Part shown: positions 1 through 64,000 of the stretch, one piece after another
Layout of the letters: each line of letters begins with the position of its first letter
Numbering within the stretch: position 1 is the first letter of the stretch
Virus record (IMG/VR): IMGVR_UViG_3300042879_003566
Location: 1 to 64,000 of that record
Direction: 5' to 3' (one strand)
Length of the DNA: 64,000 bases
Source of the DNA: a virus
Notes under the pieces: model-generated
Databases searched by the model: none
Told to the model about the DNA's origin: nothing
Seen by the model: the letters and a program-made list of their open reading frames with translations, nothing else
Made by a program: the position numbers and the translations under genes

Positions 1-2
1 CT

Positions 3-173
3 GAGGAGTTCAAGCCCTACGACGAGGTGATCATGAAGCAAATCCCTGGCGCTGATCACACGACTGCTGAAGCTGCTCGTCAAGCCATCCGCGACAAGTA
101 CGCCTTGATTCAGGATGTAATTGAAGGAGCGTCTACTCCAGAGGAGATCAAGGCAGCTCTTGAGGCGTCGTAG
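3..173 (+). CDS. 3' end of a small protein, probably tail-fibre associated (partial)
   Basis: Open frame ...EEFKPYDEVIMKQIPG...STPEEIKAALEAS* ends at TAG 171-173, directly before tail-fibre genes. Confidence 0.5.
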   Translation, partial: EEFKPYDEVIMKQIPGADHTTAEAARQAIRDKYALIQDVIEGASTPEEIKAALEAS

Positions 174-234
174 TCCTACTCACTTCCATGACAAACACAA
201 GCATTTTATACTGGCAATATAAAGGTAACAACTA

Positions 235-1611
235 ATGGCTAAAGTTCGTATTAATGGGGATACATCTGGTTACATCGAATTAGCTTCCCCTGCTGCTGCT
301 GGATCCAATACAATTACCCTTCCGTCGAGTAACGGTAGTGCTAACCAGCTGCTTAAAAACAGTGGTACAGCTGGGACCTTGGACTGGTCCACACTCACTG
401 AAGATTCCAGTGGAAACTTAAATATTGATAGTGGGACGTTATATGTAGATGCAAGTAATAACAGGGTGGGTGTTGGGACTACGAGTCCACGCAATGTATT
501 AGACGTAAATGGAACTATATATGTAGCAGGTGGCAATCAAATTCAAATTACAGGTAGTGGTGGAACAACTGGTCTTCAACTAATTGGTCAAGATGCAGCC
601 GAATCTTTAATTGGCACAATGAGTGCGCAAGCACTTGCCATAAGAACCAATTCTACGGAACGTGCTCGTATTGATAGTTCTGGGCGTTTGCTAGTTGGCA
701 CGTCTTCTAGCGCCAGTACAACTGATGCGCAATATGGTCTATTGCAAATTCAGGGTAACGGTACAAGTTCTTCAGGTGGTGCAATTCTTACCTTAAGAAG
801 GGGTGAAGCAGCTACCAGTATTACTTCTGGTGAAACATTAGGATACATCGTTTTTACTGATACTTCTGGGAACAGGTTTGGCGAAATTTACTGTGATGCT
901 GATGGCACGGCAGGTTCAAGTGATTATCCAGGCCGCCTAGTGTTCTCCACTACCGCCGATGGAGCGAGCAGTCCGACAGAGCGGATGAGGATTACGAATG
1001 GTGGACTGTTAAAAGCTACAACTGGTACTCAAACAAGCCGATACACAAATAGCACTAACCACGCAATTGTTAGCGATAAAAGCACTGAATTTTTACTTGT
1101 CTGTAACCATACAAGTTCAACAAATCCAAATGGAATTGCGATTGAATACACTGCAGCTAGCCCTAACAATACTAGCAATAACTTCCTTGAATGTATTGAT
1201 TCTACAACTGTACGAGCTGTTTTTCGCTCAAACGGCGGCTTAGCCAACTACAGCGGTAACAATGTTAATCTTTGCGACCGCAATGCCAAAAAAGACATCG
1301 CACCTGCCGATGGAACATGGGATTGCCTGAAAGAGTGGGAAATCGTCAATTTCCGTTATAAGGACCAACCCGATGATGCCGATCTAAATATGGGCGTCAT
1401 TGCCCAGCAAATTGCTGAAAGTTGCCCAGAAGCAATCACTGTCTTCCAAGAAGCTACTGAAGATCAACCAGAGAAACTTGGTGTCAAAGAGCAACAAATG
1501 ATGTGGATGGCCATCAAGGCTCTCCAAGAAGCTCAACTTAGGATTGAACAATTAGAAACCTTAAACGTTTCGTTTGAAGCACGTCTTGCTGCCCTGGAGG
1601 TGAAGCCATGA
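235..1611 (+). CDS. Tail fibre protein with C-terminal intramolecular chaperone (peptidase S74-like)
   Basis: G/S/T-rich fibre repeats (RVGVGTTSP, ERARIDSSGRLLVGT, PGRLVFSTTADG); C-terminal CDRNAKKDI...GVIAQ...coiled coil. Confidence 0.8.
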   Translation: MAKVRINGDTSGYIELASPAAAGSNTITLPSSNGSANQLLKNSGTAGTLDWSTLTEDSSGNLNIDSGTLYVDASNNRVGVGTTSPRNVLDVNGTIYVAGGNQIQITGSGGTTGLQLIGQDAAESLIGTMSAQALAIRTNSTERARIDSSGRLLVGTSSSASTTDAQYGLLQIQGNGTSSSGGAILTLRRGEAATSITSGETLGYIVFTDTSGNRFGEIYCDADGTAGSSDYPGRLVFSTTADGASSPTERMRITNGGLLKATTGTQTSRYTNSTNHAIVSDKSTEFLLVCNHTSSTNPNGIAIEYTAASPNNTSNNFLECIDSTTVRAVFRSNGGLANYSGNNVNLCDRNAKKDIAPADGTWDCLKEWEIVNFRYKDQPDDADLNMGVIAQQIAESCPEAITVFQEATEDQPEKLGVKEQQMMWMAIKALQEAQLRIEQLETLNVSFEARLAALEVKP

Positions 1612-3389
1612 GTACCGTTAAAGTAATCCAAATTCAGCACCCAAGTGCTGCCTCTGCTGCTCTCACCCTGGATTCCAGCGGTAACCTTACTACCAGCGGT
1701 ACCCTTACCTTCCCTGCAGGCTCGGCATCTGCACCAGCTATTCAAGCCACTGGCGACCCAAACACCGGACTGTTCTTTCCAGCAGCAGATACCATCGCAT
1801 TTGCAGAAGGTGGTACCGAAGTATTAAGGATTGATTCATCTGGACGATTAGGTCTGGGGACTTCTAGTGCTGACGCACGTTTAACAATTCAGCGTCCGAC
1901 AAACAATCAAGGCATCTCTGGTGGAATTTCCTTCAAAGGGCAAGATGGAACAACTCAGGGCGGCATCGGAACTGATGGCGTAAATACTAACAACCTTCAG
2001 ATCCTTGCAACTCAGGGTATTTATTTCCACACTGGCAATACAGACGGCACAACAAACATCCGCGCCACACTTGATTCCTCAGGCCGATTAGGGATTGGCA
2101 CTACTTCGCCCAGCGTTCGCTTGCATGTAAACGTCGATTCTGCGTCCGAAACTGACGTTGCCCGTTTTCAGGCAACAGATGGCTCAGATGTTCAATTCCT
2201 CGACATTGGTGTTGATGCAGCGAGCAATCTTGTCTCCTACGACGCAACCGGCAGCACCGGCGGAGCGCATGTATGGAGGAGAGGCGGAAGCGAGGCGATG
2301 CGAATTGATAGTTCGTCGCGTCTGTTAGTTGGCACGTCTTCGAGCCGCACTGATTACAAGCTACAGGTAGAGGGAACTGCATCAAGCAACGGGTGGGGAT
2401 CTTTTGTTCATAATTCAAATGATTCTACAGGTGCAATTTTTAAACTGCTCAAGTCAAGAGGAACAGCCGTTGGCAGCAATACTGTCGTTCAAAGTGGTGA
2501 CTCTCTTGGAAGGATTGACTTTGACGGTGCAGATGGGAGCACCAATCAGACCGCTGCAACTATTCGTTGCGACGTAGACGGCACCCCTGGCGCTGGTGAC
2601 ATGCCAGGCCGATTAGTGTTCTCCACTACGGCAGATGGCACTTCTAGTCCTACGGAGCGGATGAGGATTTCACAAGGGGGATTTGTTGGAATTGGCGAAA
2701 CAGCACCAGACCGTCAATTAACAGTTAAAACAACTGAAAATGGGCGCTGGGTAATTTCTGGACAACATACTCAAGCAAGCGGACAGCTACTGCATCTCAA
2801 TGCCAATAGCAGCTCTTATGCCGATGTAATGAGCCAACTGAGATGTGATCGCGCTGCAAATAGTGCTTATTCATTTTTCATAATGGACTCTAACTATGCG
2901 GCTACCCCCGACCGAGAGTTCACGATACGTGGCGATGGCAACGCCTTTGCAGATGGCACTTGGTCCGGTGGCGGCGCCGACTACGCCGAATACTTTGAAT
3001 GGAGCGACGGCAACCTTGATGAGGAAGACCGCCGTGGTATCAGCGTTGTTCTGGATGGCAATCAAATCCGCCCTGCTGCTGATGGCGAAGATCCCATTGG
3101 CGTCATCTCTGGTAACCCCAGCGTGGTCGGTGATGCTGCTTGGAACAAGTGGGTCGGCAAGTATTTGCGCGACGACTACGGCACCTACATCCTTGATGAA
3201 AACGGTGACCGACAGCTCAACCCCGCCTACGACCCCGATCAGGAATACGTTCCCCGCGAACAACGCCCAGAGTGGGATTGCGTTGGTCTGATGGGAAAAC
3301 TCCGCATCCGCAAGGGTCAACGTACCGGCAGCCGTTGGATCAAGATGCGCGACATCAGCGATTCCGTTGAAGAATGGTTGGTCCGCTGA
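1608..3389 (+). CDS. Tail fibre protein with C-terminal peptidase G2-like autocleaving chaperone
   Basis: Same fibre repeats; GGADYAEYFEW...IGVIS...REQRPEWDCVGLMGKL C-terminal signature. Confidence 0.75.
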   Translation: MSTVKVIQIQHPSAASAALTLDSSGNLTTSGTLTFPAGSASAPAIQATGDPNTGLFFPAADTIAFAEGGTEVLRIDSSGRLGLGTSSADARLTIQRPTNNQGISGGISFKGQDGTTQGGIGTDGVNTNNLQILATQGIYFHTGNTDGTTNIRATLDSSGRLGIGTTSPSVRLHVNVDSASETDVARFQATDGSDVQFLDIGVDAASNLVSYDATGSTGGAHVWRRGGSEAMRIDSSSRLLVGTSSSRTDYKLQVEGTASSNGWGSFVHNSNDSTGAIFKLLKSRGTAVGSNTVVQSGDSLGRIDFDGADGSTNQTAATIRCDVDGTPGAGDMPGRLVFSTTADGTSSPTERMRISQGGFVGIGETAPDRQLTVKTTENGRWVISGQHTQASGQLLHLNANSSSYADVMSQLRCDRAANSAYSFFIMDSNYAATPDREFTIRGDGNAFADGTWSGGGADYAEYFEWSDGNLDEEDRRGISVVLDGNQIRPAADGEDPIGVISGNPSVVGDAAWNKWVGKYLRDDYGTYILDENGDRQLNPAYDPDQEYVPREQRPEWDCVGLMGKLRIRKGQRTGSRWIKMRDISDSVEEWLVR

Positions 3390-3446
3390 GACCTTGTAGT
3401 CCTACTCACTAATTAATTGGTTTAAAATAAAGAAAAACATTTGACC

Positions 3447-3770
3447 ATGGCTAACGCTACCTGGGACATCGCAAACCTTGAGCGCCACCTCCCCGATGGT
3501 GACACCTGCCCTGACGGCGCCATCTACACCGTTCACTACACCGTCAGCCTCACAGAAGATGGTGAAACTGCCGGTGCCTATGGCAGCGTTGGCCTTGGCG
3601 CTCCCGACCCCGATTCCTTCACTCCCTTCAGTGAAGTGACCAAAGAAGAAGCCGTTAACTGGGTGCTCTCTGCCCTGGGCCCCGATCAAGTTGTCTCCAT
3701 CGAAGAGGCCCTTTACAACCAGATCCAACAGAAGGTGCACCCCACTTCTGCTGATGGTGTGCCCTGGTGA
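3447..3770 (+). CDS. Small acidic tail-associated protein
   Basis: WDIANLER...VHY...YGSVGL...FTPFSEVT...GVPW pattern typical of proteins after phage fibres; TAAAAT -10 box at 3423. Confidence 0.6.
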   Translation: MANATWDIANLERHLPDGDTCPDGAIYTVHYTVSLTEDGETAGAYGSVGLGAPDPDSFTPFSEVTKEEAVNWVLSALGPDQVVSIEEALYNQIQQKVHPTSADGVPW

Positions 3771-3846
3771 TTCGGATAAACCGAAATCATCGGCTAACTT
3801 GAATTAATAGACCTGACCTAAAGTTGTATTAAAAGCTTTAGGTCAG

Positions 3847-4866
3847 ATGTCCATAAAACTTCTGGATGCCGTTGAGCATTTTAAGAATCTTCCTCATCAA
3901 ATAGAGGCATGGGAATGGTTGCAGCAAGCAATTACCCCTGACCTTCTGGAAGAATTTGCAGAAAAATATCGGGAAGCTCCCAAAGAAGAATTTGCCAACA
4001 CCTGGGAAGGTGTCCTTGCTGCAGCACAAAAAGTAGGCGCCAAATACCCAGAGGTTGTAGCCGCTCAGTGGGCATTGGAAAGTGCATGGGGCAAGCACAC
4101 ATCCTGCAATCACAATTACTTCGGTATCAAAGACGTTCAAGGCAGTGGCTGTTGCGTCAAGACACAAGAGGTGTACAACGGTAAGGAAGTCACAATTGCC
4201 GCTTGGTTCAAACGATTCCCAACCCTTTACAGCTGCGTTGAGCATTTAGTCAATCGCTGGTACAAAGACTACAAAGGATACAAAGGAGTCAATAGGGCTG
4301 GCAGTCGCAACGAATGCGCACAACTCTTGACGAAAGAGGGATATGCCACAGACCCGAACTACGCTACAAAACTGATCCAAATTATGGATCAAAAGTTAGG
4401 TACTGCAGGCACAGCACCGAAACCCACAGATCCACCGCAAGCGCAAAAGTTCACACCCTGGAGTCCCTTCAGTTACAAAGTAACTCCGCATATCACATAC
4501 GGAGAGCTAACCCTTGGTGAGGAATCCAGGCGCTTTACCAAGCAATACCAGTGTGATACAGCACTTGAACTCTGCCGGTTCCTGGAAAAGGTCCGCTCAC
4601 AATTTGGTAACAAACCAATTGTCATCACAAGTGGGCACAGGCCGCCAGCCGTCAATCAAAAAATTGGTGGCGCAAAGAATTCCGAACATCTATACTCCGG
4701 TCCCGATGAAGGCGCCGTTGATTTCTACATCAAAGGTGCAGACACCTATGCCGTTGAAAAATACTGCGACAAAAATTGGCCGTACTCTGTTGGCTATGGT
4801 GCAGACCGTGGGTTTGTGCATTTAGGAATGCGATTGGGGAAACAACGAATCAGATGGGATTATTAA
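3847..4866 (+). CDS. Endolysin: glucosaminidase (GH73-like) plus peptidase M15 domain
   Basis: AQWALESAWG...NYFGIK...GYATDPNY (GH73); ITSGHR...N..IGGAKNSEH...AVD...FVHL (M15). Confidence 0.85.
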   Translation: MSIKLLDAVEHFKNLPHQIEAWEWLQQAITPDLLEEFAEKYREAPKEEFANTWEGVLAAAQKVGAKYPEVVAAQWALESAWGKHTSCNHNYFGIKDVQGSGCCVKTQEVYNGKEVTIAAWFKRFPTLYSCVEHLVNRWYKDYKGYKGVNRAGSRNECAQLLTKEGYATDPNYATKLIQIMDQKLGTAGTAPKPTDPPQAQKFTPWSPFSYKVTPHITYGELTLGEESRRFTKQYQCDTALELCRFLEKVRSQFGNKPIVITSGHRPPAVNQKIGGAKNSEHLYSGPDEGAVDFYIKGADTYAVEKYCDKNWPYSVGYGADRGFVHLGMRLGKQRIRWDY

Positions 4867-4867
4867 G

Positions 4868-5029
4868 GTGAAAAAGTACAAAGAACCTTATATACGCGTC
4901 AATATCTGCTGGGAAGTTAAAGATGAAAAAAAATGCGTAACCCTGTCAAAAGAACAGGCCTACGCAACGAGAGATTGGGTGGAACAGCGGGGCGGATGCG
5001 TCTACTGGTTCCAGGCTTTGCCAAGCTAA
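4868..5029 (+). CDS. Small hypothetical protein (53 aa)
   Basis: GTG start 1 nt after the endolysin stop; open to TAA 5027-5029. Confidence 0.5.
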   Translation: MKKYKEPYIRVNICWEVKDEKKCVTLSKEQAYATRDWVEQRGGCVYWFQALPS

Positions 5030-5194
5030 TCAGCGATCTTTGGCGCGACCAATATTCAGTGCCAGAAACTCAAGCACTTTATAAGCTTTGCCGAGGAAGT
5101 CATCATCCTTGAGAGTGGGAGTTAAGGCGCAGATAACAGAAGCAGCGGCGTGGATAGCCAGGGCCACTTCCAGGTAATCACGAAACTTTTCCAT
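5030..5194 (-). CDS. Small membrane protein, holin-like (54 aa)
   Basis: MEKFRDYLEVALAIHAAASVICALTPTLKDDDFLGK...: hydrophobic helix plus TPTxxDD motif, next to the endolysin. Confidence 0.5.
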   Translation of the reverse strand: MEKFRDYLEVALAIHAAASVICALTPTLKDDDFLGKAYKVLEFLALNIGRAKDR

Positions 5195-5212
5195 GGGTAT
5201 AATCCATTTCTT

Positions 5213-5653
5213 TTATTCTACAAACCTTGGCTTATAAAAGAAAAAAGATTTGTATTCGTCTGATATTTCCCACCGATTGTCTTCATGTTTTAGAAACCAT
5301 TTCTTCCATACTTCAAACTGTTTATCGGGCAGTGCCGATTCACAGCGCAAACACATGGAGTCGCCTTCAGGAAGTTCTTTCATCCATTGACGCACCTGGC
5401 GAATAGCAATCGCCTGTGTCTTGGGGCCAAACCTACCGGTCAAACTCGAACTCAACCGTGACACGGATTTTTTCTTTCGTTGTGTCATCCAGTCGCTTAG
5501 TTGTCTTTTTGATTTGCCGACCGCTAAGCTCGCAAGCCACACGCACCCTTTCTGGGTACGAATCCATGGCTTCAATCGCATCTTGAGGATCATCCCATCC
5601 GGCAAAGAAATCATCCCAATCTTCTTTGCGCGTCGTGGTCTGTATGTTGTCAC
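5213..5653 (-). CDS. Hypothetical protein
   Basis: 146-aa ORF within a minus-strand run. Confidence 0.55.
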   Translation of the reverse strand: MTTYRPRRAKKIGMISLPDGMILKMRLKPWIRTQKGCVWLASLAVGKSKRQLSDWMTQRKKKSVSRLSSSLTGRFGPKTQAIAIRQVRQWMKELPEGDSMCLRCESALPDKQFEVWKKWFLKHEDNRWEISDEYKSFFFYKPRFVE

Positions 5654-5790
5654 TGCCCATCACTCTTCATAAATACGACAACTAGCCGACCAGGGCTGGT
5701 CTTTGCAATAACAATCTAAAAGTTGTTTTGTTGTCTTGGGCTTCTTATTAATGCGGAACACGTAATTAATAAGACGTTGCAGTTTAGCAA

Positions 5791-6516
5791 TCATGGTCTT
5801 GTCGTCAAAGGAACAAAGACTTCAGGGAAGGGTGAATCAATGGGATGCTCACGGTTCCAGGCAGTTTGCCACTCAGAAAGCGAATGTTCATGCTCTTCTG
5901 CACCCGTGTAGCTTGGAGTGGTATCTAGGAGAACAGCACTTTCAGCAATAATGTCCTCAAAAAGAATACGCGAAAAATCTTCTAAGAGAAGGAAAGGTGT
6001 TGGATCTGCAACTTCAATAACAATACCAACAGCATAATCAAGACGCTCGTTGCGTGTACTGGAAATACACAACAAATACTCCCCTACTCCCAAGGGAAAG
6101 TACATGTCATCGCCACGGTCCAAGCGTGCAGGATTAAAGACGTTATATAAATCTGACCCAGCACTCATCACGTGCCCAACATAGGGGTGAATAATATCTC
6201 CTTCACTATTAACAGTTTCTACACTATTGGCATCAAAGACACCGCGACTTTCAATCGGATTACGGTTTAAGTCGTAAGCAGAGACTTGAATATATTTCGG
6301 ACGTGGGCCGCCCTTGGCGATGATGATCCAACCCGGTGTACTAAGCGTAACTTTGAACCAATGGTTATATGTACCGCCGCCATAGCCACCACTAATTACC
6401 TGGCTCAGTGGGCCCAGGGTTCCGGTCAAATAACGCAACGATGTTTGGCTAAATGAACCAAGCGGCAACGGATCATTAGCTGTCCGCTGCCTCTGATTCA
6501 ATTGATTACGAGACAT
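5791..6516 (-). CDS. Hypothetical protein, possibly structural
   Basis: 241-aa ORF, beta-rich composition. Confidence 0.6.
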   Translation of the reverse strand: MSRNQLNQRQRTANDPLPLGSFSQTSLRYLTGTLGPLSQVISGGYGGGTYNHWFKVTLSTPGWIIIAKGGPRPKYIQVSAYDLNRNPIESRGVFDANSVETVNSEGDIIHPYVGHVMSAGSDLYNVFNPARLDRGDDMYFPLGVGEYLLCISSTRNERLDYAVGIVIEVADPTPFLLLEDFSRILFEDIIAESAVLLDTTPSYTGAEEHEHSLSEWQTAWNREHPIDSPFPEVFVPLTTRP

Positions 6517-6533
6517 TATCGACCATTAATTTT

Positions 6534-7205
6534 CTATCCCTCATCATAATCGGGGGGATCCTTGGCGCATAAGGGATGACGTATGGTATGGCGATAGGAA
6601 TCACGAATGACATCATTTTCTCTTCCGGCGTGAGAAGCATTGGTGATCAGCATTAATTGCTCTGGCCTGAACTCCGTCACAAACGGATGGACATTCGCAG
6701 GTGGCATCCCGATATTCCAGCTGGAGATCAGATGAAGTGGGTTGCCGCACCAGGGATTACCACATGCCTTGCTGATGACAAGCGAACCGACATCCCCCCA
6801 AGCACATTGGTAAATCAACTTTTGTGGCGTGACGTTTTCAGAGGCACGTCCCGTATAAAACGAACGATACGACGGGAAGCACATACGCCTGGGCGTCTTG
6901 GCACCAGGGAGATTCATGTCCCAACATTCGTCCGGTTCACCGATTCGTACTGATTTCCACAAGGATTCGTACTTGTAGTTGTAGTACGGGTGAAGGAAGT
7001 TCATGTTGAAGCCACAGATATTCGATTTGATCTTGATGACGCAGTGGTAGCACCAATGGTGTTGTGCGTCGCGAATGGTGTGGCGGTGGGCGCAGGGATA
7101 CCCCCTGTAATACCCATGAGACTTAAGTTGAGAATCGTCTAGCGAGTCAATGTCCCGGACGTAGCGGAAGGCAATTGGCTCAAGGACTTTGGTCAAGTTG
7201 GCCAT
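6534..7205 (-). CDS. His-Me finger/HNH-like zinc-binding protein
   Basis: CxxxH...CxxC at N-terminus; ECW...CGNPWCGNPLHL. Confidence 0.55.
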   Translation of the reverse strand: MANLTKVLEPIAFRYVRDIDSLDDSQLKSHGYYRGYPCAHRHTIRDAQHHWCYHCVIKIKSNICGFNMNFLHPYYNYKYESLWKSVRIGEPDECWDMNLPGAKTPRRMCFPSYRSFYTGRASENVTPQKLIYQCAWGDVGSLVISKACGNPWCGNPLHLISSWNIGMPPANVHPFVTEFRPEQLMLITNASHAGRENDVIRDSYRHTIRHPLCAKDPPDYDEG

Positions 7206-7558
7206 CAGTTCCAGCTCCAGTCAGGCTTGCGTTCCTTCCGTCGGGGCTGCCAGCAGGCGTGCAACTCCCTCCTGTTGTCCCGGTTGTGGTTGTAGTGGTG
7301 GTGCTTCACGCCGTGGGAGTCAGGGCAATCGCCAGTGCGTAAGTAGTAGACGATGCGATGGGCAAGATACACCTCGTTGTCGATGGACACCTGGTAGAAC
7401 CCCGACTGCCTGTGGCGGCGCTCAACAAACTCCCCGGACCCCACCCACCGGAGCCCACTGGGGTGATCGTCCGTTAATTCCAGGAGTTGTTCCAAGTGCC
7501 AGAGGGGTGGGAGTGGTTTGTAGTTGTGTGGCAAAACAGAGAATAGGAATGAAATCAC
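7205..7558 (-). CDS. HNH endonuclease-like protein
   Basis: SGLRW...YLAHRIVYYL..G..P....H...NRDNR. Confidence 0.6.
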   Translation of the reverse strand: MISFLFSVLPHNYKPLPPLWHLEQLLELTDDHPSGLRWVGSGEFVERRHRQSGFYQVSIDNEVYLAHRIVYYLRTGDCPDSHGVKHHHYNHNRDNRRELHACWQPRRKERKPDWSWN

Positions 7559-7778
7559 TTAATACTAATGCGTGTTACACGATGCGCACGGTGTAGTAAC
7601 GTATTCTTCTTTTTCTTATGAGTCTCATGAGAAGCAGAATGGATGACTACACGCCGGCCACCGTGTAACGCGCCCTTCTATTAAACGAAATAACTCCTAT
7701 TCTCTGTTTTACGCACATCTACCCCTCTTTTCACCTCACCCGCCTCACCTGCGTCTCATTCCAAGACTCCTGGCCAAT

Positions 7779-7812
7779 AAAAAACCCCACCTTCCGTAGC
7801 GGAGGGCGGGGG
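7779..7812 (-). terminator. Rho-independent terminator
   Basis: CCCCGCCCTCCG-CTA-CGGAAGGTGGGG followed by T6, downstream of the GT4 gene. Confidence 0.75.
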
Positions 7813-7849
7813 GAGAGGCAGTGCGTTCATGCCTTCATGCCGCATGAAT

Positions 7850-9124
7850 TTATGCAGGCACCAATTCCTTCTTCTTTTTCTTGTCCTTCTTTTTCTTACG
7901 AGGCGTCTCAGCCGAGACGGTGTCTTCTACGCTGTGATCCACATCGTTCATCACGTCCTCGAAGATGCCGCCAAATTGGGAGGCCACCGTATCCCACGCA
8001 AACTGAGCATCGGTTGCCCGCTGGTAGCACAGTTCGGCCACAGCGTCCAACTTATGACGGTTTTCGTATAGATCCGTGAGGATTTCAGCGAGGTGATCGT
8101 CGGAGGGGCAGGGCATCTCCCGTGCGTAGTTGATGTCCACATCCACGTGGTCGCAACGGATCAGCTTGCCGTAACCGTTGAAGATCTCCTTGCAGGAGGT
8201 GTGGTCAGGCACCACCTGTGCAACGCGGCAGGCAGCGTGTTCAAAGTTAACCAGGCCCCAGCCCTCACCTTTGCAGGTATTCACGCCCACATCGACAGCG
8301 TTATAGATGTTATTCAGCATCTCCACCGACACGTTCGGCGGGGAAGGCCCAACCGTGGTGTTGATGATGCGGTGGTTCGGGTCCATGCCATTCTTCTGCA
8401 TTTCACGAGCGAAGACCGACATGATGTCCCAGCCCTGGTCCTTCTGCCCCATGTGCAGATACAGCTGGGTATCAGGCTTGTCCTTAGCAAACTTGGCGAA
8501 GGCCGAAATGGTTAAGTCAATCCGCTTACGGAATTGATTACGGTTGCCATTGAAGACAATGAAGATGTCCTCAGGCAGGCCCAGTGCCCTCCGAGCTTCC
8601 TTCTTATCCACTGGATAGAACTGACCAGGTGTCACACCATGGGGAATCACCGCGATGGGCTTGTTGATTCCACCCTTCACAAACTCGTGAGCGCCAAATT
8701 CCGTATAGGAAATGATGGCGTCCCAGTCGTTAGCAGTCTCCGACAGGCACCCGATCCAGTTGTAGGAGTCCATGGGGACATAACCCACGAACTTAAACTT
8801 CTTCTGCTGGTGCAGATCCTGGATACGCCGGTACTGTTCGTTGACGATCCACATGTCGTTGATCGAGAAGACGATGTCAGGCTGCTCGGCCTCAACGATC
8901 TCCCGAATGCGTTCCTCACCAAAAGGTGCGGTTTGGTAACGGTTGGACGAAGGGTACATCTTGTACCGTTCACAGAGCGGATGCGGGTCGCCCCACCAAT
9001 TGTTCCCCAGAACAACAATTTCAAAGTTGTCATCCAACCGTGAGATGACGTTTTCTGTTACGCGGGCAAAACCCGTCATTGCGACGATGTCTCCGCACCA
9101 CAAGATCTTCGTCTTTTTACTCAT
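7850..9124 (-). CDS. Glycosyltransferase family 4 (GT-B)
   Basis: TGFARV...PHGV...NRNQFRKR...YNAVDV...GEGWGLVNFEHAAC. Confidence 0.85.
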   Translation of the reverse strand: MSKKTKILWCGDIVAMTGFARVTENVISRLDDNFEIVVLGNNWWGDPHPLCERYKMYPSSNRYQTAPFGEERIREIVEAEQPDIVFSINDMWIVNEQYRRIQDLHQQKKFKFVGYVPMDSYNWIGCLSETANDWDAIISYTEFGAHEFVKGGINKPIAVIPHGVTPGQFYPVDKKEARRALGLPEDIFIVFNGNRNQFRKRIDLTISAFAKFAKDKPDTQLYLHMGQKDQGWDIMSVFAREMQKNGMDPNHRIINTTVGPSPPNVSVEMLNNIYNAVDVGVNTCKGEGWGLVNFEHAACRVAQVVPDHTSCKEIFNGYGKLIRCDHVDVDINYAREMPCPSDDHLAEILTDLYENRHKLDAVAELCYQRATDAQFAWDTVASQFGGIFEDVMNDVDHSVEDTVSAETPRKKKKDKKKKKELVPA

Positions 9125-9147
9125 TTAAGCGGACTTATCTCGATTTA

Positions 9148-9507
9148 CTATACACAAATTGACGGTGTTGTTGACCGCAATAGTTCCTTTTCTTCCGATA
9201 TTTTTGCCTTGAGTTTATGCTTTAAAAACTCTGCCGCCTTATGAGTCTTCGTCTTATCGCCACAGGTATAAAGATCGATAGCGCAATAACCCAACTCCGG
9301 CCAGGTGTGAATCGATGCGTGGGATTCAGCCAGGAGTGCCAGTAGCGTCACCCCTTGCGGCTGAAACTTCTCACCAAAGATCCGAAGAATAGTGGCGTTG
9401 CTCATCAAGAGTGCCGTCTCAAGCAACCTGGACAACTCGTCATAGTCATCCAGGAGTGCATGATCACACTCATACAGATCCAATATGAGGTGGCGTCCGT
9501 TGCTCAC
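9148..9507 (-). CDS. speD: S-adenosylmethionine decarboxylase proenzyme
   Basis: GRHLILDLY...FQPQGVT...LAESHASIHTWPE...DLYTCG. Confidence 0.9.
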   Translation of the reverse strand: MSNGRHLILDLYECDHALLDDYDELSRLLETALLMSNATILRIFGEKFQPQGVTLLALLAESHASIHTWPELGYCAIDLYTCGDKTKTHKAAEFLKHKLKAKISEEKELLRSTTPSICV

Positions 9508-9509
9508 AA

Positions 9510-12149
9510 CTATTCTTCATCAACTTCTATTTTGTCACTACTCTTCTTATCCAGAACATCTCCGTAGTGGATTCGCCACTCCTCTTTATTCAAACCAACT
9601 TCCACGATGGATGGATATTTGGCATATTTCTGATCTGATGCGCGGCATGCAATATTCACGACGCGTGCACCACGCCTTTGCTCCTTGAATTTGTAGACAT
9701 TCAGCTGGAGCTGGTGGACACACACGTCCATCAACAGGGTTTCAAATCGACTGCGCCCCAGGATATTGCTGTTGGATGCCCTGGAGAATTCGCAGTAGCT
9801 GGCATACAGAAACTTATCCCAATTTGCGTACACATTTGAAGTGCCCGGCGCTGCATGCTTAGCCAAGCCAACGGCAGTCGACACACCTGGATCAAAGACA
9901 ACACAGTGCTCCATCCAATCCATGATTTGGTTGGACTTCAGGATCTGCTCACTGTGGTGCTTGGCAAAGAACGCAACCTTCTTGGTGGTTTCCATGAGGT
10001 ATTCGCGCATCTCCGCTTCCGTCATGTCGAGCACCCAATTCACCAACCCAGGGAGAAGAGATGCAAAATCCCCGAAAGGATGTCCGTTATCGTCCATGTC
10101 AATGAGGACGCGCTGTTCTGCAGAGCTGCCAGTAAAAGGCCGATCAAAAGGAATGGTGAGGCGACGACGAGCCAAACCAGAAGTTGGGTCAGTAGTTTGA
10201 ATGGGTTCATTGGCAGTGATGATGACAAGTCCGTTGAACTTGAAGGGCTTCTGCGAGCCAGCCTGGAACTTGCGCTCCTTACGAATCAAGTCGCGTCCGG
10301 TGACTGCTTTGAGTACAGAAACCGAGCCACCATATCGCTCCACATCATTGAAGAGCAGAAGCTTTTTCTTGTAGAGATTCGCAGTTTCAAAGCGGTTCTT
10401 CTCCAGGTGCTCCAGGGAGGAGATCATGGCATTTTCATCACCGACCAATGCGTGGGCCAGGTTGGCATAGGTCGACTTGCCGGACTTACCAGGGCCAACG
10501 ATCTCAACAAACTTTTGGATTTCCGAATGGCTTAACAGGACTGCCCGCAACCATGCCCGCAGAACCTGGACCCGACCCCAGTTATCTTCTTGCGCCTGCT
10601 TCAACCACTTAATGATTGGTTCACAAGTTGCGCTGGGCTCATAGTTGTATGGAAGCTGTTGGGTCATGTAGCGATCCCGATCAAACGGCATCAGCTCCCT
10701 GGACTTCACATCCAGAATCCCATTGGTGAACAGCAGGTAGTCGTTGCCTTCATACCAGTCGTCATAAATGGTGGTGATCCGAAGCTGCTCCATGACATCG
10801 TTGATCAGGTTCATGCTGTAGCCATTGGGCAAGCGATGAGCCTTGATGCGTTCCAGCTGGTCCTTGATGGAACCCTTCATCTCAACATCGGACACATGAG
10901 ACCAAAGCCCAGGCTTCCGATATTCATAAATGTAAAAAGAACCTTGATTTTCGCTGTATTTCAGATTTTCCCCATACATTTGCAGCAGCTCATCCGACAC
11001 CACATCCGATGAAGGGTTACGCGGCTTCGGTTCTTTTTTCCCTTGCGGGGCCATTTTCATTATGTTCTTTTTGCCCTGAGGCGCCCAGGCTTGCCGTACT
11101 TCTTCGCCAATCGACTCCAGGGGGAGAGACGTTACACCGAGCTGATCCATACCGATTTGATTTACAAGATTTGAAACATGTTCCAGCATTGAATCATCTA
11201 CGTTCATGGCACGATGATCTTGTGAAGGCTCCCAGCCCTGCTCCTTCGCTACATGCAGCAAAGAGCCAAGTCCCCTGCCACCATCACGGTTGAAGGAAAG
11301 CCACCGCCTGTGGCACTCACCTTCCCGGTATTTATCCGACTGCTTGGACCATTCGTCCCATACATCCAGCAGTGATTCATCCAGCTGGTGGAGCGTCTGA
11401 CCAACTGTGATCCAGATGTCGTAATCATCAGCCGCTTCCGGCGGCATACCCCAAGTTGCTTCTGTCGCGAGCTTGATGTCTCGCTCCAGTTCAATGACAC
11501 TGTTGATTGCAAAGTTGGGGCCGACAAGTCTAGTGGTCTCCTTGGCGGGCACCCCCTGTTTGACATTTTTATTAATGATGGCGTTCAGCAGCCAGTCCGG
11601 TAGCTCAGGCAACCGATCAACCCACTCAAAACCCTGGTCTTCTGCGGTGTAATAACCCTCAGTTTCTGGGTGCAGGCCCATGAGCACACCCTGGTGCTTG
11701 CGCCACAGAATTTCAAGTTTTTCGCGGTTTGCTTCGCCGTGCCACGTATATTTGTTACGCGCAAAATGTTTATGTTTCTCCCGATCTAGTCGATAAAGCT
11801 TCCGTTCGCGCCCCTCTTTACCACTGAGGATTGTCAGTGTTGGGGGTAGAGCTTCTGCAAATGACTTACCAGCGATTGCTTCGACAAGCGGATAGATGCT
11901 CGGTCCATCAACATCCACCCAGACCAGACCATAAGGATGATTGAAAGCAGGGCCGCCGAGTAGGCCGATAGCTTTGCATTTGCCACCGACGATTTCCTCT
12001 TCAATTTCCTTGACACCAAACGGACTACCCTGCCATCCCTGGATGTACGGATCTTTTTTGGCACCAAGCGGCGTAAGCGGCCAGTCAAGGGGAATGTAAT
12101 CAAGGCGAATCTCTCCGGGCCGAAGCGCCTGCTGGTTCATGCTCGTCAT
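9510..12149 (-). CDS. Primase-polymerase / PriCT-2 / D5-like SF3 helicase
   Basis: N-terminal DVD prim-pol motif; DYDIWITVG...WDEWS (PriCT-2); FTNGILD (D5_N); Walker A GPGKSGKST. Confidence 0.9.
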   Translation of the reverse strand: MTSMNQQALRPGEIRLDYIPLDWPLTPLGAKKDPYIQGWQGSPFGVKEIEEEIVGGKCKAIGLLGGPAFNHPYGLVWVDVDGPSIYPLVEAIAGKSFAEALPPTLTILSGKEGRERKLYRLDREKHKHFARNKYTWHGEANREKLEILWRKHQGVLMGLHPETEGYYTAEDQGFEWVDRLPELPDWLLNAIINKNVKQGVPAKETTRLVGPNFAINSVIELERDIKLATEATWGMPPEAADDYDIWITVGQTLHQLDESLLDVWDEWSKQSDKYREGECHRRWLSFNRDGGRGLGSLLHVAKEQGWEPSQDHRAMNVDDSMLEHVSNLVNQIGMDQLGVTSLPLESIGEEVRQAWAPQGKKNIMKMAPQGKKEPKPRNPSSDVVSDELLQMYGENLKYSENQGSFYIYEYRKPGLWSHVSDVEMKGSIKDQLERIKAHRLPNGYSMNLINDVMEQLRITTIYDDWYEGNDYLLFTNGILDVKSRELMPFDRDRYMTQQLPYNYEPSATCEPIIKWLKQAQEDNWGRVQVLRAWLRAVLLSHSEIQKFVEIVGPGKSGKSTYANLAHALVGDENAMISSLEHLEKNRFETANLYKKKLLLFNDVERYGGSVSVLKAVTGRDLIRKERKFQAGSQKPFKFNGLVIITANEPIQTTDPTSGLARRRLTIPFDRPFTGSSAEQRVLIDMDDNGHPFGDFASLLPGLVNWVLDMTEAEMREYLMETTKKVAFFAKHHSEQILKSNQIMDWMEHCVVFDPGVSTAVGLAKHAAPGTSNVYANWDKFLYASYCEFSRASNSNILGRSRFETLLMDVCVHQLQLNVYKFKEQRRGARVVNIACRASDQKYAKYPSIVEVGLNKEEWRIHYGDVLDKKSSDKIEVDEE

Positions 12150-12154
12150 TTTTT

Positions 12155-12355
12155 CTACTGCTTAACTTCCACTTTAAAGTTTTTATCCGCGAAACCCTGT
12201 TCTTTCACCAATGTATAAGCATGGAGATGCATCATGGTGGGCAGATAAAAACAGTCCCCATCATCCGCACTGGCCATGCGAACCATGAGGCTATTTATCC
12301 ACTCACCTACGGAGACATGGATGTCCATAGGTCTTGGAATTGAGCGTTTCTTCAT
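12155..12355 (-). CDS. Hypothetical protein
   Basis: 66-aa ORF abutting the primase start. Confidence 0.5.
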   Translation of the reverse strand: MKKRSIPRPMDIHVSVGEWINSLMVRMASADDGDCFYLPTMMHLHAYTLVKEQGFADKNFKVEVKQ

Positions 12356-12510
12356 CCTACGGCCGGAAATTCAGGGGGTGATTATCCGTTCCTTAAGATA
12401 AGTTAGTCTCATTGGACTCATAACAATCGTTAAATTTACCTTTAATCCTTCGCAAGAAATTAATTTATTGTTGATTAATTTATATTAAAATATAAAAAAT
12501 ACTTCTTGAC

Positions 12511-12762
12511 ATGGGCGCGGATCGTTCTTCCCCAAAAGTCACTTTGGCGGGCACTGGCTTTACCGGTGGTGGCCCCGCTGCATCTTCTTCTGCGTCTACT
12601 GCTCGAGAATCACAATCACGGATGAAGGCCTACACCGACCGACAGTATAGAGAGGCACAGACGCGAGAAAAAATGAAAGAGAGAGAGGCACAGACGCGAG
12701 AAAAAATGAAAAAGCAGGAAGCCTTGGCTCGCTCCCAAGTTGCGCGACGCCCGTTTAAGTAA
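12511..12762 (+). CDS. Small basic protein with internal duplication
   Basis: AT-rich promoter-like region upstream; REAQTREKMK present twice. Confidence 0.5.
   Translation: MGADRSSPKVTLAGTGFTGGGPAASSSASTARESQSRMKAYTDRQYREAQTREKMKEREAQTREKMKKQEALARSQVARRPFK
12649..12711 (+). repeat. 30-bp direct repeat, period 33
   Basis: AGAGAGGCACAGACGCGAGAAAAAATGAAA at 12649-12678 and 12682-12711. Confidence 0.9.
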
Positions 12763-12770
12763 ATTATTGG

Positions 12771-13061
12771 TTAGTTGTCATTACTAGAATCGACTACACC
12801 ATCCGACTTGTACCACGGAGCCCTTAGTTCCATGGCGCCACCCAAATCTTTGGAGGCACCCGTCTGAAGCTCAGGATCAATTGGGTGTTCGATGTAGATC
12901 GGCTTGTTCTTCTCTTTTAGTTCCAATTCGGCAGCAACACGATTGTCAAATTCAATCATGTCGAGACGGGCCTTGAGCTTGGCGGCAAACCAAATGCGCT
13001 TCCACCAAGCGACCAGTTCCTTAACAATGTCTTTAAATAAGGTCCGCATCATACTCGCCAC
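12771..13061 (-). CDS. Hypothetical protein
   Basis: 96-aa ORF following the exonuclease. Confidence 0.5.
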   Translation of the reverse strand: MASMMRTLFKDIVKELVAWWKRIWFAAKLKARLDMIEFDNRVAAELELKEKNKPIYIEHPIDPELQTGASKDLGGAMELRAPWYKSDGVVDSSNDN

Positions 13062-13851
13062 TCTCCTCCACTTGTTTGTAGTACTCTTCTACTATTTTGT
13101 ACCAATCATCCCTTAAGGAATTCAAAAAATTCCTGGAGATCTTGAAGACCTGAGTACGTACAGGCGTCGAAACCAGGATGGCCGCCTGCTGGACACGCAT
13201 CCCAAGGGTCTGTTCAATAGCTATGTCATACGCAGCCAACTGTTTGCACGTCTTCTTGAATTTCATGTGGCCGCCGAGGAGGTCTCTCCATTCAGGCGAA
13301 CCCTTCTCCAGGTCCTTGGGCCACTTACGGCTATAGGGTTTGACGCTGGTTTTCAAGTCAGCAAGAGTAAGCTTGTTACCGACCACGCCAATGATGTCAG
13401 GAGCACCAGCCCAGGAACGTCCCTGGTCATCGCAACCCCACACACGAGCCACGTCATCAGCACCAATAGTAAAATCAAACTTGTCAAGTACCGGTGATTC
13501 CGCCCAAAGGACCTCCTCGAACTGGTCCAATATCGGCGGCATTCCCGACCAAAAGTCCCCGTAGTCTTCAGGGATTTCCGGAGTTTTATTCCCCTTAAGG
13601 TATTGTTCCATCCCATAGTGAACAGCTGTCCCCCGCTCTGCAGCGGCCTCTTTAACTCCAGGGTTTGCCTTGGACCACATTTCCAACTTCCTTTTGTTGG
13701 CTTCAGATGCGGTCTCCGAAATGATTGTTGTTACCGAAGGAGCAGGCCCAGTTGGCAACGGGGTAACGTAATGGCGCTTACCGTTAAGCGTAATTCGGGC
13801 AGGACCTTTGTTTAAATGGGTTAACTTATCCCGCCAGTTGTTAGCCACCAC
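13033..13851 (-). CDS. PD-(D/E)XK exonuclease
   Basis: PSVTTI...RGTAVH...AGAPD...LADLKTS...QLAAY. Confidence 0.85.
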   Translation of the reverse strand: MVANNWRDKLTHLNKGPARITLNGKRHYVTPLPTGPAPSVTTIISETASEANKRKLEMWSKANPGVKEAAAERGTAVHYGMEQYLKGNKTPEIPEDYGDFWSGMPPILDQFEEVLWAESPVLDKFDFTIGADDVARVWGCDDQGRSWAGAPDIIGVVGNKLTLADLKTSVKPYSRKWPKDLEKGSPEWRDLLGGHMKFKKTCKQLAAYDIAIEQTLGMRVQQAAILVSTPVRTQVFKISRNFLNSLRDDWYKIVEEYYKQVEESGEYDADLI

Positions 13852-14003
13852 GGAAAGTTTTGTATATTGTTAATATCTTACCCAATAATTAAGGAGAATG
13901 GAATGGGCGGTTTTACCCCGAGCATTATGACGATCCTTGGCGCTATCCTTGTGCTTGTAGGTATTGATGCCTATATCTTCATTCACGAAGTTATGTCTCG
14001 GCA

Positions 14004-14252
14004 ATGAAAAAAATTTGGTGGACAATCCAAGGCTACGCCTCGTGTTTCGGCTGGATGGTTGCCGCCATTTGGGAGTGGATGCTGGAGGAATGCGGAGAGA
14101 TTCGCTTCTGGAAACGGTACGAAAACCTCGATGATCACATCTGGTATGCCGAGCGGGTCAACGGTCGCCTCGCCATGGTGACCCTCACAATCACACTAAT
14201 CTTAGAATTAGTCTCACACCATTCAATTTGGGACTTGTTATATGGGCATTAA
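14004..14252 (+). CDS. hli: High-light-inducible protein (HLIP)
   Basis: AERVNGRLAM chlorophyll-binding motif followed by a TM helix. Confidence 0.75.
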   Translation: MKKIWWTIQGYASCFGWMVAAIWEWMLEECGEIRFWKRYENLDDHIWYAERVNGRLAMVTLTITLILELVSHHSIWDLLYGH

Positions 14253-14417
14253 TCTGACGCGCTTCTACTTCGACATCGACGAGGAATGCCGTACAGGCTG
14301 TGTCAATAATCTTGCGTTTCAAGACGTTGAGACAGGGGAGGCCGACGAATTGGAAGAGGATCTGAAGGTGCAGAACATCAACTACATTAGGGTTGATCTT
14401 TAAACGGTCCTCAACCC

Positions 14418-15929
14418 ATGAAGGTTGACCCCAAGGACATCCACCTTTACGCCGTCGCACACGACAACAAACCAGTCACATTCAAGAGCGTTGCTTCGGT
14501 GCATCGGTTTGATGCAACGCATGGGTACAAGGGAGAGCTGAATCCCTACTGGTCTGAGCTGACGTGCATGGAGTGGATGGCACTTGAGTGCCCGCACGAG
14601 TTCATGGGTGTTGCCAACTACCGGCGTTGTTTTACCGACGAAGCACTCTCCAATTCATACGACGAAACCCTTTACGTACCGCAACGTTTCTACCTGCATA
14701 CGTCCGTCAGCGAGCATTGGCACGGCTGCCACTCCCCGACGTACCAAATTCCGAATCAAACGTTGGCTCTAGCCAAGAAGCACAAACTTCCCATCCCAGA
14801 GGGCATGCTGTCTGACTTCTGGAATGGCAACAGATTGCATCCAATCTTGATGCATTACGGGCGTCGGGATCTTGTCAAGCGATTCACCGGCCTTCTGTTC
14901 TCCTGCATGATGCCTATCTGGGAAGCATACAAGGATGAGTACGCACACCTGGAGGGCTACCCCCAACGTTGGCTTGGTTACTTAACAGAGCGAATTCAAA
15001 GTGCAATTATCATCAATTCAACATATTTCTTTGGGAATATGAAGGTTGAGGAAACGCCCATGGTGATGGTAGAAAACGGAAGAACGCATGAATTTGCTGG
15101 TCTTGCGCCGCCGGATCTACTCATCAAGGACAAAGATGGTTACCATCATTTCGGACAGCTTAATACACAGCCCGAAACCATGGAAGAAACTACTGAAGCC
15201 ATTGAGTTAATGGCGACTGTTGTGGTGAATGGTGCCGAGAATTTATTGAAGCATTACAACTCGATTGACTATCCGGTTGAGCGTTACGTTGTCGTCAATA
15301 ATTCCGAGCATCGATTCCCGGAGGTCACCAAAGCACTCGAAGACATTTGTAATGGTTCCAACACATTTGTCGAAGAAGTAATCGTCATCAACAATTGTTT
15401 TAACGCAGGTTTTGCCGGCGCAATCAACCAGATCATCAAGCAGAACGTCGACTGCAATTATTGGTTCATCACCAATGATGACTGGCATGTTGCCCCAGGC
15501 GAACTGAAGCGCCTCGCCACACGTCTCCAGTACGAATTCACAGGTGTTCTGTGCGAAGGAGGAGACCTTAACGGTTATTCCGCCTTCGTCATGAGTGATG
15601 AGATGGTGTCGCGTGTCGGCTTAATGGACGAAAATTTCTACCCCGCCTACTGCGAAGACAATGATCATCGCTACCGCATGAAACTTGCGGGCCTGACCTG
15701 GGATCGATTCCCCTTGGAAGCTGAGCACGTCATCAGTAGTACGCTGCACAGCCGCAAGGAATTTGAGGAGCGCAACAAGTACACCTTCTCGCAGAACATT
15801 AAGTATTACATCGAGAAGTGGGGAGGCGACCGTGGTATGGAGGTGTTCACCACCCCTTTTAATTCAGGTGCACCCCTTGACTATTGGCCATACCGACCTG
15901 ATCGCATCTACGACCAAGCCTGGATGTGA
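14418..15929 (+). CDS. DUF4422-like / GT2 glycosyltransferase fusion
   Basis: LNPYWSELT...G.ANYRR...R.LGYLTER (N-half); NAGFAGAIN...NDD...GLMDENFYPAYCEDND (GT-A). Confidence 0.75.
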   Translation: MKVDPKDIHLYAVAHDNKPVTFKSVASVHRFDATHGYKGELNPYWSELTCMEWMALECPHEFMGVANYRRCFTDEALSNSYDETLYVPQRFYLHTSVSEHWHGCHSPTYQIPNQTLALAKKHKLPIPEGMLSDFWNGNRLHPILMHYGRRDLVKRFTGLLFSCMMPIWEAYKDEYAHLEGYPQRWLGYLTERIQSAIIINSTYFFGNMKVEETPMVMVENGRTHEFAGLAPPDLLIKDKDGYHHFGQLNTQPETMEETTEAIELMATVVVNGAENLLKHYNSIDYPVERYVVVNNSEHRFPEVTKALEDICNGSNTFVEEVIVINNCFNAGFAGAINQIIKQNVDCNYWFITNDDWHVAPGELKRLATRLQYEFTGVLCEGGDLNGYSAFVMSDEMVSRVGLMDENFYPAYCEDNDHRYRMKLAGLTWDRFPLEAEHVISSTLHSRKEFEERNKYTFSQNIKYYIEKWGGDRGMEVFTTPFNSGAPLDYWPYRPDRIYDQAWM

Positions 15930-15932
15930 ACC

Positions 15933-16799
15933 ATGACAATCAGTATTTACGGCGGGACCGGAATCCTGGGAAGCTATTACCGAAATATTTTCCCTACTTT
16001 GCTTGTACCGCGAAACCAGCTGGTACCTGAAAGCGAAGACGTGTTGTATCTCATCAGCACGACCGACAACTTCTCCTATCGAGAAGATCCGCTCGTCGAT
16101 GTCAATACCAATTTGGTTGCATTGATGGAACGGTTAGATCGCTGCCGTGCACACGGGATCCACACTTTTAATTTCATCAGCAGTCATTTTGTTTATGGCC
16201 CTAATCACCGCAAACCCATGGAGTTTGCCACTTGCGAACCCAACGGATTTTATTCGGTGACCAAGCGTACCGCAGAAAAACTAATGATGGAATATTGCAC
16301 CACTTTTGGAATCAAGTGGCGCATCCTGAGAATTGGCAATGTGTATGGCGGCCCCGACTCTGGTTCAAACAAAAGGAATGCCTTACATTTCTTAATTAAT
16401 AAGTTGAGAATCGGGGCAGAAGTCATGGTGGATCGAGAGGTATCCCGGGACTTCATGCATATCTTCGATGTGTGTGGCGCCATCCATCGCATCTGTACAG
16501 ACGGTGAGTACAACACGATTTACAACGTGGGTACCGGCATTGAAACACGTCTGCTTGATTGCGTGTATAAGGCAAAACAAATCCTGAAATCTACGTCAGA
16601 AATTTATCTGACTGAAACACCGCCCGATTATCCGCAAGCTGTACGATTTAGCCTAGACTGCACCAAGCTTTACGACCTGGGCTTTACACCCAGCATCTCT
16701 CTAGAGGAAGGACTTCAAGACCTATGTTTAAGTCAAAGGTTATGTACTCCGGACCGTACTTTGACGGACAAGAAATTGAAGCAGCAGTCAAGGCCCTGA
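15933..16799 (+). CDS. NAD-dependent epimerase/dehydratase
   Basis: GGTGILG; YSVTK; LRIGNVYG; RDFMHIFDV. Confidence 0.85.
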   Translation: MTISIYGGTGILGSYYRNIFPTLLVPRNQLVPESEDVLYLISTTDNFSYREDPLVDVNTNLVALMERLDRCRAHGIHTFNFISSHFVYGPNHRKPMEFATCEPNGFYSVTKRTAEKLMMEYCTTFGIKWRILRIGNVYGGPDSGSNKRNALHFLINKLRIGAEVMVDREVSRDFMHIFDVCGAIHRICTDGEYNTIYNVGTGIETRLLDCVYKAKQILKSTSEIYLTETPPDYPQAVRFSLDCTKLYDLGFTPSISLEEGLQDLCLSQRLCTPDRTLTDKKLKQQSRP

Positions 16800-17941
16800 G
16801 GGAAGGAAGCTGGTACCCGGCTGGAGAAGAGGTTGACAAATTTGAAAAACAATTTTCCAAACGTTTTAATTTCACTTCATCTTTGATGGTGAATAGCGGC
16901 AGTTCCGCCAACCTGGTGATGATTGCCGCCTTAAAAAAATATTTTGATTGGCCGGATGGCGCCGAGATTATCGTCAGCGTTGTCGGCTTCCCCACCACCG
17001 TCAACCCCATCATCCAAAATGGTTTAGTCCCCAGGTTCGTTGATATCACCTGGCACGACTTGAATTGGAGTCTGCAACAAGTCAAGGAGGCAATCAATGA
17101 GAACACCGTTGCCGTTTTTAGTAGTCCTGTATTGGGCAATCCTTATGACCTTGACCACCTCCTTGATCTCTGCGAACAACATTCACTGAGGTACATCGCG
17201 GACAACTGCGACTCCCTTGGGTCCAAATGGAAAGGCGAGTACCTGACGGAGTATGCCGTTGCTGCATCGTCGTCTTTCTATCCGGCGCACCACATCACCA
17301 CATTGGAAGGTGGGATGGTGTCATCCAAGATTCCTGAGATTGTGCATCTTGCCCGTCAGTTTGCATGGTGGGGACGCGACTGTTATTGCGTCGGCTCATG
17401 CAACCAGTTGATCAACGGTAGTTGCGGCAAGCGTTTTGATCAATGGCTGGAAGGGTACGACGGTGTGGTCGACCACAAGTATGTGTTCAGCCAAATTGGG
17501 TACAACTTAAAACCGATTGACTTGCAGGGTGCTATCGGCCAGGTGCAACTGACCAAATTCGACGAGATCCACGAGAAGCGCAGGGCAAATTACGAACGCA
17601 CCAAGCAACTCCTTAGCAAGTTGGACAAGGACTTGCGTGTCGTGGAGGAAGAACCAATGGCCGAAACCTCTTGGTTCGGTGTGCCAATCGTCTGCTTTGA
17701 CAAGACATTCAAGCGGGAGCTCCAGCTGTACCTAGAAGCCAATGGCATCCAAACGCGCAACTATTTTGCCGGCAATCTTCTGTTGCATCCCGCCTACAAA
17801 CACCTGGGCGATGCCAAAGATTATCCCAATGGTTATGACGTTTTAAGTCGTGTGTTCTTTATGAGCACTGCACCGATACTCACTGATGAAAACTTTGAGT
17901 ATATTGACGAAATAATCTCCAGCTTTGGCGCGGCATACTGA
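16724..17941 (+). CDS. rfbH: DegT-family PLP enzyme, RfbH-like (CDP-4-keto-6-deoxyglucose 3-dehydrase type)
   Basis: VNSGSSANL; SFYPAHHITTLEGG (His at the cofactor site); WGRDCYC...C; YDG..DHKY. Confidence 0.8.
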   Translation: MFKSKVMYSGPYFDGQEIEAAVKALREGSWYPAGEEVDKFEKQFSKRFNFTSSLMVNSGSSANLVMIAALKKYFDWPDGAEIIVSVVGFPTTVNPIIQNGLVPRFVDITWHDLNWSLQQVKEAINENTVAVFSSPVLGNPYDLDHLLDLCEQHSLRYIADNCDSLGSKWKGEYLTEYAVAASSSFYPAHHITTLEGGMVSSKIPEIVHLARQFAWWGRDCYCVGSCNQLINGSCGKRFDQWLEGYDGVVDHKYVFSQIGYNLKPIDLQGAIGQVQLTKFDEIHEKRRANYERTKQLLSKLDKDLRVVEEEPMAETSWFGVPIVCFDKTFKRELQLYLEANGIQTRNYFAGNLLLHPAYKHLGDAKDYPNGYDVLSRVFFMSTAPILTDENFEYIDEIISSFGAAY

Positions 17942-18486
17942 TGGAAGTTAAACCGCTTGCGATACCGGAAGTCAAGTTGATTTCCTTAGATGCATTCCCG
18001 GATGATCGCGGTTCTTTTACTGTGCATTGGCACGAAGAAGAATTTAAGGAAGCAGTAGACGGCCATGTCTTCCGTCAGGATAGTTATGTGACCTCAGTGC
18101 CCCATGTGGTGCGTGGCTTGCATTATCAATTGCCACCCCACGCGCAAGGTAAGTTGGTTCGTTGTTTATCTGGTAGCATCCAAGATGTAGCCGTAGACAT
18201 TCGGATGTCTTCCCCTACCTTTGGTATGTGGGTTGACGTGCACCTCTACGCGCACAACAACGAAGCCCTGTGGATCCCCCCTGGGTTTGCACATGGGTAT
18301 GCCTCCTTATCAGAAGGTGCAACAGTCTTCTACAAAATCACGGAAGTTTATACACCAAGCCACGAGCACAGCTTGTTGTGGAACGATCCATACATTGACA
18401 TCTTGTGGAATGTACCAAGAAACCCTATTGTTTCTGAAAAGGATTCCAAAGGGAAAGGACTTACAGAAGCCCAGTTATTTGAATAA
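17941..18486 (+). CDS. rfbC: dTDP-4-dehydrorhamnose 3,5-epimerase
   Basis: DDRGSF; RGLHYQ; QGKLVR; DIRMSSPTFG; WIPPGFAHG. Confidence 0.9.
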   Translation: MEVKPLAIPEVKLISLDAFPDDRGSFTVHWHEEEFKEAVDGHVFRQDSYVTSVPHVVRGLHYQLPPHAQGKLVRCLSGSIQDVAVDIRMSSPTFGMWVDVHLYAHNNEALWIPPGFAHGYASLSEGATVFYKITEVYTPSHEHSLLWNDPYIDILWNVPRNPIVSEKDSKGKGLTEAQLFE

Positions 18487-19460
18487 TGGAAAACATTTTA
18501 GTTACCGGTGGCGCCGGGTTTATTGGTAGGCATCTCATTGCCCATCTCCTTGAGACGCCTGATGTTCGCGTCATTAACTTCGACAAGCTGGGCTATGCCA
18601 GTAACGCAGCTCCCATTATGGGAGCCCGTCATGTGAACACCCATTATGAATTAATGGTCGGGGATCTTCTTGATGAAGAATTCCTGAATTGGGTGGTAGA
18701 AGAAAATCAACCCACCAAGATTTACCACCTGGCTGCCGAGAGCCACGTCGATAACTCGATTGCTTCTCCGCGTGAGTTCATCCAAAGCAATGTGGTGGGC
18801 ACCTTTAATTTGCTGGAAGCATGCCGCAGCAAGCTAAAGGATTCTTTTAAGTTCTTGCATGTCAGCACCGATGAAGTGTATGGGAGCTTGCATCCCGACA
18901 GCACCGACACTTATTTCGTGGAGACATCGCGCTACAACCCGAGGTCCCCGTACTCTGCCAGTAAAGCTGGGAGTGACCACCTGGTGATGGCATGGCACAA
19001 CACTTACAACTTCCCTGCCGTCATTACGAACTGCAGCAATAACTATGGGCCAGGCCAGTATCCCGAGAAGTTAATCCCGATGACAATCACCCGTGCATTG
19101 GCGGGCAAACCAATCACGATCCACGGTGAAGGGAAGAACATTCGCGATTGGCTCCACGTCAAGGATCACGTCAAGGCCTTGGCGCTTGTGATGGAAGAAG
19201 GTGCGTTGGGCCAGCAGTATTGCATTGGCGGCTTTGGTGAGCGGACCAATGTTGAGGTCGTGGAGATGATCTGCGAACTCCTGGATGAACTGAAGCCCAT
19301 CTACTGCCCATACTCCGATTACATTACGCACGTCAAAGACCGTCCCGGTAATGATCTGCGGTATGCGATTGACCCACGCAAGATTCAAGAACTTGGCTGG
19401 CGTCCTGATTATGAATTTGAAGATGGCCTACGAGAAACAATTCTTACGTACTTGTCTTAA
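18486..19460 (+). CDS. rfbB: dTDP-glucose 4,6-dehydratase
   Basis: TGGAGFIG; HLAAESHVD; HVSTDEVYG; PYSASKA; NCSNNYGP; DRPG.D.RY. Confidence 0.92.
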   Translation: MENILVTGGAGFIGRHLIAHLLETPDVRVINFDKLGYASNAAPIMGARHVNTHYELMVGDLLDEEFLNWVVEENQPTKIYHLAAESHVDNSIASPREFIQSNVVGTFNLLEACRSKLKDSFKFLHVSTDEVYGSLHPDSTDTYFVETSRYNPRSPYSASKAGSDHLVMAWHNTYNFPAVITNCSNNYGPGQYPEKLIPMTITRALAGKPITIHGEGKNIRDWLHVKDHVKALALVMEEGALGQQYCIGGFGERTNVEVVEMICELLDELKPIYCPYSDYITHVKDRPGNDLRYAIDPRKIQELGWRPDYEFEDGLRETILTYLS

Positions 19461-19653
19461 GTACGGTTAACTTAACTGCTAGTATTGGGTATACCACATT
19501 GTCGCCCCATGGAAAAGTTGCAAAAATATGATGAGGTTATGAGAGAGGGCGCACAGTTCCTCGACAACCATAACCAGCTCTTACAAAGTTTACTTATCTC
19601 AAGGCACAATGCTGGTAACAATACCCCTACTCAGGACACCCCGGGAATCGGAA

Positions 19654-19860
19654 ATGAGTCTGTCGAACCAGGTTAAGCAATCGGTCAACGAAGCAGCCGG
19701 TGTGCTGCGAGAAGCGTTGGCCTTTGCTGCACGCACCGAACATCCTGTGGTGATTAGCAGCATCACCGATATCCTGGTCCGACTGGAATCCCTGGAGCAG
19801 ATGGAAGAAATTATGGAGAAGTTCGGCAAGAACCATAACTTGCCCACGTCCCTTGGCTGA
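19654..19860 (+). CDS. Small hypothetical protein of cyanophage type
   Basis: MSLSNQVKQSVNEAAGVLREALAFAARTEHP. Confidence 0.55.
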   Translation: MSLSNQVKQSVNEAAGVLREALAFAARTEHPVVISSITDILVRLESLEQMEEIMEKFGKNHNLPTSLG

Positions 19861-20019
19861 ACGTTACTCGGAAGAGCAACGACTTCAGGATTTTTTCTGG
19901 AAGCTGGAAAGCTTGATTCCTAATCCACCGAAAGACTGGCAGAAACTAGCCAAGCCCTGCAAGTGGAAAAAGATTCTTGAAGACAAAGAAAAAGGTAAGA
20001 AGGAATAATGGTATCTTTA

Positions 20020-20107
20020 CCTCGGAGCAATTTCGCTCTGGGACCAATAGTCGAAAGTCCCTCCACTTTACGAACGTAGAGCTCGAAAGGGCAAGAAAGG
20101 AAGCTAT
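20020..20107 (+). ncRNA. Putative structured non-coding RNA
   Basis: Intergenic; hairpins CTCGGAGC/GCTCTGGG, CTTTACG/CGTAGAG and GCTC-GAAA-GGGC; ends at a terminator. Confidence 0.4.
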
Positions 20108-20108
20108 G

Positions 20109-20136
20109 ATCCCGGTATAAAAGCCGGGATTTTTTT
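20109..20136 (+). terminator. Rho-independent terminator
   Basis: ATCCCGG-TATAAAAG-CCGGGAT followed by a T run. Confidence 0.75.
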
Positions 20137-20808
20137 ATGACGACACTTGTTGCCAACGTACCGCCCGTCAAGGTGTGGGTCAGACGGGAATACTTGCGTG
20201 ACCTACGCGACGGCCATGGTGAATACACACCTGGTTATTGGGTGACCTGTAAATCATTGACGGGTCGTGCCCTGTATTTCGAGACGTACCTTACTGAGTA
20301 TGGCGCCCTATACGACAAGTTACCGATCAGTGCATTCCTAGCATGGGACTCAGATCATCCCGACAAACCACAACCACCAACACCTGATCTTGAGCTGACT
20401 GACCTGCAGTTTTGGAATGGGTTTGACACTGGGCTTACGGTCATTGAAAAGAACCTGATCTACAACATGGAGTTTCAGGTGATGACGCGTAGTGCAGGCG
20501 TCATGAAAGGCGAGTATCTTTTTACAATTGATAACTATCACCCCCACCGCAATGAACCCGATTTTTACTTTGCTGAATTCCCTGATGAGCACAAGTCTCA
20601 CAACATTGTGGCCTTGGATAACGGCCAAATCGGCGCTTATCCCAACAATCGTTGTCGCATGTGCGACCCATCGTTAACGCACCACAACCTCAAGACCCCA
20701 GACTTTAAGGTGTCGACGCGGTACTTTGATGTTGAACATGCACCGAAGTGGGGCAGGCTGGGTGAAACAGATGATTACTTCTGGAAAACACCCAACGAAA
20801 CCCTATAA
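20137..20808 (+). CDS. Conserved phage hypothetical protein
   Basis: NVPPVKVWVRREYL...GALYDKLPISAF...EHKSHN...LDNGQ..AYPNNR. Confidence 0.7.
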   Translation: MTTLVANVPPVKVWVRREYLRDLRDGHGEYTPGYWVTCKSLTGRALYFETYLTEYGALYDKLPISAFLAWDSDHPDKPQPPTPDLELTDLQFWNGFDTGLTVIEKNLIYNMEFQVMTRSAGVMKGEYLFTIDNYHPHRNEPDFYFAEFPDEHKSHNIVALDNGQIGAYPNNRCRMCDPSLTHHNLKTPDFKVSTRYFDVEHAPKWGRLGETDDYFWKTPNETL

Positions 20809-20816
20809 TTTACGAA

Positions 20817-20935
20817 AGGGTACAACAAGGAACGTTGTATTAAATGAAGAGTCCCTTAAGCTGCAGCGTAAATTAGCGAAACTTGCTTCAGCATAAGTCG
20901 CCTAGTCGCTAATCGTAGGCAGATACTCTCGCCCT
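20817..20935 (+). ncRNA. Putative ~120-nt structured RNA with 8-bp kissing loop, upstream of tRNA-Thr
   Basis: TATAAT at 20804-20809; nested stems; loop ATTAGCGA (20872-79) complementary to loop TCGCTAAT (20906-13). Confidence 0.55.
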
Positions 20936-20939
20936 ACTC

Positions 20940-21011
20940 GCTGGATTAGCTCAGTGGTAGAGCAATGGTTTTGTAAACCATTGGCCATCGGTTCAAATCC
21001 GATATCCAGCT
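20940..21011 (+). tRNA. tRNA-Thr(UGU)
   Basis: GCTGGAT/ATCCAGC acceptor stem; ATGGT-TTTGTAA-ACCAT anticodon arm; GGTTCAAATCC T-arm; no encoded CCA. Confidence 0.92.
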
Positions 21012-21055
21012 TTGCAAAAGTTAGTTATAGTTATCGCAGTGACTTGTTGGCATTA

Positions 21056-21304
21056 GTGCCAAGTTCCAAGCCAAAGCTTCAAGAGAACCGAAACAAGTTC
21101 TTGGAGTACAAAAAGACTTTGTCCTGCAATAACTGTGGGATAGATGACCATCGCGTCCTGGAATTCCATCATGTTGGAGACAAGGACCATACGATCTCAA
21201 AGATGGTGAACCACGGCTACAGCTGGGAGCGGATAGAAGAAGAGATGCGTAAATGCATTCCGCTGTGCTGCAACTGCCATCGGCTTGAGCACTGGAGTGC
21301 CTGA
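21056..21304 (+). CDS. Small HNH endonuclease
   Basis: CNNCG...LEFHH...KCIPLCCNCHR. Confidence 0.75.
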   Translation: MPSSKPKLQENRNKFLEYKKTLSCNNCGIDDHRVLEFHHVGDKDHTISKMVNHGYSWERIEEEMRKCIPLCCNCHRLEHWSA

Positions 21305-21410
21305 TTACTTTTTCTTGCCGCCGTTTTTAGCTTTACGCGCAGTTGCATTACCGGAGTTCTGCTTAGCGTTTTGCTTTGCAGCGGCCGTCTTTTTCTTTTT
21401 GTTTTTAGAT

Positions 21411-21962
21411 TTAGCCATTTCTCAGTGTGGCTTTGATTTGCCAAGCGGCCTTAAATGCCTGACCAGTTAAGTCAGCAAGATAGTTTTGAATATCGATGGC
21501 ACCCACCTTGGCGGCAATCGGCTCCAGTTTCTTGCACTTCATGCCCAGCTCCTCAAGGTTCTTGTAGTACACAGCGAGCATTTCCGTGCCCTTGTAGCTG
21601 GTAACTTTTTGGATACCGGGTGAGGCATCGGCAAGACCCATGCCACAAAGAGGCATCAGATAATCCATAGATCTGATGAACTCAGCCAACGTATCGAACT
21701 GTTCCAGATGAGCTTCGTATTGGTCTTTAAGGAATGCATGCACCCCGAGGAAGTTAGACCCCTCGTAGTTCAAGTGAATGAGATGGGATTGTGTCTCAAG
21801 TTCCTTGAGGTAGGAAGTGAGGGAAATGCACTGCTGGATGAAGGACCCGACATCACCATTCTTTGATTTACCAGGAGCCTTGGGCTTGTCCTGGGGCTGA
21901 GGAACCGCTTGCGTTGAAGCGGGTTGAGCTTGCTGGGGTTGACCAGGACCGGGAGTATACAT
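21411..21962 (-). CDS. dps: Dps / ferritin-like protein
   Basis: HLIHLNYEGSNFLGVH...Y...DTLAEFIR...AAW. Confidence 0.75.
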   Translation of the reverse strand: MYTPGPGQPQQAQPASTQAVPQPQDKPKAPGKSKNGDVGSFIQQCISLTSYLKELETQSHLIHLNYEGSNFLGVHAFLKDQYEAHLEQFDTLAEFIRSMDYLMPLCGMGLADASPGIQKVTSYKGTEMLAVYYKNLEELGMKCKKLEPIAAKVGAIDIQNYLADLTGQAFKAAWQIKATLRNG

Positions 21963-21988
21963 GGCGTTAAATCAGTATTTTCAGTTTA

Positions 21989-23308
21989 TCAGCGGCTAAC
22001 TTCTTCCCAATCCATCGTAGCTAGCACCTGAGCGTTGTTGTCTTCGCTGCTACAGACCAGCGTTAGTTCATATGCTGTACCAGTAAAGGTATCACGCTCC
22101 AGCTGGAACTTAAACAAAGCTTCTTTTAAGATGTTAACCACAGCTGACCCTTGGTTTGAACCATTGGTAAAGCCACTGGCAAGAACCCGACCCACTCCCA
22201 AGGTGAAAGATGTGCCATTAAGCTTGTACTCAACCGATGAGTCTGCCCCCAAGTCAGACCAGGAACCACCTCCGGTCGTTCCATTAAGAACAACTTCCCA
22301 GTTATAACTAGCGTTATTCGTAATACCCATGATTGATAACGCCGTCAGGATAATGATGGCATCCAATCGTGTTGACTTAAGGCGCAAGGAGATGACTGGA
22401 TAAACAGTAGGTGCGGTTGTTAATGTATACGGCGTGTTAACTGGAATACCAACAGCGTTTTGAGCGCCCCGTAATTCGTATCCGCCTTCTGATATTGCAG
22501 TTGAACACACTTGTTTTAGTGTGCTGTTGCTTGCTGTAGTTCCAAGGTTTTCAATCTCATAACGCAACGGCAGCGATGCTGTCGTCATATATGTAGATGT
22601 AATTAAGTTGGCGTGATGGAATGAATGGCAATGCACCAGCTGACCGTTAATCACAAACCCTGTGCGAACCGTGCCTAAACCAAGCCATTCGATATCAGTC
22701 CAATGGATCTGAGCTTTAGTAATGTCAAGGGTAAAGCCAGAGGGTCCATTGCCGTCCAACTTGTCAATGTTCCAGTCGGCCTGAGCAACACGGGTTTCCG
22801 CAACAGAGCCAGAAACTGAATTACGCTCCACAAATGACGGAGAGCTAGTACCGCTTACCTCCACATAAATGCCATTAGCTGTTCCAAAATAACCAACCCG
22901 CTGCCGCAAGTTTGCTTGACCAGACGCCATGATAAATGTATTCATAATCTGCAGGCTTTTCCCTGGCTGATAAGAACACACTTTTGTTGTTTCTCTTAAT
23001 ACTTTTGCGCCTGATGCAGTCGTAACGTTTAGGTTGATTAAACCTTCTCCACTGCTAAATGCATAGGTACCACCAGTACCCGTGGACGTTGTCCACAGAC
23101 CATTGTCGCGATAGCGGTGGCTGGAATCAAAGAGTGTTAGGGGGCTTGATGTACGCAACCGCCCAAAAGCATCACCAGCTGTAGTCGCTGGTTGCATATA
23201 AACAGTATTGCCACTTGCCGTTGTAACTTCTAACGGTTGCCCACTGCAAGTCTGAACTTTTACAACTTCGTACAGAATTGTTGCGCCGGATTCCCTATAG
23301 ACAGGCAT
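21989..23308 (-). CDS. Beta-rich protein, probably virion structural
   Basis: DAFGRLRTS.P.TLFDS...YQPGKS...DIEWLGLG.VR.GF; T/S/G-rich. Confidence 0.6.
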   Translation of the reverse strand: MPVYRESGATILYEVVKVQTCSGQPLEVTTASGNTVYMQPATTAGDAFGRLRTSSPLTLFDSSHRYRDNGLWTTSTGTGGTYAFSSGEGLINLNVTTASGAKVLRETTKVCSYQPGKSLQIMNTFIMASGQANLRQRVGYFGTANGIYVEVSGTSSPSFVERNSVSGSVAETRVAQADWNIDKLDGNGPSGFTLDITKAQIHWTDIEWLGLGTVRTGFVINGQLVHCHSFHHANLITSTYMTTASLPLRYEIENLGTTASNSTLKQVCSTAISEGGYELRGAQNAVGIPVNTPYTLTTAPTVYPVISLRLKSTRLDAIIILTALSIMGITNNASYNWEVVLNGTTGGGSWSDLGADSSVEYKLNGTSFTLGVGRVLASGFTNGSNQGSAVVNILKEALFKFQLERDTFTGTAYELTLVCSSEDNNAQVLATMDWEEVSR

Positions 23309-23323
23309 GGACTTAAGTCATAT

Positions 23324-23533
23324 TTATTTATTATCCCATCCCGCAACTAACCCACCGTAATCCCTTGGCTCCGTTACAGATACATTGTCTATACCACAAA
23401 GATCACAAGTATCCATGTGGTACGTGGAGTAGTAATGACTGGGGCCTTTGTAGTCACCTTTCTCGTACCACTTGCCGTAAGTAACACCGCATGGATGACA
23501 GACCCACTTGGGATACGTCTTACGCTTTGCCAT
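23324..23533 (-). CDS. Small Cys-pair (zinc ribbon) protein
   Basis: CHPCG...CDLCG...VTEPRDYG. Confidence 0.55.
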   Translation of the reverse strand: MAKRKTYPKWVCHPCGVTYGKWYEKGDYKGPSHYYSTYHMDTCDLCGIDNVSVTEPRDYGGLVAGWDNK

Positions 23534-23948
23534 TGCGCTTACCTTTGGCTGCGTCCATTAAATCACGGGCGCGGTCATATTGTTTTGTGGCGTAATCCAA
23601 CTGACATGCAACGGCATCTACAAAGCATTCGTACATTTCATCACCGGTCATCTCGTCAATGAACTCAGCAATAGTGTCAGCAAATCCGTCTGTTGCTTTT
23701 TGTTTAATGAACATGTCACTTTCTGCCAGGGGAATACGGTCGCCAATGAGTTCAGCATAATGGCTACGCCAGTTCGGAAGCGTGTCCGTAGCATTGGAAG
23801 TGTCATGAAGTTGTTCACGGGAATCCTTGGTGACTAATGGCTCATCCATTTCTGCAACGACGCGATGGTTTTTGTACCAATCTTGCCAAGCCTTAATGGT
23901 TTCTACTGGATCAGTTGAATCAGACATAATAAAAAAGGGGTTCGTCAC
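23520..23948 (-). CDS. Hypothetical protein
   Basis: Acidic 142-aa ORF. Confidence 0.55.
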   Translation of the reverse strand: MTNPFFIMSDSTDPVETIKAWQDWYKNHRVVAEMDEPLVTKDSREQLHDTSNATDTLPNWRSHYAELIGDRIPLAESDMFIKQKATDGFADTIAEFIDEMTGDEMYECFVDAVACQLDYATKQYDRARDLMDAAKGKRNGKA

Positions 23949-23963
23949 TGAGTGACTTACCCC
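23931..23963 (-). terminator. Rho-independent terminator
   Basis: GGGG-TAA-GTCAC-TCA-GTGAC-GAA-CCCC followed by T6. Confidence 0.6.
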
Positions 23964-24520
23964 ACAAGTGTAATAAAAAATCAGTTAGATCAAGCAGTGA
24001 TCATAACTTTTTCCGGATTAACTTCCTGAAGTTGTCCTTCTTCATACAGACGAACAGCTTCCAACATCTCGAAGTAACGGTCACGCATCACAGGTCCAGC
24101 TTCATTGATACAGAAGTCTTGCCAGAGTCTTGTATAAAGACCGCGCATTGGGTGAGAAGGATCTTTTCTACCTGAACATTGATACATGTGTTCCATGAAG
24201 TCAGCTTTTTGCTGTTCTTTGGTGACACTCCAGCTATCAAGGACAGCTTGCCAATTAAATGCGTCAGTCATTGAAACCAATTTGTGTAATGGAAGTAAAG
24301 ACGCCTTTGACACTGGGACCGATCTCAAATAATAGGTCGTCCAGTTCGTCTTGCAAGGCTTCTGCAATTTCGTCGGCAGTTTTACCACCGAAGGAATTGT
24401 ATTCAACCTCAAGATCAACCGCAAATGAAACGGTCAACTTGGGCACAGTGATTGGTTCCATTCCTGAATGAAAGGGTTCAATTACTGTAGCAGCAAATTA
24501 AAAACAATTAGTGAGTAGGA

Positions 24521-26773
24521 CTACGCGCCCTTGAGAGCTGCTACTTCAGCTTCCAAGGTTTCGATGCGACCGATGGCTTCCTGAAGCGCAGCAGTCAGCA
24601 ACGGCACAAGCTTGGATTGGTCGATGCCTTGGTAGACGGGATTGCCGTCTTCGTCCACTTCATCCTTGGCGCCAGTGACGCACTCAGGAACAACAGCTTG
24701 GGCTTCGTGAGCAATGAAACCATCAACCTGTATATCGGGATCAGCGATAAAGTTGAAGCGGCTGGGCTTGAGTTGCAGCACACGCTCCGATGCGCCAGTG
24801 AGTGGAATGATGTTTTCTTTTAAGCGGTAGTCGGAAGAAGTTGTAAACGACGTTGCCGTACCGCTAGTGCTGATTGAACCAACAACACCATTACCATTGC
24901 TGAAACTAATGTGAAATCTAGCTGCGGTTGAACTTGCATAACACTCAAGTGCAACGCCACTTGCATTATTAGTCGCGCCGCTAGTGGCAGTTAGATATGC
25001 AGTTGTATTTACACCGCCAGCGTTAACGGTTGACCCATAGCCAATTCTTTGGGCGCTGTTAATGCGTAAAGCCTCCGTCGGGCTGCTCGCTCCATCGGCG
25101 GTAGTGGAGAACACTAATCTGCCCGGAATATCTGTATTTGAAGAACTTGCTCCGTCAGTAAAAACATCGATTGATGCATAACCATAATTGCTGCTGGTGT
25201 TGTCGTTACTTATGAATCGCAGAGCGCCAATCTGGGTATTAGCAGCGGTTGGGCGAGCTGTGTTGCGCCTAATGTCTATAGCGCCAGTAGCATTGTCAGA
25301 CGTGTTTCCCGCAAAAACGGCTCTAGCGTTGCCATCGTAACTAGACGTGCCAACTAACAGGCGTCCCGAACTGTCGATGCGGGCACGTTCTGAACCAACA
25401 GTATTGAATACAATCTGACCAGCACCGGCATTGTTGTTTATATCAAACTGCAAAAGTTCATTTGAGCCTCCATTGTTGGAGATCGCTGCAGTATTAACAT
25501 TACTGCTATTGGCGAATCGAATTTGAGACCCAAGGCCGCCGGAGGTGTTAAAACCAATATAACCGGTAGCAGTCTTAACATCAAAGATCCAGCTAGGCGT
25601 CTGAGTGCCAATCCCTACTCGGCCACTGGAATCAATGGTAATCCCCGTAGAGTTAAAAGAATCGCCTACATTGATTCCAAAGGTATTGGTGCTGCTGCGA
25701 TAGCCGGATGTCCACTGAACCGTGTTGGTGGAGTCGGAGTATGTATGCTTTGCATGGTTGCCCGCAGCGCCAGCCTGAAGCCTGACGTTTGTATCTGCAG
25801 CGGCTCCTGCATTGATATGCAAGATTGAGCTAACAGTCGAAGTCCCCAGACCTACACGCCCGCTTGAATCTATACGCAGTCTTTCAGTAGGACTTGCTGC
25901 ACCATCAGCCGTTGTACTGAAGACCAGGCGCCCTGGCATGTCATTGGTGCCAGGCGTCCCATCTACTTCACCGGCAACAGTTGCCGCTTCGATAAAACTA
26001 GTACCATCTGCACCGTGAAAAGTTAAAGTTCCAAGGCGGCTTCCACTGACAACCGCAGCATTTGAACCAAGTGTTGCTGCACCTGATCTTCCAAGAAGAA
26101 CGTAAGGAGGGTCATTGCTTACAGCATTATTAATTACGCTTAAAGCACCCCGTGCAGTAGAACCACCTGTTCCTTCTGTTTGAGTTAAAGAACTAAGAGT
26201 TGTGCCAAAGAAATTACTACGCGCTGTAGATGTGCCAACTAACAGGCGTCCACTGGAGTCTAGGCGCATGCGCTCGACGCTGTTTGTCCAAAAAGTAATT
26301 GGTTGCGCTGCTGTCTGAAATAAACGGGTCAATCCTGTAGTGTCTTGACCGATTAAGAACGGATCAGGGCTGCCATTGTTGCCACTGAAAGTGGCATACG
26401 CAGCGGCAGATGTACCAGCAAAAACATGCAGCGATGTTTGCGGGCTTGCTATGCCCACCCCAACACGCCCATTCGCATCAACGAACAACCGCCCAGTGCC
26501 ATTAGTTGAGATGGCTACTTGGTTTGCCCCTGGTGAGTACACTCCAGTGTCTGGGTCTGTGGTCCAGCTGTAGGTTGGGGCGGAAGCACTACCTAATGAA
26601 ACAGCTTCTAATTGACCAGCGGAATCAATCCGTAAGCGTTCAGTTGTATTAGTTGCAAACGACAGTTGATTTGTCGCAGACAGGTACACACCATTTGCAG
26701 GTGCACTACTTGTTCCAGTAAAAGAAAGTGCCTGAACTAAATTATCAATTAGCTGGGCTTTTGTCTGCGACAT
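24521..26773 (-). CDS. Tail fibre protein with S74-like chaperone (third paralogue, inverted orientation)
   Basis: Repeated ER.RIDSSGR and PGRLVFSTTADG; TSSDYRLKENI...GFIAHE...KLVPLLTAALQE. Confidence 0.85.
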   Translation of the reverse strand: MSQTKAQLIDNLVQALSFTGTSSAPANGVYLSATNQLSFATNTTERLRIDSAGQLEAVSLGSASAPTYSWTTDPDTGVYSPGANQVAISTNGTGRLFVDANGRVGVGIASPQTSLHVFAGTSAAAYATFSGNNGSPDPFLIGQDTTGLTRLFQTAAQPITFWTNSVERMRLDSSGRLLVGTSTARSNFFGTTLSSLTQTEGTGGSTARGALSVINNAVSNDPPYVLLGRSGAATLGSNAAVVSGSRLGTLTFHGADGTSFIEAATVAGEVDGTPGTNDMPGRLVFSTTADGAASPTERLRIDSSGRVGLGTSTVSSILHINAGAAADTNVRLQAGAAGNHAKHTYSDSTNTVQWTSGYRSSTNTFGINVGDSFNSTGITIDSSGRVGIGTQTPSWIFDVKTATGYIGFNTSGGLGSQIRFANSSNVNTAAISNNGGSNELLQFDINNNAGAGQIVFNTVGSERARIDSSGRLLVGTSSYDGNARAVFAGNTSDNATGAIDIRRNTARPTAANTQIGALRFISNDNTSSNYGYASIDVFTDGASSSNTDIPGRLVFSTTADGASSPTEALRINSAQRIGYGSTVNAGGVNTTAYLTATSGATNNASGVALECYASSTAARFHISFSNGNGVVGSISTSGTATSFTTSSDYRLKENIIPLTGASERVLQLKPSRFNFIADPDIQVDGFIAHEAQAVVPECVTGAKDEVDEDGNPVYQGIDQSKLVPLLTAALQEAIGRIETLEAEVAALKGA

Positions 26774-26808
26774 CTTAAAGAACGGTTTCCAGTTCTTTCA
26801 TTTTAATG

Positions 26809-27069
26809 TTAGTTGCCCAATAACCTTTCAAGTGAATGCGCCTGGTGTTGCTGGTAGTAACCAAGCCGTTCTTGAATCAAGTTATAGTAATTGATGGCAG
26901 CATCAACCATTTCTTCTGCATCCATACTGGCAGCCAGTTGTTCATTAGCCAGCATGCCTGCAGTTAAAACAGTGACGCCCCATTCAAGCTTGGAGCCAAT
27001 AATTGCAGGAAGAGGAGTGCCATCGCTGGTGAACCCAGCCATTAATCTGGTCAGGTTCTCATCAGCCAT
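26809..27069 (-). CDS. Hypothetical protein
   Basis: 86-aa ORF. Confidence 0.55.
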   Translation of the reverse strand: MADENLTRLMAGFTSDGTPLPAIIGSKLEWGVTVLTAGMLANEQLAASMDAEEMVDAAINYYNLIQERLGYYQQHQAHSLERLLGN

Positions 27070-27343
27070 AGCACTCCTGTGTTGTTACCTTTATTGTATA
27101 GGCTTTTATTTAGTAGCCCGTTCTAAATAATACCAATAAGCATGGGTTGCATTTTGGTGAAACCGTTTGCCAAGCAATAGCTTGAGTTTTTTCTGCTCCA
27201 GTTCATCCATACGATTTTCATTGTATGGAAGGACATCACCACTGCCATCTTTAAGCATGTTCATCTCAAGGTCATTCATCTCCAGCTGGAGATCAAAGTC
27301 TTTGATGGCATGCTGATGACAATTCATCTTGATGGAAGCTTCT

Positions 27344-28063
27344 TCAGCATTCATCGGCGCATCGATCTTCAGGAAGAAGGTCTCTTGGATACTCGGATGA
27401 CGCCAGGTCCACTGAGGACTTTCCATAGATTCGAGAGGAGCGGATGGAATATTCTTGAAAGACCTTGACTCCTTGGGGGAGTAGCTGACCAGCTTGGTGG
27501 GCACTGCGGATTGCATCAAGGTTTGGGAGAACGTTTGTTTTATTAGAAGGTTCAATCCTTTCAGAAAGGATTTCTCCTGACATTGAACGTAACACAGTTC
27601 GCTTGGTTGTGGTGACTTCTTCTTCAACACAAAAGTGCTGTCGTTCTTCAGAAGACCAAAACTCCGGATCCGACTTGATTTCAACAGTTAAGTCTTTCTT
27701 TTTAACAAGAGTGAACTGATAGTTGCGGCCAGTAATTTTATTGGCATCAACCGGTAGCACCCGCTTCAAATAATTGAGCAGGTGCTTGAGGCTATCGACT
27801 TGGGACTCGTGATGCTTTTGGGCCTTTAGGATAAGACCCTTTTCTTTTTTGATCCGCTCAACAGCATCCTCATGGGCTGCCATGGCGTAGTAGATACGAT
27901 CAATCTTTTCAGACCGTAGGGTAATACAAGCTTCCAGCTCTGCTCGCGCCAAGTCTTGGGACTCAGGAGTGAGGAGAGGAAGAGAGCGTTCCAGGGCACC
28001 ATAGTGCTCGTATAGCTGGATGACATTCAGCTCTTTGAGCTTAGTGTGAGTGATTTGAGCCAT
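27344..28063 (-). CDS. Siphovirus Gp157-like protein
   Basis: Coiled coil with EKIDRI; C-terminal PNLDAIR...G...PQGV. Confidence 0.6.
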   Translation of the reverse strand: MAQITHTKLKELNVIQLYEHYGALERSLPLLTPESQDLARAELEACITLRSEKIDRIYYAMAAHEDAVERIKKEKGLILKAQKHHESQVDSLKHLLNYLKRVLPVDANKITGRNYQFTLVKKKDLTVEIKSDPEFWSSEERQHFCVEEEVTTTKRTVLRSMSGEILSERIEPSNKTNVLPNLDAIRSAHQAGQLLPQGVKVFQEYSIRSSRIYGKSSVDLASSEYPRDLLPEDRCADEC

Positions 28064-28253
28064 GGCTTGATTTGTGTTGGAATGGTGTTACGGCTAATCA
28101 GGCAATAACCATCAGCCGTTTTGAAAGTGTGATTGAAGTTTATTGAGTGTGTAGGCCAGCAGCGCTGCGGCTGCTGTCCAAAGAAGATCACGGACAACAG
28201 AAGTAATGCTTGAAAGAATGAAGTCGAACATTGGATGGTGTGGTTAAAAAGCT

Positions 28254-28280
28254 GGTCAGTTTAACGTCATGACCAGGACG
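28254..28280 (-). promoter_or_regulatory. H-type RNA pseudoknot, copy 1
   Basis: CGTC-CT-GGTCA-T-GACG-TTAAAC-TGACC. Confidence 0.7.
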
Positions 28281-28285
28281 GAGAC

Positions 28286-28768
28286 TCAAGCTGACGTTTC
28301 CGCCGAGTCGTCGAAGCAGTCTACCAGGTCTGTCAAGCCAACCTTGGTGACTGTTACAAGGTTTGCAATGTAATCCGTCAATGCTTCAACCTTGGCATTG
28401 ACAGAGTCCAGTTTTTCGGACAGTTCTTCGCGACTTGGTGAAATAAAGTCAAGGGTTTCTTCTTTGAAGGTGTCAGGGTTTTCTTTGCGTTGAATCTTGC
28501 GGGCGTCATCGTTTGTTGAATAGAGAACATCGGTAAACAAATCGTATTTAGTTTTTTCAGAAGGCTTGGCATAACCAAAGTCCTTTGCACATTTTTCAAT
28601 GGCTTTGTCAAATTCAAAATACAAGTACAGCAAATGTGCTGCTTCTTGCAAGAACAGATCCTTGTAGCGGTCAAACTCAAGGCCGTAAGTATCAAGTGAC
28701 ATGGGGAAAATCGACATCAATGGCGGTTTGTAAAGCTTTAAGGACAAAGTCCTGCTGGTGTTGTTCAC
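28286..28768 (-). CDS. Hypothetical protein (start uncertain)
   Basis: ORF in the early-arm run. Confidence 0.5.
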   Translation of the reverse strand: MNNTSRTLSLKLYKPPLMSIFPMSLDTYGLEFDRYKDLFLQEAAHLLYLYFEFDKAIEKCAKDFGYAKPSEKTKYDLFTDVLYSTNDDARKIQRKENPDTFKEETLDFISPSREELSEKLDSVNAKVEALTDYIANLVTVTKVGLTDLVDCFDDSAETSA

Positions 28769-29069
28769 CCCAGCTGGTCCATTCTGCTAGATCTGGGTCG
28801 GTATCGTCCCACTCAATGTGGATACAACACCCACCATCGTCTTCTTCAATCACCTCTAGCTGCAGCTTCGTTATCCAAGTGTTGTTCGACATGGGCAATC
28901 AACATGTTTTGAACATAGTCTTCGTGATGCATCCTAAGGTCTGCAGCCATCTTTACAAGTTCCCAGTGAGTGTCTTCTGGAACTTCAAGGTCATAGCGTT
29001 GGTAGTTGCTCATGAAATTAACAGTTGGTTGCGTTGCAAGTTGACGAGCGTATTCAAGGATGTCGTCAG

Positions 29070-30005
29070 TCATTTTTTGGTTGTAGTTTTGAGTTGAGGC
29101 AAAGCAACACCTGGGAAAGGCACGTAGCCTGACTCCAGCATGTTATCGAACAAAGTCCAGGCATCATGCTGGGTGAACACCTCCTTTGGTTTGTAGGTAC
29201 GCCAGTGGGTTAGCGGTGCTTGTGCACCATGTTTGGTGTGCAGCAACAAGAAACGTCCATCCGTAATGGCATCCGACGGTGGTGCATACCACCAAGCCAC
29301 ACACTTATCAGGTGCGTAGGCAGGACAGGCATTGCGTACTTCAGTACGTTTGCACAGAAGATCTCTGTATTTGTTGAACCAAGTCAGGTGGATGCACCAA
29401 GGTTTGAACCCTTGGATCTCTTGTTGGAATTGCGATAGATGATTGAGCTGACGCTGAAAGGACCCACACGAGCAGCTAGGTTCGCCAAAGCTGGACCGTT
29501 GTTCATTCTCATCCAGTTCAGAGTCCATGTCAACGAGCCGATCCTCAAGCCGAAACCCGTCCGGTGCAACCAGATATCCAAGGTCGGTCTGGTCAGACTG
29601 AAGTACGGCTTTGAGCTGGTCTTGGTCTGAAAGGCGAATGAACTTGTCTGCCCACTGGGCTTGGAGACGAGCGTTAACGGTGTGCGATCCAAGGGCATGA
29701 ACGTAGCTCCATCCTTTGAACATAACGTAGGCATTCTGATTCCAGATACTTGGACCCCTGTAATTGGGGCCAAGGTAAGCAAAGAAATCTTTTAGCCTGT
29801 TGGTAAAAGAAACAAATGCTTCTTTTATTGGTTGGCGTGGATAATCAACTTTGCTACCGTCACGGTAAAGCACACGGCAAAGGTCATCAAAAAGATAGAT
29901 GCCCGTGACATCGGCTTCATTGAAGTCCGGGAACGCACGGCGTATATTCGTCCGTGTGTAGATGAACGTTTGAGCTTCATTAAGTTCAAGCAGAGTTTCA
30001 GTCAT
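29070..30005 (-). CDS. SWIM zinc-finger domain protein
   Basis: CSCGSF...WCIH. Confidence 0.55.
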   Translation of the reverse strand: MTETLLELNEAQTFIYTRTNIRRAFPDFNEADVTGIYLFDDLCRVLYRDGSKVDYPRQPIKEAFVSFTNRLKDFFAYLGPNYRGPSIWNQNAYVMFKGWSYVHALGSHTVNARLQAQWADKFIRLSDQDQLKAVLQSDQTDLGYLVAPDGFRLEDRLVDMDSELDENEQRSSFGEPSCSCGSFQRQLNHLSQFQQEIQGFKPWCIHLTWFNKYRDLLCKRTEVRNACPAYAPDKCVAWWYAPPSDAITDGRFLLLHTKHGAQAPLTHWRTYKPKEVFTQHDAWTLFDNMLESGYVPFPGVALPQLKTTTKK

Positions 30006-30316
30006 AGCAGATTGGTGTGGTGTGAAATGTGTCAGATGAACAGATCGGGATCTTGTCCTGACCGCTGGAGCTTAACACGTTCTTGTTCCTTGAGGTAGGC
30101 GGATTTACCAACCTTGTAGGTTGCGTAGCCAAGTGCTGCCCAGGCAACGGGATTACCAAGGACAAGAAGTGCACCGGCTCCAATGGCGCCAAATGTTCCT
30201 GCAGTTTTAAGAACTGCTTTGTGCTCTGGTTTCATGAGGTGATTGTTAATACATTTGGAAAAAGATAAACGGTGTTTACTATAGAAGTAAAATTAAGTAA
30301 CAATTGAATACATTCC

Positions 30317-30580
30317 ATGGATCAAATTAAGTATGTGTCGCTGTCTCAATTCCAAATCGAACCATCGTTAGACGATAAGTTTTGGGAAGAGAAGCTAAAG
30401 CGCACAATCCAGGAATGTAATTCGGTTAGTGCATTGAAAGAAATAGCGACCCTCTTAGCGAGGATCGCTACCCAAAGACAAGGTGTAATAAGGGGATTGG
30501 TACAAGATATGTTCATCTTTAATAACGTTGCCGTTAATCAAGATGATCTTGCCAACCCCCAGGTTGAATCAGATCAGTGA
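30317..30580 (+). CDS. Possible NblA-like phycobilisome degradation adaptor
   Basis: SLDDKF...IQE..S...LKE...LL....QR..IRGLV helix-loop-helix pattern; own AT-rich promoter; antisense to neighbours. Confidence 0.35.
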   Translation: MDQIKYVSLSQFQIEPSLDDKFWEEKLKRTIQECNSVSALKEIATLLARIATQRQGVIRGLVQDMFIFNNVAVNQDDLANPQVESDQ

Positions 30581-31669
30581 ATCGTCTTCACCGGTCATTG
30601 GATCACGGGCAGGCAAAGCCTTGACTTCGACATCCGTGGTGCGGGACACAGGAAGAATCTCAACACCAGCCTTGATTCCATAGGCACCGCCAAGCTTTTC
30701 AGCATCTTGCCGTGCGTGTTGGTTGATGTAATCGCTGAACATTTCCTGGAACTTCCAGGTGGATTCACGATCTTCATCAGGAATCGAGAGGCGATTCAAT
30801 GATTCGATTGCAGTTTCCTGATCGGAATAATCAGGGATGTCAAACGATTCAATAGCGCAGATCTCAACGTTGTTGGCACCGCGCATCTCATTGGCAAGCA
30901 CCGGAGCAAAGACGGTGGTTGCATAGAACTTCTCGTTGAATGCAAGAGGAACTTCAGAGTCCAGTGCTTTGCTCAGACACTTGGACATTTCCTTCTCATA
31001 CATCTTGATCTTCTCAGACACGTCGGTGCCATTAAGACCCTTCAAAGTCAAGACCATGGGGATCTTGTGGGCACGCTTGTTGTCTTCCGTCAGGATGTAA
31101 ACAAGGTACTTGGTACGCACACTGTACTTGCGCTTGTACATCTCACCTTTGCTATTGGCAAGGTCGGATGCAATCTTATCGGCTTCAAACAATTCTTTAA
31201 CGTCTGGATCCTCAAAGGTTCCAATCGTCTGCCTCATCCCAGTTGTTTCCTCAACCATAAGGGGAGAACGTAGAAGGACTTGAAGTCGAGGCTCAGTAAA
31301 ATTGAGTCCTTCTTCCACTGAAGTATTGGGAGCCATACCAAAAGTTTGCTTGTAGTTCCAGATAAGTGAACCTTTAGCAAATTGATCTTCAGTGGCGTTC
31401 CATCCACAAGTGTCAAGGTCTGACTTCCGCACGAACCAACCTCGTGTCTTGGATTTGTTGAGAGGTTGGATGGTGACGAGATTCTGGTATCCGGACACAA
31501 ACTTTTTATCTTGGAAAAGTTTGAAGGAATCCAGGCCACGGGTGGCAAGAGCAGAGGTTTTCTTCATGGTCAAAGTCGTAGTAGGTTTCTTGGGAGAAAA
31601 GGAATCAACTTTGGATTGGAGTTCATCCATCCAAGCTTCATCCATCATGTCAACAGGAGTCGTTGTCAT
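30569..31669 (-). CDS. Hypothetical replication/recombination-associated protein
   Basis: Large ORF next to SSB; acidic C-terminus. Confidence 0.6.
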   Translation of the reverse strand: MTTTPVDMMDEAWMDELQSKVDSFSPKKPTTTLTMKKTSALATRGLDSFKLFQDKKFVSGYQNLVTIQPLNKSKTRGWFVRKSDLDTCGWNATEDQFAKGSLIWNYKQTFGMAPNTSVEEGLNFTEPRLQVLLRSPLMVEETTGMRQTIGTFEDPDVKELFEADKIASDLANSKGEMYKRKYSVRTKYLVYILTEDNKRAHKIPMVLTLKGLNGTDVSEKIKMYEKEMSKCLSKALDSEVPLAFNEKFYATTVFAPVLANEMRGANNVEICAIESFDIPDYSDQETAIESLNRLSIPDEDRESTWKFQEMFSDYINQHARQDAEKLGGAYGIKAGVEILPVSRTTDVEVKALPARDPMTGEDDSLI

Positions 31670-31692
31670 GGTTGGTTCGTAGTAGAACAACA

Positions 31693-31718
31693 GATGCTTT
31701 TAACGTCATCCCAGGACG
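31693..31718 (-). promoter_or_regulatory. H-type RNA pseudoknot, copy 2 (stem 2 degenerate)
   Basis: CGTC-CT-GGGA-T-GACG-TTAAAA-GCATC. Confidence 0.5.
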
Positions 31719-31768
31719 GGCGCCTAGTCTAGGAGTGACCAGGCGCTATGGAACATCAGCGTTTGTTA

Positions 31769-32584
31769 TCAAAACGGTGCGTTGTCGTCATCTTTGGATG
31801 GGCTGCCGTATTGACCAGGGAGATCAGGCAGTCCGCTTTCACCATGACCCCAAGGATCAGGTTGTTCATCCATAGTGCGACCACCCCACAGTGAACCAAC
31901 ATTCCCTTCGGATGCAACAGTTGTTTGGGGCTGGATCGGAGCGGAACCATCGACTGCCTTGGGAGACAGCGTCATCTTCTTAAGTTCGATCTTAGTTTGT
32001 ATTTTCTTTTCCCTTGAATCTTTATCGATCCAGGAATCAGTAACCAGTCGACCCTTAATTGTTAAGCCCGTTCCTTTGCGGGTGAAGTTACACAGAAGTT
32101 CTGCGTAGTTAGGCTTATCTTCTGCGTTGTTAATTGCGTAGAAGTTAAAGAGATCAGATTGATTGCGACCAGTATTAACCGCAAGGGTTTGGTTGCAGAT
32201 CATCAAACCACTTGGTGTGGTTTTAAAAGCACGTTCATCTTCGTGGTTGACATCTTTGACGCAACGTCCACTAAGGATGACAGTGTTAAGAATCGGAAAT
32301 GTCTCTGCATTAACCATGCCAATGACACCACCATGCAAAGAGAGTTGCCTGGTATCTAAGTCATAGCGGAGCGTGGAATCATGCAGGTAAATTCCCATGT
32401 TCTTTTTCATGCGAGCAAAACGTTCAGCCGTCTTGCCGTAGATGTTAAGTTCGATGGGAGTGTCTGCTTTCTTAGCGCCGACAGCCGGTAGGCTAATCAT
32501 GCAGCGCATTGCAGTTGAGTTGGCGCCTGTAAAAACTTCCCGAGGATCTTCAAGAAGTTGAGCGCAACCAGCAAAGAAATTCAT
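31769..32584 (-). CDS. ssb: Single-stranded DNA-binding protein with two OB folds
   Basis: LNTVILSGR...KGTGLTIKGRL...W.DK; acidic tail ending DDDNAPF. Confidence 0.75.
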   Translation of the reverse strand: MNFFAGCAQLLEDPREVFTGANSTAMRCMISLPAVGAKKADTPIELNIYGKTAERFARMKKNMGIYLHDSTLRYDLDTRQLSLHGGVIGMVNAETFPILNTVILSGRCVKDVNHEDERAFKTTPSGLMICNQTLAVNTGRNQSDLFNFYAINNAEDKPNYAELLCNFTRKGTGLTIKGRLVTDSWIDKDSREKKIQTKIELKKMTLSPKAVDGSAPIQPQTTVASEGNVGSLWGGRTMDEQPDPWGHGESGLPDLPGQYGSPSKDDDNAPF

Positions 32585-32604
32585 TGCAAGAGAAGTAGGG
32601 TGGA

Positions 32605-32631
32605 AGGCAGTTTAACGTCATACCTGGGACG
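32605..32631 (-). promoter_or_regulatory. H-type RNA pseudoknot, copy 3
   Basis: CGTC-CC-AGGTA-T-GACG-TTAAAC-TGCCT. Confidence 0.7.
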
Positions 32632-32642
32632 GGTCCATAGAT

Positions 32643-34466
32643 TTAGTGGGTATCAGACCAAGTCTTACCAACTCGGGAGTCACCTTCAATCAAGCATTGA
32701 AAGTTAAAAAACTCCTGGGCCTGGGGGAATGAAAGCATAGCTTGCTCCCTGATTTTTTCTGTGTGATCTGGATGGCATGCAATTTGGATTTCATCATGCA
32801 CCATCAACAGCTGCTCCCAGTCTTGACCGTAGACCAGACCAAGGTTTTGTTCAATGTTTTGTTGCGTAAAAACAACAACTTGTTTCATAAGGATTGCACC
32901 TGCGGATTGCAGGAGAACATTCAATCCTTTGAACGCAGAGCGACAATGCAGAACGCGACGATCAAGACCACGCAAATAACCCCGGGATCCAATAGTTTCA
33001 TCAATCTGTTGTTTAAGTTTCTTTAATGCAGGTACACCTTTCATGAATGAATTGATAGCATTACTTCCCAGTTGCCGGAGAACTAATTCATCCTTTTCAT
33101 CAGGGTCGATAATGGTACCAGCCTTGGCAGCACCACATCCGTAAAGCATTCCATACAATAACCGCTTACTAATATCACGAGTTGCTACGCCAAACTGCTC
33201 TTGGTTATACGTATGGATATCAATTTCCGGGTTAACAACTAGAGAAGCATACTCTCCGTTGTCCCAAAGGGCCAAGTATCCAGCAAGGCAGCGCAGCTCA
33301 AGTGCTTTAGCGTCAATACCAATGAGGTCCCACCCGTAAGGAGCATGGAATAAATTGCGACATTCCTTTCCATATGGGGAGTAAGACGCAGGCACTTGGC
33401 CCATGTTTGGATTACGGTGTGCGCACCGCCCAGTGATGCAACCGTTAGTAATAAGGTCGCCGTGGATACAGCCAGATTCGTTGTTGAACAACTTGATCCA
33501 AGCATTGTTGCCATCTGCAATTTGACCAAGACGTTTTTTGACCAGCATGTATTCTGCCAATGGCTTGGCTTCTGGGAAAGGCAATGTCTCTAATACCTCA
33601 TCATTAAGGATTGGATTTCCTTTCTCAGTAGTTTTTTCTGGTCGCCATCCGTACTTCTGCGCAAGTCGATTAGCAATCTGGTCACGAGATCCAGGATTGA
33701 ATTCTTCAATGCAGACTTTTTCAAATGGGACACCTTTGACATAGCCACGGGTTTTGTTGTTGACCTTGGGAGTAAACCAAGAGCGATGTTCAATAGGCGG
33801 GAAGACTTTCTTTAACTCGTCTTCAAGTTCTTTTTGTCTTGTGCGTAGTACATCCACAAGATCAAAAGCTGCATCAAGATCAAAAGGAACACCTGATCTA
33901 ACTTGTCGATCAATTGCAAGCGCAAAGTCGTGCTCCAGTTTGAGCGCCGCCTCTGGGTAGTGTTGCTTGCAGATGTGTTCCCAAAGTTTCTTAGTAACTT
34001 CCACGTCTTGGATGCAGTACTTAAGCATCTCTTCTGAATAGACGGAGAAGTCCTTGAAGTTGATCTTATGATCGGCCAAGCGCCATCCCCACGCCTTAAG
34101 CGATGCGGATCCACGTAGGTTCGGTGAAACCTGCGAATATTGTTCGATGTCAAGGTCATAGAGAAGTTCTTTGGGCCAGATCAATCGTGTGCAAATGAGT
34201 GTGTCAATGATGCGTGATTTGCATGTGAATGAATGTAGTTTTTGTAGGACTGGAATGTCATAGAAAATAATATTGTGCCCGATCAAAACATCAGCGGTTG
34301 CCAGATGAGCAAGAGCATCAGCAATGTGATCAGGCCCATAAGTAAAAGTTTGTTTGCGTCCAATGTCATAGAGAACAATGCAGTGGATAACTGTGACAGC
34401 ATCATAAAGATTGTCAGACTCAAGGTCAAAGACCAACCAGGTTTCACTTACGGAATCTGGCTTCAT
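32643..34466 (-). CDS. polA: DNA polymerase family A (T7-like, 3'-5' exonuclease plus polymerase)
   Basis: VFDLESD; GHNIIFYD; YCIQDV; DAKALELR; RDISKRLLYGMLYG (Tyr at the T7 Y526 position); VHDE. Confidence 0.93.
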   Translation of the reverse strand: MKPDSVSETWLVFDLESDNLYDAVTVIHCIVLYDIGRKQTFTYGPDHIADALAHLATADVLIGHNIIFYDIPVLQKLHSFTCKSRIIDTLICTRLIWPKELLYDLDIEQYSQVSPNLRGSASLKAWGWRLADHKINFKDFSVYSEEMLKYCIQDVEVTKKLWEHICKQHYPEAALKLEHDFALAIDRQVRSGVPFDLDAAFDLVDVLRTRQKELEDELKKVFPPIEHRSWFTPKVNNKTRGYVKGVPFEKVCIEEFNPGSRDQIANRLAQKYGWRPEKTTEKGNPILNDEVLETLPFPEAKPLAEYMLVKKRLGQIADGNNAWIKLFNNESGCIHGDLITNGCITGRCAHRNPNMGQVPASYSPYGKECRNLFHAPYGWDLIGIDAKALELRCLAGYLALWDNGEYASLVVNPEIDIHTYNQEQFGVATRDISKRLLYGMLYGCGAAKAGTIIDPDEKDELVLRQLGSNAINSFMKGVPALKKLKQQIDETIGSRGYLRGLDRRVLHCRSAFKGLNVLLQSAGAILMKQVVVFTQQNIEQNLGLVYGQDWEQLLMVHDEIQIACHPDHTEKIREQAMLSFPQAQEFFNFQCLIEGDSRVGKTWSDTH

Positions 34467-34740
34467 CTTGAATTGAGAGGTCTTGACCAGAGAGCTTGTC
34501 ATTGTTCTTGTTAATCCACGCCAAGATTTGCTGCGCACCCGCACGGTACGGATGAGAGAAAATCTTGTTGAGAGCTACGTCAGAGTCTAACGGAATCAAC
34601 AGAAATTGATTGGATTTATTACACGCAGTAATGGCGTGTGGCACTCCATTTTTCCAGGTTGCAATGACGTAGCTCACGGTGAACGTTGAAAGAACGCTCA
34701 GATAATATCCGATTTATTGAGCAATGCAAGATGTGCGGAA

Positions 34741-35502
34741 TTACTTTCGATTTGATTTGCCGTATCCCACAAAGTCACCATCTTTCTTGCGTTGAGACAA
34801 CGCCTTGCTGGCTTCTGTACCAGCGCGTTGACTGCCATGTACCAGCAGTGCAAACGGCTTGTCGCCCAAGCAATGGCTATCGTCGTGATCGATTTCCAAT
34901 CCCAGCTCAGTTGCCTGCTGTTCTGTGTAGACCACATAGGCAATGCGCTTGAACACCTTGGGGTGTTTGGGAATTAGGTAATCGAGCGTACCACCATGGG
35001 ACGCAGTGAGATAGAAGTTAGGTGGAATGATGTCGGCAAGGTTAAGCCACATGCCCAACGACTTGGTGTAGGCATAGAAGGTTTGGTTGGGCCGCTCGGT
35101 TGCAGCCATGAACCAAGCCTTCATGTAGTTCTCTGTCCAGAAATCACCAGACTCATGAACCCGCACCAATTGTTTGGGCGGCATCATGGTCAAGGACAGA
35201 TCAATGAGGTCACGCAGCAGTGTGACTTGGTTGCCATTGGAATACAACGTTTCACGCAGCAAATCCCAGTTGTGCCAGCGTGCTTCCCTGACGTTGGGCC
35301 GCACTTCTGACATAGCTGCAAAGCAGCGGAACTCATCTGCTGTGGTACCAGTGGTCTGGGGCAGATCAGTGATGGTACCTGTGGCACGGTCAGCAAAGGT
35401 CTTGCAAACACCAGCGTGCGGGCAGGAGTAACCCGCTGGAAGCGAGAAGATCAAACGGTTCTTGAGCTTACCGTTACCGGTGGAAAACTTGAGGAGTTTC
35501 AT
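34741..35502 (-). CDS. Gp88-like protein (radical-SAM-related phage family)
   Basis: FSLPAGYSCP.A..C...CFA; VRVHESGDF; FYAYTK. Confidence 0.65.
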   Translation of the reverse strand: MKLLKFSTGNGKLKNRLIFSLPAGYSCPHAGVCKTFADRATGTITDLPQTTGTTADEFRCFAAMSEVRPNVREARWHNWDLLRETLYSNGNQVTLLRDLIDLSLTMMPPKQLVRVHESGDFWTENYMKAWFMAATERPNQTFYAYTKSLGMWLNLADIIPPNFYLTASHGGTLDYLIPKHPKVFKRIAYVVYTEQQATELGLEIDHDDSHCLGDKPFALLVHGSQRAGTEASKALSQRKKDGDFVGYGKSNRK

Positions 35503-35536
35503 GGTGTGGTGTGGATAAAAGATAAGCAAAGCTTAT

Positions 35537-35563
35537 GGATGAGTTTAAGGACATCCCAGGTCC
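35537..35563 (-). promoter_or_regulatory. H-type RNA pseudoknot, copy 4 (stem 1 covaried)
   Basis: GGAC-CT-GGGA-T-GTCC-TTAAAC-TCATCC. Confidence 0.55.
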
Positions 35564-35608
35564 GTTGATGTGTTACATGATGAACGACATCATATACAAC
35601 AACGATCA

Positions 35609-35632
35609 TATACTTTCCGTATCAATAGATAC
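35609..35632 (+). promoter_or_regulatory. -10 box (TATACT) followed by palindromic NtcA-type site
   Basis: TATACT 35609-14; GTATC-AATA-GATAC (GTA-N8-TAC) 35619-32, 8 nt before ATG 35641. Confidence 0.55.
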
Positions 35633-35640
35633 AGAATCTT

Positions 35641-35793
35641 ATGGAACTAACGTATCGCGGCTGCAAGTATGACAAAGGGCAACAAGCCAAGAAGGATAGG
35701 GACTGGTGGAACCTGACCCATCGCCCTTGGCTGCGCCTGACATACCGTAATATTGGATACCTTCCTTACCTGATCGGAGGTCAAATCAAATGA
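35641..35793 (+). CDS. DUF4278-like small protein (50 aa)
   Basis: MELTYRGCKY...LRLTYRNIGY: doubled LTYR(G) motif; too short for the ORF track. Confidence 0.65.
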   Translation: MELTYRGCKYDKGQQAKKDRDWWNLTHRPWLRLTYRNIGYLPYLIGGQIK

Positions 35794-35906
35794 ACAAGGC
35801 ACTGATTGTTTACTTAATTGATCAAAAGAAAAAGACGGCACGTAAGGATATTGAATCCAAACATGCCATCAAAGAATTAAAAAAACAACCGGCCTCGACT
35901 TTTTAA
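35790..35906 (+). CDS. Small basic protein (38 aa)
   Basis: ATGA overlap with the upstream gene; MNKALIVYLIDQKKKTARKD... Confidence 0.55.
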   Translation: MNKALIVYLIDQKKKTARKDIESKHAIKELKKQPASTF

Positions 35907-35919
35907 TTCCCGTTCATCA

Positions 35920-35945
35920 GCCTCCGGATCAAACGGAGGTTTTTT
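35920..35945 (+). terminator. Rho-independent terminator
   Basis: CCTCCG-GATCAAA-CGGAGG followed by T6. Confidence 0.75.
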
Positions 35946-36576
35946 ATTGGAAGACAGCTTCTCCGATAACAGGGAATTGGTCACAGAAGATTTGCTGGAT
36001 GTCTCGGGCGATTTGTTGGTGTTCGAGTTGGGTTCCATTGGCAGTGCGCAGTTGAAGGTAGTGTATCCACGAACGGAGTGTACCGTTCATGTATAGACGT
36101 GTCTGTGTCGAAAGCGGCAAAACCGCACGAGCACATTCCTTGGCGACACCGTTACTGATCATCTCACGGTACAGATGTTCAGCGTCTTCATATAGATGAC
36201 TGATGCGACGGTAGTAACCAGAGATTAAATCAGAATCCAAATCATCAATACTGTTTTGACGATTCTTCTGATCTTGACGACGCAGGTGAGGGATCACAGC
36301 GGAGCCAAGTTCACTGGCATCTGCATAGCGTTGACTGAATTCCTGGAAACTAAATGAACGATGGCGCAAGATCTGTGGTGCGATTGCACGTGTCGTTTCA
36401 ATCTCAACGCACATGTTTGCCATCTCATACGGCGACCAATGGTTGTTGTTAATTAGATAACGCAGCAACCGTGGTGCAGTGTCCATGTTGTCTTGATTGC
36501 GCGGTGCAGAAACACGCGCCATCTTGACGATCATTTCTTCTGCGTTGGGCGTTGCCCATACCAATTTGACAGGCAT
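35944..36576 (-). CDS. thyX: FAD-dependent thymidylate synthase
   Basis: HWSPYE; RHRSFSFQEFSQRY; ECARAVLP; GTLRSW. Confidence 0.95.
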   Translation of the reverse strand: MPVKLVWATPNAEEMIVKMARVSAPRNQDNMDTAPRLLRYLINNNHWSPYEMANMCVEIETTRAIAPQILRHRSFSFQEFSQRYADASELGSAVIPHLRRQDQKNRQNSIDDLDSDLISGYYRRISHLYEDAEHLYREMISNGVAKECARAVLPLSTQTRLYMNGTLRSWIHYLQLRTANGTQLEHQQIARDIQQIFCDQFPVIGEAVFQ

Positions 36577-36578
36577 CT

Positions 36579-36878
36579 TTATTCTCCAGGTACCACGGTA
36601 TTTTTGCTGAGTTGATCGAGATGATCAATAGGACAAATACGCATTTGCGCGTGCTCCGTTGGAGAAGCAAGGTGGTCCCATTGGACGACAAGGACTTTCA
36701 TCTTGGTACCACGGGAGTCACGCTTTTCCTTGAAGTCAATGACCGTACCGTAGCGTTGTGTCCTGTGTTGTGCGATGCGTTCACGCACATCTTGTTTGTT
36801 GGTGAAGATCCCATGGGTCTTGGGACGTTCAGCAACGCGATCACCAATGGTGTATTTGAACTGTGCTTTGTTTGCCAT
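36579..36878 (-). CDS. Hypothetical protein (SH3/KOW-like)
   Basis: YTIGDRV...YGTV...VQWD. Confidence 0.5.
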   Translation of the reverse strand: MANKAQFKYTIGDRVAERPKTHGIFTNKQDVRERIAQHRTQRYGTVIDFKEKRDSRGTKMKVLVVQWDHLASPTEHAQMRICPIDHLDQLSKNTVVPGE

Positions 36879-37222
36879 CAGATGTGAGTCCAAGCTTTTC
36901 GGTTAACAATGCGTGAGATGTACGATACGCTGATGCCGTATTTTGCAGAGATTGCTTGATGGTTAAAACCCCAGGCATGCATACGGCGAATATGCAGTAC
37001 GTTCTTTTCAGTCAGTACAGCATTACCGTTGTCAGCTCCACGGGCAACGTTACCAGGCCTTGGTTTACCCTTAGGAGGACCCGGCTTCAAGACTTCGTAT
37101 CGCTCAATGGTGCGGTACTTAGCATCACATGAAAGACATCGGCAATAGCGTTTAGTAAAACCAGGGAAGTGATTGGTGCAGGTGACGCGTGTGTACTTGC
37201 TTGAGCAAGACGGGCAGTTCAT
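36878..37222 (-). CDS. Zinc ribbon plus helix-turn-helix protein
   Basis: CPSC...RYCRCLSC...TIE; LTE..V..IR...ISAKYGIS...ISRI...W. Confidence 0.65.
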   Translation of the reverse strand: MNCPSCSSKYTRVTCTNHFPGFTKRYCRCLSCDAKYRTIERYEVLKPGPPKGKPRPGNVARGADNGNAVLTEKNVLHIRRMHAWGFNHQAISAKYGISVSYISRIVNRKAWTHI

Positions 37223-37581
37223 TGGGGATCAAGTGAACAGGGTGCGTTATCAATAGATTGATTACGTATTTCTGCATACTTATCTAACTGCAAAGAATCC
37301 AATAAATACAGAGTATTTTCTGGGCCAATGATCTTGAATGCATCAACAATTAGATCATGCTTACGCAAAGGGATGCGGTAGTAATCCAAAAGGATTTCTT
37401 CTGCACGATCAAAGTCATCGATGGTTCCAGTCAACCGTTCAACAACAGTGCTTGGCATGTTGTCAACAATGTTACCAACAATGGCATCGATGACTGCTGA
37501 CCAAGTCTCGGATGGAATCATCGCGATGACTTTATCAACCAAGTCAAGATCAATGGGATCGTTTTGAGACTGACTGATCAT
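37219..37581 (-). CDS. Hypothetical protein
   Basis: 120-aa acidic ORF. Confidence 0.55.
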   Translation of the reverse strand: MISQSQNDPIDLDLVDKVIAMIPSETWSAVIDAIVGNIVDNMPSTVVERLTGTIDDFDRAEEILLDYYRIPLRKHDLIVDAFKIIGPENTLYLLDSLQLDKYAEIRNQSIDNAPCSLDPQ

Positions 37582-37585
37582 AAGG

Positions 37586-37610
37586 AAAAAGCCCCCGGTT
37601 TCCCAGGGGC
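37586..37610 (-). terminator. Rho-independent terminator
   Basis: GCCCCTGG-GAAA-CCGGGGGC followed by T5; nearly identical to the terminator at 62938. Confidence 0.75.
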
Positions 37611-37631
37611 CGTCTGCACTTCTCGTGTAGT

Positions 37632-37994
37632 TTAGACCGCTTGAACCTGGGTGTCCACCACTGGTTCCATCACGCCAGCTTCTTTGAGTTTATCGAGCAT
37701 GGCGCACATGATTGTGGCGTGCTGATGGGTTTGTTCCATGAAGTGTTTGGCACGATCAGCGGTAATGGTGTGAGTACAACCATTGGGTTCGGTGTACTTC
37801 CAACTGCCATCCGGTTGAGGATCGCCTTGGAGCGCAAGGCGTTCAGAGTTGTGAACGTAGCGCAGTTCCAAGTTGTGGTAATCCTTGAGACCGTCTGGTG
37901 CAGTCCAAGTTGCACCGAGGTTGTAGCGATTGTCTTCGTCAGAAAACGCATGGAATTCAGGGATAACTGATTTGAAAGCAGCAAGAATTTGCAT
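37632..37994 (-). CDS. Hypothetical protein
   Basis: 120-aa ORF, ACC-ATG context. Confidence 0.6.
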   Translation of the reverse strand: MQILAAFKSVIPEFHAFSDEDNRYNLGATWTAPDGLKDYHNLELRYVHNSERLALQGDPQPDGSWKYTEPNGCTHTITADRAKHFMEQTHQHATIMCAMLDKLKEAGVMEPVVDTQVQAV

Positions 37995-38012
37995 GGTGTT
38001 GAGTAAGGGAAT

Positions 38013-38088
38013 TGGTACCCGAGGTGAGATTCGAACTCACGCTGGAGCGATTTTAAGTCGCTTGCCTCTTCCGCTGGGCTACTCGGGC
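38013..38088 (-). tRNA. tRNA-Leu(UAA) with short variable loop
   Basis: GCCCGAG/CTCGGGT-A-CCA; AGCGA-CTTAAAA-TCGCT; GTGAG-TTCGAAT-CTCAC; 76 nt. Confidence 0.88.
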
Positions 38089-38089
38089 G

Positions 38090-38133
38090 CACTTGGACTT
38101 ACGCTTACATCAATGGATGCATGCTGCCAAGTG
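38090..38133 (-). promoter_or_regulatory. GGCA/GTAAGTCC internal-loop hairpin, copy D
   Basis: CACTT-GGCA-(stem-loop)-GTAAGTCC-AAGTG, ending 1 nt before tRNA-Leu. Confidence 0.55.
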
Positions 38134-38355
38134 TGGTCATGGGGCAATGGCTCAGTGCCATATTCCCATGTGTCGTAGTCTTCTTCATTACGTGGATCGT
38201 CTTCGATCAGTACGTAATGCGGAGAGTTGTCATGAATGAAATCTCCGATGTTTGCCATAGCCATAGCCAGGAGTTGATCATCGGTGTAGTCGTGTTCCAT
38301 GGTGAAGGACCAGCCCTAGTATCGAGGCTAAGGCTGGTCAATTTGGCTTCGGCCT

Positions 38356-40062
38356 TTAAGAGGCTAGCTGTTCATTGCGGGTTTGCAATGCCTCATGGAA
38401 CCCTTCGGTGTATTGGTCTCGCTGATCAGGCGTCAGGTTTTGATTAGATAAACCTTTGATTTGATCAACGGACATCATGCCACCGTCAACCTTGAGTTGA
38501 ATGGTGAACCTGGGTTTACCTTCTACCATACAAAGCACAATGAAGTGCTTCTTCTTACGAACACCTTCAGCGTAACCAGAGGCAGAGCCAACGCAATTGC
38601 GTACGGCTTGACCCCACATGGCGAGCTGATGCGTGTCGTGTGGCTGGAAGAACGACCAAGTTTCACCATCAACAGATACTTTGATGGGTTCAGGGAATAA
38701 ATCCTGCGGTAGCTTTTCATTTGGATTTTGAATCTTCCATGACTCTGCCTGGACATGGTCATGGAATTCATTGATGCGCCAACGTTTGGGAGGATTTAGA
38801 TCCTTGTGCTCAAGCACGCGGTTAAGCATGTTGATTGTGTCTGACCATTCGTAGAATCCATAAACGTGTAGACCAAGGTCACGTTCCATGGTGACGTTAG
38901 AGCCATTAGCACGTACACGTTGCTGCTCTTCTTCATAGTATTTGGCAAAGATGCCAAAGAAAGAAGCAACAGGCATGTGTTGACGCAACCAATCAATAGT
39001 CTTGTCTTGCACGGCGTACGAACGAATGCGTATGCCTAGCAATTCTTGAATGTGGTTTTGATAATAATCAATGGGACAATCAGGCCAGATGCCATGAACA
39101 TAGCTAATGGAATCAACTAGTTTCTTAGCTTGATTAAAAGGTTGTTTGATGTTGACTTGTAGTTTGTTGTTCTTATCTTCATAGACAGCAATAGATTCAT
39201 CTAGTTTTTGCTGGACCCACTTACGGAAGAATGGTGTATTAAAGATGTGTTTGACATTGCGTAGTGGCAGCCAATCAAGGTATGCAGGCGTTCTTAATTC
39301 AGTAAGTGAATAGAAGTTATCAACAGTTAGCTGCCAAGTTGATTGCTCTTCTTGACTTACAAAGACAGGAGGAATCTCAAGAGCTTGGGCAATGCCAGCA
39401 CATTGAAGGCGGCTAAAAAGGAAACGGCTATCATCCCAGGTGGGAATTGATTCTTGCAAGGCTTTACTGAATTCTTCAACAGCCTTGGCAATGTTCCGTC
39501 CCTTTTGGGTATAACTACCAAGATAACGAGCACGCCATTCACGATCTTCTTTGCCATCAATGATGTCTTGACGAGTTACAAGACGACGGTCAATGAAGAA
39601 TGTTGAGCGGCCAATCTCAATCTTGTTGTAGTTATCAATGTTGTTGATGATATCGCGTGGAATTGTCTTACGTGCTGATGCAGTGTCACGGAAGACACGT
39701 GCATAGCCATAGACATACTTGTCTTCTTGGCCAGCTGGCGGCAGCCATCCGGCGTACCAACATTGTTCGAAGTGATAAAGGATTGCGCGTGTCTGGAGAC
39801 GGGCCTGCGGAGTAGCAACATCCACAGGCTTGGTAAATGAGTGGTGACGATCTGGCGCAAGCTGCGTGTTAATCGAATCAATTGCATCTTGCTGCAGTGA
39901 TTCACGCACCACGTCATAAGGAATGACATGCGGGATGTTGCCAAGGGGATACTTGGCTTTCTTGGCAGGAGATGATTGCTTTTGTTGGCGAACCAAAGCT
40001 TTGAGCTTGGGATCGTAGGCAATCAACTCGGTCTGCAAGTTTTGAGGAAGTTGGAATTGCAT
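38356..40062 (-). CDS. PcfJ-like domain protein
   Basis: EFHDH...L..WGQAVRNCVG...Y...FTIQL...QIKGLSN. Confidence 0.7.
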   Translation of the reverse strand: MQFQLPQNLQTELIAYDPKLKALVRQQKQSSPAKKAKYPLGNIPHVIPYDVVRESLQQDAIDSINTQLAPDRHHSFTKPVDVATPQARLQTRAILYHFEQCWYAGWLPPAGQEDKYVYGYARVFRDTASARKTIPRDIINNIDNYNKIEIGRSTFFIDRRLVTRQDIIDGKEDREWRARYLGSYTQKGRNIAKAVEEFSKALQESIPTWDDSRFLFSRLQCAGIAQALEIPPVFVSQEEQSTWQLTVDNFYSLTELRTPAYLDWLPLRNVKHIFNTPFFRKWVQQKLDESIAVYEDKNNKLQVNIKQPFNQAKKLVDSISYVHGIWPDCPIDYYQNHIQELLGIRIRSYAVQDKTIDWLRQHMPVASFFGIFAKYYEEEQQRVRANGSNVTMERDLGLHVYGFYEWSDTINMLNRVLEHKDLNPPKRWRINEFHDHVQAESWKIQNPNEKLPQDLFPEPIKVSVDGETWSFFQPHDTHQLAMWGQAVRNCVGSASGYAEGVRKKKHFIVLCMVEGKPRFTIQLKVDGGMMSVDQIKGLSNQNLTPDQRDQYTEGFHEALQTRNEQLAS

Positions 40063-40091
40063 GGTGAGTTCAGAGTAAGTTCGTAGTGTGT

Positions 40092-40118
40092 GAGCAGTTT
40101 AATGTCATGCTCAGGACA
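40092..40118 (-). promoter_or_regulatory. H-type RNA pseudoknot, copy 5
   Basis: TGTC-CT-GAGCA-T-GACA-TTAAAC-TGCTC. Confidence 0.7.
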
Positions 40119-40123
40119 GGGGA

Positions 40124-40381
40124 TCAGTCTAGATCGTAATCGGAGGTGTCGACGAGTTGCCAGTGAAGATCGAGCTGATCAAGATAGCAGCAGAAGCCAT
40201 CTTCATCAGTAGGGATTTGTTGTTCCTCATCCAGCTCAAAGCTTGCTGTGCAAAGAGCTGGAGCCCATTCTTCAGGTTCGAAATATGTTGCCCGATAGAG
40301 CAAACGCATTTCGTCAACCACTGCTGTAACTGTGACATTGGTACCTTCGATGATGGTGTCTTCAATAGCAAGGACAGACAT
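40124..40381 (-). CDS. Acidic hypothetical protein
   Basis: 85-aa ORF. Confidence 0.55.
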   Translation of the reverse strand: MSVLAIEDTIIEGTNVTVTAVVDEMRLLYRATYFEPEEWAPALCTASFELDEEQQIPTDEDGFCCYLDQLDLHWQLVDTSDYDLD

Positions 40382-40384
40382 GAG

Positions 40385-40582
40385 TCAGACCTGAATGAAT
40401 TGCTTGGGTTTCATGAAGTCAGATGTTGGTCCATACTTCTCGATAAGATCAGGGAATGCGTCGAGCAAACGCTGACGATTCACTGGATCTGCAACGCGCA
40501 GTGCTTGTGCAATCGATGAAACAAATGAACCACCATGTGATTGCATGAGGCAAATCATGGCGGTCAGCTGAGCTGAATTCAT
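40385..40582 (-). CDS. Small hypothetical phage protein
   Basis: M..HGGSFV..IA.A...ADP.N..RL..AFP. Confidence 0.6.
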   Translation of the reverse strand: MNSAQLTAMICLMQSHGGSFVSSIAQALRVADPVNRQRLLDAFPDLIEKYGPTSDFMKPKQFIQV

Positions 40583-40604
40583 GTGTTGAATTGCAATGGA
40601 ATGT

Positions 40605-40631
40605 AGGCAGTTTAACGTCATACCCAGGACG
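40605..40631 (-). promoter_or_regulatory. H-type RNA pseudoknot, copy 6
   Basis: CGTC-CT-GGGTA-T-GACG-TTAAAC-TGCCT. Confidence 0.7.
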
Positions 40632-40636
40632 TATCT

Positions 40637-40834
40637 TTAGAATAATTTAATGTTTCGTTTGCTCAATCCTGTGCCAGGAATTGAGAACGATCCAAGCAGT
40701 CCAGACGGACGTGCGTTGAGTGTGAATTGGATGGGGCCAAGTCGTATCGATTTGGTGAACGACTTGATGCCCCGTTCCGTGATGTTGACTCCGGCAATAG
40801 TTTTGTCGAAGTTAAAGGCTGAGCGTTCAGTCAT
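40637..40834 (-). CDS. Small protein, DUF4236-like
   Basis: KSIRLGP...SIPGTGLS. Confidence 0.5.
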   Translation of the reverse strand: MTERSAFNFDKTIAGVNITERGIKSFTKSIRLGPIQFTLNARPSGLLGSFSIPGTGLSKRNIKLF

Positions 40835-41795
40835 AACAAGAATTGGATTCGGCCAATGTAAATCTCAATTGAAAGTATTCATCTTGATCTTTGTCTTTGG
40901 CGTAGTAACGGGCTTCAAATCCACCAGAGCCAACAACGTTGTTCTTGATGGATTCTCTTAGCAAATGGCGTGCCATTGCTTTAAGTCTTGCGATGGATGG
41001 AACTGCGTGCCCATTACCTTCAGTTGTTTGCCACTGCCAGTCAACCGCTGTCATAGCAATGTAAACACGTTGAAAATCAAACGTGTCAATTACGTTATCA
41101 ATCAATGATTCTTTTGAGTCCATTAGTTGTAGATCATGTCGAGGGACAAAATGATTGCACTAAGGAATAACATGGAGCAGAGAAGGATCATCATTTGAGG
41201 TCATCAGGAAGGAGCATTTGAGTGTCTTCGTCAGACATGTTGGTCATCATGAACTTCTCTCCGTTGGGTGAAATGAAACCACCAACGAAACCAACTCCGT
41301 ACTTGTCAGCTGATTCCTTCATCTTTGCTACGAGTTGCATAGCGGATAGACGTTGGAGATCAATGGAGTCTGGGATGCGGGGAGTGTTGTCAGGCATTGG
41401 AATGAAGTGGAATGATTGATGGAGTGTAGCAGGGAATAGGGGGAGTAAACATTAGTTTATCTAATAGAATTAATGGTTCCCCCCTGGTACTCCCTGCGGG
41501 GTTGTAGGGGTTCAGCTGTGCATAGCTTGATGTTCTTTCCATGCATTGGTATGCATTTCATCCAAAGTCAAAGGCGGTTCATTGACTTCGTCTGGATCAA
41601 AGTCAGCATCAAGGTAATTCACAAGCATTGGAATGATTTCCTCTTCGAGTAAGCAATAGATGGACGGAGTGAGATGCTGGTCCATCTGATGCCGCTTCGC
41701 TTCACGTGCCATGACATCTTGGAGGATAGTCAATGCTTCACGCACGTGGACATACTCGTTTTGTTCCATGGTGTGGTGTGTAGGTTGAATGGGAT

Positions 41796-41850
41796 GACCT
41801 GGGACTTACACCATTATTGAGAAGAGTTCTCAATTGTGGATGCCCAGGTC
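41796..41850 (-). promoter_or_regulatory. GGCA/GTAAGTCC internal-loop hairpin, copy C
   Basis: GACCTG-GGCA-(long stem-loop)-GTAAGTCC-CAGGTC. Confidence 0.6.
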
Positions 41851-42681
41851 TTGTTGTGTTGCCAGAGAAATCATCTGGGATCAAGGATGATCCAGCCCGT
41901 GTAGTTATCGCTGGTGCGATCCACACGAATTAAGCGTTTCTCTTCGAGGCTTTCAATGGTGCGTATGTAATCAGCCATTCGATTTCCTTGGACCGGAATC
42001 TTTGGTACGAAACATGGAGTGTTCGCATGTTTCCTCCTGTGATTTAAGTAATACAGATAGAGATTCCGTTGGTTAATACTCAGGCTGAGTGGTGCTGAGT
42101 TGTCGATTTGCATTAGATCAATCCAAGAAGACTAAGCCAACTATCGGGATGGTCCGGTTCTACTTCGTCGTCGTCCGGTGTGAACGCGACTGAGTCGAAC
42201 GACCACTCTTCGATTTCCTCGTTGGTCGGGACATCGTACCAGCCTTGGAGTTCTTTGTCGGCGTACCGTGGGATCCAGTAGCACCGGAGGATGCCTCGCT
42301 TGTTGCGATAGACATCGCCGTTGCTTGGACGTTCGCCTTTCTCTCCGTCGTAGTTGACTTCGGCTTGGTACTGTTGGTCGAGGTCTTCTTCTGAGAAGGG
42401 GACGTAGCCGAAAGATTCGGCAATTTCTTGGGTGACGGGGTGAAGCATGAGATTAGTACCGTGATGAGGATTGAGATGAGTGCGATGACATGAATAATGA
42501 TGTCATCTTCTTGAGGACTAGGAGTCTTCGTCGTCATAGATGACGCCCTCCCACTCATCTTGATTGGATTCTGTCATTGCTTGATATTGTTCTTCTGCCA
42601 TGTCAGCCATGGCATCAAGCAAGTCAGCGTTGTAGTTGTTGTCGAGTTGAGTCATGGTTTGAATTGGTATAATGAATTGAA

Positions 42682-42726
42682 AGCCTGGGACTTACGCACC
42701 GAGCTGGCGTCGGTACTGCCCAGGCT
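42682..42726 (-). promoter_or_regulatory. GGCA/GTAAGTCC internal-loop hairpin, copy B
   Basis: AGCCTG-GGCA-GTACCGA-CGCCAGC-TCGGTGC-GTAAGTCC-CAGGCT. Confidence 0.6.
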
Positions 42727-42758
42727 ATTTGTAGTACTGACGTACTAACGGACGTGGG

Positions 42759-43256
42759 TCAAACCTTGACGTGAGACCAAGCTTTGCCCTTGTGGATATT
42801 GGAGATGGTGTGTTGGCTAACGCCGTACGCCTTACCGATCTCGATGTACGCACGATTGGTGCTCTTGAATTCCTTCATGATTGAAGGCGTTGCAAGGACA
42901 CCTTTGATCTCGCGGACATCGCTCTCGCTGAGCTTGGCATTGCAGAAGGCAGCTGGCTTAATTCTCCCGGAGAATTCGCCGCTTGTGATCTTCTTAACCA
43001 ATGCCATCTCACCGTCCTGCTGGAGAGCAGGCCGAGGCGTGGTATTGAGAACCTGACGGATGGGTAGACCAAGAGTCACAGAAGTTCCGTCTTTTATGAC
43101 GGAGATCGTGACCTTGCCTTCTCGGGTGATAACCGAGACGTGATCAGGGTTCTGGATGTCGAGTTGACTGATGGCTTCCATGAGTTGAGTGGAGTGCAGT
43201 ACGAGGATAGCTGGATGATTACTGGATGCAAGTACTAGGTCTAGTCCACAGCACAC
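42759..43256 (-). CDS. HTH-containing protein (start probably downstream)
   Basis: NAKLSESDVREIK...IGKAYGVS..TISNI..GKAW. Confidence 0.6.
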   Translation of the reverse strand: MCCGLDLVLASSNHPAILVLHSTQLMEAISQLDIQNPDHVSVITREGKVTISVIKDGTSVTLGLPIRQVLNTTPRPALQQDGEMALVKKITSGEFSGRIKPAAFCNAKLSESDVREIKGVLATPSIMKEFKSTNRAYIEIGKAYGVSQHTISNIHKGKAWSHVKV

Positions 43257-43304
43257 TCTCCCACGCCACCGGTAGTGGCGCAGGGGGGAGTGGGGACTGA
43301 CCTT

Positions 43305-43660
43305 CTACCTCATGTAGAGGTAAGAGCCTGCCCAATCAGCATTGTGGAGACAAGCTTCGTAGGAGGCGTCATCCAGTAGTTGGTAGCGGACGTGAAGAGC
43401 TGGTGCCTTCCAGCTGGCGGGCTTATAGACTGCACCTGTCTCACGTGAGACAAATGCATGTACAGATCGCCCGACACGTCCGGCACCAGAATTTGTGACT
43501 TGAATGATCTTGTAATACTTGGTACCACGAACAATCTCGTGGTTCAAGTAGTCAGGATATTCTTCACGTTGTGGATACTGCTTGTAGTAACGCTTGGTTA
43601 GTACATCGATAACGGCATTGATGCGATCTTCGATGAGCTGCGTTTTCTCAGCGAGTTTCA
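43305..43660 (-). CDS. Conserved phage early protein
   Basis: GTKYYKI...SVHAFV...G.VYKPASWKAPA. Confidence 0.65.
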
Positions 43661-43942
43661 TGTTGAGTTTGCTGTGAGTGGATCTTGGTGATGTCGACGC
43701 CCAGTGCACCGCCAATCGTTAGTGCCATTACTGCAATAGCAAAGACACCAACGAGGAAGTTGGCTATGGGCATCTCATTTCGAGAACCATAAGAATCAAG
43801 TTGAACATACTGATTCTTGCCAAGTGAGACAATGCGTTTCATTAGAATAAGAATGAAGTGAACAGAGGCAGTCCTGGGTGAGGACTGCAGAAAACCCACC
43901 GCCGATACGAATTCGTATCAACGGAAGGGTTAAGTGCAGTCG

Positions 43943-44332
43943 TCAGAAAGGAATTTCTTCCAGCGTCGGCTCAACCTTGGATTCAGCCACTGGTGTGACT
44001 GCAGGCTTAGCCTCCGGTGATGCACCGATGACAGCACGGACTCGCGTCAGTGCAATCTCTGGATATTTGAGGGCTACCAGCTGGTCATCTTTGACGTAAT
44101 GCGTGCGAATACTGGCGATCCGCACATCATACTGGACAAGGATCAGCTGCTGACCAACCACCAACGTACCGTTGTTGTAGGCAGTAAGTAGCCCGTTGCC
44201 ATTGTTGAATTTGATGCGGCAGACACCATCGAACTGGTCCTTGACATACATGGTGATCGCAAGGAACTCGCGACCTTCATGCACAGCAGTTTCCATGTAA
44301 GCAATGTTGCCGATGATTGTGTTGCTAAACAT
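43943..44332 (-). CDS. SSB-like OB-fold protein
   Basis: NTIIGNI...VGQQL...; C-terminal EEIPF. Confidence 0.45.
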   Translation of the reverse strand: MFSNTIIGNIAYMETAVHEGREFLAITMYVKDQFDGVCRIKFNNGNGLLTAYNNGTLVVGQQLILVQYDVRIASIRTHYVKDDQLVALKYPEIALTRVRAVIGASPEAKPAVTPVAESKVEPTLEEIPF

Positions 44333-44871
44333 AATCAATGTGAAGTAAGGGACTAGCAGGAATGAATCCTGCAGGAAACCCTGGTGTTACTCAGGGTTAA
44401 TTGCAAGAATCAGTTGTTAGCAAGCTGTGTATACAACTTGCGGGCACCAGCGAGTGAGAGGCTGGTGCTTTGGTCGTAACCTTTGTGACCCTTGCGGATC
44501 AACTTGGTTACATGCGCCACATTTCCCTCCGTATACACGAAGAAGAAATAGATGGCTTGGTCCGTTTCAACTGCCAGGGTCTTATCAGGGTTAGACATGG
44601 TGTGGTGTTGAATGTGCCGTGCCCATCTCGGCGTTGGGCAATGGCTGGACCAGGGATTGCACCTGGTCACTCGCTTCTACGAATCAGCTGTTGTCATGGG
44701 TAATTCACCAGTTGGTTCAATCGCCTTGGCGATCTGCACCCTGGTATTACGTATCCACATCTGAATACGTTCTTTGCTCTGGTCTTCTGCTACTACCTTG
44801 GCAGCAGCGATCAGACCAGTTGCTAGCTTGGCTCGTAACATTGTGAACTCCTGGTTAAATCAATTGAATTG

Positions 44872-44904
44872 TTTGGACTTACCCGCGCTGTGCGCGGTGC
44901 CAAA
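44872..44904 (-). promoter_or_regulatory. GGCA/GTAAGTCC internal-loop hairpin, copy A
   Basis: TTT-GGCA-CCGCGC-ACA-GCGCGG-GTAAGTCC-AAA. Confidence 0.55.
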
Positions 44905-45291
44905 TCAAAGTAAACTCAGTTACAATTGAAGTCTTATTCCAAGTGGTTGTTAAGTTACAGTCTTTATCTGAAAGCTATTGCGGCGCGGGGCTTTCCCCAA
45001 TTTCGAGCACGATATGAATTCGTATCAATCGATAAATTGCCACCGAATTGTGTTAGTTTCAACAAATTACTTGACAAATTTGCACTCTTAGTATCTAATT
45101 TGACCTGACCTTCACTACATCATGTGGAGCCATCACGCATTCTTTTTTTTCTCCCCATAATTCGCTTCGGTCAGGTGGTGGGAGAAGCGTCAGGTAATTT
45201 TGTCCCCTATTTCGGGCTATAACGGGGCCTTACTTTTAAGTAAAAATGCATTTATGTAGTAAATATCACCACTTTTCCCAAATTTTTACAC

Positions 45292-45317
45292 AAAAAAGCC
45301 GGGGTCTATTCCCCGGC
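45292..45317 (-). terminator. Rho-independent terminator
   Basis: GCCGGGG-AATAGA-CCCCGGC followed by T6. Confidence 0.75.
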
Positions 45318-45342
45318 GTTAATTCAAAGTTTGGAAAATTTA

Positions 45343-45555
45343 TTATTCTCCCTTCTTTGCCTTGTATGCGAGCGTTGCACCCATTGCTTTTTTAAATGCT
45401 TCCTCATCGGGAAGCTCATAGGCCAGTTCTTTTTTAGCTGAAGTTACAAAATCACGCACTTCAAACGAATCTTTCCCTTCTTGTGCCATTTGCATTGCCT
45501 TGTCTTTAATCTTTTCCAAGGCTTCGACACGTTTTTGGCGCGTTCCAGCTTCCAT
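45343..45555 (-). CDS. Hypothetical protein
   Basis: 70-aa ORF with its own terminator. Confidence 0.6.
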   Translation of the reverse strand: MEAGTRQKRVEALEKIKDKAMQMAQEGKDSFEVRDFVTSAKKELAYELPDEEAFKKAMGATLAYKAKKGE

Positions 45556-45664
45556 CCTTGGTGCAAATTGAATTATTCTTCAACTATAACGCCTACATTT
45601 CTTGGATTCATCAACAATAGAATGTTGACAGACAAAATAATCGGGCTATAAAGCCATTAATGGC

Positions 45665-47107
45665 ATGACTCCTGCTGAATTAGCCGCTGCTTCGGCTTAC
45701 CAACAAGAACAACAACGTTTAGCAGCGCAAAACCAGCAAGAACCGTCAAATATCCTGGACGTAATCGGAAAAATTGCGTTAGGCGCAGGTGTTGCCGCAG
45801 CCGGGACTCTGGGTGTTCGTCGTATGCTCCGTGGTGGAGCAGCAAAAGCAGCCACGCTGCAAGATGTAGCTTCTGCTGCCACTACTGGAGCGCCCAAAGC
45901 CAAAGAAGCGGTTGGTCGCCTTGGCGAAATTAATGAATACGTGCGGCAAGCAAGGACAGAACGTCCGACTGGCATTGTTCAAGCCAAACTTCCTACAGTT
46001 TCTGAGCTTGTTGCAGCAGAAGAAGAGTATCGGGCGTTCCGTCCAGACATCAGAGAAGATCTTTCGCCCGCTGTACAAGAAGCCCGCAGACAACAAGCAA
46101 CTTCTAACTTGCTTGCCCGGGCACAAAAGATGCGTGAACCGTATCAAATGTCATTACCTGGCATTAATCCAACACTGATGGCAATCCGGGGGGCAGCGCA
46201 GGAGGTTGCCCCTAGCGTTGTTTATCAACCTGGGCCGTCGGTGCGTCTTTCTGCTGCACCCAAACAACTTGGTATTTCTCTTGAGACTTTAACGTCTCAA
46301 CAACAGGCAAATCTTCCTAATGTTTCTGCACACGCATCAAACGCCATTGGATCGGCAGAAGATCAAATTACAGGTAATGTGACGCGTGCTATCCAACGGA
46401 ACGAAGATTTAAACCCTGAGCGTCTACAGCAAATTATGCAAGGTCGCAGGGAAGCGGCGGCTGCTCGTGGGCGTCGGGGTCCTGCAATAGAACGTTCTTT
46501 AATTTTTAGGCCGGAAGAACGTGCAGCCTTTGAACAAAGCGTTGCATTATCTCAACCAACACCAGAAATTACTGTGCCGACCATTGGCGCACCCGGCGCT
46601 GAAGGCATGGGATTACTTGAGACTGGTGCCGTAACTGGCTCTCGCTCCAGCGTTATCAGCCAAGGTGCAAGTAATACATCTGTTCGCGGTATTTCTCGTG
46701 TTTCTTACGACTTGAGCACACGCAATCCAAGCACACAAGAATTTGAAGAACTTGGTGGTGGCATTGGCGTTTATGGTGTTGAACCTGCTTATGCCTCTGG
46801 TGCAGTCAAAAAAGAAACCGGTGAGTACACTCCGACTGCAACACGCAAACCCACTGATCTTCCCCCTAGCTCCAAACGCTCTTTCCCTGAGGGGGTGATG
46901 TCACCCTTTGCCAAAATGTCGGACGAAGAGTTGGGCATGATGAGCATGGTGGGCGAAGGGGCCGAGGCACAAGCCGCACAACAGATGTTGAACCGTCGCC
47001 AGAATTTGGATTTAAACAGGGAGATAGATAGAATATATAAATCAAATCCCCGTGAGCGGGCCCAACAACTCGTCTCTGATCTTTTAGATACCTTAAAGGG
47101 TGAATAA
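45665..47107 (+). CDS. Ala/Gln-rich protein, putative internal virion protein
   Basis: First gene of the plus-strand arm; N-terminal hydrophobic G/A segment. Confidence 0.55.
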   Translation: MTPAELAAASAYQQEQQRLAAQNQQEPSNILDVIGKIALGAGVAAAGTLGVRRMLRGGAAKAATLQDVASAATTGAPKAKEAVGRLGEINEYVRQARTERPTGIVQAKLPTVSELVAAEEEYRAFRPDIREDLSPAVQEARRQQATSNLLARAQKMREPYQMSLPGINPTLMAIRGAAQEVAPSVVYQPGPSVRLSAAPKQLGISLETLTSQQQANLPNVSAHASNAIGSAEDQITGNVTRAIQRNEDLNPERLQQIMQGRREAAAARGRRGPAIERSLIFRPEERAAFEQSVALSQPTPEITVPTIGAPGAEGMGLLETGAVTGSRSSVISQGASNTSVRGISRVSYDLSTRNPSTQEFEELGGGIGVYGVEPAYASGAVKKETGEYTPTATRKPTDLPPSSKRSFPEGVMSPFAKMSDEELGMMSMVGEGAEAQAAQQMLNRRQNLDLNREIDRIYKSNPRERAQQLVSDLLDTLKGE

Positions 47108-47109
47108 AA

Positions 47110-47331
47110 ATGGCTGAAAAAAAGAAAGAAAAAAAGTGGATCCAAGGCATGGACATGAAGGAAGGGGCCTTCACTGCCAAAGCTAAGAAGAAAGGGATTA
47201 CTACCGCTCAGCTCCAAGAAAACGTGCTGGCCAATCCCGATAAGTACGATGAAAAAACGGTGAAGCAAGCGCGTCTTCGCCAAACGCTGGTAGGATTAAA
47301 AAAGAAAAAGAAAGAAAAGTCTGAGGGCTGA
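47110..47331 (+). CDS. Small Lys-rich protein
   Basis: KKWIQ...GAFTAKAK...QARL.QTL. Confidence 0.6.
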   Translation: MAEKKKEKKWIQGMDMKEGAFTAKAKKKGITTAQLQENVLANPDKYDEKTVKQARLRQTLVGLKKKKKEKSEG

Positions 47332-47984
47332 TGGCTAAAGACGCCAGGCTTGATCTAGGCCGTTATATTCAAAACCCTTTTAATCGACGCGGTGAAATTG
47401 GTAAGCGTCTAGATTTTGATGATCTGTTTCGGGCCAAACCTGAAACCGGTGACTATCCCTGGAACCCGTCAAGATTCAATGAACACGACCTTTTAAAGCG
47501 TTCAATGACACGTAAGGTCACCTTAAACCCTGACCTTAACTTTGTAGGTAATACCCCGTTTTTTGACGACGCCGATTCTGGGGCAGACTTCCAGGTATTT
47601 GAAGGCTTGGGTCGTTTTAACCGTCCGGAAGATTATGACTTTAATGAGGGACGTGCACGTACAACCCAACGCCCTCAAGATCAACCAGACTTTAATCCCA
47701 CCTGGATAGAAGCTTACAAAATTAGTCCAACTCTTAATCCTGGCAAGATGGCAAAAAATCCAATGCCACGCTTGCGTAATCCAGATCCCAACGGTTACCT
47801 CATGGCAATGGCTGAGAAACGTGTGGAGAGTGAGGCGGAAGATAAACCGTCAATTGCTCAGCTGTTAGATCGTCAAGGCCTTATTAAAAAAGAACAGGCC
47901 CAAGCTGAAGAACGGCAAGGTGAAAAAACCGTTGATGCAGAACAAGTAGAAACAAACGTTTCTCCTGGTAAAAGCCAAGGGTAA
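47331..47984 (+). CDS. Hypothetical protein
   Basis: 217-aa ORF coupled to its upstream neighbour. Confidence 0.6.
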   Translation: MAKDARLDLGRYIQNPFNRRGEIGKRLDFDDLFRAKPETGDYPWNPSRFNEHDLLKRSMTRKVTLNPDLNFVGNTPFFDDADSGADFQVFEGLGRFNRPEDYDFNEGRARTTQRPQDQPDFNPTWIEAYKISPTLNPGKMAKNPMPRLRNPDPNGYLMAMAEKRVESEAEDKPSIAQLLDRQGLIKKEQAQAEERQGEKTVDAEQVETNVSPGKSQG

Positions 47985-48017
47985 CCACCGATAAAATACA
48001 AATAACAAGGAGATAAC

Positions 48018-48641
48018 ATGATTCAACTTGCGGGTAGATTTCTTAATGCAGCCAGAAGTTCGCCGCAAGTTCAACGGTTTCTTGCTGGTGGCGGTAAGGA
48101 GTTAATTGGTTCCTCGGTGCCGGGTGCCGTGTTAACCGGTGGTTTATCTGCGCTGTCCACAGGAAATCCCCTCGCAGGCTTGGTGGTTGGTGCAGCCGAC
48201 CTGGTTACGAGCTCGGCACTTGCCCGTGGCCTTGGCAGCAAAACACTAGGTACTGCTTTAGAAAGAGCCGGGGCTCCAAAGGCGGCCACTGCATTGGCAG
48301 GTCGCTACGAAACCATTGTCCCGCAAGGGGGCAAAGCAGTTACTCGCTATTCGCCAAGTACACCGCAACACATTGCGATGGGCGTTGGAAGCATTGGTTC
48401 TACCTTGATGCTTGAACCGCTTTTCCATCAAGCTGGCGCCGATCAACTAGCACAACAGCCGTATGTTGCAAGTCAAACCGCAACAGCTGATCAACAAATG
48501 TTACAGCGTGATTTAGTTAATAGGCTGCACGCTCAACAGCAGTTATCACCGGGCACCATGTATCAACTCCAGGGTTTGCCTGAGCGTATGGAAACTCCTT
48601 ATGAGCTTGATCCATATATGCTCTCGGGAGGAAATATGTAA
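48018..48641 (+). CDS. Gly/Ala-rich putative internal virion protein
   Basis: AAGGAG RBS; glycine-zipper-like segments. Confidence 0.55.
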   Translation: MIQLAGRFLNAARSSPQVQRFLAGGGKELIGSSVPGAVLTGGLSALSTGNPLAGLVVGAADLVTSSALARGLGSKTLGTALERAGAPKAATALAGRYETIVPQGGKAVTRYSPSTPQHIAMGVGSIGSTLMLEPLFHQAGADQLAQQPYVASQTATADQQMLQRDLVNRLHAQQQLSPGTMYQLQGLPERMETPYELDPYMLSGGNM

Positions 48642-49609
48642 TGGCGCCGCAAGTTAAATTTGCTAATCCAACAAAACTTACGGAATTTATTGGTGCCACT
48701 GTCGGCAAAATTATTCCGCAATCGGTGAAGGCAGGTTTTGCCACGGGTGTTGAAACCATGGCAGAACAGAAGGCACTCTCTCCTTCTACCCGTTACTCGG
48801 TTTTTTCTTCCAAGTTTCCTCAGCAACTGGCAGAAAAAGGTGTGACCATTGGCCAAAAACCTGGCGAGTTTCTGGGTGCTTATGCCGCACGTGTATTAAC
48901 TGATATTGGTAGTGATTCGTCACGCCAGGTGTATTGGCGCTACAACCATCCGATGGCGCTTGCTGATCGCGCTGTAGAGCAAATTGCAGGCACAGCATAT
49001 GGTGATTTAGATCCCACGCAAAAAGCATTAGTTGGCCTAGCGGTCGGCGCTCCGGTTGCTGCTTCTCTTGGAACAATGGATCTTACAAATCCTGGCGAGT
49101 TGTTCCGCCCCAAGGGATTCTCGCAAAGCTATGCAGAAGAGGGTTCGCAAGATCGACGGGAAACAGCTCAACCAGGGCTTGAGTTTGTTGAGCGTGTCGT
49201 TCTGGGTCGTCAAGGGCGCCCCTTAAAATATGAAACGGCGCAAGAAGATATTCCTTCTTTAACGCCTGAGCGTTATGGCAGATATATGCAAAATTATTAC
49301 CAGGATCGTGGCTTAGCTGGTCTTGGCTTGGTCAAGTTCACCCCCGAAAACCTTGAGGGTTATCCCGAAGCCCGCATCGTTGGTTTCCCAGTTGGCCTCC
49401 AAGCAGTAGGCGCTGTTGCTGGTGGTGCTACCGCAATGCGTCAGGCATTAAAACAACCGGGATTATCTACTGGCGGAAAAGCTGGTATTACTTTGGCCGG
49501 CTCTTTGATCGGTGCTGCAACAGGCAATTTAATTAATAAAGCAATTGCATCATCACAAAATCATCCAGAAAAACTTCCTTCTACGTATGAATACCAGCAA
49601 AACATGTAG
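48641..49609 (+). CDS. Putative internal virion protein
   Basis: Coupled ORF with G/A-rich hydrophobic segments. Confidence 0.55.
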   Translation: MAPQVKFANPTKLTEFIGATVGKIIPQSVKAGFATGVETMAEQKALSPSTRYSVFSSKFPQQLAEKGVTIGQKPGEFLGAYAARVLTDIGSDSSRQVYWRYNHPMALADRAVEQIAGTAYGDLDPTQKALVGLAVGAPVAASLGTMDLTNPGELFRPKGFSQSYAEEGSQDRRETAQPGLEFVERVVLGRQGRPLKYETAQEDIPSLTPERYGRYMQNYYQDRGLAGLGLVKFTPENLEGYPEARIVGFPVGLQAVGAVAGGATAMRQALKQPGLSTGGKAGITLAGSLIGAATGNLINKAIASSQNHPEKLPSTYEYQQNM

Positions 49610-49648
49610 GCTGGTAAAATTAACTTATTAAAAGCAGATAACTTTAAG

Positions 49649-50458
49649 ATGGCTAACGGTATTCCGGATCCCTGGTCAACGGCGGCCCAGGCTCCTTCTA
49701 GCCCTTTGTACGCTGCCCAAGGTGCTGCCACTTCTGGCATGGGGTTCCAGGATTTACTGAACCGCTTAAAAGGTGTTGGTACAAAAGGTCTTGAAGCAGG
49801 TCGCCAGGCCGCTGGCGCCGCAACAACTCCCCTCGGCACTCGCGCAATCGGCTTGGCCGCTCCCGTTGCCGCAGGTGCAAGCAGCCTGATGCAAGGTGAA
49901 ATTGCGAAAGGCGGTGGTGAGTTGGCTGGTGGTTTACTCGGTTATAAATTGACCGGTGGCTTAGCCTCTGCTGCTCAAACAGCAATGCCTGGTATTCGCG
50001 GCAAGATCGCTGGTGCTGGCATTCGCGCTCTCGGTGGTATTCTTGGCGGTGGCATTGGTGGCGGCGTCGCCGGTGGTGCTGCGCAGGCTGCACAAGACAT
50101 CGTTGGTGGCGTTGAGCGCCGTCAGATGGGCGCTGGCGAATCCCCCACAGGCGTTATCCCTGGCATTACCTCCAAGGGAGTTGAAGGGATCACAATGAAT
50201 GATGTGCAACGGTTAATGATGCTTCAGCCCAAGATTGCTGAGCAGCTTATCCCGACATACAACCGCATGCGCGACGCTGACATGAGCCGCCAGATGCAGT
50301 TGAATCAACAGATGGGTCAACTCACGGGTGCTCTTAACCAGCAACGCTTCATGGCTGAGCTTGCCGGCGGCGCTCAATCCGAGGCTGGCGCTACCACTCG
50401 CAGCATCTTGACCGCAGCCAATCCTTATGCAGCTTCTGCATTCCAATACAGGATTTGA
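49649..50458 (+). CDS. Glycine-zipper putative internal virion protein
   Basis: GGILGGGIGGGVAGG; Q/M-rich C-terminus. Confidence 0.55.
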   Translation: MANGIPDPWSTAAQAPSSPLYAAQGAATSGMGFQDLLNRLKGVGTKGLEAGRQAAGAATTPLGTRAIGLAAPVAAGASSLMQGEIAKGGGELAGGLLGYKLTGGLASAAQTAMPGIRGKIAGAGIRALGGILGGGIGGGVAGGAAQAAQDIVGGVERRQMGAGESPTGVIPGITSKGVEGITMNDVQRLMMLQPKIAEQLIPTYNRMRDADMSRQMQLNQQMGQLTGALNQQRFMAELAGGAQSEAGATTRSILTAANPYAASAFQYRI

Positions 50459-50889
50459 TAATGGAAAGTTTTTCCCTAGCCGGCAAGTATCCATTTTTAA
50501 TGGATCCGGCTTTTCAAAAATTTTCTCCGGGTCTGCAAAAGCAAGTTTTTGCTGCTGAAACAGCAGGCAGTGAAACTAAAGCATTGACTGAGATGCTAGA
50601 TCGCTTTAGCGATCCTGCGCGGATGCGCCAACAACTTCAGCTGGCTTCTGAATTTGATGAGCGTCGCTTAAAAGAAGCTGGTAAGTACAAGCTTCTCTTC
50701 GATCTTCCCGCTCAAATTACCGCTGCTTACGCAATCCCCGGCGCAATTGAAGCACAAGGTGGGGTCAATGTTGCCAACATTATGACAAGCGCTGGGGCTA
50801 CAATTCCAAATCTTGTCGACTATCAACGCGGTTCTTATAATTACACACCAAATCGTTATTTCTAATGTGAATGACATTAGACTGTAGAC

Positions 50890-51468
50890 ATGAGTGCTCC
50901 CGATTATTCTTCTATTTTTAGCAACTCAAAGTTTAATGCTTTTACACCAGTTGCTTTTGGTGAAAAAACCGGGAATTTAAGCAAAGCAGGAGGAGGAATG
51001 GCATTTGATCCCGTTACTTTAGGTCTAGGTGCTGCCAGCATTGGCGCTAGTCTCTTTGGTGCCGGCCAAGCTCGCCAAGCGCAAGCCAGTATTGCCAATG
51101 CCCAAATGGCAGCGGCAGCTGATCAACTCAAGTGGCAGACCATGCTGGCCCGTGATACGGCCAAAGGTCAAATGGGTTCGGAAATCGGTTCTCGCGTTTT
51201 CCAAAGCACTGTTGCGCCTGATCTTGAGTTTGGTCGTCAACGGGAAGCCGCTATGTTTGCTGCTGGTCCCTTAGGTGAACGCCAGCTTGGTCTTGATGTT
51301 GAGCGTGCTCGGCGTCAATTTGGCCTAGAAGGTTCCGCTGAGGTGCGTGAAGCTAAGCAACGCGCAAATCGGGATGCCCTAAAGCAATCTTTGGCAGAAA
51401 GAGAAGCCACAATGGCTGGCATGTTTGGTCGTATTGCTCCACGTGAAGTGGGCACATTCTTTGTGTAG
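50890..51468 (+). CDS. Putative DNA pilot/ejection protein
   Basis: DPVTLGLGAASIGASLFG...AQA..ANAQ, typical of podoviral ejection proteins. Confidence 0.5.
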   Translation: MSAPDYSSIFSNSKFNAFTPVAFGEKTGNLSKAGGGMAFDPVTLGLGAASIGASLFGAGQARQAQASIANAQMAAAADQLKWQTMLARDTAKGQMGSEIGSRVFQSTVAPDLEFGRQREAAMFAAGPLGERQLGLDVERARRQFGLEGSAEVREAKQRANRDALKQSLAEREATMAGMFGRIAPREVGTFFV

Positions 51469-51478
51469 GAGTTAAATC

Positions 51479-52372
51479 ATGGGCGGCGGCGGAACCACAG
51501 TTCAATATCAATCTCCTCAGATTCCAAAGGATGACACCTTTGAGAAATATCTGGCGTATCAGCAGCAAAAAGAAACTGCTGCAGAAGAACGCGCTGCAAA
51601 AGAACGTGCAGAAGCTGCAGCTAAAGAAACGGCTCGTAAAGCTTCTGGCCAAGCCGGCTTCACTGGTCTTCGTACAGGTGTTGAACAGCAGCTGCGCCAA
51701 GGTTTAATTAGTTATTCCGATGCTACGGGTCAGCTGCGTGACTACGCCGCCAAATATGACCTGACGCCGCCTGAAACGGATATTGCTTCTTTAACCAAAA
51801 CATATACAGAAGAGTTGCTCCCTGGTCGCCGCCAGACAGGTATCTCTGCCGCATACGAAGAACTTCTTGGCCGTCAAGCTACGGAAGAAGAAAAAGGCAA
51901 GGCAATGGAGCGTTTCCAGCAGGGCTACTACAGCTCTGTCCAGGATCTGCGTGATTCTCTTTCCAAAGGTCAAGAGTATCAAGACAAATTTAATCAAAGT
52001 TATCTTGATAACTATTACGACACCATGTTTGGCAAGCAAGGTGTTGACGAGGCTGGTAAGAAAACGGGCAAGCGTACATTCACTTTTGACAAGAGTCTTC
52101 TGCCTACTTACGCAGAAACTACCAAAGATCGAGCTGGCGTCGCACTACCTTCTTTTGCCGATCAGTTCCAAGGCAGCCCTGCAGAAATTGAAGAGCAGCT
52201 TCAGAATGTACGTGAAACACGCAAGTACCTGTACAGTGCAGGTTTGACTAATCTCCAAGGAGAAATTGACAAAGAAACGCAGAAACTTAAGAATGAAGGT
52301 TCTTCTGCTGTTGCCAAGATTCAAGCGCAAGGAAATGTTTATCAACAACTTGTTGGCGCATTCAGTTTCTAA
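51479..52372 (+). CDS. Putative internal virion protein
   Basis: AGGAG RBS; MGGGG start; coiled coils. Confidence 0.55.
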   Translation: MGGGGTTVQYQSPQIPKDDTFEKYLAYQQQKETAAEERAAKERAEAAAKETARKASGQAGFTGLRTGVEQQLRQGLISYSDATGQLRDYAAKYDLTPPETDIASLTKTYTEELLPGRRQTGISAAYEELLGRQATEEEKGKAMERFQQGYYSSVQDLRDSLSKGQEYQDKFNQSYLDNYYDTMFGKQGVDEAGKKTGKRTFTFDKSLLPTYAETTKDRAGVALPSFADQFQGSPAEIEEQLQNVRETRKYLYSAGLTNLQGEIDKETQKLKNEGSSAVAKIQAQGNVYQQLVGAFSF

Positions 52373-52414
52373 AAGAATGTGCTTGATATAATTACTTTAG
52401 TTCTAAAAACGTAA

Positions 52415-52594
52415 ATGACCTACACTGCGCCCACCGGCCAAAGCGCCGCAGATGATTATTTTGACATTAATAAATTTGAGCAACTGCTTTCTCGCCTGGA
52501 ATCTTCCAAGGGTCGTCAACAACGTCAAAAGTCTACCGAAGGTCGTCGTGACATTTATGCTCAGGGCCTTGCTTCAATGATGAGCAACTTTTGA
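52415..52594 (+). CDS. 59-aa protein, tandem copy 1
   Basis: MTYTAPTGQSAADDYFDINKFEQLL...GLASMMSNF; TATAAT at 52387. Confidence 0.75.
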   Translation: MTYTAPTGQSAADDYFDINKFEQLLSRLESSKGRQQRQKSTEGRRDIYAQGLASMMSNF

Positions 52595-52614
52595 TCTTAC
52601 CTGACATTTAAGTC

Positions 52615-52794
52615 ATGACTTATACTGCCCCCACTGGCCAAAGCGCCTCCGACGATTATTTTGATATTTCCAAGTTTGAACAGCTGCTTGATCGCCTGGA
52701 ATCTTCCAAGGGTCGTCAGCAGCGTCAAAAATCTACCGAAGGCCGTCGCGATATCTTCGCTCAGGGTCTTGCTTCAATGATGAGCAACTTCTGA
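52615..52794 (+). CDS. 59-aa protein, tandem copy 2
   Basis: 55/59 aa identical to copy 1; differences mostly synonymous. Confidence 0.75.
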   Translation: MTYTAPTGQSASDDYFDISKFEQLLDRLESSKGRQQRQKSTEGRRDIFAQGLASMMSNF

Positions 52795-52819
52795 TTTTTT
52801 CTTGTAAGATTTGTAAGCC

Positions 52820-53068
52820 ATGACCAGCAGCGTTCCCGCCGGACAAGTCGATGTTGATGATTGGTTCGACTTAGACAAATACCGTCAGGCTGCTGGCGTG
52901 GCCTATGAATTTTCCAAGAAAAAGATGGAGACCGCTGGTGAACAAGAACGAGAAACCATCGGCAAAGGCGCAGAAGAGCAGCGCACATCCGCTGAGCAGT
53001 CGCAAGAATTCAAGCAGCGCGACGAAACCCGGGACTACGGCCAGGCCCAACGAGCTTATCGATATTGA
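52820..53068 (+). CDS. 82-aa protein, distant paralogue of the tandem pair
   Basis: MTSSVPAGQVDVDDWFDLDKY resembles MTYTAPTGQSAADDYFDINKF. Confidence 0.6.
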   Translation: MTSSVPAGQVDVDDWFDLDKYRQAAGVAYEFSKKKMETAGEQERETIGKGAEEQRTSAEQSQEFKQRDETRDYGQAQRAYRY

Positions 53069-53555
53069 GTTATTCGATGCGTGGGTAGATAATCTCGACG
53101 CATCAACTCAAGAATCTTTCTGTGCGTTTGCCGCAGAAAATTACTCGTTAATCGAAATTTATCTCTACTCTCGTTTCCTTGGTTACAAGGGGACTATTAC
53201 TGCGTGTGAACTCTGGGTTAAGGACAACTACAAGAAACCCGATCACCGCAAAAAACTCCTTTATGAAATCGATGAGATGCAAGAGGATGTTCGTAAGTTA
53301 CGTGAAGACGTAGAGAATGGTGTGGTCAAACGTGATGCAGGTGTTGCACGCGTTGCTTCTATGCAAAAAGAAATTAGAGGTCATATTGATCAAATTGAAA
53401 AATTCACCAATTCCAAAGACCGTAAGGGTTTGTTAATGGCCGGCGCAGATCGTGCCATTCGAGAGTTAATGTTTATTTTTAAAGATGACCCCATTGAGAT
53501 TCCCTTGGAAGAAGCAACGATGAGTGTATGGGCACGTATGCAACTTGAAGAATAA
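52905..53555 (+). CDS. Hypothetical protein, candidate terminase small subunit
   Basis: Helical/coiled-coil ORF upstream of terL; start uncertain. Confidence 0.45.
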   Translation: MNFPRKRWRPLVNKNEKPSAKAQKSSAHPLSSRKNSSSATKPGTTARPNELIDIELFDAWVDNLDASTQESFCAFAAENYSLIEIYLYSRFLGYKGTITACELWVKDNYKKPDHRKKLLYEIDEMQEDVRKLREDVENGVVKRDAGVARVASMQKEIRGHIDQIEKFTNSKDRKGLLMAGADRAIRELMFIFKDDPIEIPLEEATMSVWARMQLEE

Positions 53556-54058
53556 TTCAGTTAGGATAGGTTTAAATCAAATAATTATACCGATGGGCGC
53601 CAAACAGGTTGACATTACCGATCCTCAACAACGTCAATTAGCACGCGAAGGAATTCGCATGCGTCAAGACAGTATTCGTCGTCAAGAAACCGCTCCGCAA
53701 ACTGGCAGTGCGCCGATGGCGCCGGGAACTGAGCCGGGCAATGCGTTTGCCGGCAGGCGCCCTGGTATTGAGTTTGGTCCTGGTCGTGCCAACCGCTTCC
53801 CCGAGCCTGGCTCTCCTGAGTATCAAATGGCAATTGCTCGCATGCGTCGGGGTAAACGCTGATGGCTAAAGGTAAGATGCCCCCTCAACTTCTTGAGCAC
53901 TTTAAGAAGAAAGAAGCCAAGAAAGAAGATGGTACTGAGATGAGCGATAGCGAAAAACGCAAGGCAGCCTTGGATAAAGCGCGTAAATATAAAGAACAGA
54001 AAAAAGACAAAGAAGAAGCAAAATAAGATAGTATTCAGTTAACAACTGATTTATTCTT

Positions 54059-55585
54059 GTGCCTAGCTATACGCATCTTGCCTATCGTCGCAATGCGAAG
54101 GCTGCGGCACGCCGCCAACAGATCCGAATTCCGCGCAACGCAGAAGCACTGGAGCTTGCGCGGGAAGACTTTGCTTATTTCTGTGAGTATGTTGCAGATA
54201 AACCTCCCGCTACTCATCACAAAGAATGGCATCGGCACTTTGTTACCAACGAAGACAGCAATTGTTTAATTAAAATTGCTGGTCCCAATATTGATCTTCT
54301 TGCGCCACGAGGATCAGCTAAATCAACGGTTCTTGGCTTGCTGACTGCTTGGGCTATTGGTATTCATACACAAGCCAAGTTACCATTGCAGATCCTTTAT
54401 CTGTCGTACACGGTTGATATTGCACGTTCTAAGTCCGCAACGATTAAACGCATTATTGAAAGCAAACGCTATCAGGAAGTTTTCCCGACGGTGCGTTTGA
54501 TGAAGAACGTTACCAGTAATGAGTATTGGTCAATTGACCATAAGTTTGCTGGCATTGACACTACTGGTGACGAACAATTTACCCTCTGCGCTGCAGGCCT
54601 TAAGGGTTCGGTGACTTCTAAGCGTTCTCACCTGGTAATGATTGATGACGCTATTAAATCTGCCGCTGACATTGCCAACCCTGACATTCGGAAACAAATG
54701 CAGGAGAACTGGAACGCGGTGATTGCTCCCACCATGTTTGAAGGCGCACGTGCTATTTGCCTTGGAACTCGCTTTAGGCACGATGATATTCACGCCACTA
54801 CTTTTAACAAACAGAACAATTGGATGCAGATCGTTCTTTCTGCAATTAATACAAACCTTAAAACAGGAGAAGAAGAGTCTTATTGGCCTGAGATGTGGTC
54901 ACTAGACTACCTCAAAGAAAAGAAACGGCAAGCGCCAATTGCTTTCTCGTTTCAATATATGAATCAAATTGTCAGACAGAACGAGCTTTCCTTGGCGCCA
55001 GAACTAATTGTTAAAGCGGAAATTTCAACGGAGTTTGATACGCTCGGTATTGGTGTGGACCTTTCTGCTGGCACCAAAGAGAAGAACGATTACACCGTGA
55101 TGATCCTTGGCGGACGCATTGGCGACCGCATTCATATCATCGATTACAGGCGCATACGCGTCATGGGCAACCTGGAAAAACTGGACGCTCTTAAAGAATT
55201 GTTGAACGATTGGTCGGTGATTGGACGTGATGATAGCGGAAATTATTTTCCGACTTATTCCACATGTGATATTTGGTCAGAAGCCGTCCAATACCAAGCT
55301 TCTCTCGAAGCCGACTTCAAACGGGTTTGCCTGAATAACGAAGGTCTCTACAATTTGATTTGGCATCCAGTCAAGGGTTTCCGTGCAGACAAGCTGGCAC
55401 GTTTCCGTGGAATCATGGGTATGTTTGAAGATCGAAAGATAATCTTCAATCGTTTCCGGAACTTCACAAATCTCTTCGAGGAACTCACAAATTTCGGCGT
55501 TAGTGGTCATGATGACTGCGTTGACGCGTTGGTTTGGTTGGTTACTGGACTTGCAAGAAAAGGTCAGTTGCACATTGATTACTAA
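54059..55585 (+). CDS. terL: Terminase large subunit
   Basis: LLAPRGSAKS (Walker A); MIDD (Walker B); GTRF; GVDL; GHDDCVDAL. Confidence 0.92.
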   Translation: MPSYTHLAYRRNAKAAARRQQIRIPRNAEALELAREDFAYFCEYVADKPPATHHKEWHRHFVTNEDSNCLIKIAGPNIDLLAPRGSAKSTVLGLLTAWAIGIHTQAKLPLQILYLSYTVDIARSKSATIKRIIESKRYQEVFPTVRLMKNVTSNEYWSIDHKFAGIDTTGDEQFTLCAAGLKGSVTSKRSHLVMIDDAIKSAADIANPDIRKQMQENWNAVIAPTMFEGARAICLGTRFRHDDIHATTFNKQNNWMQIVLSAINTNLKTGEEESYWPEMWSLDYLKEKKRQAPIAFSFQYMNQIVRQNELSLAPELIVKAEISTEFDTLGIGVDLSAGTKEKNDYTVMILGGRIGDRIHIIDYRRIRVMGNLEKLDALKELLNDWSVIGRDDSGNYFPTYSTCDIWSEAVQYQASLEADFKRVCLNNEGLYNLIWHPVKGFRADKLARFRGIMGMFEDRKIIFNRFRNFTNLFEELTNFGVSGHDDCVDALVWLVTGLARKGQLHIDY

Positions 55586-55615
55586 TCCTAGAATTAGAAA
55601 AAAAGCAGTGCATTC

Positions 55616-55909
55616 GTGGGACCCGAATATGTAGCCATTGGCATCACTGCCCTTGTATCGGCGGTTACAGGCGCTACGTGGGTTGCCAATAAAATATTAG
55701 ATAGGCATCAAGAGCGGATCCAACAAGCTTTTGATTACATTGGATCTCAAAAACGAAGGATTGACATCTTGGAAGATCAAATCAACCGCATGCCTTTGGA
55801 CTATGTGCTGAAGGTTGATTTTCTCCGGGAGATCCAGGAGATGCATGATAATTTTAGACAAATCAATGACAAGCTTGATAAGCTAATGGAAAAGCTTTTG
55901 TCAAAATGA
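55616..55909 (+). CDS. Membrane-anchored coiled-coil protein
   Basis: N-terminal TM helix; ...P..YV.K.DF...I.DKLDKL. Confidence 0.6.
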   Translation: MGPEYVAIGITALVSAVTGATWVANKILDRHQERIQQAFDYIGSQKRRIDILEDQINRMPLDYVLKVDFLREIQEMHDNFRQINDKLDKLMEKLLSK

Positions 55910-56088
55910 GCTACATTCTGGAAGTAGAAGAAGACGAAAACGGAGAAAATTTTATTACTTTGCCTGACGAACTAATCGAAGAACTTGGCTGGCAAGAGGG
56001 CGATGTTCTTGATTGGGATGTTCGCGGTAACGGAATTATTTTAACCAAGGTTAACGACTCCCCTGGTTACGAAGTTATAGAAGAGTAG
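55906..56088 (+). CDS. AbrB/MazE-like DNA-binding protein
   Basis: ITLPDELIEELGWQEGDVL. Confidence 0.7.
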   Translation: MSYILEVEEDENGENFITLPDELIEELGWQEGDVLDWDVRGNGIILTKVNDSPGYEVIEE

Positions 56089-56111
56089 AATACGAAAAAA
56101 GAGATAACGAC

Positions 56112-56798
56112 ATGTTTTACGGCGGTGAATCAAACGTTCCAGGCGCTCCCGGTAATTTACTGGCAGGCGCCCCAAGCTTTGACATTCGGCGTGTACCCGG
56201 TGCGTTAGGTGGCCGCTCAGGTGAACAGCTTCGCCGTTTGTATGAAGGCGGCACCCAACAGAACGAACAGCTCAATGACGAGTTGATGCGTCGTGGCATT
56301 ATGCCCGGCAGTGGGCCGCAGCTTCCCATGGCCTTTGGCTCCAGTAATCTCCCTGGGGCTGTAGGCAACATGGGCGGTATCGCCAATGCTCAGTTCTTTG
56401 AAGGTCCTCAGCTTGGTCAAGCCTCTCCGCAAGGTGAGCCACAAAAACCTTATGGTGGCGCACCAAATATTCCTCTGACTCCAGAGCAAAAGGCTAAGCT
56501 CATGCAGCAGGGCAGTCCGCCGCCCGCTGAGTTTAACATTCAAGATTATTTACGCAAAGCGCAGGCACCTGGCAGTTTTCAAGCAGATTCTTTAGTTGCC
56601 AATGTTCCCGGCCGTTATCCGAGTGGCATGGAAGGCGCAGTAGACCTTACTTATCCAGCTGGAAGCCCTAACTATGGCAAGCCGGTGCCAAACCCTATGC
56701 AGCCCGGTCAACCCCTAGATGCAAACGCAGCAGAAATGGAAATGATTCGTCGTTTGCGTTCCGCTCCCCAAGGATTTCAAAATAAAATGGTTTACTGA
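56112..56798 (+). CDS. Pro/Gly-rich hypothetical protein
   Basis: TAGAAT -10 box at 56086; repeated SN(V/L)PGA.GN. Confidence 0.55.
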   Translation: MFYGGESNVPGAPGNLLAGAPSFDIRRVPGALGGRSGEQLRRLYEGGTQQNEQLNDELMRRGIMPGSGPQLPMAFGSSNLPGAVGNMGGIANAQFFEGPQLGQASPQGEPQKPYGGAPNIPLTPEQKAKLMQQGSPPPAEFNIQDYLRKAQAPGSFQADSLVANVPGRYPSGMEGAVDLTYPAGSPNYGKPVPNPMQPGQPLDANAAEMEMIRRLRSAPQGFQNKMVY

Positions 56799-57088
56799 TG
56801 GCACAAGACAATAGCAAATATTCCAAACCTGAGCTGCGTGAGCGGATCAAAGATCGGATTATGGCCGGCGAAAAAGGCGGCAAAGCTGGTCAATGGTCGG
56901 CACGCAAGGCTCAGCTCCTCGCCCAGGAGTACAAAGAGGCCGGTGGCGGGTATCGTGGTGGCAAAGGGGAAAAGCAAAAATCCTTAGAGAAATGGGGTAA
57001 AGAAAAGTGGATGACTAAGGACGAATACGAGAAACGGGGCAAAGCAAAAGCTGCTGCTAAAAAGTACAAAGAAACAAAGGATAAATGA
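56798..57088 (+). CDS. Basic protein, DUF5872-like (N-part)
   Basis: YSKPELRERIK...GGKAGQWSARKAQLLA.EY...GGGY. Confidence 0.6.
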   Translation: MAQDNSKYSKPELRERIKDRIMAGEKGGKAGQWSARKAQLLAQEYKEAGGGYRGGKGEKQKSLEKWGKEKWMTKDEYEKRGKAKAAAKKYKETKDK

Positions 57089-57277
57089 AACAACAACCAA
57101 TTTCAGATCTTTCAGTTAATCTTGCTGTTGATCCAAAAAGTTCAATTTCGTTTCGAGGCAACCCTCAAGAGTATCTCGCCAATTTCATTGGACGAGCCGG
57201 TAATACGCGTCCCGGAGGCATGCTGATTGGTGCGGATAAAATAATGGAAGAGATTCAAAGTAATTCCAGAAGATTCC

Positions 57278-57487
57278 GTGGCTGATAAAGCAATACAAAA
57301 AGGATATACAAAACGCTACCTTCCCGAGAAAGCGTGGGCTTCTTTGTCTAAAGAAGAAAGGCAGGAGACAGATCAAAAGAAACGAGAAGGCAGTCGCAAG
57401 GGAAAACAATTTGTTTCAAATACGGAATCCGCCAAGAAAGCGGGCAAGGCTGCTCGCGCAGCTAAACGTTACAAGGAGTCAAAATGA
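57278..57487 (+). CDS. Basic protein, DUF5872-like (C-part)
   Basis: TKRYLPEKAW..LS.EE...T..KK...GKQFV.N. Confidence 0.55.
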   Translation: MADKAIQKGYTKRYLPEKAWASLSKEERQETDQKKREGSRKGKQFVSNTESAKKAGKAARAAKRYKESK

Positions 57488-57629
57488 AAACTAAAAAACT
57501 TGTTAAGCAAGCGCTCAACCATCCCGAACTTTATTCTTCTGCCGAACTCGTATTCTTTGATAAGTGGTTGCGCCTGAAGAAGCAAGCGAAGGCTGCTAAG
57601 ATCAATAAAGATAAAAAGGCAAATAGTTG

Positions 57630-59975
57630 ATGGCTGGGGACGCAAAGGCCAGACTTAAAGAAATCATTGACTCCTACCTCGAAAAAGACGGTGGAGCTTC
57701 AATCGATACTGGCGTCGTTGCGGCACACCTTGCGCAGATGAAATTATTCGGCATCCGCCAGGGTGTCGAATTTTTTCCTGCCCAAGACAACTTTGGCAAT
57801 CAACGCAAAGACTTTATTGATCGCGTAATTAAATACAACCAACTTGATACGCGCCTTGATTCGGTTTGGGATTATTTCCTTTGTGATGGACAGGGGTTGT
57901 TTTACATCCGTCCTACGCAAAATAATTACCGTCTTTACTTTTTCCGTAAACACGAATACAGAAGTTTCTACAATATTGACGGTGAGCTAGATGAAGTCGT
58001 CATCATTTATAGCTATAAGGTTCGTCAAGGTCTTGGCTTCCAGCAGGACATTGAAGTCAGTAACCTTAGTGGTCCGGCTGGCATGGGGCGGGGCGGCGTC
58101 AAGCGTTACATCCGTCTGTCGATTAAACGTAAAACAATCGAAGAAACGCATTCTGAAGGCGAGATTTCTTTCGACACCAACTACCAATCTGTCCCTGGCC
58201 GCACAAAAACATTTAAAAATACTCTTGGTTTTATTCCCTGCGTTGAAATCTTTAACAACGCTAAGGGCTTCTCGACAGAGGGCGTTGGTGAATTCGATGC
58301 GTTAGCCAATCACATCTGTACGCATGACGAAATGGTTCGCACCATGCGTAAGAACGTTCAGTTCTTTGGTAACCCAACACTGCTTTCGTCTCGTCCCAAG
58401 ACAGACCTAATGGAGTCCGGTGGCGAAACCGTTGTCCAGCGTCCGTCTATTGCAGCTAACTCTGGTTTCATGGGCGGTGGTGCTCTGAGTCAGTCACGCT
58501 TCAAAGCAGATCCCGTCTATCGCGGTGTTGATGGTCAGCTCCGCGTTCCACGCATCATTGCCAACCTGGAGCCAAACGACCGAGTTGGTTATATCGTCCC
58601 TGACGCCATCACTGGTGACCAAAATTCTTTTGCACGCCAGTATCGAGAGGAAATCCGTACCGCCCTTGGTGGCGTTGATGAACTCTCAATTTCTGCAGGT
58701 GTTACTGCAACTGAATACAAATCTTTGTTTGGACGTGTTTCTGCAACATCCAAGAAAAAAGCAATTTCTATTTATACCTATGGCATTTGCCGTTGTTTGG
58801 AACTGATTATTTTCCAAGAAGAACGTCTTTTCCGTGACACCCTGGCCGCTGCTGCAGGTCTTGAAAAGCCCCTGGAATTACCAGAGACAGCAACGCCTGA
58901 AGACTTTGTTGCCTACGAAGATGCCATGGGCATGTTTGAAGATCAAGTCAAGCAGTTGATGATGGCTTGTCTGCGTACCCAGCAGATTCCTCCTGGTGTT
59001 TTAGGCCTTATTCCCGATGGTGATGTCACCGTTCAGTGGCGTTGGTTGGGTCCTGTTTACGAAGATTCCACCCAAGATATTCTCAACAACTCCATTGTTG
59101 TTCGAAATCTGCAAGAATTAGGTGTTGATAGCATTGAGGCACTGAAATACCTCTTTCCGTCTAAAACGGATGAGGAACGGGCCGAGATGCTATCTGGGTT
59201 CCCGTTCAGAATGGTGAACGAATTACAGGGTGCATACTCTGCTTTCGCTCGCTTAGTGGGAGGAATGATGCAGACCCCCCACCCGCAATCACCGGATTTA
59301 CCGATGGCTGCGGACCCGCGATTGGATTTGACCCCATATCTGTATCGCACTTTAGAAGCCTTACAAAAGGAGATGAGTTATGCAGGACGCTACCGTCCAA
59401 TCGATCCCACAGACGAGCCAAGCACCAGTGGCCGTCGCTCCGAGCAGCTACGTGGTGGCAGCACCGCAGGCAGCTCCGGCGCAGGCTCCAGTGGCTTATC
59501 AGGTGGGTACCAGCTACCCCCAAGCGGTGCCTCAGGCGGCCCCCAGCTACCAATCAGCCCCTACTCAGTACGCCCCCCAATCCCAACCGGAGGCACCTCA
59601 GGGGAATCCTTGGGAATCGGCGTTCAACAAGGTGGTGAACCTGCTGAGCGCACCAGTCCAATCCCCGTTCCAGGGTCAACAGTATCCAGCGACGACTCAG
59701 TTTACCCCGGCCAATTACGGACAGCCCAGCAGCCAAGCTACGCAACAATCGGCTCCGCAGACCTGGTCTCCCAGCCCGGCATACTCGCCCAGCTCTTCCC
59801 AAACTTCCTCGACTCCCTCCTTGGAGCAAATCGCGGACCTGGTGGGAATGAGCCAGGAAAGCCGTCAGGTGATGGACGCGTTCGGGATCGAAGCTCCGGC
59901 TCTGCTGAACAACTACGCTCTAAACCTGGAGCAAATGCTGGACAGCGCCGTCGCGTGGGGAAACCGCGCCGCTGA
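57630..59975 (+). CDS. Portal protein with ~200-aa low-complexity C-terminal extension
   Basis: Position between terL and scaffold/MCP; N.LGFIPCVEI.N portal-like motif. Confidence 0.7.
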   Translation: MAGDAKARLKEIIDSYLEKDGGASIDTGVVAAHLAQMKLFGIRQGVEFFPAQDNFGNQRKDFIDRVIKYNQLDTRLDSVWDYFLCDGQGLFYIRPTQNNYRLYFFRKHEYRSFYNIDGELDEVVIIYSYKVRQGLGFQQDIEVSNLSGPAGMGRGGVKRYIRLSIKRKTIEETHSEGEISFDTNYQSVPGRTKTFKNTLGFIPCVEIFNNAKGFSTEGVGEFDALANHICTHDEMVRTMRKNVQFFGNPTLLSSRPKTDLMESGGETVVQRPSIAANSGFMGGGALSQSRFKADPVYRGVDGQLRVPRIIANLEPNDRVGYIVPDAITGDQNSFARQYREEIRTALGGVDELSISAGVTATEYKSLFGRVSATSKKKAISIYTYGICRCLELIIFQEERLFRDTLAAAAGLEKPLELPETATPEDFVAYEDAMGMFEDQVKQLMMACLRTQQIPPGVLGLIPDGDVTVQWRWLGPVYEDSTQDILNNSIVVRNLQELGVDSIEALKYLFPSKTDEERAEMLSGFPFRMVNELQGAYSAFARLVGGMMQTPHPQSPDLPMAADPRLDLTPYLYRTLEALQKEMSYAGRYRPIDPTDEPSTSGRRSEQLRGGSTAGSSGAGSSGLSGGYQLPPSGASGGPQLPISPYSVRPPIPTGGTSGESLGIGVQQGGEPAERTSPIPVPGSTVSSDDSVYPGQLRTAQQPSYATIGSADLVSQPGILAQLFPNFLDSLLGANRGPGGNEPGKPSGDGRVRDRSSGSAEQLRSKPGANAGQRRRVGKPRR

Positions 59976-60339
59976 CACGATCAAAGGCTACGCCGAGTTC
60001 TCTGTCAACGAGCACCAGGAGAACCTGGCTTACAACGAAATTCTGACCAACCCCGACGTGCTCAGCGATTACACGCTGAAATTCTTCGGTCCTGAAGGTC
60101 CCTATCCCGTGTACGAAAACGAAGCTCAACTGGAGACTCGCGGCTATCCTACCCAAGCCGTGGCTCAGCCTCAACTGGGTCAGCTGCCCGCTCCCCCGGC
60201 TGCCGCTGCTCCTCAGGCCCCCGAAAACTTCTGGGGCAACTTCAGTGAGATGATGGCTCGTGATCCCCAGAATGCCTGGCGCGTTCTGAACCAAGCGCAA
60301 CCTCAAACAGTTGCTAACAAACTGTTTGTGATGGAGTGA
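59380..60339 (+). CDS. Capsid scaffolding protein
   Basis: AAGGAG RBS upstream; P/Q/A-rich; immediately precedes MCP. Confidence 0.7.
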   Translation: MQDATVQSIPQTSQAPVAVAPSSYVVAAPQAAPAQAPVAYQVGTSYPQAVPQAAPSYQSAPTQYAPQSQPEAPQGNPWESAFNKVVNLLSAPVQSPFQGQQYPATTQFTPANYGQPSSQATQQSAPQTWSPSPAYSPSSSQTSSTPSLEQIADLVGMSQESRQVMDAFGIEAPALLNNYALNLEQMLDSAVAWGNRAADTIKGYAEFSVNEHQENLAYNEILTNPDVLSDYTLKFFGPEGPYPVYENEAQLETRGYPTQAVAQPQLGQLPAPPAAAAPQAPENFWGNFSEMMARDPQNAWRVLNQAQPQTVANKLFVME

Positions 60340-60471
60340 TAAATAAGTCGGTAATTTGTTTAACTTTTAAAAATAAATTACCGACTGCTAAAATTTGTGT
60401 TAGATAAGACATATATTGTCTGAATCTTTCACCCGGCAAAATCTCCCCAAGATTCTGGAGGATAAAACAAA

Positions 60472-61635
60472 GTGTTCATTGATAACGATTTTCCAAAGAT
60501 TTTAGGTGCGGAGCTCTACCGTCCCCATCCTGCTTACATCGCTGAAATGGCGGTTGAGCCCGTGGTAGTCCACGACTTCACCCGTCAGCCTGGTCAAACC
60601 GTTCAGCTGGATCGCTACAAGTTCTGGGGTACCCCTGGTACTAAGGACAGCCGTGAGCGCATCGCTGACCAGACCATCGGTACTGCCAACAGCCGCAACA
60701 TCACCAAGGAGAAGGTGCTTGTTGTGCTGAAGGAATACACCGGTCCTGCGGACCCGGGCGATCCGACCCAGCCCAGCACCTTCAAAATTGCTCGTGAAAC
60801 CCTGGTTACCGCCCAGCGCCTGCTGCTGGACACCGGCAACCTGAACATGTTCCACCAGAGCATCGGTTCGCTGACCCTGCTCGACGACTATCGCCGTTGG
60901 CGCGACCGCGTCTTTATTGACGAACTCTCTAAAGCTGAAGCCAATGGTGCCGCTTCCTCCACCCAGGGCGGTTACTATTTCGCTGGTGGTAAGACCAAAG
61001 ACTCTTCTGGTCGCGTGTCTTACAGCACCGCCGAGTACGGCAATGAAGTGCAGCAGTTCCAGGTGCGTACCGACCTGTTGACCGTGGTCAAGGACCTGCG
61101 TAAGCGCAACGTCCCCACTTTCGCTGATGGTCTGTATCGCTGCATCTGCGATCCTACCTTCATGATGCACCTGCGTCGTGATCCTGACTTCCGTGAGATC
61201 GCCCGCTACAGCGGCAACCCTGGCCAAGGCATGTACATGGGCAACCCCATGATGCCTAACAACGCCAGCTTCTACATGGGTCCCCAAGCTGGTCAGGCTT
61301 ACTTCCTGGCTGGTGAACCCGTGATGCCCACCGGCGTTCAGTTTGAAGGCGTTAAGTTCTACGAGTCGACCAACTTCCCGATCAAGAACGTGACCGCCTC
61401 TTTCGATGGTGGTTCCGCCTACGCTTCCAAGGAAGTTGCCCAAGGCTACTTCTTCGGTCCTCAGTCCATCGGTGTTGGCATCGGCGGCCCGAACGCTCAG
61501 GTGCTCATCAACAACAACGACGACTTCAGCCGCTTCATCATCCTGATCTGGCAACTGTACGCTGGCTTCGAAATCCTGAACAAGGACTTCGTGACTACCG
61601 CCTACAGCTTCGTTCAAGATGATGGCGACATCTGA
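60472..61635 (+). CDS. Major capsid protein
   Basis: GGAGG RBS; strongly biased codons; DF..QPGQTV N-terminal motif; DDFSR...W near C-terminus. Confidence 0.85.
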   Translation: MFIDNDFPKILGAELYRPHPAYIAEMAVEPVVVHDFTRQPGQTVQLDRYKFWGTPGTKDSRERIADQTIGTANSRNITKEKVLVVLKEYTGPADPGDPTQPSTFKIARETLVTAQRLLLDTGNLNMFHQSIGSLTLLDDYRRWRDRVFIDELSKAEANGAASSTQGGYYFAGGKTKDSSGRVSYSTAEYGNEVQQFQVRTDLLTVVKDLRKRNVPTFADGLYRCICDPTFMMHLRRDPDFREIARYSGNPGQGMYMGNPMMPNNASFYMGPQAGQAYFLAGEPVMPTGVQFEGVKFYESTNFPIKNVTASFDGGSAYASKEVAQGYFFGPQSIGVGIGGPNAQVLINNNDDFSRFIILIWQLYAGFEILNKDFVTTAYSFVQDDGDI

Positions 61636-61671
61636 TAGTTAAATACATACCTTATACCTAGGAAAAGATAA

Positions 61672-62472
61672 ATGACCTATTTGTCTGCTAAGAAAATCTA
61701 CCCCGGTAACTGGGCAGAGCCCCTGAACGGTTGGTACAAGAACATTGATGCCGACTACGCAGGTGTTAATGATGGTTCCAAGGGTGGCCCCACTTCGGTG
61801 CTGGCCATCCCTGGCTACCGCTACTTCCAGCAGCGTGGCTATGTGCCCGTGAACGCTACCTCTGGTGGCGGCGCAATCGGCACCGGCAACGTGATCGTTC
61901 CTTCGCCTTACCGCCAGGACGACACCCGCCCCGACATCACCGGCATGGTGATCTCTGGTAGTGCCACCCTGCCTGCTTATGTGTATCGCGCTACCGTATC
62001 CGTGGCTTCTGGCTGGGGCGACGGTCGTGTGGCTTCCGGTGTGTATGCCGCTACCGGTAACGTGATCAGCTTCTGCCGCGATTCCAGCGGTCCTGTGGCT
62101 TCCACAGGCGTTGGTGAATCTGTGGCTCAGGCCAACCTGGCTTCTACCACCTCCGGCTCCCAGCCCGGCGAAGTCTTCTTCGCTGGTGGCTCGGCTGCTT
62201 ATAGCACCAACGCTTTCCTCACCGCTACCGGTGCTGCTGGCGTTTCCGGTTCCGTGGTGAACTATCAGGTGACTGCCGCTACCACCTTCAAGGTGTTCGC
62301 CCGTGGCACCACCACTGGCCTGACCACTTCCGGTGGTTTCTACATCTCCAGTGGTGATGCATCTGCCAGTCGCACTGGTTACCTCGTGGTTGAAGTGTGC
62401 TACGTCCAGCCGGACGAAGCTCCTGGCTACGAAGATATCGACGGCTATCTGACCGGTCGCACAGTTAGCTGA
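61672..62472 (+). CDS. Abundant structural protein (capsid decoration-like)
   Basis: Follows MCP with the same codon bias; beta-rich. Confidence 0.6.
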   Translation: MTYLSAKKIYPGNWAEPLNGWYKNIDADYAGVNDGSKGGPTSVLAIPGYRYFQQRGYVPVNATSGGGAIGTGNVIVPSPYRQDDTRPDITGMVISGSATLPAYVYRATVSVASGWGDGRVASGVYAATGNVISFCRDSSGPVASTGVGESVAQANLASTTSGSQPGEVFFAGGSAAYSTNAFLTATGAAGVSGSVVNYQVTAATTFKVFARGTTTGLTTSGGFYISSGDASASRTGYLVVEVCYVQPDEAPGYEDIDGYLTGRTVS

Positions 62473-62510
62473 TTAGGGTAAACTAGGACCAGAATATTCT
62501 TCTGGTCCTT

Positions 62511-62921
62511 ATGCTCTACCAGCACAGAAAGACTGGCGCTCGCGTCAAAATTGTAAGTGAATGGGATAACGGCGATTGGTTCATGGTCGAAGATCAGGAC
62601 GGTCGCCTTTATACCGCTTACAAACAAGAACTTGAACCTGACGAAGCAGCAACAAAAACTGTTAAAACTCTTCAGGTAAAAGATAAAGCGGCTAAAGAAG
62701 AACCTCGGTCTTTCCCGCCCGACAATCGCCTCAACATTAATGCGGCGACCGCTCAGATGATCGCAGATCACATCAAGGGTATCGGCTTAAAGACAGCGCG
62801 TGAGATCAAAGATCTCCAGATGTCCTTGTCGGGTGAAAGATTCAACAATCTCGAACAGCTGAAGCAAATCAAACGGGTTGATTGGGATTCTGTTTTGGCG
62901 GCTGACCTAATCCGCGTCTAA
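62511..62921 (+). CDS. Helix-hairpin-helix domain protein
   Basis: RLNINAATA...IKGIG.K.A..I...F..LEQL. Confidence 0.7.
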   Translation: MLYQHRKTGARVKIVSEWDNGDWFMVEDQDGRLYTAYKQELEPDEAATKTVKTLQVKDKAAKEEPRSFPPDNRLNINAATAQMIADHIKGIGLKTAREIKDLQMSLSGERFNNLEQLKQIKRVDWDSVLAADLIRV

Positions 62922-62937
62922 CACTCATCTCCTCCAA

Positions 62938-62961
62938 GCCCCTGGGAAACCAGGGGTTTTT
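62938..62961 (+). terminator. Rho-independent terminator
   Basis: CCCCTGG-GAAA-CCAGGGG followed by T5. Confidence 0.8.
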
Positions 62962-62987
62962 CGTTTTACAATAAAAAGAAAAAGGAT

Positions 62988-63734
62988 ATGGCTGGCCCAG
63001 CAGTATATTTAGGTCGTCAAGGCTCTACCGGAGATTCAACCGGTGAACATTTTCATTTCACTTTAAAAAATAAAAAAGGGCAGACAATTCCTTTTTCAAC
63101 AGCCAGAACAGACGTTGGTCAATATCTGCAATACCGTTTACCAGGATCCGAAGAATGGGTAAATCTTTATAAGAAAAATCCTGCGGGAGGTTTTACCTCT
63201 GCGCCATATATGCAAGCTCCAACCGGGGGAAGTGCATATGGTATGCGGGAGTCTCATCCTATCCACGGTGATCGACGCATGCACTATGGAGAAGATTACC
63301 CTCTTCCCAAAGGAGCGCAGTTGCGTTTTCTTGGTCAAGGGTCTGTAAGCACGCACGCTGGTCGCGGTGGAGCAGGCAATGTTTCGGTTTTACGTTTGCC
63401 CAGCGGTTATGAATTAGAAACCTATCACCTCAGCGAACTTCCCCAAGCAGCAACAACGCGCCCTTCTGATACCGTGGAAACTGCAGGTGCTCCCACAGAT
63501 TCACGGACCGACGATATCTTGAAAGCGTTTATGTATGGCACACAACTTCAAAATAAAAAAGAAGAGGTGGCGGGTCCTTCTTTGCAAGATACGTTAAAAG
63601 GGCAAATTGTTGGTGGATTACTTTCCCAGGCCTTAAATCCCATGGGGTTTTTAGATTCCTATCGTGGAGGTAATCCCTTCCTCTCGGGTAAAACTGCAGC
63701 TACCTCTGATTACCTGGGCGGACTTTTTGGTTGA
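62988..63734 (+). CDS. M23-like peptidase, circularly permuted
   Basis: GSTGDSTGEHFHF precedes YGMR..HPI....MHYGEDY and TYHL. Confidence 0.6.
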   Translation: MAGPAVYLGRQGSTGDSTGEHFHFTLKNKKGQTIPFSTARTDVGQYLQYRLPGSEEWVNLYKKNPAGGFTSAPYMQAPTGGSAYGMRESHPIHGDRRMHYGEDYPLPKGAQLRFLGQGSVSTHAGRGGAGNVSVLRLPSGYELETYHLSELPQAATTRPSDTVETAGAPTDSRTDDILKAFMYGTQLQNKKEEVAGPSLQDTLKGQIVGGLLSQALNPMGFLDSYRGGNPFLSGKTAATSDYLGGLFG

Positions 63735-63773
63735 TTACTTGCTTTTATAATTAAAAGATAAGGAGAAATAGAA

Positions 63774-64000
63774 GTGCGGCTCTCTGACTTCGACAAAAGT
63801 AGAGTCAGGTATCACCTGGGGTATTTCACGGTTTCTGTTCCTGCGGGTGATTACGCTCGTCTAGAAGAAGCAATGAATACCGTCCCGGATTCATACTTCT
63901 ATGACAAAATCACAATCCAGATCGGTCGTTGCGATACCGCTGAAAAGAAAACAGAAGTTGCAACTTCTCCTTCGACGCGGTTAGAAAGCATTGCCGGTGA
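63774..64000 (+). CDS. Partial protein, possibly head-tail adaptor
   Basis: AAGGAG RBS; GTG start; MRLSDFDKSRVRYHLGY...; runs off the window. Confidence 0.5.
   Translation, partial: MRLSDFDKSRVRYHLGYFTVSVPAGDYARLEEAMNTVPDSYFYDKITIQIGRCDTAEKKTEVATSPSTRLESIAG

Follow-up and report, generated by a model that had tools for sequence, protein, structure and literature searches.

The early arm of a lake cyanophage genome carries small folded RNAs upstream of start codons, the commonest of which, a 28-nt pseudoknot, adopts, on the evidence of its sequence, the fold of coremin (xrRNA-C, Watson-Crick type). Coremin stops RNA-degrading enzymes, and the modules are therefore probably there to protect the messages of the individual phage genes. 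A second module, GGCA/GUAAGUCC (the GG module), has a fold that is unrelated to the pseudoknot, is able to replace it and is without known relative. The window, that is, the whole 64,000-nt stretch of DNA that was analyzed, is part of an 80-kb S-EIV1-like Synechococcus phage genome; coordinates refer to the window, and all modules lie on its minus strand.

A pseudoknot family in phages and bacteria

A covariance model of the knot (R1) identified exactly six copies in the 80-kb genome, matching the number originally predicted, and seven in S-EIV1, all of them in the minus-strand arm, and returned no further knots up to E = 1 over 160 kb on both strands. Three copies in the window start 5 nt past a stop codon: 40604-40631 (44.1 bits; TAA at 40637-40639; 20 nt to ATG 40583), 40091-40118 (41.9 bits; stem 1 UGUC/GACA; TGA stop; 28 nt to ATG 40062 of a PcfJ-like gene) and 28252-28280 (43.9 bits; 7-bp stem 2, CUGGUCA/UGACCAG; TGA stop; 20 nt to ATG 28231). 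The copy at 32604-32631 (46.1 bits) lies 11 nt past the DNA polymerase stop and 19 nt before ATG 32584 of the SSB gene. The two lowest-scoring copies are 35534-35563 (32.3 bits; stem 1 GGAC/GUCC, 7-nt loop class), which heads the GP88 gene (ATG 35502) and is followed by a hairpin, AUAAGC/GCUUAU, and 31690-31718 (29.3 bits; UUAAAAG class), which heads the DUF5895 gene (ATG 31669) and is preceded by a hairpin at 31720-31746. Five of the six knots then run into an unstructured C/A-rich leader, with an adjacent downstream hairpin only at 35534-35563.

The 28-nt layout consists of stem 1 (N-GUC/GAC-N'), a loop 1 of a single C, a stem 2 of about 6 bp and a UUAAAC strand with invariant As. In 27 genomes with a total of 89 distinct copies, 90.9% of cells were paired, whereas shuffles reached 75% and slid partners 19-49%; changes on both sides affected 135 cells, against 30 in shuffles. 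Both stems covary, and five of the six pairs of stem 2 showed changes on both sides. Within stem 1, two pairs (G6-C19 and C8-G17) never change, U7-A18 is turned round to A-U in 15 copies and the bottom pair is CG, GC, UA, AU, UG or GU. The loop begins with an invariant C and has an invariant A as its penultimate base. At its second position stands U or C instead of G, forming the first pair of stem 2; the last position is U in most copies, with A in some and C in about ten. In the spacer, A23-A25 are invariant, columns 21-22 read UU, UA, CU, GU, AU or CA, and column 26 is mostly C.

The pattern used to search IMG/VR left out the 3' strand of stem 2, providing an unbiased test of its pairing. 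Stem 2 could form at 5 or more of 6 positions in 89 of 100 IMG/VR matches, against a calculated expectation of ~3%, and the same test gave pairing in 82 of 128 bacterial matches (75 of 120 bacterial loci). The knot is spread over hundreds of unrelated phages and bacteria of many phyla. Its distance to the start codon ranges from 16 to 100 nt in other phage lineages, where it still lies a few nucleotides past a stop codon or a terminator hairpin, and in bacterial chromosomes its 5' half is inside the end of a conserved mini-ORF.

Resemblance to coremin

Coremin and its Watson-Crick variant, xrRNA-WCC, occur in beny-, cucumo-, umbra-, hypo- and chrysoviruses and in other eukaryotic RNA viruses, where Xrn1 comes to a halt one nucleotide short of coremin's hairpin 1, on its 5' side, and where coremin also bars the way to scanning ribosomes and stimulates -1 frameshifting (PMC6546385, PMC10520033, PMC10321173). 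Its hairpin 1 has 3-4 bp, (N)GUC/GAC(N'), in which the loop-closing C-G pair is required and the second and bottom pairs can be changed; the loop-1 consensus is YGAD or YGNNAD; and mutagenesis of the UUAAAC spacer found AAA and C essential and both Us tolerant. The phage knot shares the stem 1 sequence with its loop-closing C-G, the single-pyrimidine (C) loop 1, in most copies A-D as the last two loop bases, the UUAAAC spacer and the pairing of loop bases with the bases immediately 3' of that spacer. All nine invariant phage positions (G6, C8, C9, A15, G17, C19 and A23-25) are present in coremin (GUCCGAAGACGUUAAACUAC). Positions that are invariant in the phages (loop-closing C-G, loop 1 C, AAA) are those essential in coremin mutagenesis, and those that vary (bottom pair, U-A/A-U swap, two spacer Us) are those it found tolerant. 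Both elements are also intergenic, sit just past stop codons and sometimes occur in tandem.

The two nevertheless differ in several respects. Stem 2 of the phage knot has ~6 Watson-Crick or G-U pairs compared with 2-3 in coremin, and its loop is 7-9 nt long with U or C as the second base where coremin has G. Resistance of coremin to Xrn1 depends on a second hairpin (hp2) immediately downstream, whereas most phage copies are without one, although it is often present in copies of other phage lineages. Finally, the phage knot occurs in dsDNA phages and bacteria; these have no Xrn1, and the enzyme to be stopped would be RNase J.

Searches of Rfam 15, including its preQ1, pistol and xrRNA families, brought only tRNAs to the gathering threshold and gave no match overlapping any module at E up to 10 (27900-45400); 20 knot-carrying bacterial loci likewise yielded nothing at the gathering threshold, and we found no literature report of this knot in phages. 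Another class, xrRNA-LT (dianthovirus/polerovirus type), lies between genes of plant viruses 5-20 nt before start codons and has a presumed role in producing or protecting subgenomic RNAs that encode proteins (PMC6299227, PMC7668246). Like the phage modules it is a small fold shortly upstream of a start codon, and in some IMG/VR lineages the apical loop of the GG module pairs, as in xrRNA-LT, with a strand downstream. We rejected identity with xrRNA-LT for both knot and GG module: that class has a P1-J1/2-P2 architecture with a conserved loop (UUGCAAGAG), a 3' AGU and then the pseudoknot strand, and compared with the published alignment neither phage module has the loop or the AGU tail, and the architecture differs.

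The GG module and other folds

The four GG hairpins of the original prediction were all recovered. The first (44872-44904; outer helix UUUGG/CCAAA) ends 30 nt before ATG 44841 of the arm's first gene, and the second (42682-42726; 8-bp outer helix, z = -4.97) and third (41796-41850; z = -3.35) each end 26 nt before a start codon (ATG 42655 and ATG 41769). The fourth (38090-38133) is inside the 3' end of ORF 38300-38079, so ribosomes must traverse it, and ends 1 nt before tRNA-Leu(UAA) (38013-38088), the neighbor expected for one copy. The tRNA's own 3' end is 18 nt before ATG 37994, and it therefore occupies a module position. The outer helix covaries, reaching at least 5 bp in 39 of 44 gene-strand copies compared with 2 of 53 controls, and was built from at least six different helix sequences.

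The remaining folds that had been picked out, namely a long hairpin, two 'bistable' elements and a T-loop-like pair of hairpins, are also present and fold better than shuffled sequence (z = -2.4 to -7.3). The long imperfect hairpin (41429-41497; z = -4.13) ends 31 nt before ATG 41397. Two adjacent hairpins at 44616-44668 (z = -2.40; 17 nt to ATG 44598) begin with a 7-bp stem that carries a 7-nt T-loop-like loop. In the first bistable element (44356-44408), the central strand UGCAGGA can pair with either the 5' or the 3' arm, and the lowest-energy and centroid folds differ; the second (43865-43941; z = -7.30) contains an 11-bp terminator-like hairpin (43924-43899) and then a U-rich run. Two further folds are a long G+C-rich hairpin (43237-43303; z = -2.43) after a stop at 43305 and a 12-bp hairpin (38308-38339; z = -4.24).

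Spacing and exchange of modules

The distance from module end to start codon was 19-31 nt for knots (usually 19-22 nt), 26-30 nt for GG modules and 18 nt for the tRNA, the exceptions being 7 nt for hairpin 38308-38339 (ATG 38300) and 55 nt for hairpin 43237-43303 (ATG 43181). Knots usually start 5-6 nt past the stop codon of the upstream gene: of 98 gaps between stop codon and stem 1, 43 measure 5 nt and 12 measure 6 nt, with hardly any shorter ones, and the end of the UUAAAC strand was 25-28 nt from the ATG in 61 of 110. The fixed distance that had been proposed looks instead like closest packing at both ends, at least 5 nt past the stop and ~19-22 nt before the start.

Leaders in the early arm are poor in G (13% G, 31% C, compared with 22% G and 18% C in the plus-strand arm), and a Shine-Dalgarno-like sequence was found in 2 of 27 compared with 13 of 39 plus-strand-arm leaders, consistent with the claim that early leaders do without one. 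The early gene starting at 44841 departs from most of the arm in having AGGAG.

Interchangeability of the modules was upheld by comparison with relatives, in which knot and GG module substitute for each other at orthologous SSB, GP88, PcfJ and DUF5895 genes; the orthologue of the gene at ATG 42655 in L019 also has a pseudoknot in place of the second GG module. In 24 of 26 genomes a knot heads the SSB orthologue, with 11 different genes represented on the upstream side, and the DNA polymerase gene is followed by a knot only where SSB is the next gene (11 of 22). The knot therefore tracks the gene downstream, not the gene upstream.

Possible roles of the modules

Covariation in both stems, together with a complete strand bias, marks the modules as RNA rather than DNA signals, and this part of the post-transcriptional system originally envisaged stands. 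The 'one long early transcript' on which it was supposed to act oversimplifies the arm, which is broken up by terminator-like sites and by genes on the other strand: a terminator-like site lies on the gene strand at 37611-37590, another at 35919-35941 is assigned to the plus strand by the scan, with a stem and U run readable on the gene strand too, and ORFs at 35535-35793 and 30317-30580 run on the opposite strand. The only obvious processing signal among the modules is the tRNA. The suggestion that messages are protected as individually stabilized mRNAs fits the match to coremin, a fold known to stop both a 5'-3' exoribonuclease and ribosomes (PMC6546385, PMC10520033, PMC10321173).

We read the modules as folded RNAs that act in cis within the 5' untranslated leaders of certain early and replication genes and, by analogy with coremin, most likely serve as mechanical roadblocks on the 5' side, each protecting a single cistron; to this reading we give an even chance. 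A 5'-3' exoribonuclease entering upstream, probably RNase J in cyanobacteria, would be stopped just 5' of the fold, and 5'-end-dependent decay may be halted there likewise. The cistron behind the fold would then persist as a separate message, and its leader, short, unstructured and poor in G, could take up ribosomes without a Shine-Dalgarno sequence. The tight spacing would then place the fold just outside both the terminating ribosome (5-6 nt past the stop) and the initiating one (19-22 nt before the AUG), so that it stays folded. Cyanobacteria have RNase J, a 5'-exoribonuclease, and a flaviviral xrRNA blocks bacterial RNase J1 too. Counting against the roadblock reading, hp2, which coremin requires for Xrn1 resistance, is missing from five of the six copies. 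The U or C at the second loop base also tells against it, as do the wide range of knot-to-start distances in other phage lineages, the mini-ORF around the 5' half of bacterial copies, the lack of any known relative of the GG module and the place of the fourth GG module within an ORF. We more tentatively propose, at a little below even chances, that phages and some bacteria share the nuclease- and ribosome-stopping knot of eukaryotic RNA viruses, that GGCA/GUAAGUCC is a new class of exoribonuclease-resistant RNA and that both separately protect messages against RNase J. If true, polycistronic early transcripts become individually protected messages by means of at least two interchangeable roadblock folds.

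It is unlikely, although still worth weighing, that the folds act on ribosomes as roadblocks or insulators, stopping post-termination sliding and keeping upstream translation from opening the leader, which would give each cistron independent initiation at a fixed rate. Coremin blocks scanning ribosomes and stimulates -1 frameshifting and therefore resists the unwinding activity of ribosomes; the pile-up of stop-to-knot gaps at 5-6 nt corresponds to the mRNA entry of a terminating ribosome; and the overlap of bacterial copies with the end of a mini-ORF points to a role with ribosomes. Against this, the knot follows the downstream gene rather than the upstream stop codon, and it also occurs where no ribosome arrives, 1-2 nt after a tRNA in L025 and promoter-proximal without an upstream ORF at 35563. 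A role as a -1 frameshift or readthrough stimulator was rejected: no slippery sequence precedes any of the six knots, and reading past the stop at 40124-40126 meets another stop ahead of the next ATG.

Endoribonuclease cleavage is a distinctly doubtful alternative, in which RNase E, RNase III, RNase P or a phage enzyme would cut early transcripts into monocistronic pieces at the modules and the fold would cap the new 3' or 5' end. In the early region of T7 and T3, RNase III processing hairpins between genes divide the transcript into monocistronic pieces, and there, as here, genes of a polycistronic early region are separated by conserved folds; on this reading the outcome would also be alike, a set of mRNAs that are each stable by themselves. 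The GG module, a two-helix hairpin with an asymmetric internal loop, resembles T7 RNase III sites. Transcripts are likewise punctuated by tRNAs in mitochondria and in phage tRNA clusters; here a real tRNA stands in a module position, the fourth GG module stops 1 nt short of its RNase P site, and GG modules or knots adjoin tRNAs in relatives as well, including L025. The tRNA is, however, one of ~17 modules, the rest of which are not called as tRNAs by ARAGORN or Rfam. The knot offers no long duplex and is not an RNase III substrate, and interchangeability among several unrelated kinds of module would need one system to cut two unrelated folds. Retention of the knot with the downstream gene speaks against a 3' cap for the upstream message, and no conserved single-stranded cleavage motif lies beside the modules, UAGACU being found 7 nt upstream of the knot in only 14 of 112 copies.

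We regard it as improbable that the modules are operators for phage or host RNA-binding proteins, setting the translation or timing of the module-bearing genes as a regulon. Strong conservation extends to bases outside the helices (the C of loop 1 and AAA in the knot, GCA/GUAAGU in the GG module), and the two folds head different genes, the knot preceding replication genes (SSB, GP88, PcfJ, DUF5895) and GG modules promoter-proximal small genes. Nonetheless, the hundreds of unrelated phages and many bacterial phyla with the knot would share no single phage protein, its conserved bases are those that the coremin fold itself requires, and one and the same gene can have either the knot or the GG module.

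A role at the DNA level, with the repeats serving as promoters or sites of recombination in the manner of T4-type promoter-early stem-loops and the RNA folds incidental, is highly improbable. Compensatory changes in two interleaved helices are meaningless for duplex DNA, the arm has 14 sigma-70-like sites where shuffled sequence gives 23.6, and the -10-like hexamer that favors this reading, TAnnnT 7 nt upstream of stem 1, is well placed in only 22 of 112 copies and overlaps stop codons. Gene-cassette exchange at the repeats is plausible, as additional units of knot plus ORF in L006 and L010 suggest.

A pseudoknot family heads early genes in S-EIV1-like phages

The window is positions 1 to 64,000 of an 80,457-bp IMG/VR virus record, which is syntenic with the genome of Synechococcus phage S-EIV1 (KJ410740) and encodes a DNA polymerase 69% identical to its counterpart there. 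By megablast, no close relatives were found among GenBank phages, and protein search alone led to S-EIV1. The comparison set described here comprises 26 related IMG/VR loci with polymerase identities of 62-99%. Genes of the minus-strand arm include small early genes and those for a PcfJ-like protein, ThyX, GP88, DNA polymerase, SSB and DUF5895; a search for a phage RNA polymerase (PF00940) was empty, as was its control.

Six minus-strand copies of a 28-nt H-type pseudoknot (the knot) lie within 28252-40631 and share one form: N-GUC, C, six nucleotides, U, GAC-N', UUAAAC and six loop-complementary nucleotides. A sequence-only fuzzy search recovered 74 copies in relatives, nearly all on the gene strand and each 5' of an ATG. 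Across 89 distinct knots, pairing was found in 90.9% of cells, compared to 75.0% in shuffled controls and 19-49% where the partners were slid, and 135 cells were altered on both sides compared to 29.7 in shuffles, with double changes at seven of ten base pairs in the 89-copy alignment. Because this set had been selected for pairing, we added two unbiased tests of stem 2 using a query that excludes its 3' strand (GTCCN5ATGACGTTAAAC) and requiring at least five of six stem-2 positions to pair. Stem 2 paired in 89 of 100 IMG/VR matches and, among the matches listed, in 82 of 128 bacterial matches (75 of 120 loci), compared to a chance expectation of ~3% by our own calculation. A covariance model (R1) identified exactly six knots in the 80,457-bp genome and seven in that of S-EIV1; every one lies in the minus-strand arm, and there were no further matches at E values up to 1 in the 160 kb of both phage genomes.

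Comparison with coremin

Text search with the conserved string of the knot led to the coremin motif, GUCCGAAGACGUUAAACUAC, an Xrn1-resistant RNA of plant and fungal RNA viruses. Coremin requires a 3-4 bp hairpin, a loop-closing C-G pair and a loop beginning with a pyrimidine and ending A-D; in its spacer, AAA and C are essential and UU is tolerant, loop bases pair with bases 3' of the spacer, and loop 1 is a single base. Position by position, these published requirements agree with which columns of the phage alignment are invariant and which vary. The knot differs from coremin in having a 6-bp stem 2 and a second loop base other than G, and in usually missing the second hairpin. Coremin halts Xrn1 one nucleotide ahead of its hairpin, blocks scanning ribosomes and promotes frameshifting; the coremin literature found by text search makes no mention of phages or bacteria. 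Likenesses to preQ1-I, pistol and BWYV were rejected, as Rfam gave no match and pistol stems P2 and P3 are missing.

The classical tetraloop form of coremin, followed by UAC and a hairpin, was found in 48 small IMG/VR contigs. Its core also occurs in large DNA-phage contigs of 47-116 kb (L377, L399, L401, L407 and ~20 more loci), where it sits in a fixed context, TTTAAAATTAT GTCYGAAGACGTTAAAC ATTTAAC or ACTAATG.

A second, two-helix module

The GG module, a GGCA/GUAAGUCC two-helix hairpin, is found on the minus strand at 44872-44904, 42682-42726, 41796-41850 and 38090-38133. The exact sequence GTAAGTCC has seven minus-strand occurrences, four of them in these modules, and none on the plus strand. 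Across the arms of 28 genomes, an outer helix of at least 5 bp was present in 39 of 44 GG modules compared to 2 of 53 controls, its versions including UUUGG/CCAAA, CCUGGG/CCCAGG, AUGGG/CCCAU, CUAGG/CCUAG, GCUGG/CCAGC and CACUUGG/CCAAGUG, and the inner hairpin is variable. The family is widespread across IMG/VR and has no match in Rfam, and a literature text search for GUAAGUCC returned only siRNA noise; identity with xrRNA-LT was rejected, the sequences being different.

Other lineages show long-range pairing by the GG apical loop, which is inconsistent among S-EIV1-like phages. At L267, L271, L281 and L293, and at L292, L302, L319 and L320, 7-12 nt of the inner hairpin's apical loop are complementary to a strand ~25-30 nt downstream, with compensatory changes (UAAGUCUUGGCG / UAGGUCUUGGCG / UGAGUCUUGGCG; UGCAGGGG / UGCGGGGG / GUAGGGG). 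Ring-forming xrRNAs have a long-range pseudoknot of the same kind as this pairing in other phage lineages. In the window, a 73-codon ORF (38079-38300, minus strand) traverses the fourth GG module and 10 nt of tRNA-Leu ahead of any stop codon. RNase P cleavage at this tRNA, if it occurs, would leave the ORF's message stop-less.

Modules are interchangeable and the knot belongs with the downstream gene

The original prediction held the modules to be interchangeable, and gene clustering bore this out: both the knot and the GG module were found at orthologous SSB, GP88, PcfJ-like and DUF5895 genes. Counting only modules at most 120 nt from the called start, SSB had a knot in 20 cases, a GG module in 2 and neither in 4; the corresponding numbers were 13, 5 and 5 for GP88, 12, 3 and 2 for the PcfJ-like gene, and 13, 2 and 11 for DUF5895, with the 'neither' cases mostly reflecting starts miscalled at a knot-internal AUG. 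Likewise, a GG module heads the gene at 42655 in the window, and a knot heads it in the related locus L019.

The knot belongs with the gene downstream of it. Of 26 genomes, 24 had the SSB knot, with 11 distinct gene clusters upstream of it, and a knot followed DNA polymerase only where SSB was the next gene (11 of 22). For the small membrane-protein gene, 18 of 19 genomes had the knot, with four different neighbours upstream, and the GP88 leader retains its own hairpin whether a knot or a GG module precedes it. That gene-specific hairpin, AUAAGC-N3-GCUUAU, lies between module and start codon (35503-35533, minus strand), covaries to UUAUUAG.../...CUAAU, and also stands before the GP88 orthologues of L006, L008, L009, L012, L023 and L028. 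Extra units of a knot plus a small ORF stand in tandem 5' of the PcfJ-like gene (L006:2430-2912, L010:3433-4179 and L018:1193-1947), which fits cassette gain at repeats. At L025:11590-11695, the knot heading the SSB orthologue stands 1-2 nt behind a tRNA gene.

Spacing was measured over a set of 116 non-identical knots. Stem 1 lay 5 nt from the upstream stop codon in 43 of 98 cases and 6 nt from it in 12, and almost never closer; as this gap stays at ~5 nt regardless of the upstream gene, it seems to be a limit of packing. The ATG followed the end of UUAAAC at a distance of 25-28 nt in 61 of the 110 cases counted, so that stem 2 ends 19-22 nt ahead of the start, and GG modules end 26-30 nt from the start codon. 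As predicted, the leaders mostly lack a Shine-Dalgarno sequence, with SD-like sequence in 2 of 27 arm leaders compared to 13 of 39 in the plus arm. Arm leaders contain 13% G and 31% C, compared to 22% G and 18% C in the plus arm.

The other predicted hairpins are also present: in their window copies, the hairpin at 41429-41497, both 'bistable' elements (44356-44408 and 43865-43941), the T-loop-like hairpin pair (44616-44668) and others outfold shuffled sequence. Behind every hairpin module other than knots and GG modules, the final ~20 nt ahead of the ATG are predicted to be unpaired. None of the modules has an Rfam family at gathering or E-value thresholds.

A single long early transcript, part of the same prediction, did not hold up. 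The arm is split by terminator-like sites on the gene strand (37611-37590 and 43924-43899), by another at 35919-35941, placed on the plus strand by the scan and with a stem and U run that read on the gene strand too, and by opposite-strand ORFs at 35535-35793 and 30317-30580. A 500-nt non-coding stretch (44842-45342, minus strand) precedes the first early gene, after an intrinsic terminator at 45317-45298, and contains GATTGATACGAATTCATATCG, which nearly repeats the core of the palindromic hairpin at 43899-43924.

Possible function

We favour a role for the knot and GG module as 5'-side roadblocks, because cyanobacteria have RNase J, a 5'-exoribonuclease, and a flaviviral xrRNA blocks RNase J1 in vitro; such a roadblock would stop RNase J and protect the cistron behind the fold. 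The main rival is that the modules insulate against ribosomes, to which two observations point: knots in bacterial chromosomes overlap the end of a conserved mini-ORF, and those of other phages lie a few nucleotides past stop codons or terminators, at variable distance from the next start. Endonucleolytic processing near tRNA is possible; the GG module stops 1 nt short of tRNA-Leu (38013-38088) in the window and in ~10 relatives, and a tRNA beside the knot was absent at 29 of 30 loci in other phages. Covariation rules out a DNA-level role for the knot, the absence of slippery sites speaks against frameshifting, readthrough or bypass, an in-frame continuation past the 40637-40639 stop is apparently fortuitous, and a sigma-70 promoter or -10 box ahead of every knot was rejected as a minority feature overlapping stop codons.

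TTGACA-N7-TAGACT is kept 5' of the small membrane-protein gene's knot in the window (28318-28336, minus strand), L009, L012, L019 and L031; the hexamers resemble -35 and -10 boxes, but their 7-nt spacing is unfit for a sigma-70 promoter.

To our knowledge, exoribonuclease-resistant RNAs are known solely from eukaryotic RNA viruses. RNase J1 has been described as an enzyme that such RNAs 'never naturally encounter' (PMC5760640). If phage genes are indeed headed by a coremin-type fold, exoribonuclease resistance would reach into bacteria and studies of RNase J blockage would gain a natural substrate, and the modules, if roadblocks, would help explain differing gene stabilities on one phage transcript. 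Natural covariation also constrains the unsolved coremin structure (6-bp stem 2, invariant AAA and one-base loop 1). That knot and GG module swap suggests a second fold, uncatalogued so far, doing the same job, and both folds could be compact parts for mRNA stabilisation in cyanobacteria.

Distribution in bacterial genomes

Among the matches listed, true knots, with stem 2 paired, were found in Bacillota, Omnitrophota, Planctomycetes, delta-proteobacteria, Actinomycetota and others, and all Vibrio, Alteromonas, sphingomonad and archaeal matches failed the stem-2 test. As a hint from these matches, the bacterial spread of true knots is in keeping with the range of phyla that have RNase J.

In Omnitrophota, Planctomycetes, Moorella, Desulfoscipio and other chromosomes, a mini-ORF of 20-30 codons, conserved in its ending ...(Y/F)MLRPVAHCKEGC..., has the knot behind it or across its end (L229:6070-6147, L203:6849-6926, L226:3013-3153, L186:4065-4157 and L223:7500-7583). 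The mini-ORF stop is the UGA within the knot's AUGAC in most such copies, and the next gene often begins MKLITR.TDYA, which we take to resemble an Rrf2-type regulator.

Follow-up and report, generated by a model that had tools for sequence, protein, structure and literature searches.

Coremin is a plant-virus RNA, 20 nucleotides long (GUCCGAAGACGUUAAACUAC; PMC10520033), that stalls Xrn1 one nucleotide before its hairpin 1. It also stalls scanning ribosomes and stimulates -1 frameshifting, in E. coli too, where a screen for this activity has been done, and it acts in vitro without protein cofactors. It depends on the C-G closing pair, A15-A17 and C18U19, while changes at U13U14 are tolerated, as are hepta- and octaloops, and its S2 pairs 6-20, 7-19 and 8-18 have been proven through compensatory mutants. 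Xrn1 resistance strictly depends on hairpin 2, but the Watson-Crick form of coremin stimulates frameshifting without this hairpin, and ordinary frameshifter pseudoknots are not Xrn1-resistant. Furthermore, a flaviviral xrRNA was found to block bacterial RNase J1 too.

The window analysed here (64,000 nucleotides, positions 1 to 64,000 of the IMG/VR record IMGVR_UViG_3300042879_003566) belongs to a lake cyanophage, carries early and replication genes and contains six intergenic copies of a 27-base knotted RNA fold (Table 1). A covariance model (R1), trained on related copies, was used with its filters switched off to scan the entire window. It gave exactly six matches, every one of them on the minus (sense) strand, with scores of 26.5-44.8 bits, and the next best at 10.2 bits. 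The loose pattern GWCNTTAAA has 10 matches in the window versus 4.1 expected, and none of 100 shuffles reached 10. The six minus-strand sequences and coordinates of the original prediction are all present and read as written, and its distance of 20-34 nt to the next ATG agrees with the leader lengths measured from the end of S2.

Table 1. Predicted pseudoknots of the window, with the stop codons preceding them and the leaders following them
Feature	Coordinates	Strand	Description
Pseudoknot copy 1	28254..28280	-	S1 CGUC/GACG, L1 CU, S2 GGUCA/UGACC, junction U, L3 UUAAAC; R1 41.4 bits
Pseudoknot copy 2, 7-nt loop variant	31693..31718	-	S1 CGUC/GACG, linker UUAAAAG; R1 26.5 bits
Pseudoknot copy 3	32605..32631	-	S1 CGUC/GACG, L1 CC, S2 AGGUA/UGCCU; R1 44.8 bits
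Pseudoknot copy 4, 7-nt loop variant	35537..35563	-	S1 GGAC/GUCC (covaried), S2 GGAU(G)/(C)AUCC; R1 27.8 bits
Pseudoknot copy 5	40092..40118	-	S1 UGUC/GACA (covaried), S2 GAGCA/UGCUC; R1 38.4 bits
Pseudoknot copy 6	40605..40631	-	S1 CGUC/GACG, S2 GGGUA/UGCCU (two G-U pairs); R1 43.7 bits
TGA stop of upstream ORF (28286-28768)	28286..28288	-	exactly 5 nt before copy 1
TAG closing 10-codon mini-ORF	31724..31726	-	5 nt before copy 2
TGA stop of upstream 85-aa ORF	40124..40126	-	exactly 5 nt before copy 5
TAA stop of upstream 65-aa ORF	40637..40639	-	exactly 5 nt before copy 6
Leader to ATG of 39-aa ORF (28112-28231)	28232..28253	-	22 nt; G-poor, unstructured, SD-free; after copy 1
Leader to ATG of DUF5895 gene (30569-31669)	31670..31692	-	23 nt; after copy 2
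Leader to ATG of SSB-like gene (31769-32584)	32585..32604	-	20 nt; after copy 3
Leader to ATG of GP88-family gene (34741-35502)	35503..35536	-	34 nt, small hairpin inside; after copy 4
Leader to ATG of PcfJ-like gene (38356-40062)	40063..40091	-	29 nt; after copy 5
Leader to ATG of conserved 65-aa ORF (40385-40582)	40583..40604	-	22 nt; after copy 6

Each copy is predicted from its sequence to be a small H-type RNA pseudoknot within a polycistronic early/replication mRNA. In brief, the consensus comprises: an S1 of 4 bp, mostly CGUC/GACG, whose loop is closed by an invariant C-G pair; an L1 of 2 nt (CY); a junction of 1 nt between the stems; an S2 of 5 bp, free in sequence except for an invariant A-U first pair; and an A-rich L3, UUAAAC. 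The linker UUAAA, described before as invariant, is so in 6/6 window copies, and the AAA in it does not vary among 88 distinct relatives. The imperfect stem 2 reported for copies 2 and 4 was also found, both having a 7-nt loop and a shifted, weaker S2. In copy 2 the shifted stem is GGAU/AUCU with a final G-U pair, versus GGAU/AUCC in orthologues of the site, and copy 4 is followed by a conserved additional hairpin, AUAAGC-UUU-GCUUAU.

Among relatives (26 viral contigs and the isolate S-EIVl), the covariance model found 106 copies, all 106 on the sense strand. Paired cells amount to 89.1% versus 76.1% in shuffles, and the covariation score is 0.435 versus 0.190; none of 500 shuffles reached 0.435, and sliding the partners lowers the score to 0.04-0.13. 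Both helices contain double changes as well as G-U pairs. The covariation of both stems, proposed from the six copies, is real among relatives, and the compensatory changes, the many G-U pairs and the exclusive sense orientation bear out the idea of selection on an RNA fold. A DNA-level site, namely a promoter or an operator palindrome for a dimeric protein in which the pairing is incidental, is hardly credible: the motif contains TAAACT, similar to a -10 hexamer, is located 5' of genes and has a GTC-N8-GAC that presumably resembles CRP/NtcA-type protein binding sites, but the many G-U pairs would be A-C mismatches on the other strand, S2 is free in sequence yet conserved in pairing, strand specificity is strict (106 to 0) and the same motif is present in RNA viruses. 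Furthermore, a TAAACT promoter would start transcription downstream of the knot and so could not explain the covariation, and a consensus promoter scan gave nothing at the knot sites. A DNA-level site is thus largely refuted by covariation.

An action on transcription, as a cis-acting antitermination RNA (like HK022 put), an attenuator or a terminator-like element, is very improbable. It would suit intergenic, sense-strand and multi-copy elements, a U-run follows S2 in several lineages (UGCUUCUUUUUAU in a Staphylococcus phage, GGCUUAUUUUUUU in others) and TAnnnT hexamers are somewhat enriched 2-9 nt upstream. However, the U-run is missing in most S-EIV1-like copies, stems of 4 and 5 bp are far weaker than intrinsic terminators, real terminators are predicted elsewhere, and occurrence in RNA viruses argues against a role with bacterial RNA polymerase. 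The apparent TAGACT '-10' hexamer is actually the Leu-Asp-stop end of upstream ORFs. The least credible alternative is a mimic of type III (ToxI-like) antitoxin pseudoknots that counters abortive-infection toxins. ToxI units are small pseudoknots and phages can carry mimics, but the copies are dispersed at gene junctions instead of forming tandem 34-36-nt repeats, their location follows that of stop and start codons, and a search of Rfam families gave no match; with neither a tandem array nor a partner toxin, this part of the original prediction finds no support.

The fold had been presented as belonging to no named family. This is wrong, since its core is that of coremin, the Xrn1-resistant RNA of RNA viruses (PMC6546385, PMC10520033, PMC10321173). 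The Rfam search gave no match to the motif, Rfam having no coremin-type family, and a literature text search for GACGUUAAA led to PMC10520033. The core GUC..A-D-GAC-G-UUAAAC-U is common to the phage knots and to coremin (xrRNA-C/WCC) of eukaryotic RNA viruses, and on sequence grounds the phage knot is best described as a naturally occurring coremin variant (xrRNA-C; Watson-Crick form, xrRNA-WCC) in which stem 2 is longer. Indeed, (i) the invariant (A23-25, G17, C19) and variable (UU) columns of the phage alignment follow the required and tolerant positions of coremin, (ii) the 5 bp of the phage S2 lie in the experimentally proven register of coremin, its invariant A-U pair corresponding to 7-19, and (iii) the 5 nt 3' of UUAAAC are paired with the hairpin 1 loop, which is enlarged, whereas coremin has hairpin 2 there, so that S2 occupies the position of hairpin 2. 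Most S-EIV1-like copies have no hairpin after S2.

The surroundings of the knot also have distinctive features. The three copies said to start 5 nt past a stop codon (28280, 40118 and 40631) do so. Copies 3 and 4 have no stop at that distance; copy 3 lies between the polA stop, 11 nt upstream, and an SSB-like gene. In the relative L005, an open frame of 86 codons terminates at the position of the TAG of copy 2. A stop triplet stands exactly 5 nt upstream in 42/94 contexts, where TGA, TAA and TAG interchange, and in 38/104 independent IMG/VR matches versus about 7 at other offsets; the distance distribution has a peak of 46 copies at 5 nt versus 3 at 6 nt. Leaders have a median length of 22 nt and 5.3% G, lack predicted structure in 78% of cases versus 27% of controls, and contain an SD-like sequence in 1/93. 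In the S-EIV1-like group, 62/93 knots are within 18-24 nt of the ATG, whereas SD-type phages have anything from 30 to 90 nt between knot and start codon. The generality of the 5-nt stop and of the G-depleted leader are points absent from the original prediction.

As the fold shares its core with coremin, which stops both an enzyme and ribosomes, a protective effect on the mRNA 3' of it is probable. The leading reading, given an even chance, is now the first candidate of the original prediction (a 5'-to-3' exoribonuclease block): a roadblock of fixed direction, at which 5'-to-3' decay would halt, so that the cistron downstream is stabilised. A coremin-like knot would be a direction-specific mechanical barrier to machinery threading RNA or moving along it in the 5'-to-3' direction, and decay begun upstream would halt at its 5' edge. 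The candidate decay route is the exonuclease RNase J, which occurs in cyanobacteria and in the majority of host groups; in hosts without it, 5'-end-dependent RNase E tracking could be the alternative. The knot would be packed between two ribosome footprints: with the upstream stop 5 nt before it, it would begin at about +12 from the P site and never be unwound by a terminating ribosome, the next ATG lying about 20-23 nt downstream. The cistron behind it, with its unstructured leader intact, would remain translatable, and the outcome could be segmental stabilisation of high-demand genes, SSB here and scaffold or capsid in other phages. The requirement of coremin for hairpin 2 weighs against such a roadblock, given that most S-EIV1-like copies lack such a hairpin.

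The distribution of the fold bears on the same question. It is widespread in unrelated phages: the motif was found in Staphylococcus, Geobacillus, Mycobacterium, crAss-like, Nostoc and Vibrio phages and in one RNA-virus-like contig, so that a restriction to cyanophages would be too narrow. RNase J is present in 6/8 host genomes with genuine copies and in Synechococcus elongatus, used as a control. Among bacterial genomes, model matches occur in 20/450 from classes with RNase J versus 2/300 from classes without (with exceptions; Fisher's exact test, p = 0.0017), a comparison confounded by phage phylogeny and by the cyanophage-trained model. By class, there are 9/150 matches in Bacilli, 4/150 in the class of the Anaerolineales host and 7/150 in that of the Desulfobacterales host (RNase J in 60/61), versus 0/150 in Gammaproteobacteria and 2/150, both doubtful, in Bacteroidia; RNase J above the cut-off was found in 0/151 Gammaproteobacteria and 0/151 Bacteroidia genomes. 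Against the roadblock, genuine copies are present where the host has no RNase J, namely in Vibrio phages, crAss-like phages, a Zixibacteria chromosome and a Paludibacteraceae MAG.

These occurrences without RNase J would also fit a function directed at ribosomes instead of nucleases, a rather unlikely reading in which the knot sits at the mRNA entrance while the upstream stop is in the A site. It could be a barrier that keeps read-through, sliding or re-initiating ribosomes out of the next cistron, a termination modulator, or a docking (standby) site from which ribosomes pass to the SD-less leader about 20 nt downstream. The stop peak at 5 nt, in both sets of contexts and with interchangeable triplets, is sharper than the lower bound expected from a roadblock and may point to a ribosome-linked function. 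The geometry is that of frameshift stimulators, coremin itself acts on ribosomes (in its Watson-Crick form without hairpin 2), and the tight ATG spacing and SD-less leaders of the S-EIV1-like group agree with this. However, no slippery heptamer was found upstream of the knot in 94 contexts, so the knot is not a frameshift signal. The variable spacing in SD-type phages argues against direct ribosome recruitment, their knots are often far from any stop or right after a terminator-like T-run, window copies 3 and 4 lack the 5-nt stop, and copies in the 3' UTR of RNA viruses encounter no translating ribosome.

The G-poor leader is relevant to a further, improbable explanation, in which a phage-encoded RNA-binding protein uses the knot as its operator and the replication regulon is repressed translationally in a coordinated way. 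Phage SSB, for example, could nucleate on the knot and spread from there over the leader, which is unstructured, in the manner of T4 gp32 on its own mRNA. A pseudoknot followed by an unstructured, G-poor leader up to the start codon has this layout, strictly conserved loop nucleotides would suit protein recognition, and nearly all S-EIV1-like relatives have a copy in front of the SSB-like gene. However, identical invariant nucleotides are found in unrelated phages before scaffold, primase and other genes, the motif also occurs in an RNA-virus-like contig, no common phage protein is evident, and coremin works in vitro without protein cofactors.

The restriction of the motif to early genes, as originally put forward, also proved too narrow, scaffold genes following it in other phages. 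Among 52 IMG/VR matches, 15 are followed by a scaffold gene and 6 by an SSB gene, and the knot of Staphylococcus and Geobacillus phages is situated between a portal or minor-head gene and the scaffold gene.

The phage is distantly related to the arctic-lake isolate Synechococcus phage S-EIVl, and the viral record from which the window is taken is 80,457 bp long and complete according to CheckV. Its early and replication genes form a minus-strand arm at 21-45.5 kb of the window; no phage RNA polymerase was seen among these genes, the 879-aa ORF being a primase. Only two strong intrinsic-terminator-like sites were observed on the sense strand of this arm, which is therefore probably transcribed into a few long polycistronic RNAs. 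The polA match extends over ~2,685 nt in two related contigs (L018:10001-12685 and L022:10001-12669), whereas most relatives, like the window, have a match of 1,899 nt; the difference suggests an insertion (intein, intron or extra domain) in these two.

The six sequences of the original prediction, H-type pseudoknots (hereafter knots) with two stems, S1 and S2, and a UUAAAC linker, are all present where they had been placed. Indeed, when a covariance model built from related copies (R1) was applied to the full window without filters, it returned exactly six matches, all on the minus strand, with scores of 26.5-44.8 bits, the next best match scoring 10.2 bits. The distance from the knot end to the next ATG is 20-34 nt in the six copies, and three of them start exactly 5 nt past the stop of the preceding ORF, as had been noted.

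Positions of the knots and of other features in the window
Feature	Position (nt)	Strand
Knot, copy 1	28254-28280	minus
Knot, copy 2	31693-31718	minus
Knot, copy 3	32605-32631	minus
Knot, copy 4	35537-35563	minus
Knot, copy 5	40092-40118	minus
Knot, copy 6	40605-40631	minus
Family A DNA polymerase (polA)	32643-34544	minus
SSB-like protein	31769-32584	minus
GP88-family protein	early arm, 21-45.5 kb	minus
ThyX	early arm, 21-45.5 kb	minus
PcfJ-like protein	early arm, 21-45.5 kb	minus
DUF5895 protein	early arm, 21-45.5 kb	minus
Intrinsic-terminator-like site	37590-37611	minus
Intrinsic-terminator-like site	45298-45317	minus
10-codon mini-ORF MFHSAWSLLD	31724-31756	minus
Hairpin AUAAGC-NNN-GCUUAU, 3' of copy 4	35506-35530	minus
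Second-family hairpin	44872-44904	minus
Second-family hairpin	42682-42726	minus
Second-family hairpin	41796-41850	minus
Second-family hairpin	38090-38133	minus

Relatives were taken as 26 loci around the polymerase gene (62-99% protein identity) and S-EIVl; together with the window they hold 106 R1 copies, all 106 on the sense strand. The covariation originally read from the window copies extends to both stems across these relatives. In the R1-derived alignment, 89.1% of the cells in S1 (4 bp) and S2 (5 bp) are paired versus 76.1% in shuffles, and the covariation score is 0.435 versus 0.190, a value equalled by none of 500 shuffles; it falls to 0.04-0.13 when the partner columns are slid by 1-3 positions. 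An alignment made independently with MAFFT agrees with these results. S1 occurs as CGUC/GACG, UGUC/GACA, AGUC/GACU, GGUC/GACC and GGAC/GUCC, with U-G intermediates, and S2 as GGUCA/UGACC, GAGCA/UGCUC, AAGCA/UGCUU, GGGCA/UGCCU, AAACA/UGUUU, GAAC/GUUU and others, with double changes at four of its five pairs and 88% of its cells paired. No variation is seen at the A closing S2, at the G and C in the 3' strand of S1 or at the linker AAA, and the junction may be U, A or C but never G. Many pairs are G-U pairs, which are A-C mismatches on the opposite strand, so that the constraint bears on the sense-strand RNA; since this covariation is strand-specific, a site acting at the DNA level is a most unlikely explanation of the motif.

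Copies 2 and 4 of the window stand apart as a subclass in which the loop has 7 nt and S2 is both shifted and weaker. Copy 4 is followed in the GP88 leader by a hairpin similar to hairpin 2 of coremin (xrRNA-C, an Xrn1-resistant RNA of eukaryotic RNA viruses), which is kept in the orthologues of L018, L022 and L025 with loop changes and one G-U change. In Geobacillus phage D6E (L332, ~1497-1535), an outer helix UUGUCC/GGACAA could replace S1 and give one long hairpin, so that this lineage may have an alternative knot conformer; in L042 and L061, GGACG boxes downstream of the knot might have a similar effect.

The surroundings of the knot were compared over 94 unique S-EIV1-like contexts, and an ATG-initiated ORF lies downstream in 93 of them. 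The median distance from the S2 end to this ATG is 22 nt (18-24 nt in 62/93), and the leader in between has a G content of 5.3% (22% strand-wide), an SD-like sequence in one case out of 93, and zero predicted structure in 78% of cases versus 27% of controls. On the 5' side, a stop triplet is found exactly 5 nt before S1 in 42/94 contexts, TGA, TAA and TAG interchanging at orthologous sites. According to the depositors' annotation of S-EIVl, two of its four copies lie 5 nt, and one 6 nt, past an annotated CDS, and among independent viral matches the 5-nt stop occurs in 38/104 versus ~7 at other offsets. When this stop codon occupies the A site, the 5' edge of the knot stands ~+12 from the P site, at the mRNA-channel entrance.

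The same stop codons bear on the idea of a promoter. A TAnnnT hexamer, mostly TAGACT, is enriched 7 nt upstream of the knot (14/63), and other lineages show a milder TAnnnT enrichment. However, TAGACT is the Leu-Asp-stop end of upstream ORFs (TAGAC-TGA/TAA/TAG, the three stops interchanging), so that the upstream signal is the stop codon at 5 nt and TAGACT is rejected as a -10 box; a consensus scan for sigma-70-type promoters (-35/-10, 16-18 nt spacing) finds no site at the knots either. A transcriptional role of the knot is very unlikely. A -1 frameshift signal was also rejected: a slippery heptamer XXXYYYZ occurs 4-10 nt upstream in 0/94 contexts (background 1.9%), and the stop codon occupies the place where it would be.

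The 10-codon mini-ORF MFHSAWSLLD ends 5 nt before copy 2, while in the relative L005 (~13020-13280), in which the gap after the SSB gene is ~266 nt, an 86-codon open frame closing with Val-Leu-Asp-stop ends at the position of the mini-ORF's stop; on this ground the mini-ORF may be what a deletion has left of a longer frame, with the stop kept at its position. A second hairpin family with the invariant internal loop GGCA ... GUAAGUCC is present in four copies, three of them ~27-30 nt before an ATG and followed by a knot-type leader (strongly G-poor in two of the three), so that one and the same slot seems to be taken by different structured modules; the fourth copy lies directly against the 5' end of tRNA-Leu.

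A search of Rfam 15, called for in the original prediction, gave no matching family, preQ1, pistol and xrRNA families included: over the window only tRNAs reach the gathering score, and at E values up to 10 nothing overlaps the knots in window positions 27500-45500 or in 10 loci of other lineages. A literature search likewise found no paper describing the knot in phages. The pistol ribozyme, which we take to resemble the knot in its hairpin, the GUUAAA that follows and a loop pseudoknot, was dropped, as there is no Rfam pistol match and no conservation 3' of S2; preQ1-I and other small pseudoknot riboswitches were dropped because they give no Rfam match and the genes concerned are not metabolic. 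A mimic of ToxI-like antitoxins, one of the roles proposed at the outset, is scarcely credible: the window copies are spread over 12.4 kb at gene junctions and form no tandem array of ~36-nt repeats, and their neighbours are replication genes where a ToxN-family toxin gene would be expected.

The T4 gene 32 operator is a 5' pseudoknot followed by an unstructured leader that runs to the start codon of the SSB gene, an arrangement that the phage knot shares. The T4 element is single-copy, specific to gene 32 and of other sequence, whereas the knot is present in multiple copies, before many kinds of gene and in many phage lineages. A protein operator is an improbable reading of the knot. The frameshift pseudoknots of luteovirids (BWYV type) combine a short S1, a 2-nt L1, a short S2, one extruded junction nucleotide and an A-rich loop of 6-7 nt, and are thus like the phage knot in overall architecture; the latter differs in sequence and has neither an overlapping -1 ORF nor a slippery heptamer. 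According to PMC10321173, luteovirid-type frameshift pseudoknots are not Xrn1-resistant. Flaviviral and tombusvirid/solemovirid xrRNAs are proposed, like the phage knot, to stop 5'-to-3' exoribonucleases in one direction and without the help of a protein, and a flaviviral xrRNA stops bacterial RNase J1 (PMC5760640); these are however ~45-70-nt folds that form a ring around the 5' end, have no sequence in common with the knot and give no Rfam match at the knots.

The closest relative was reached by a full-text search with the invariant string GACGUUAAA, which led to the coremin papers (Dilweg et al. 2019, PMC6546385; 2023, PMC10520033). The coremin 20-mer, GUCCGAAGACGUUAAACUAC, has a first hairpin of 3 bp, in which a C-G pair closes a YGAD loop, then a conserved spacer and a second hairpin with a structural role only, and is found in beny-, cucumo- and many other eukaryotic RNA viruses; it halts Xrn1 one nucleotide 5' of hairpin 1 and blocks scanning ribosomes (PMC6546385, PMC10520033). 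In its spacer, A15-A17 and C18U19 are essential and U13U14 tolerant, and versions with 6-, 7- and 8-nt loops are functional (PMC6546385, PMC10520033), the loops tested in these papers being CGAGUAA and CGCAAAGC only. Coremin also stimulates -1 frameshifting, an activity that has been screened for in E. coli, and requires hairpin 2 for Xrn1 resistance (PMC10321173). In the Watson-Crick form, xrRNA-WCC, known from Sanxia picorna-like virus 5 and from screen hits, the pairing of loop nucleotides 6-8 with nucleotides 20-18 of the spacer, as S2, has been proven, and hairpin 2 is still required for resistance (Dilweg et al. 2023, PMC10321173).

The phage knot and coremin share the core GUC..A-D-GAC-G-UUAAAC-U. 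Among the 88 distinct alignment rows, (i) the C-G loop-closing pair of coremin stands at columns 8-17 in 76 rows (the others being mostly of the out-of-register 7-nt-loop class), G17 and C19 are invariant, and hairpin 1 covaries through GGAC/GUCC, UGUC/GACA, AGUC/GACU, GGUC/GACC and, in a Vibrio phage family, UCUC/GAGA; (ii) the loop C-Y-R-R-N-N-A-D begins with a pyrimidine and ends in A-D as in coremin, with C first in 82/88, A penultimate in 88/88 and U (74), A (8) or C (6) last; (iii) the spacer follows GUUAAACUAC, the AAA that is essential in coremin being present in 88/88 and the tolerant UU varying here too (80/88 at each position), with C (72) or A (14) at position 18 and U (74) or G (14) at position 19. 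Enlarged loops are tolerated in both, and both occupy intergenic or untranslated positions and occur in tandem copies. There are also differences. The phage loop is of 7-8 nt (CYRRNNAU) with Y instead of G at position 2, as against YGAD or YGNNAD; A20 and C21 of the spacer are not conserved because they are part of S2, and are replaced by free, covarying nucleotides; the knot lies in 5' leaders between cistrons, coremin in 3' UTRs; and its carriers are dsDNA phages of bacteria, in which nuclease resistance is putative.

With xrRNA-WCC the knot shares an antiparallel pseudoknot between the hairpin 1 loop and the nucleotides 3' of UUAAA, in the same register (pairs 7-19 and 6-20, the loop A pairing with U19 in an invariant A-U pair), and an A-rich loop whose predicted place is the minor groove of S1; as a roadblock to ribosomes, xrRNA-WCC can do without hairpin 2. 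Its S2 is limited to 3 bp (6-20, 7-19, 8-18) within a 4-nt loop, whereas that of the phage knot starts from 7-19 and extends 3'-wards to 5 bp, as the loop enlarged to 8 nt allows, leaving the last loop nucleotide (U, A or C, never G) unpaired. Most phage copies are without a separate hairpin 2, the 78% of leaders with zero predicted structure having none 3' of S2; in its place stands the covarying 5-bp helix from the loop to the 3' side, and a following hairpin is present in some copies and lineages. The most fitting description of the phage motif is therefore a coremin whose S2 is extended and which lacks hairpin 2. Because hairpin 2 is required by the published rules, the knot is only a putative full member of the nuclease-resistant class; it is a coremin-related element in a new host domain, uncatalogued in Rfam. 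Of the first reading, the RNA fold and the candidate role as a nuclease block thus hold, while the statement that no named family could be recognised fails, coremin being a named relative with a common core and the same pattern of invariant and tolerant positions.

The exact pattern CGTCCY-N6-GACGTTAAAM was found in more than 111 viral stretches, with a complementary S2 in 91 of 96 sites among the matches listed; one site belongs to the 3,959-nt contig with a tombusvirus-type coat protein taken up below. Isolate phages were searched by BLAST with 33-50-nt queries against phage records, which retrieves only copies with a similar S2, so that the counts per host are biased lower bounds: the knot is present in at least 83 isolate records of Staphylococcus phages, between the minor-head and scaffold genes. 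Geobacillus phage D6E has the order portal, knot, scaffold; Mycobacterium phage Labelle has the linker AAAAAC; the crAss-like cr7_1 has a knot 5' of the primase gene; a Vibrio phage family has S1 as UCUC/GAGA; and further isolates with knots infect Nostoc, Microcystis, Moorella, Arthrobacter, Lactobacillus and Paracoccus. Among IMG/VR matches, downstream genes code for scaffolding proteins in 15/52 cases and for SSBs in 6/52. Bacterial genomes of many phyla hold genuine copies, probably in prophages, mixed with chance matches: in 596 Gb, ~40% of the matches to the exact pattern lack S2 pairing, as expected by chance at that size, and only those with S2 pairing were used.

RNase J is encoded in six of the eight genomes with genuine copies, and in the control Synechococcus elongatus. 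By class, R1 matches were found in 9/150 Bacilli, in 7/150 genomes of the class of the Desulfobacterales host (RNase J in 60/61 genomes of this class) and in 4/150 of the class of the Anaerolineales host, versus 0/150 Gammaproteobacteria and 2/150 Bacteroidia, both doubtful (23 bits, not genuine-looking copies). No RNase J scored above the cut-off in the samples of 151 Gammaproteobacteria and 151 Bacteroidia; the Bacteroidia tally takes in one unpublished genome (G404), and the claim holds irrespective of it. The class comparison (Fisher's exact test, p = 0.0017) is confounded by phylogeny, and genuine copies also occur without host RNase J in Vibrio phages, crAss-like phages and a Zixibacteria chromosome.

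The reading that we favour, and to which the comparative analysis gives about an even chance, is that the knot is a roadblock with a direction, at which decay arriving from the 5' side comes to a halt, so that the downstream cistron is stabilised. It is favoured by the relationship to coremin, by the fact that xrRNAs can in general stop bacterial RNase J1, by the position before genes whose products are required in large amounts, by the spacing to SD-type start sites, which varies in other phages, and by the host RNase J pattern; against it stand the missing hairpin 2, the genuine copies in settings without RNase J and a 5-nt stop peak too sharp for a simple lower bound. On these grounds, and because the class comparison is confounded, a knot directed at the ribosome, for termination, insulation or hand-over, is a serious if rather unlikely rival. 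More tentatively, at somewhat less than an even chance, the knot could be a genuine protein-independent roadblock of the coremin class. No family of exoribonuclease-resistant RNAs native to bacteria and their dsDNA phages would then precede it, and eukaryotic RNA viruses would have the family in common with them. In this reading the knot would work with the ribosome: the upstream ribosome would terminate right at its doorstep, the knot would then stop RNase J or RNase E tracking, and it would so set the 5' ends and lifetimes of single cistrons within long phage transcripts.

To our knowledge, exoribonuclease-resistant RNAs are so far known only from eukaryotic viruses, and a coremin-type knot common in dsDNA phages (of Synechococcus, Nostoc, Microcystis, Staphylococcus, Geobacillus, Mycobacterium and Vibrio, and crAss-like) would bring the xrRNA principle to bacterial mRNA decay. 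It would explain unequal protein outputs from one long transcript (portal versus scaffold and capsid, polymerase versus SSB) and would give a portable 27-nt module to stabilise or insulate messages in synthetic operons. Hundreds of natural covarying sequences would help to solve the disputed coremin fold, of which the extended S2, if the knot is of the coremin class, would reveal the long-sought pseudoknot register and show that hairpin 2 is replaceable. Culturable systems for the knot are S-EIVl on Synechococcus PCCC-A2c and the S. aureus phages.

Several single loci are of interest in their own right. The classical tetraloop coremin 17-mer has 67 matches in IMG/VR: small RNA-virus-like contigs have the canonical UAC and hairpin 2, and 18 large contigs (L265, L273, L274, L282 and 14 others, most from one metagenome) have the 17-mer in essentially two recurring contexts, with AUU, AUC or ACU in place of UAC and no obvious hairpin 2; theirs is probably not a functional coremin. 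A knot with an 8-nt loop is present in an RNA-virus-like contig of 3,959 nt with a tombusvirus-type coat protein (PF00729; L040:2383-2614, IMGVR_UViG_2738542472_000001), and directly 3' of it the GIR1 lariat-capping ribozyme gives a match below threshold (37.8 bits, gathering score 100, E 3e-5). L141:4620-4800 carries three tandem knots ~75 nt apart, the first two each followed by a short GC hairpin and a U-run and the third by a different sequence, an array reminiscent of the tandem coremin repeats of some plant viruses. Finally, in Firmicute prophage-like regions (L147, L148, L152, L218 and L183; Enterococcus, Selenomonadaceae, Gemella), the knot often lies directly 3' of a T-run (GGCTTTTTTT-CGTCC), with a conserved hairpin, for example CGTGG..CCACG, on its own 3' side, and there it seems to be part of a longer leader.
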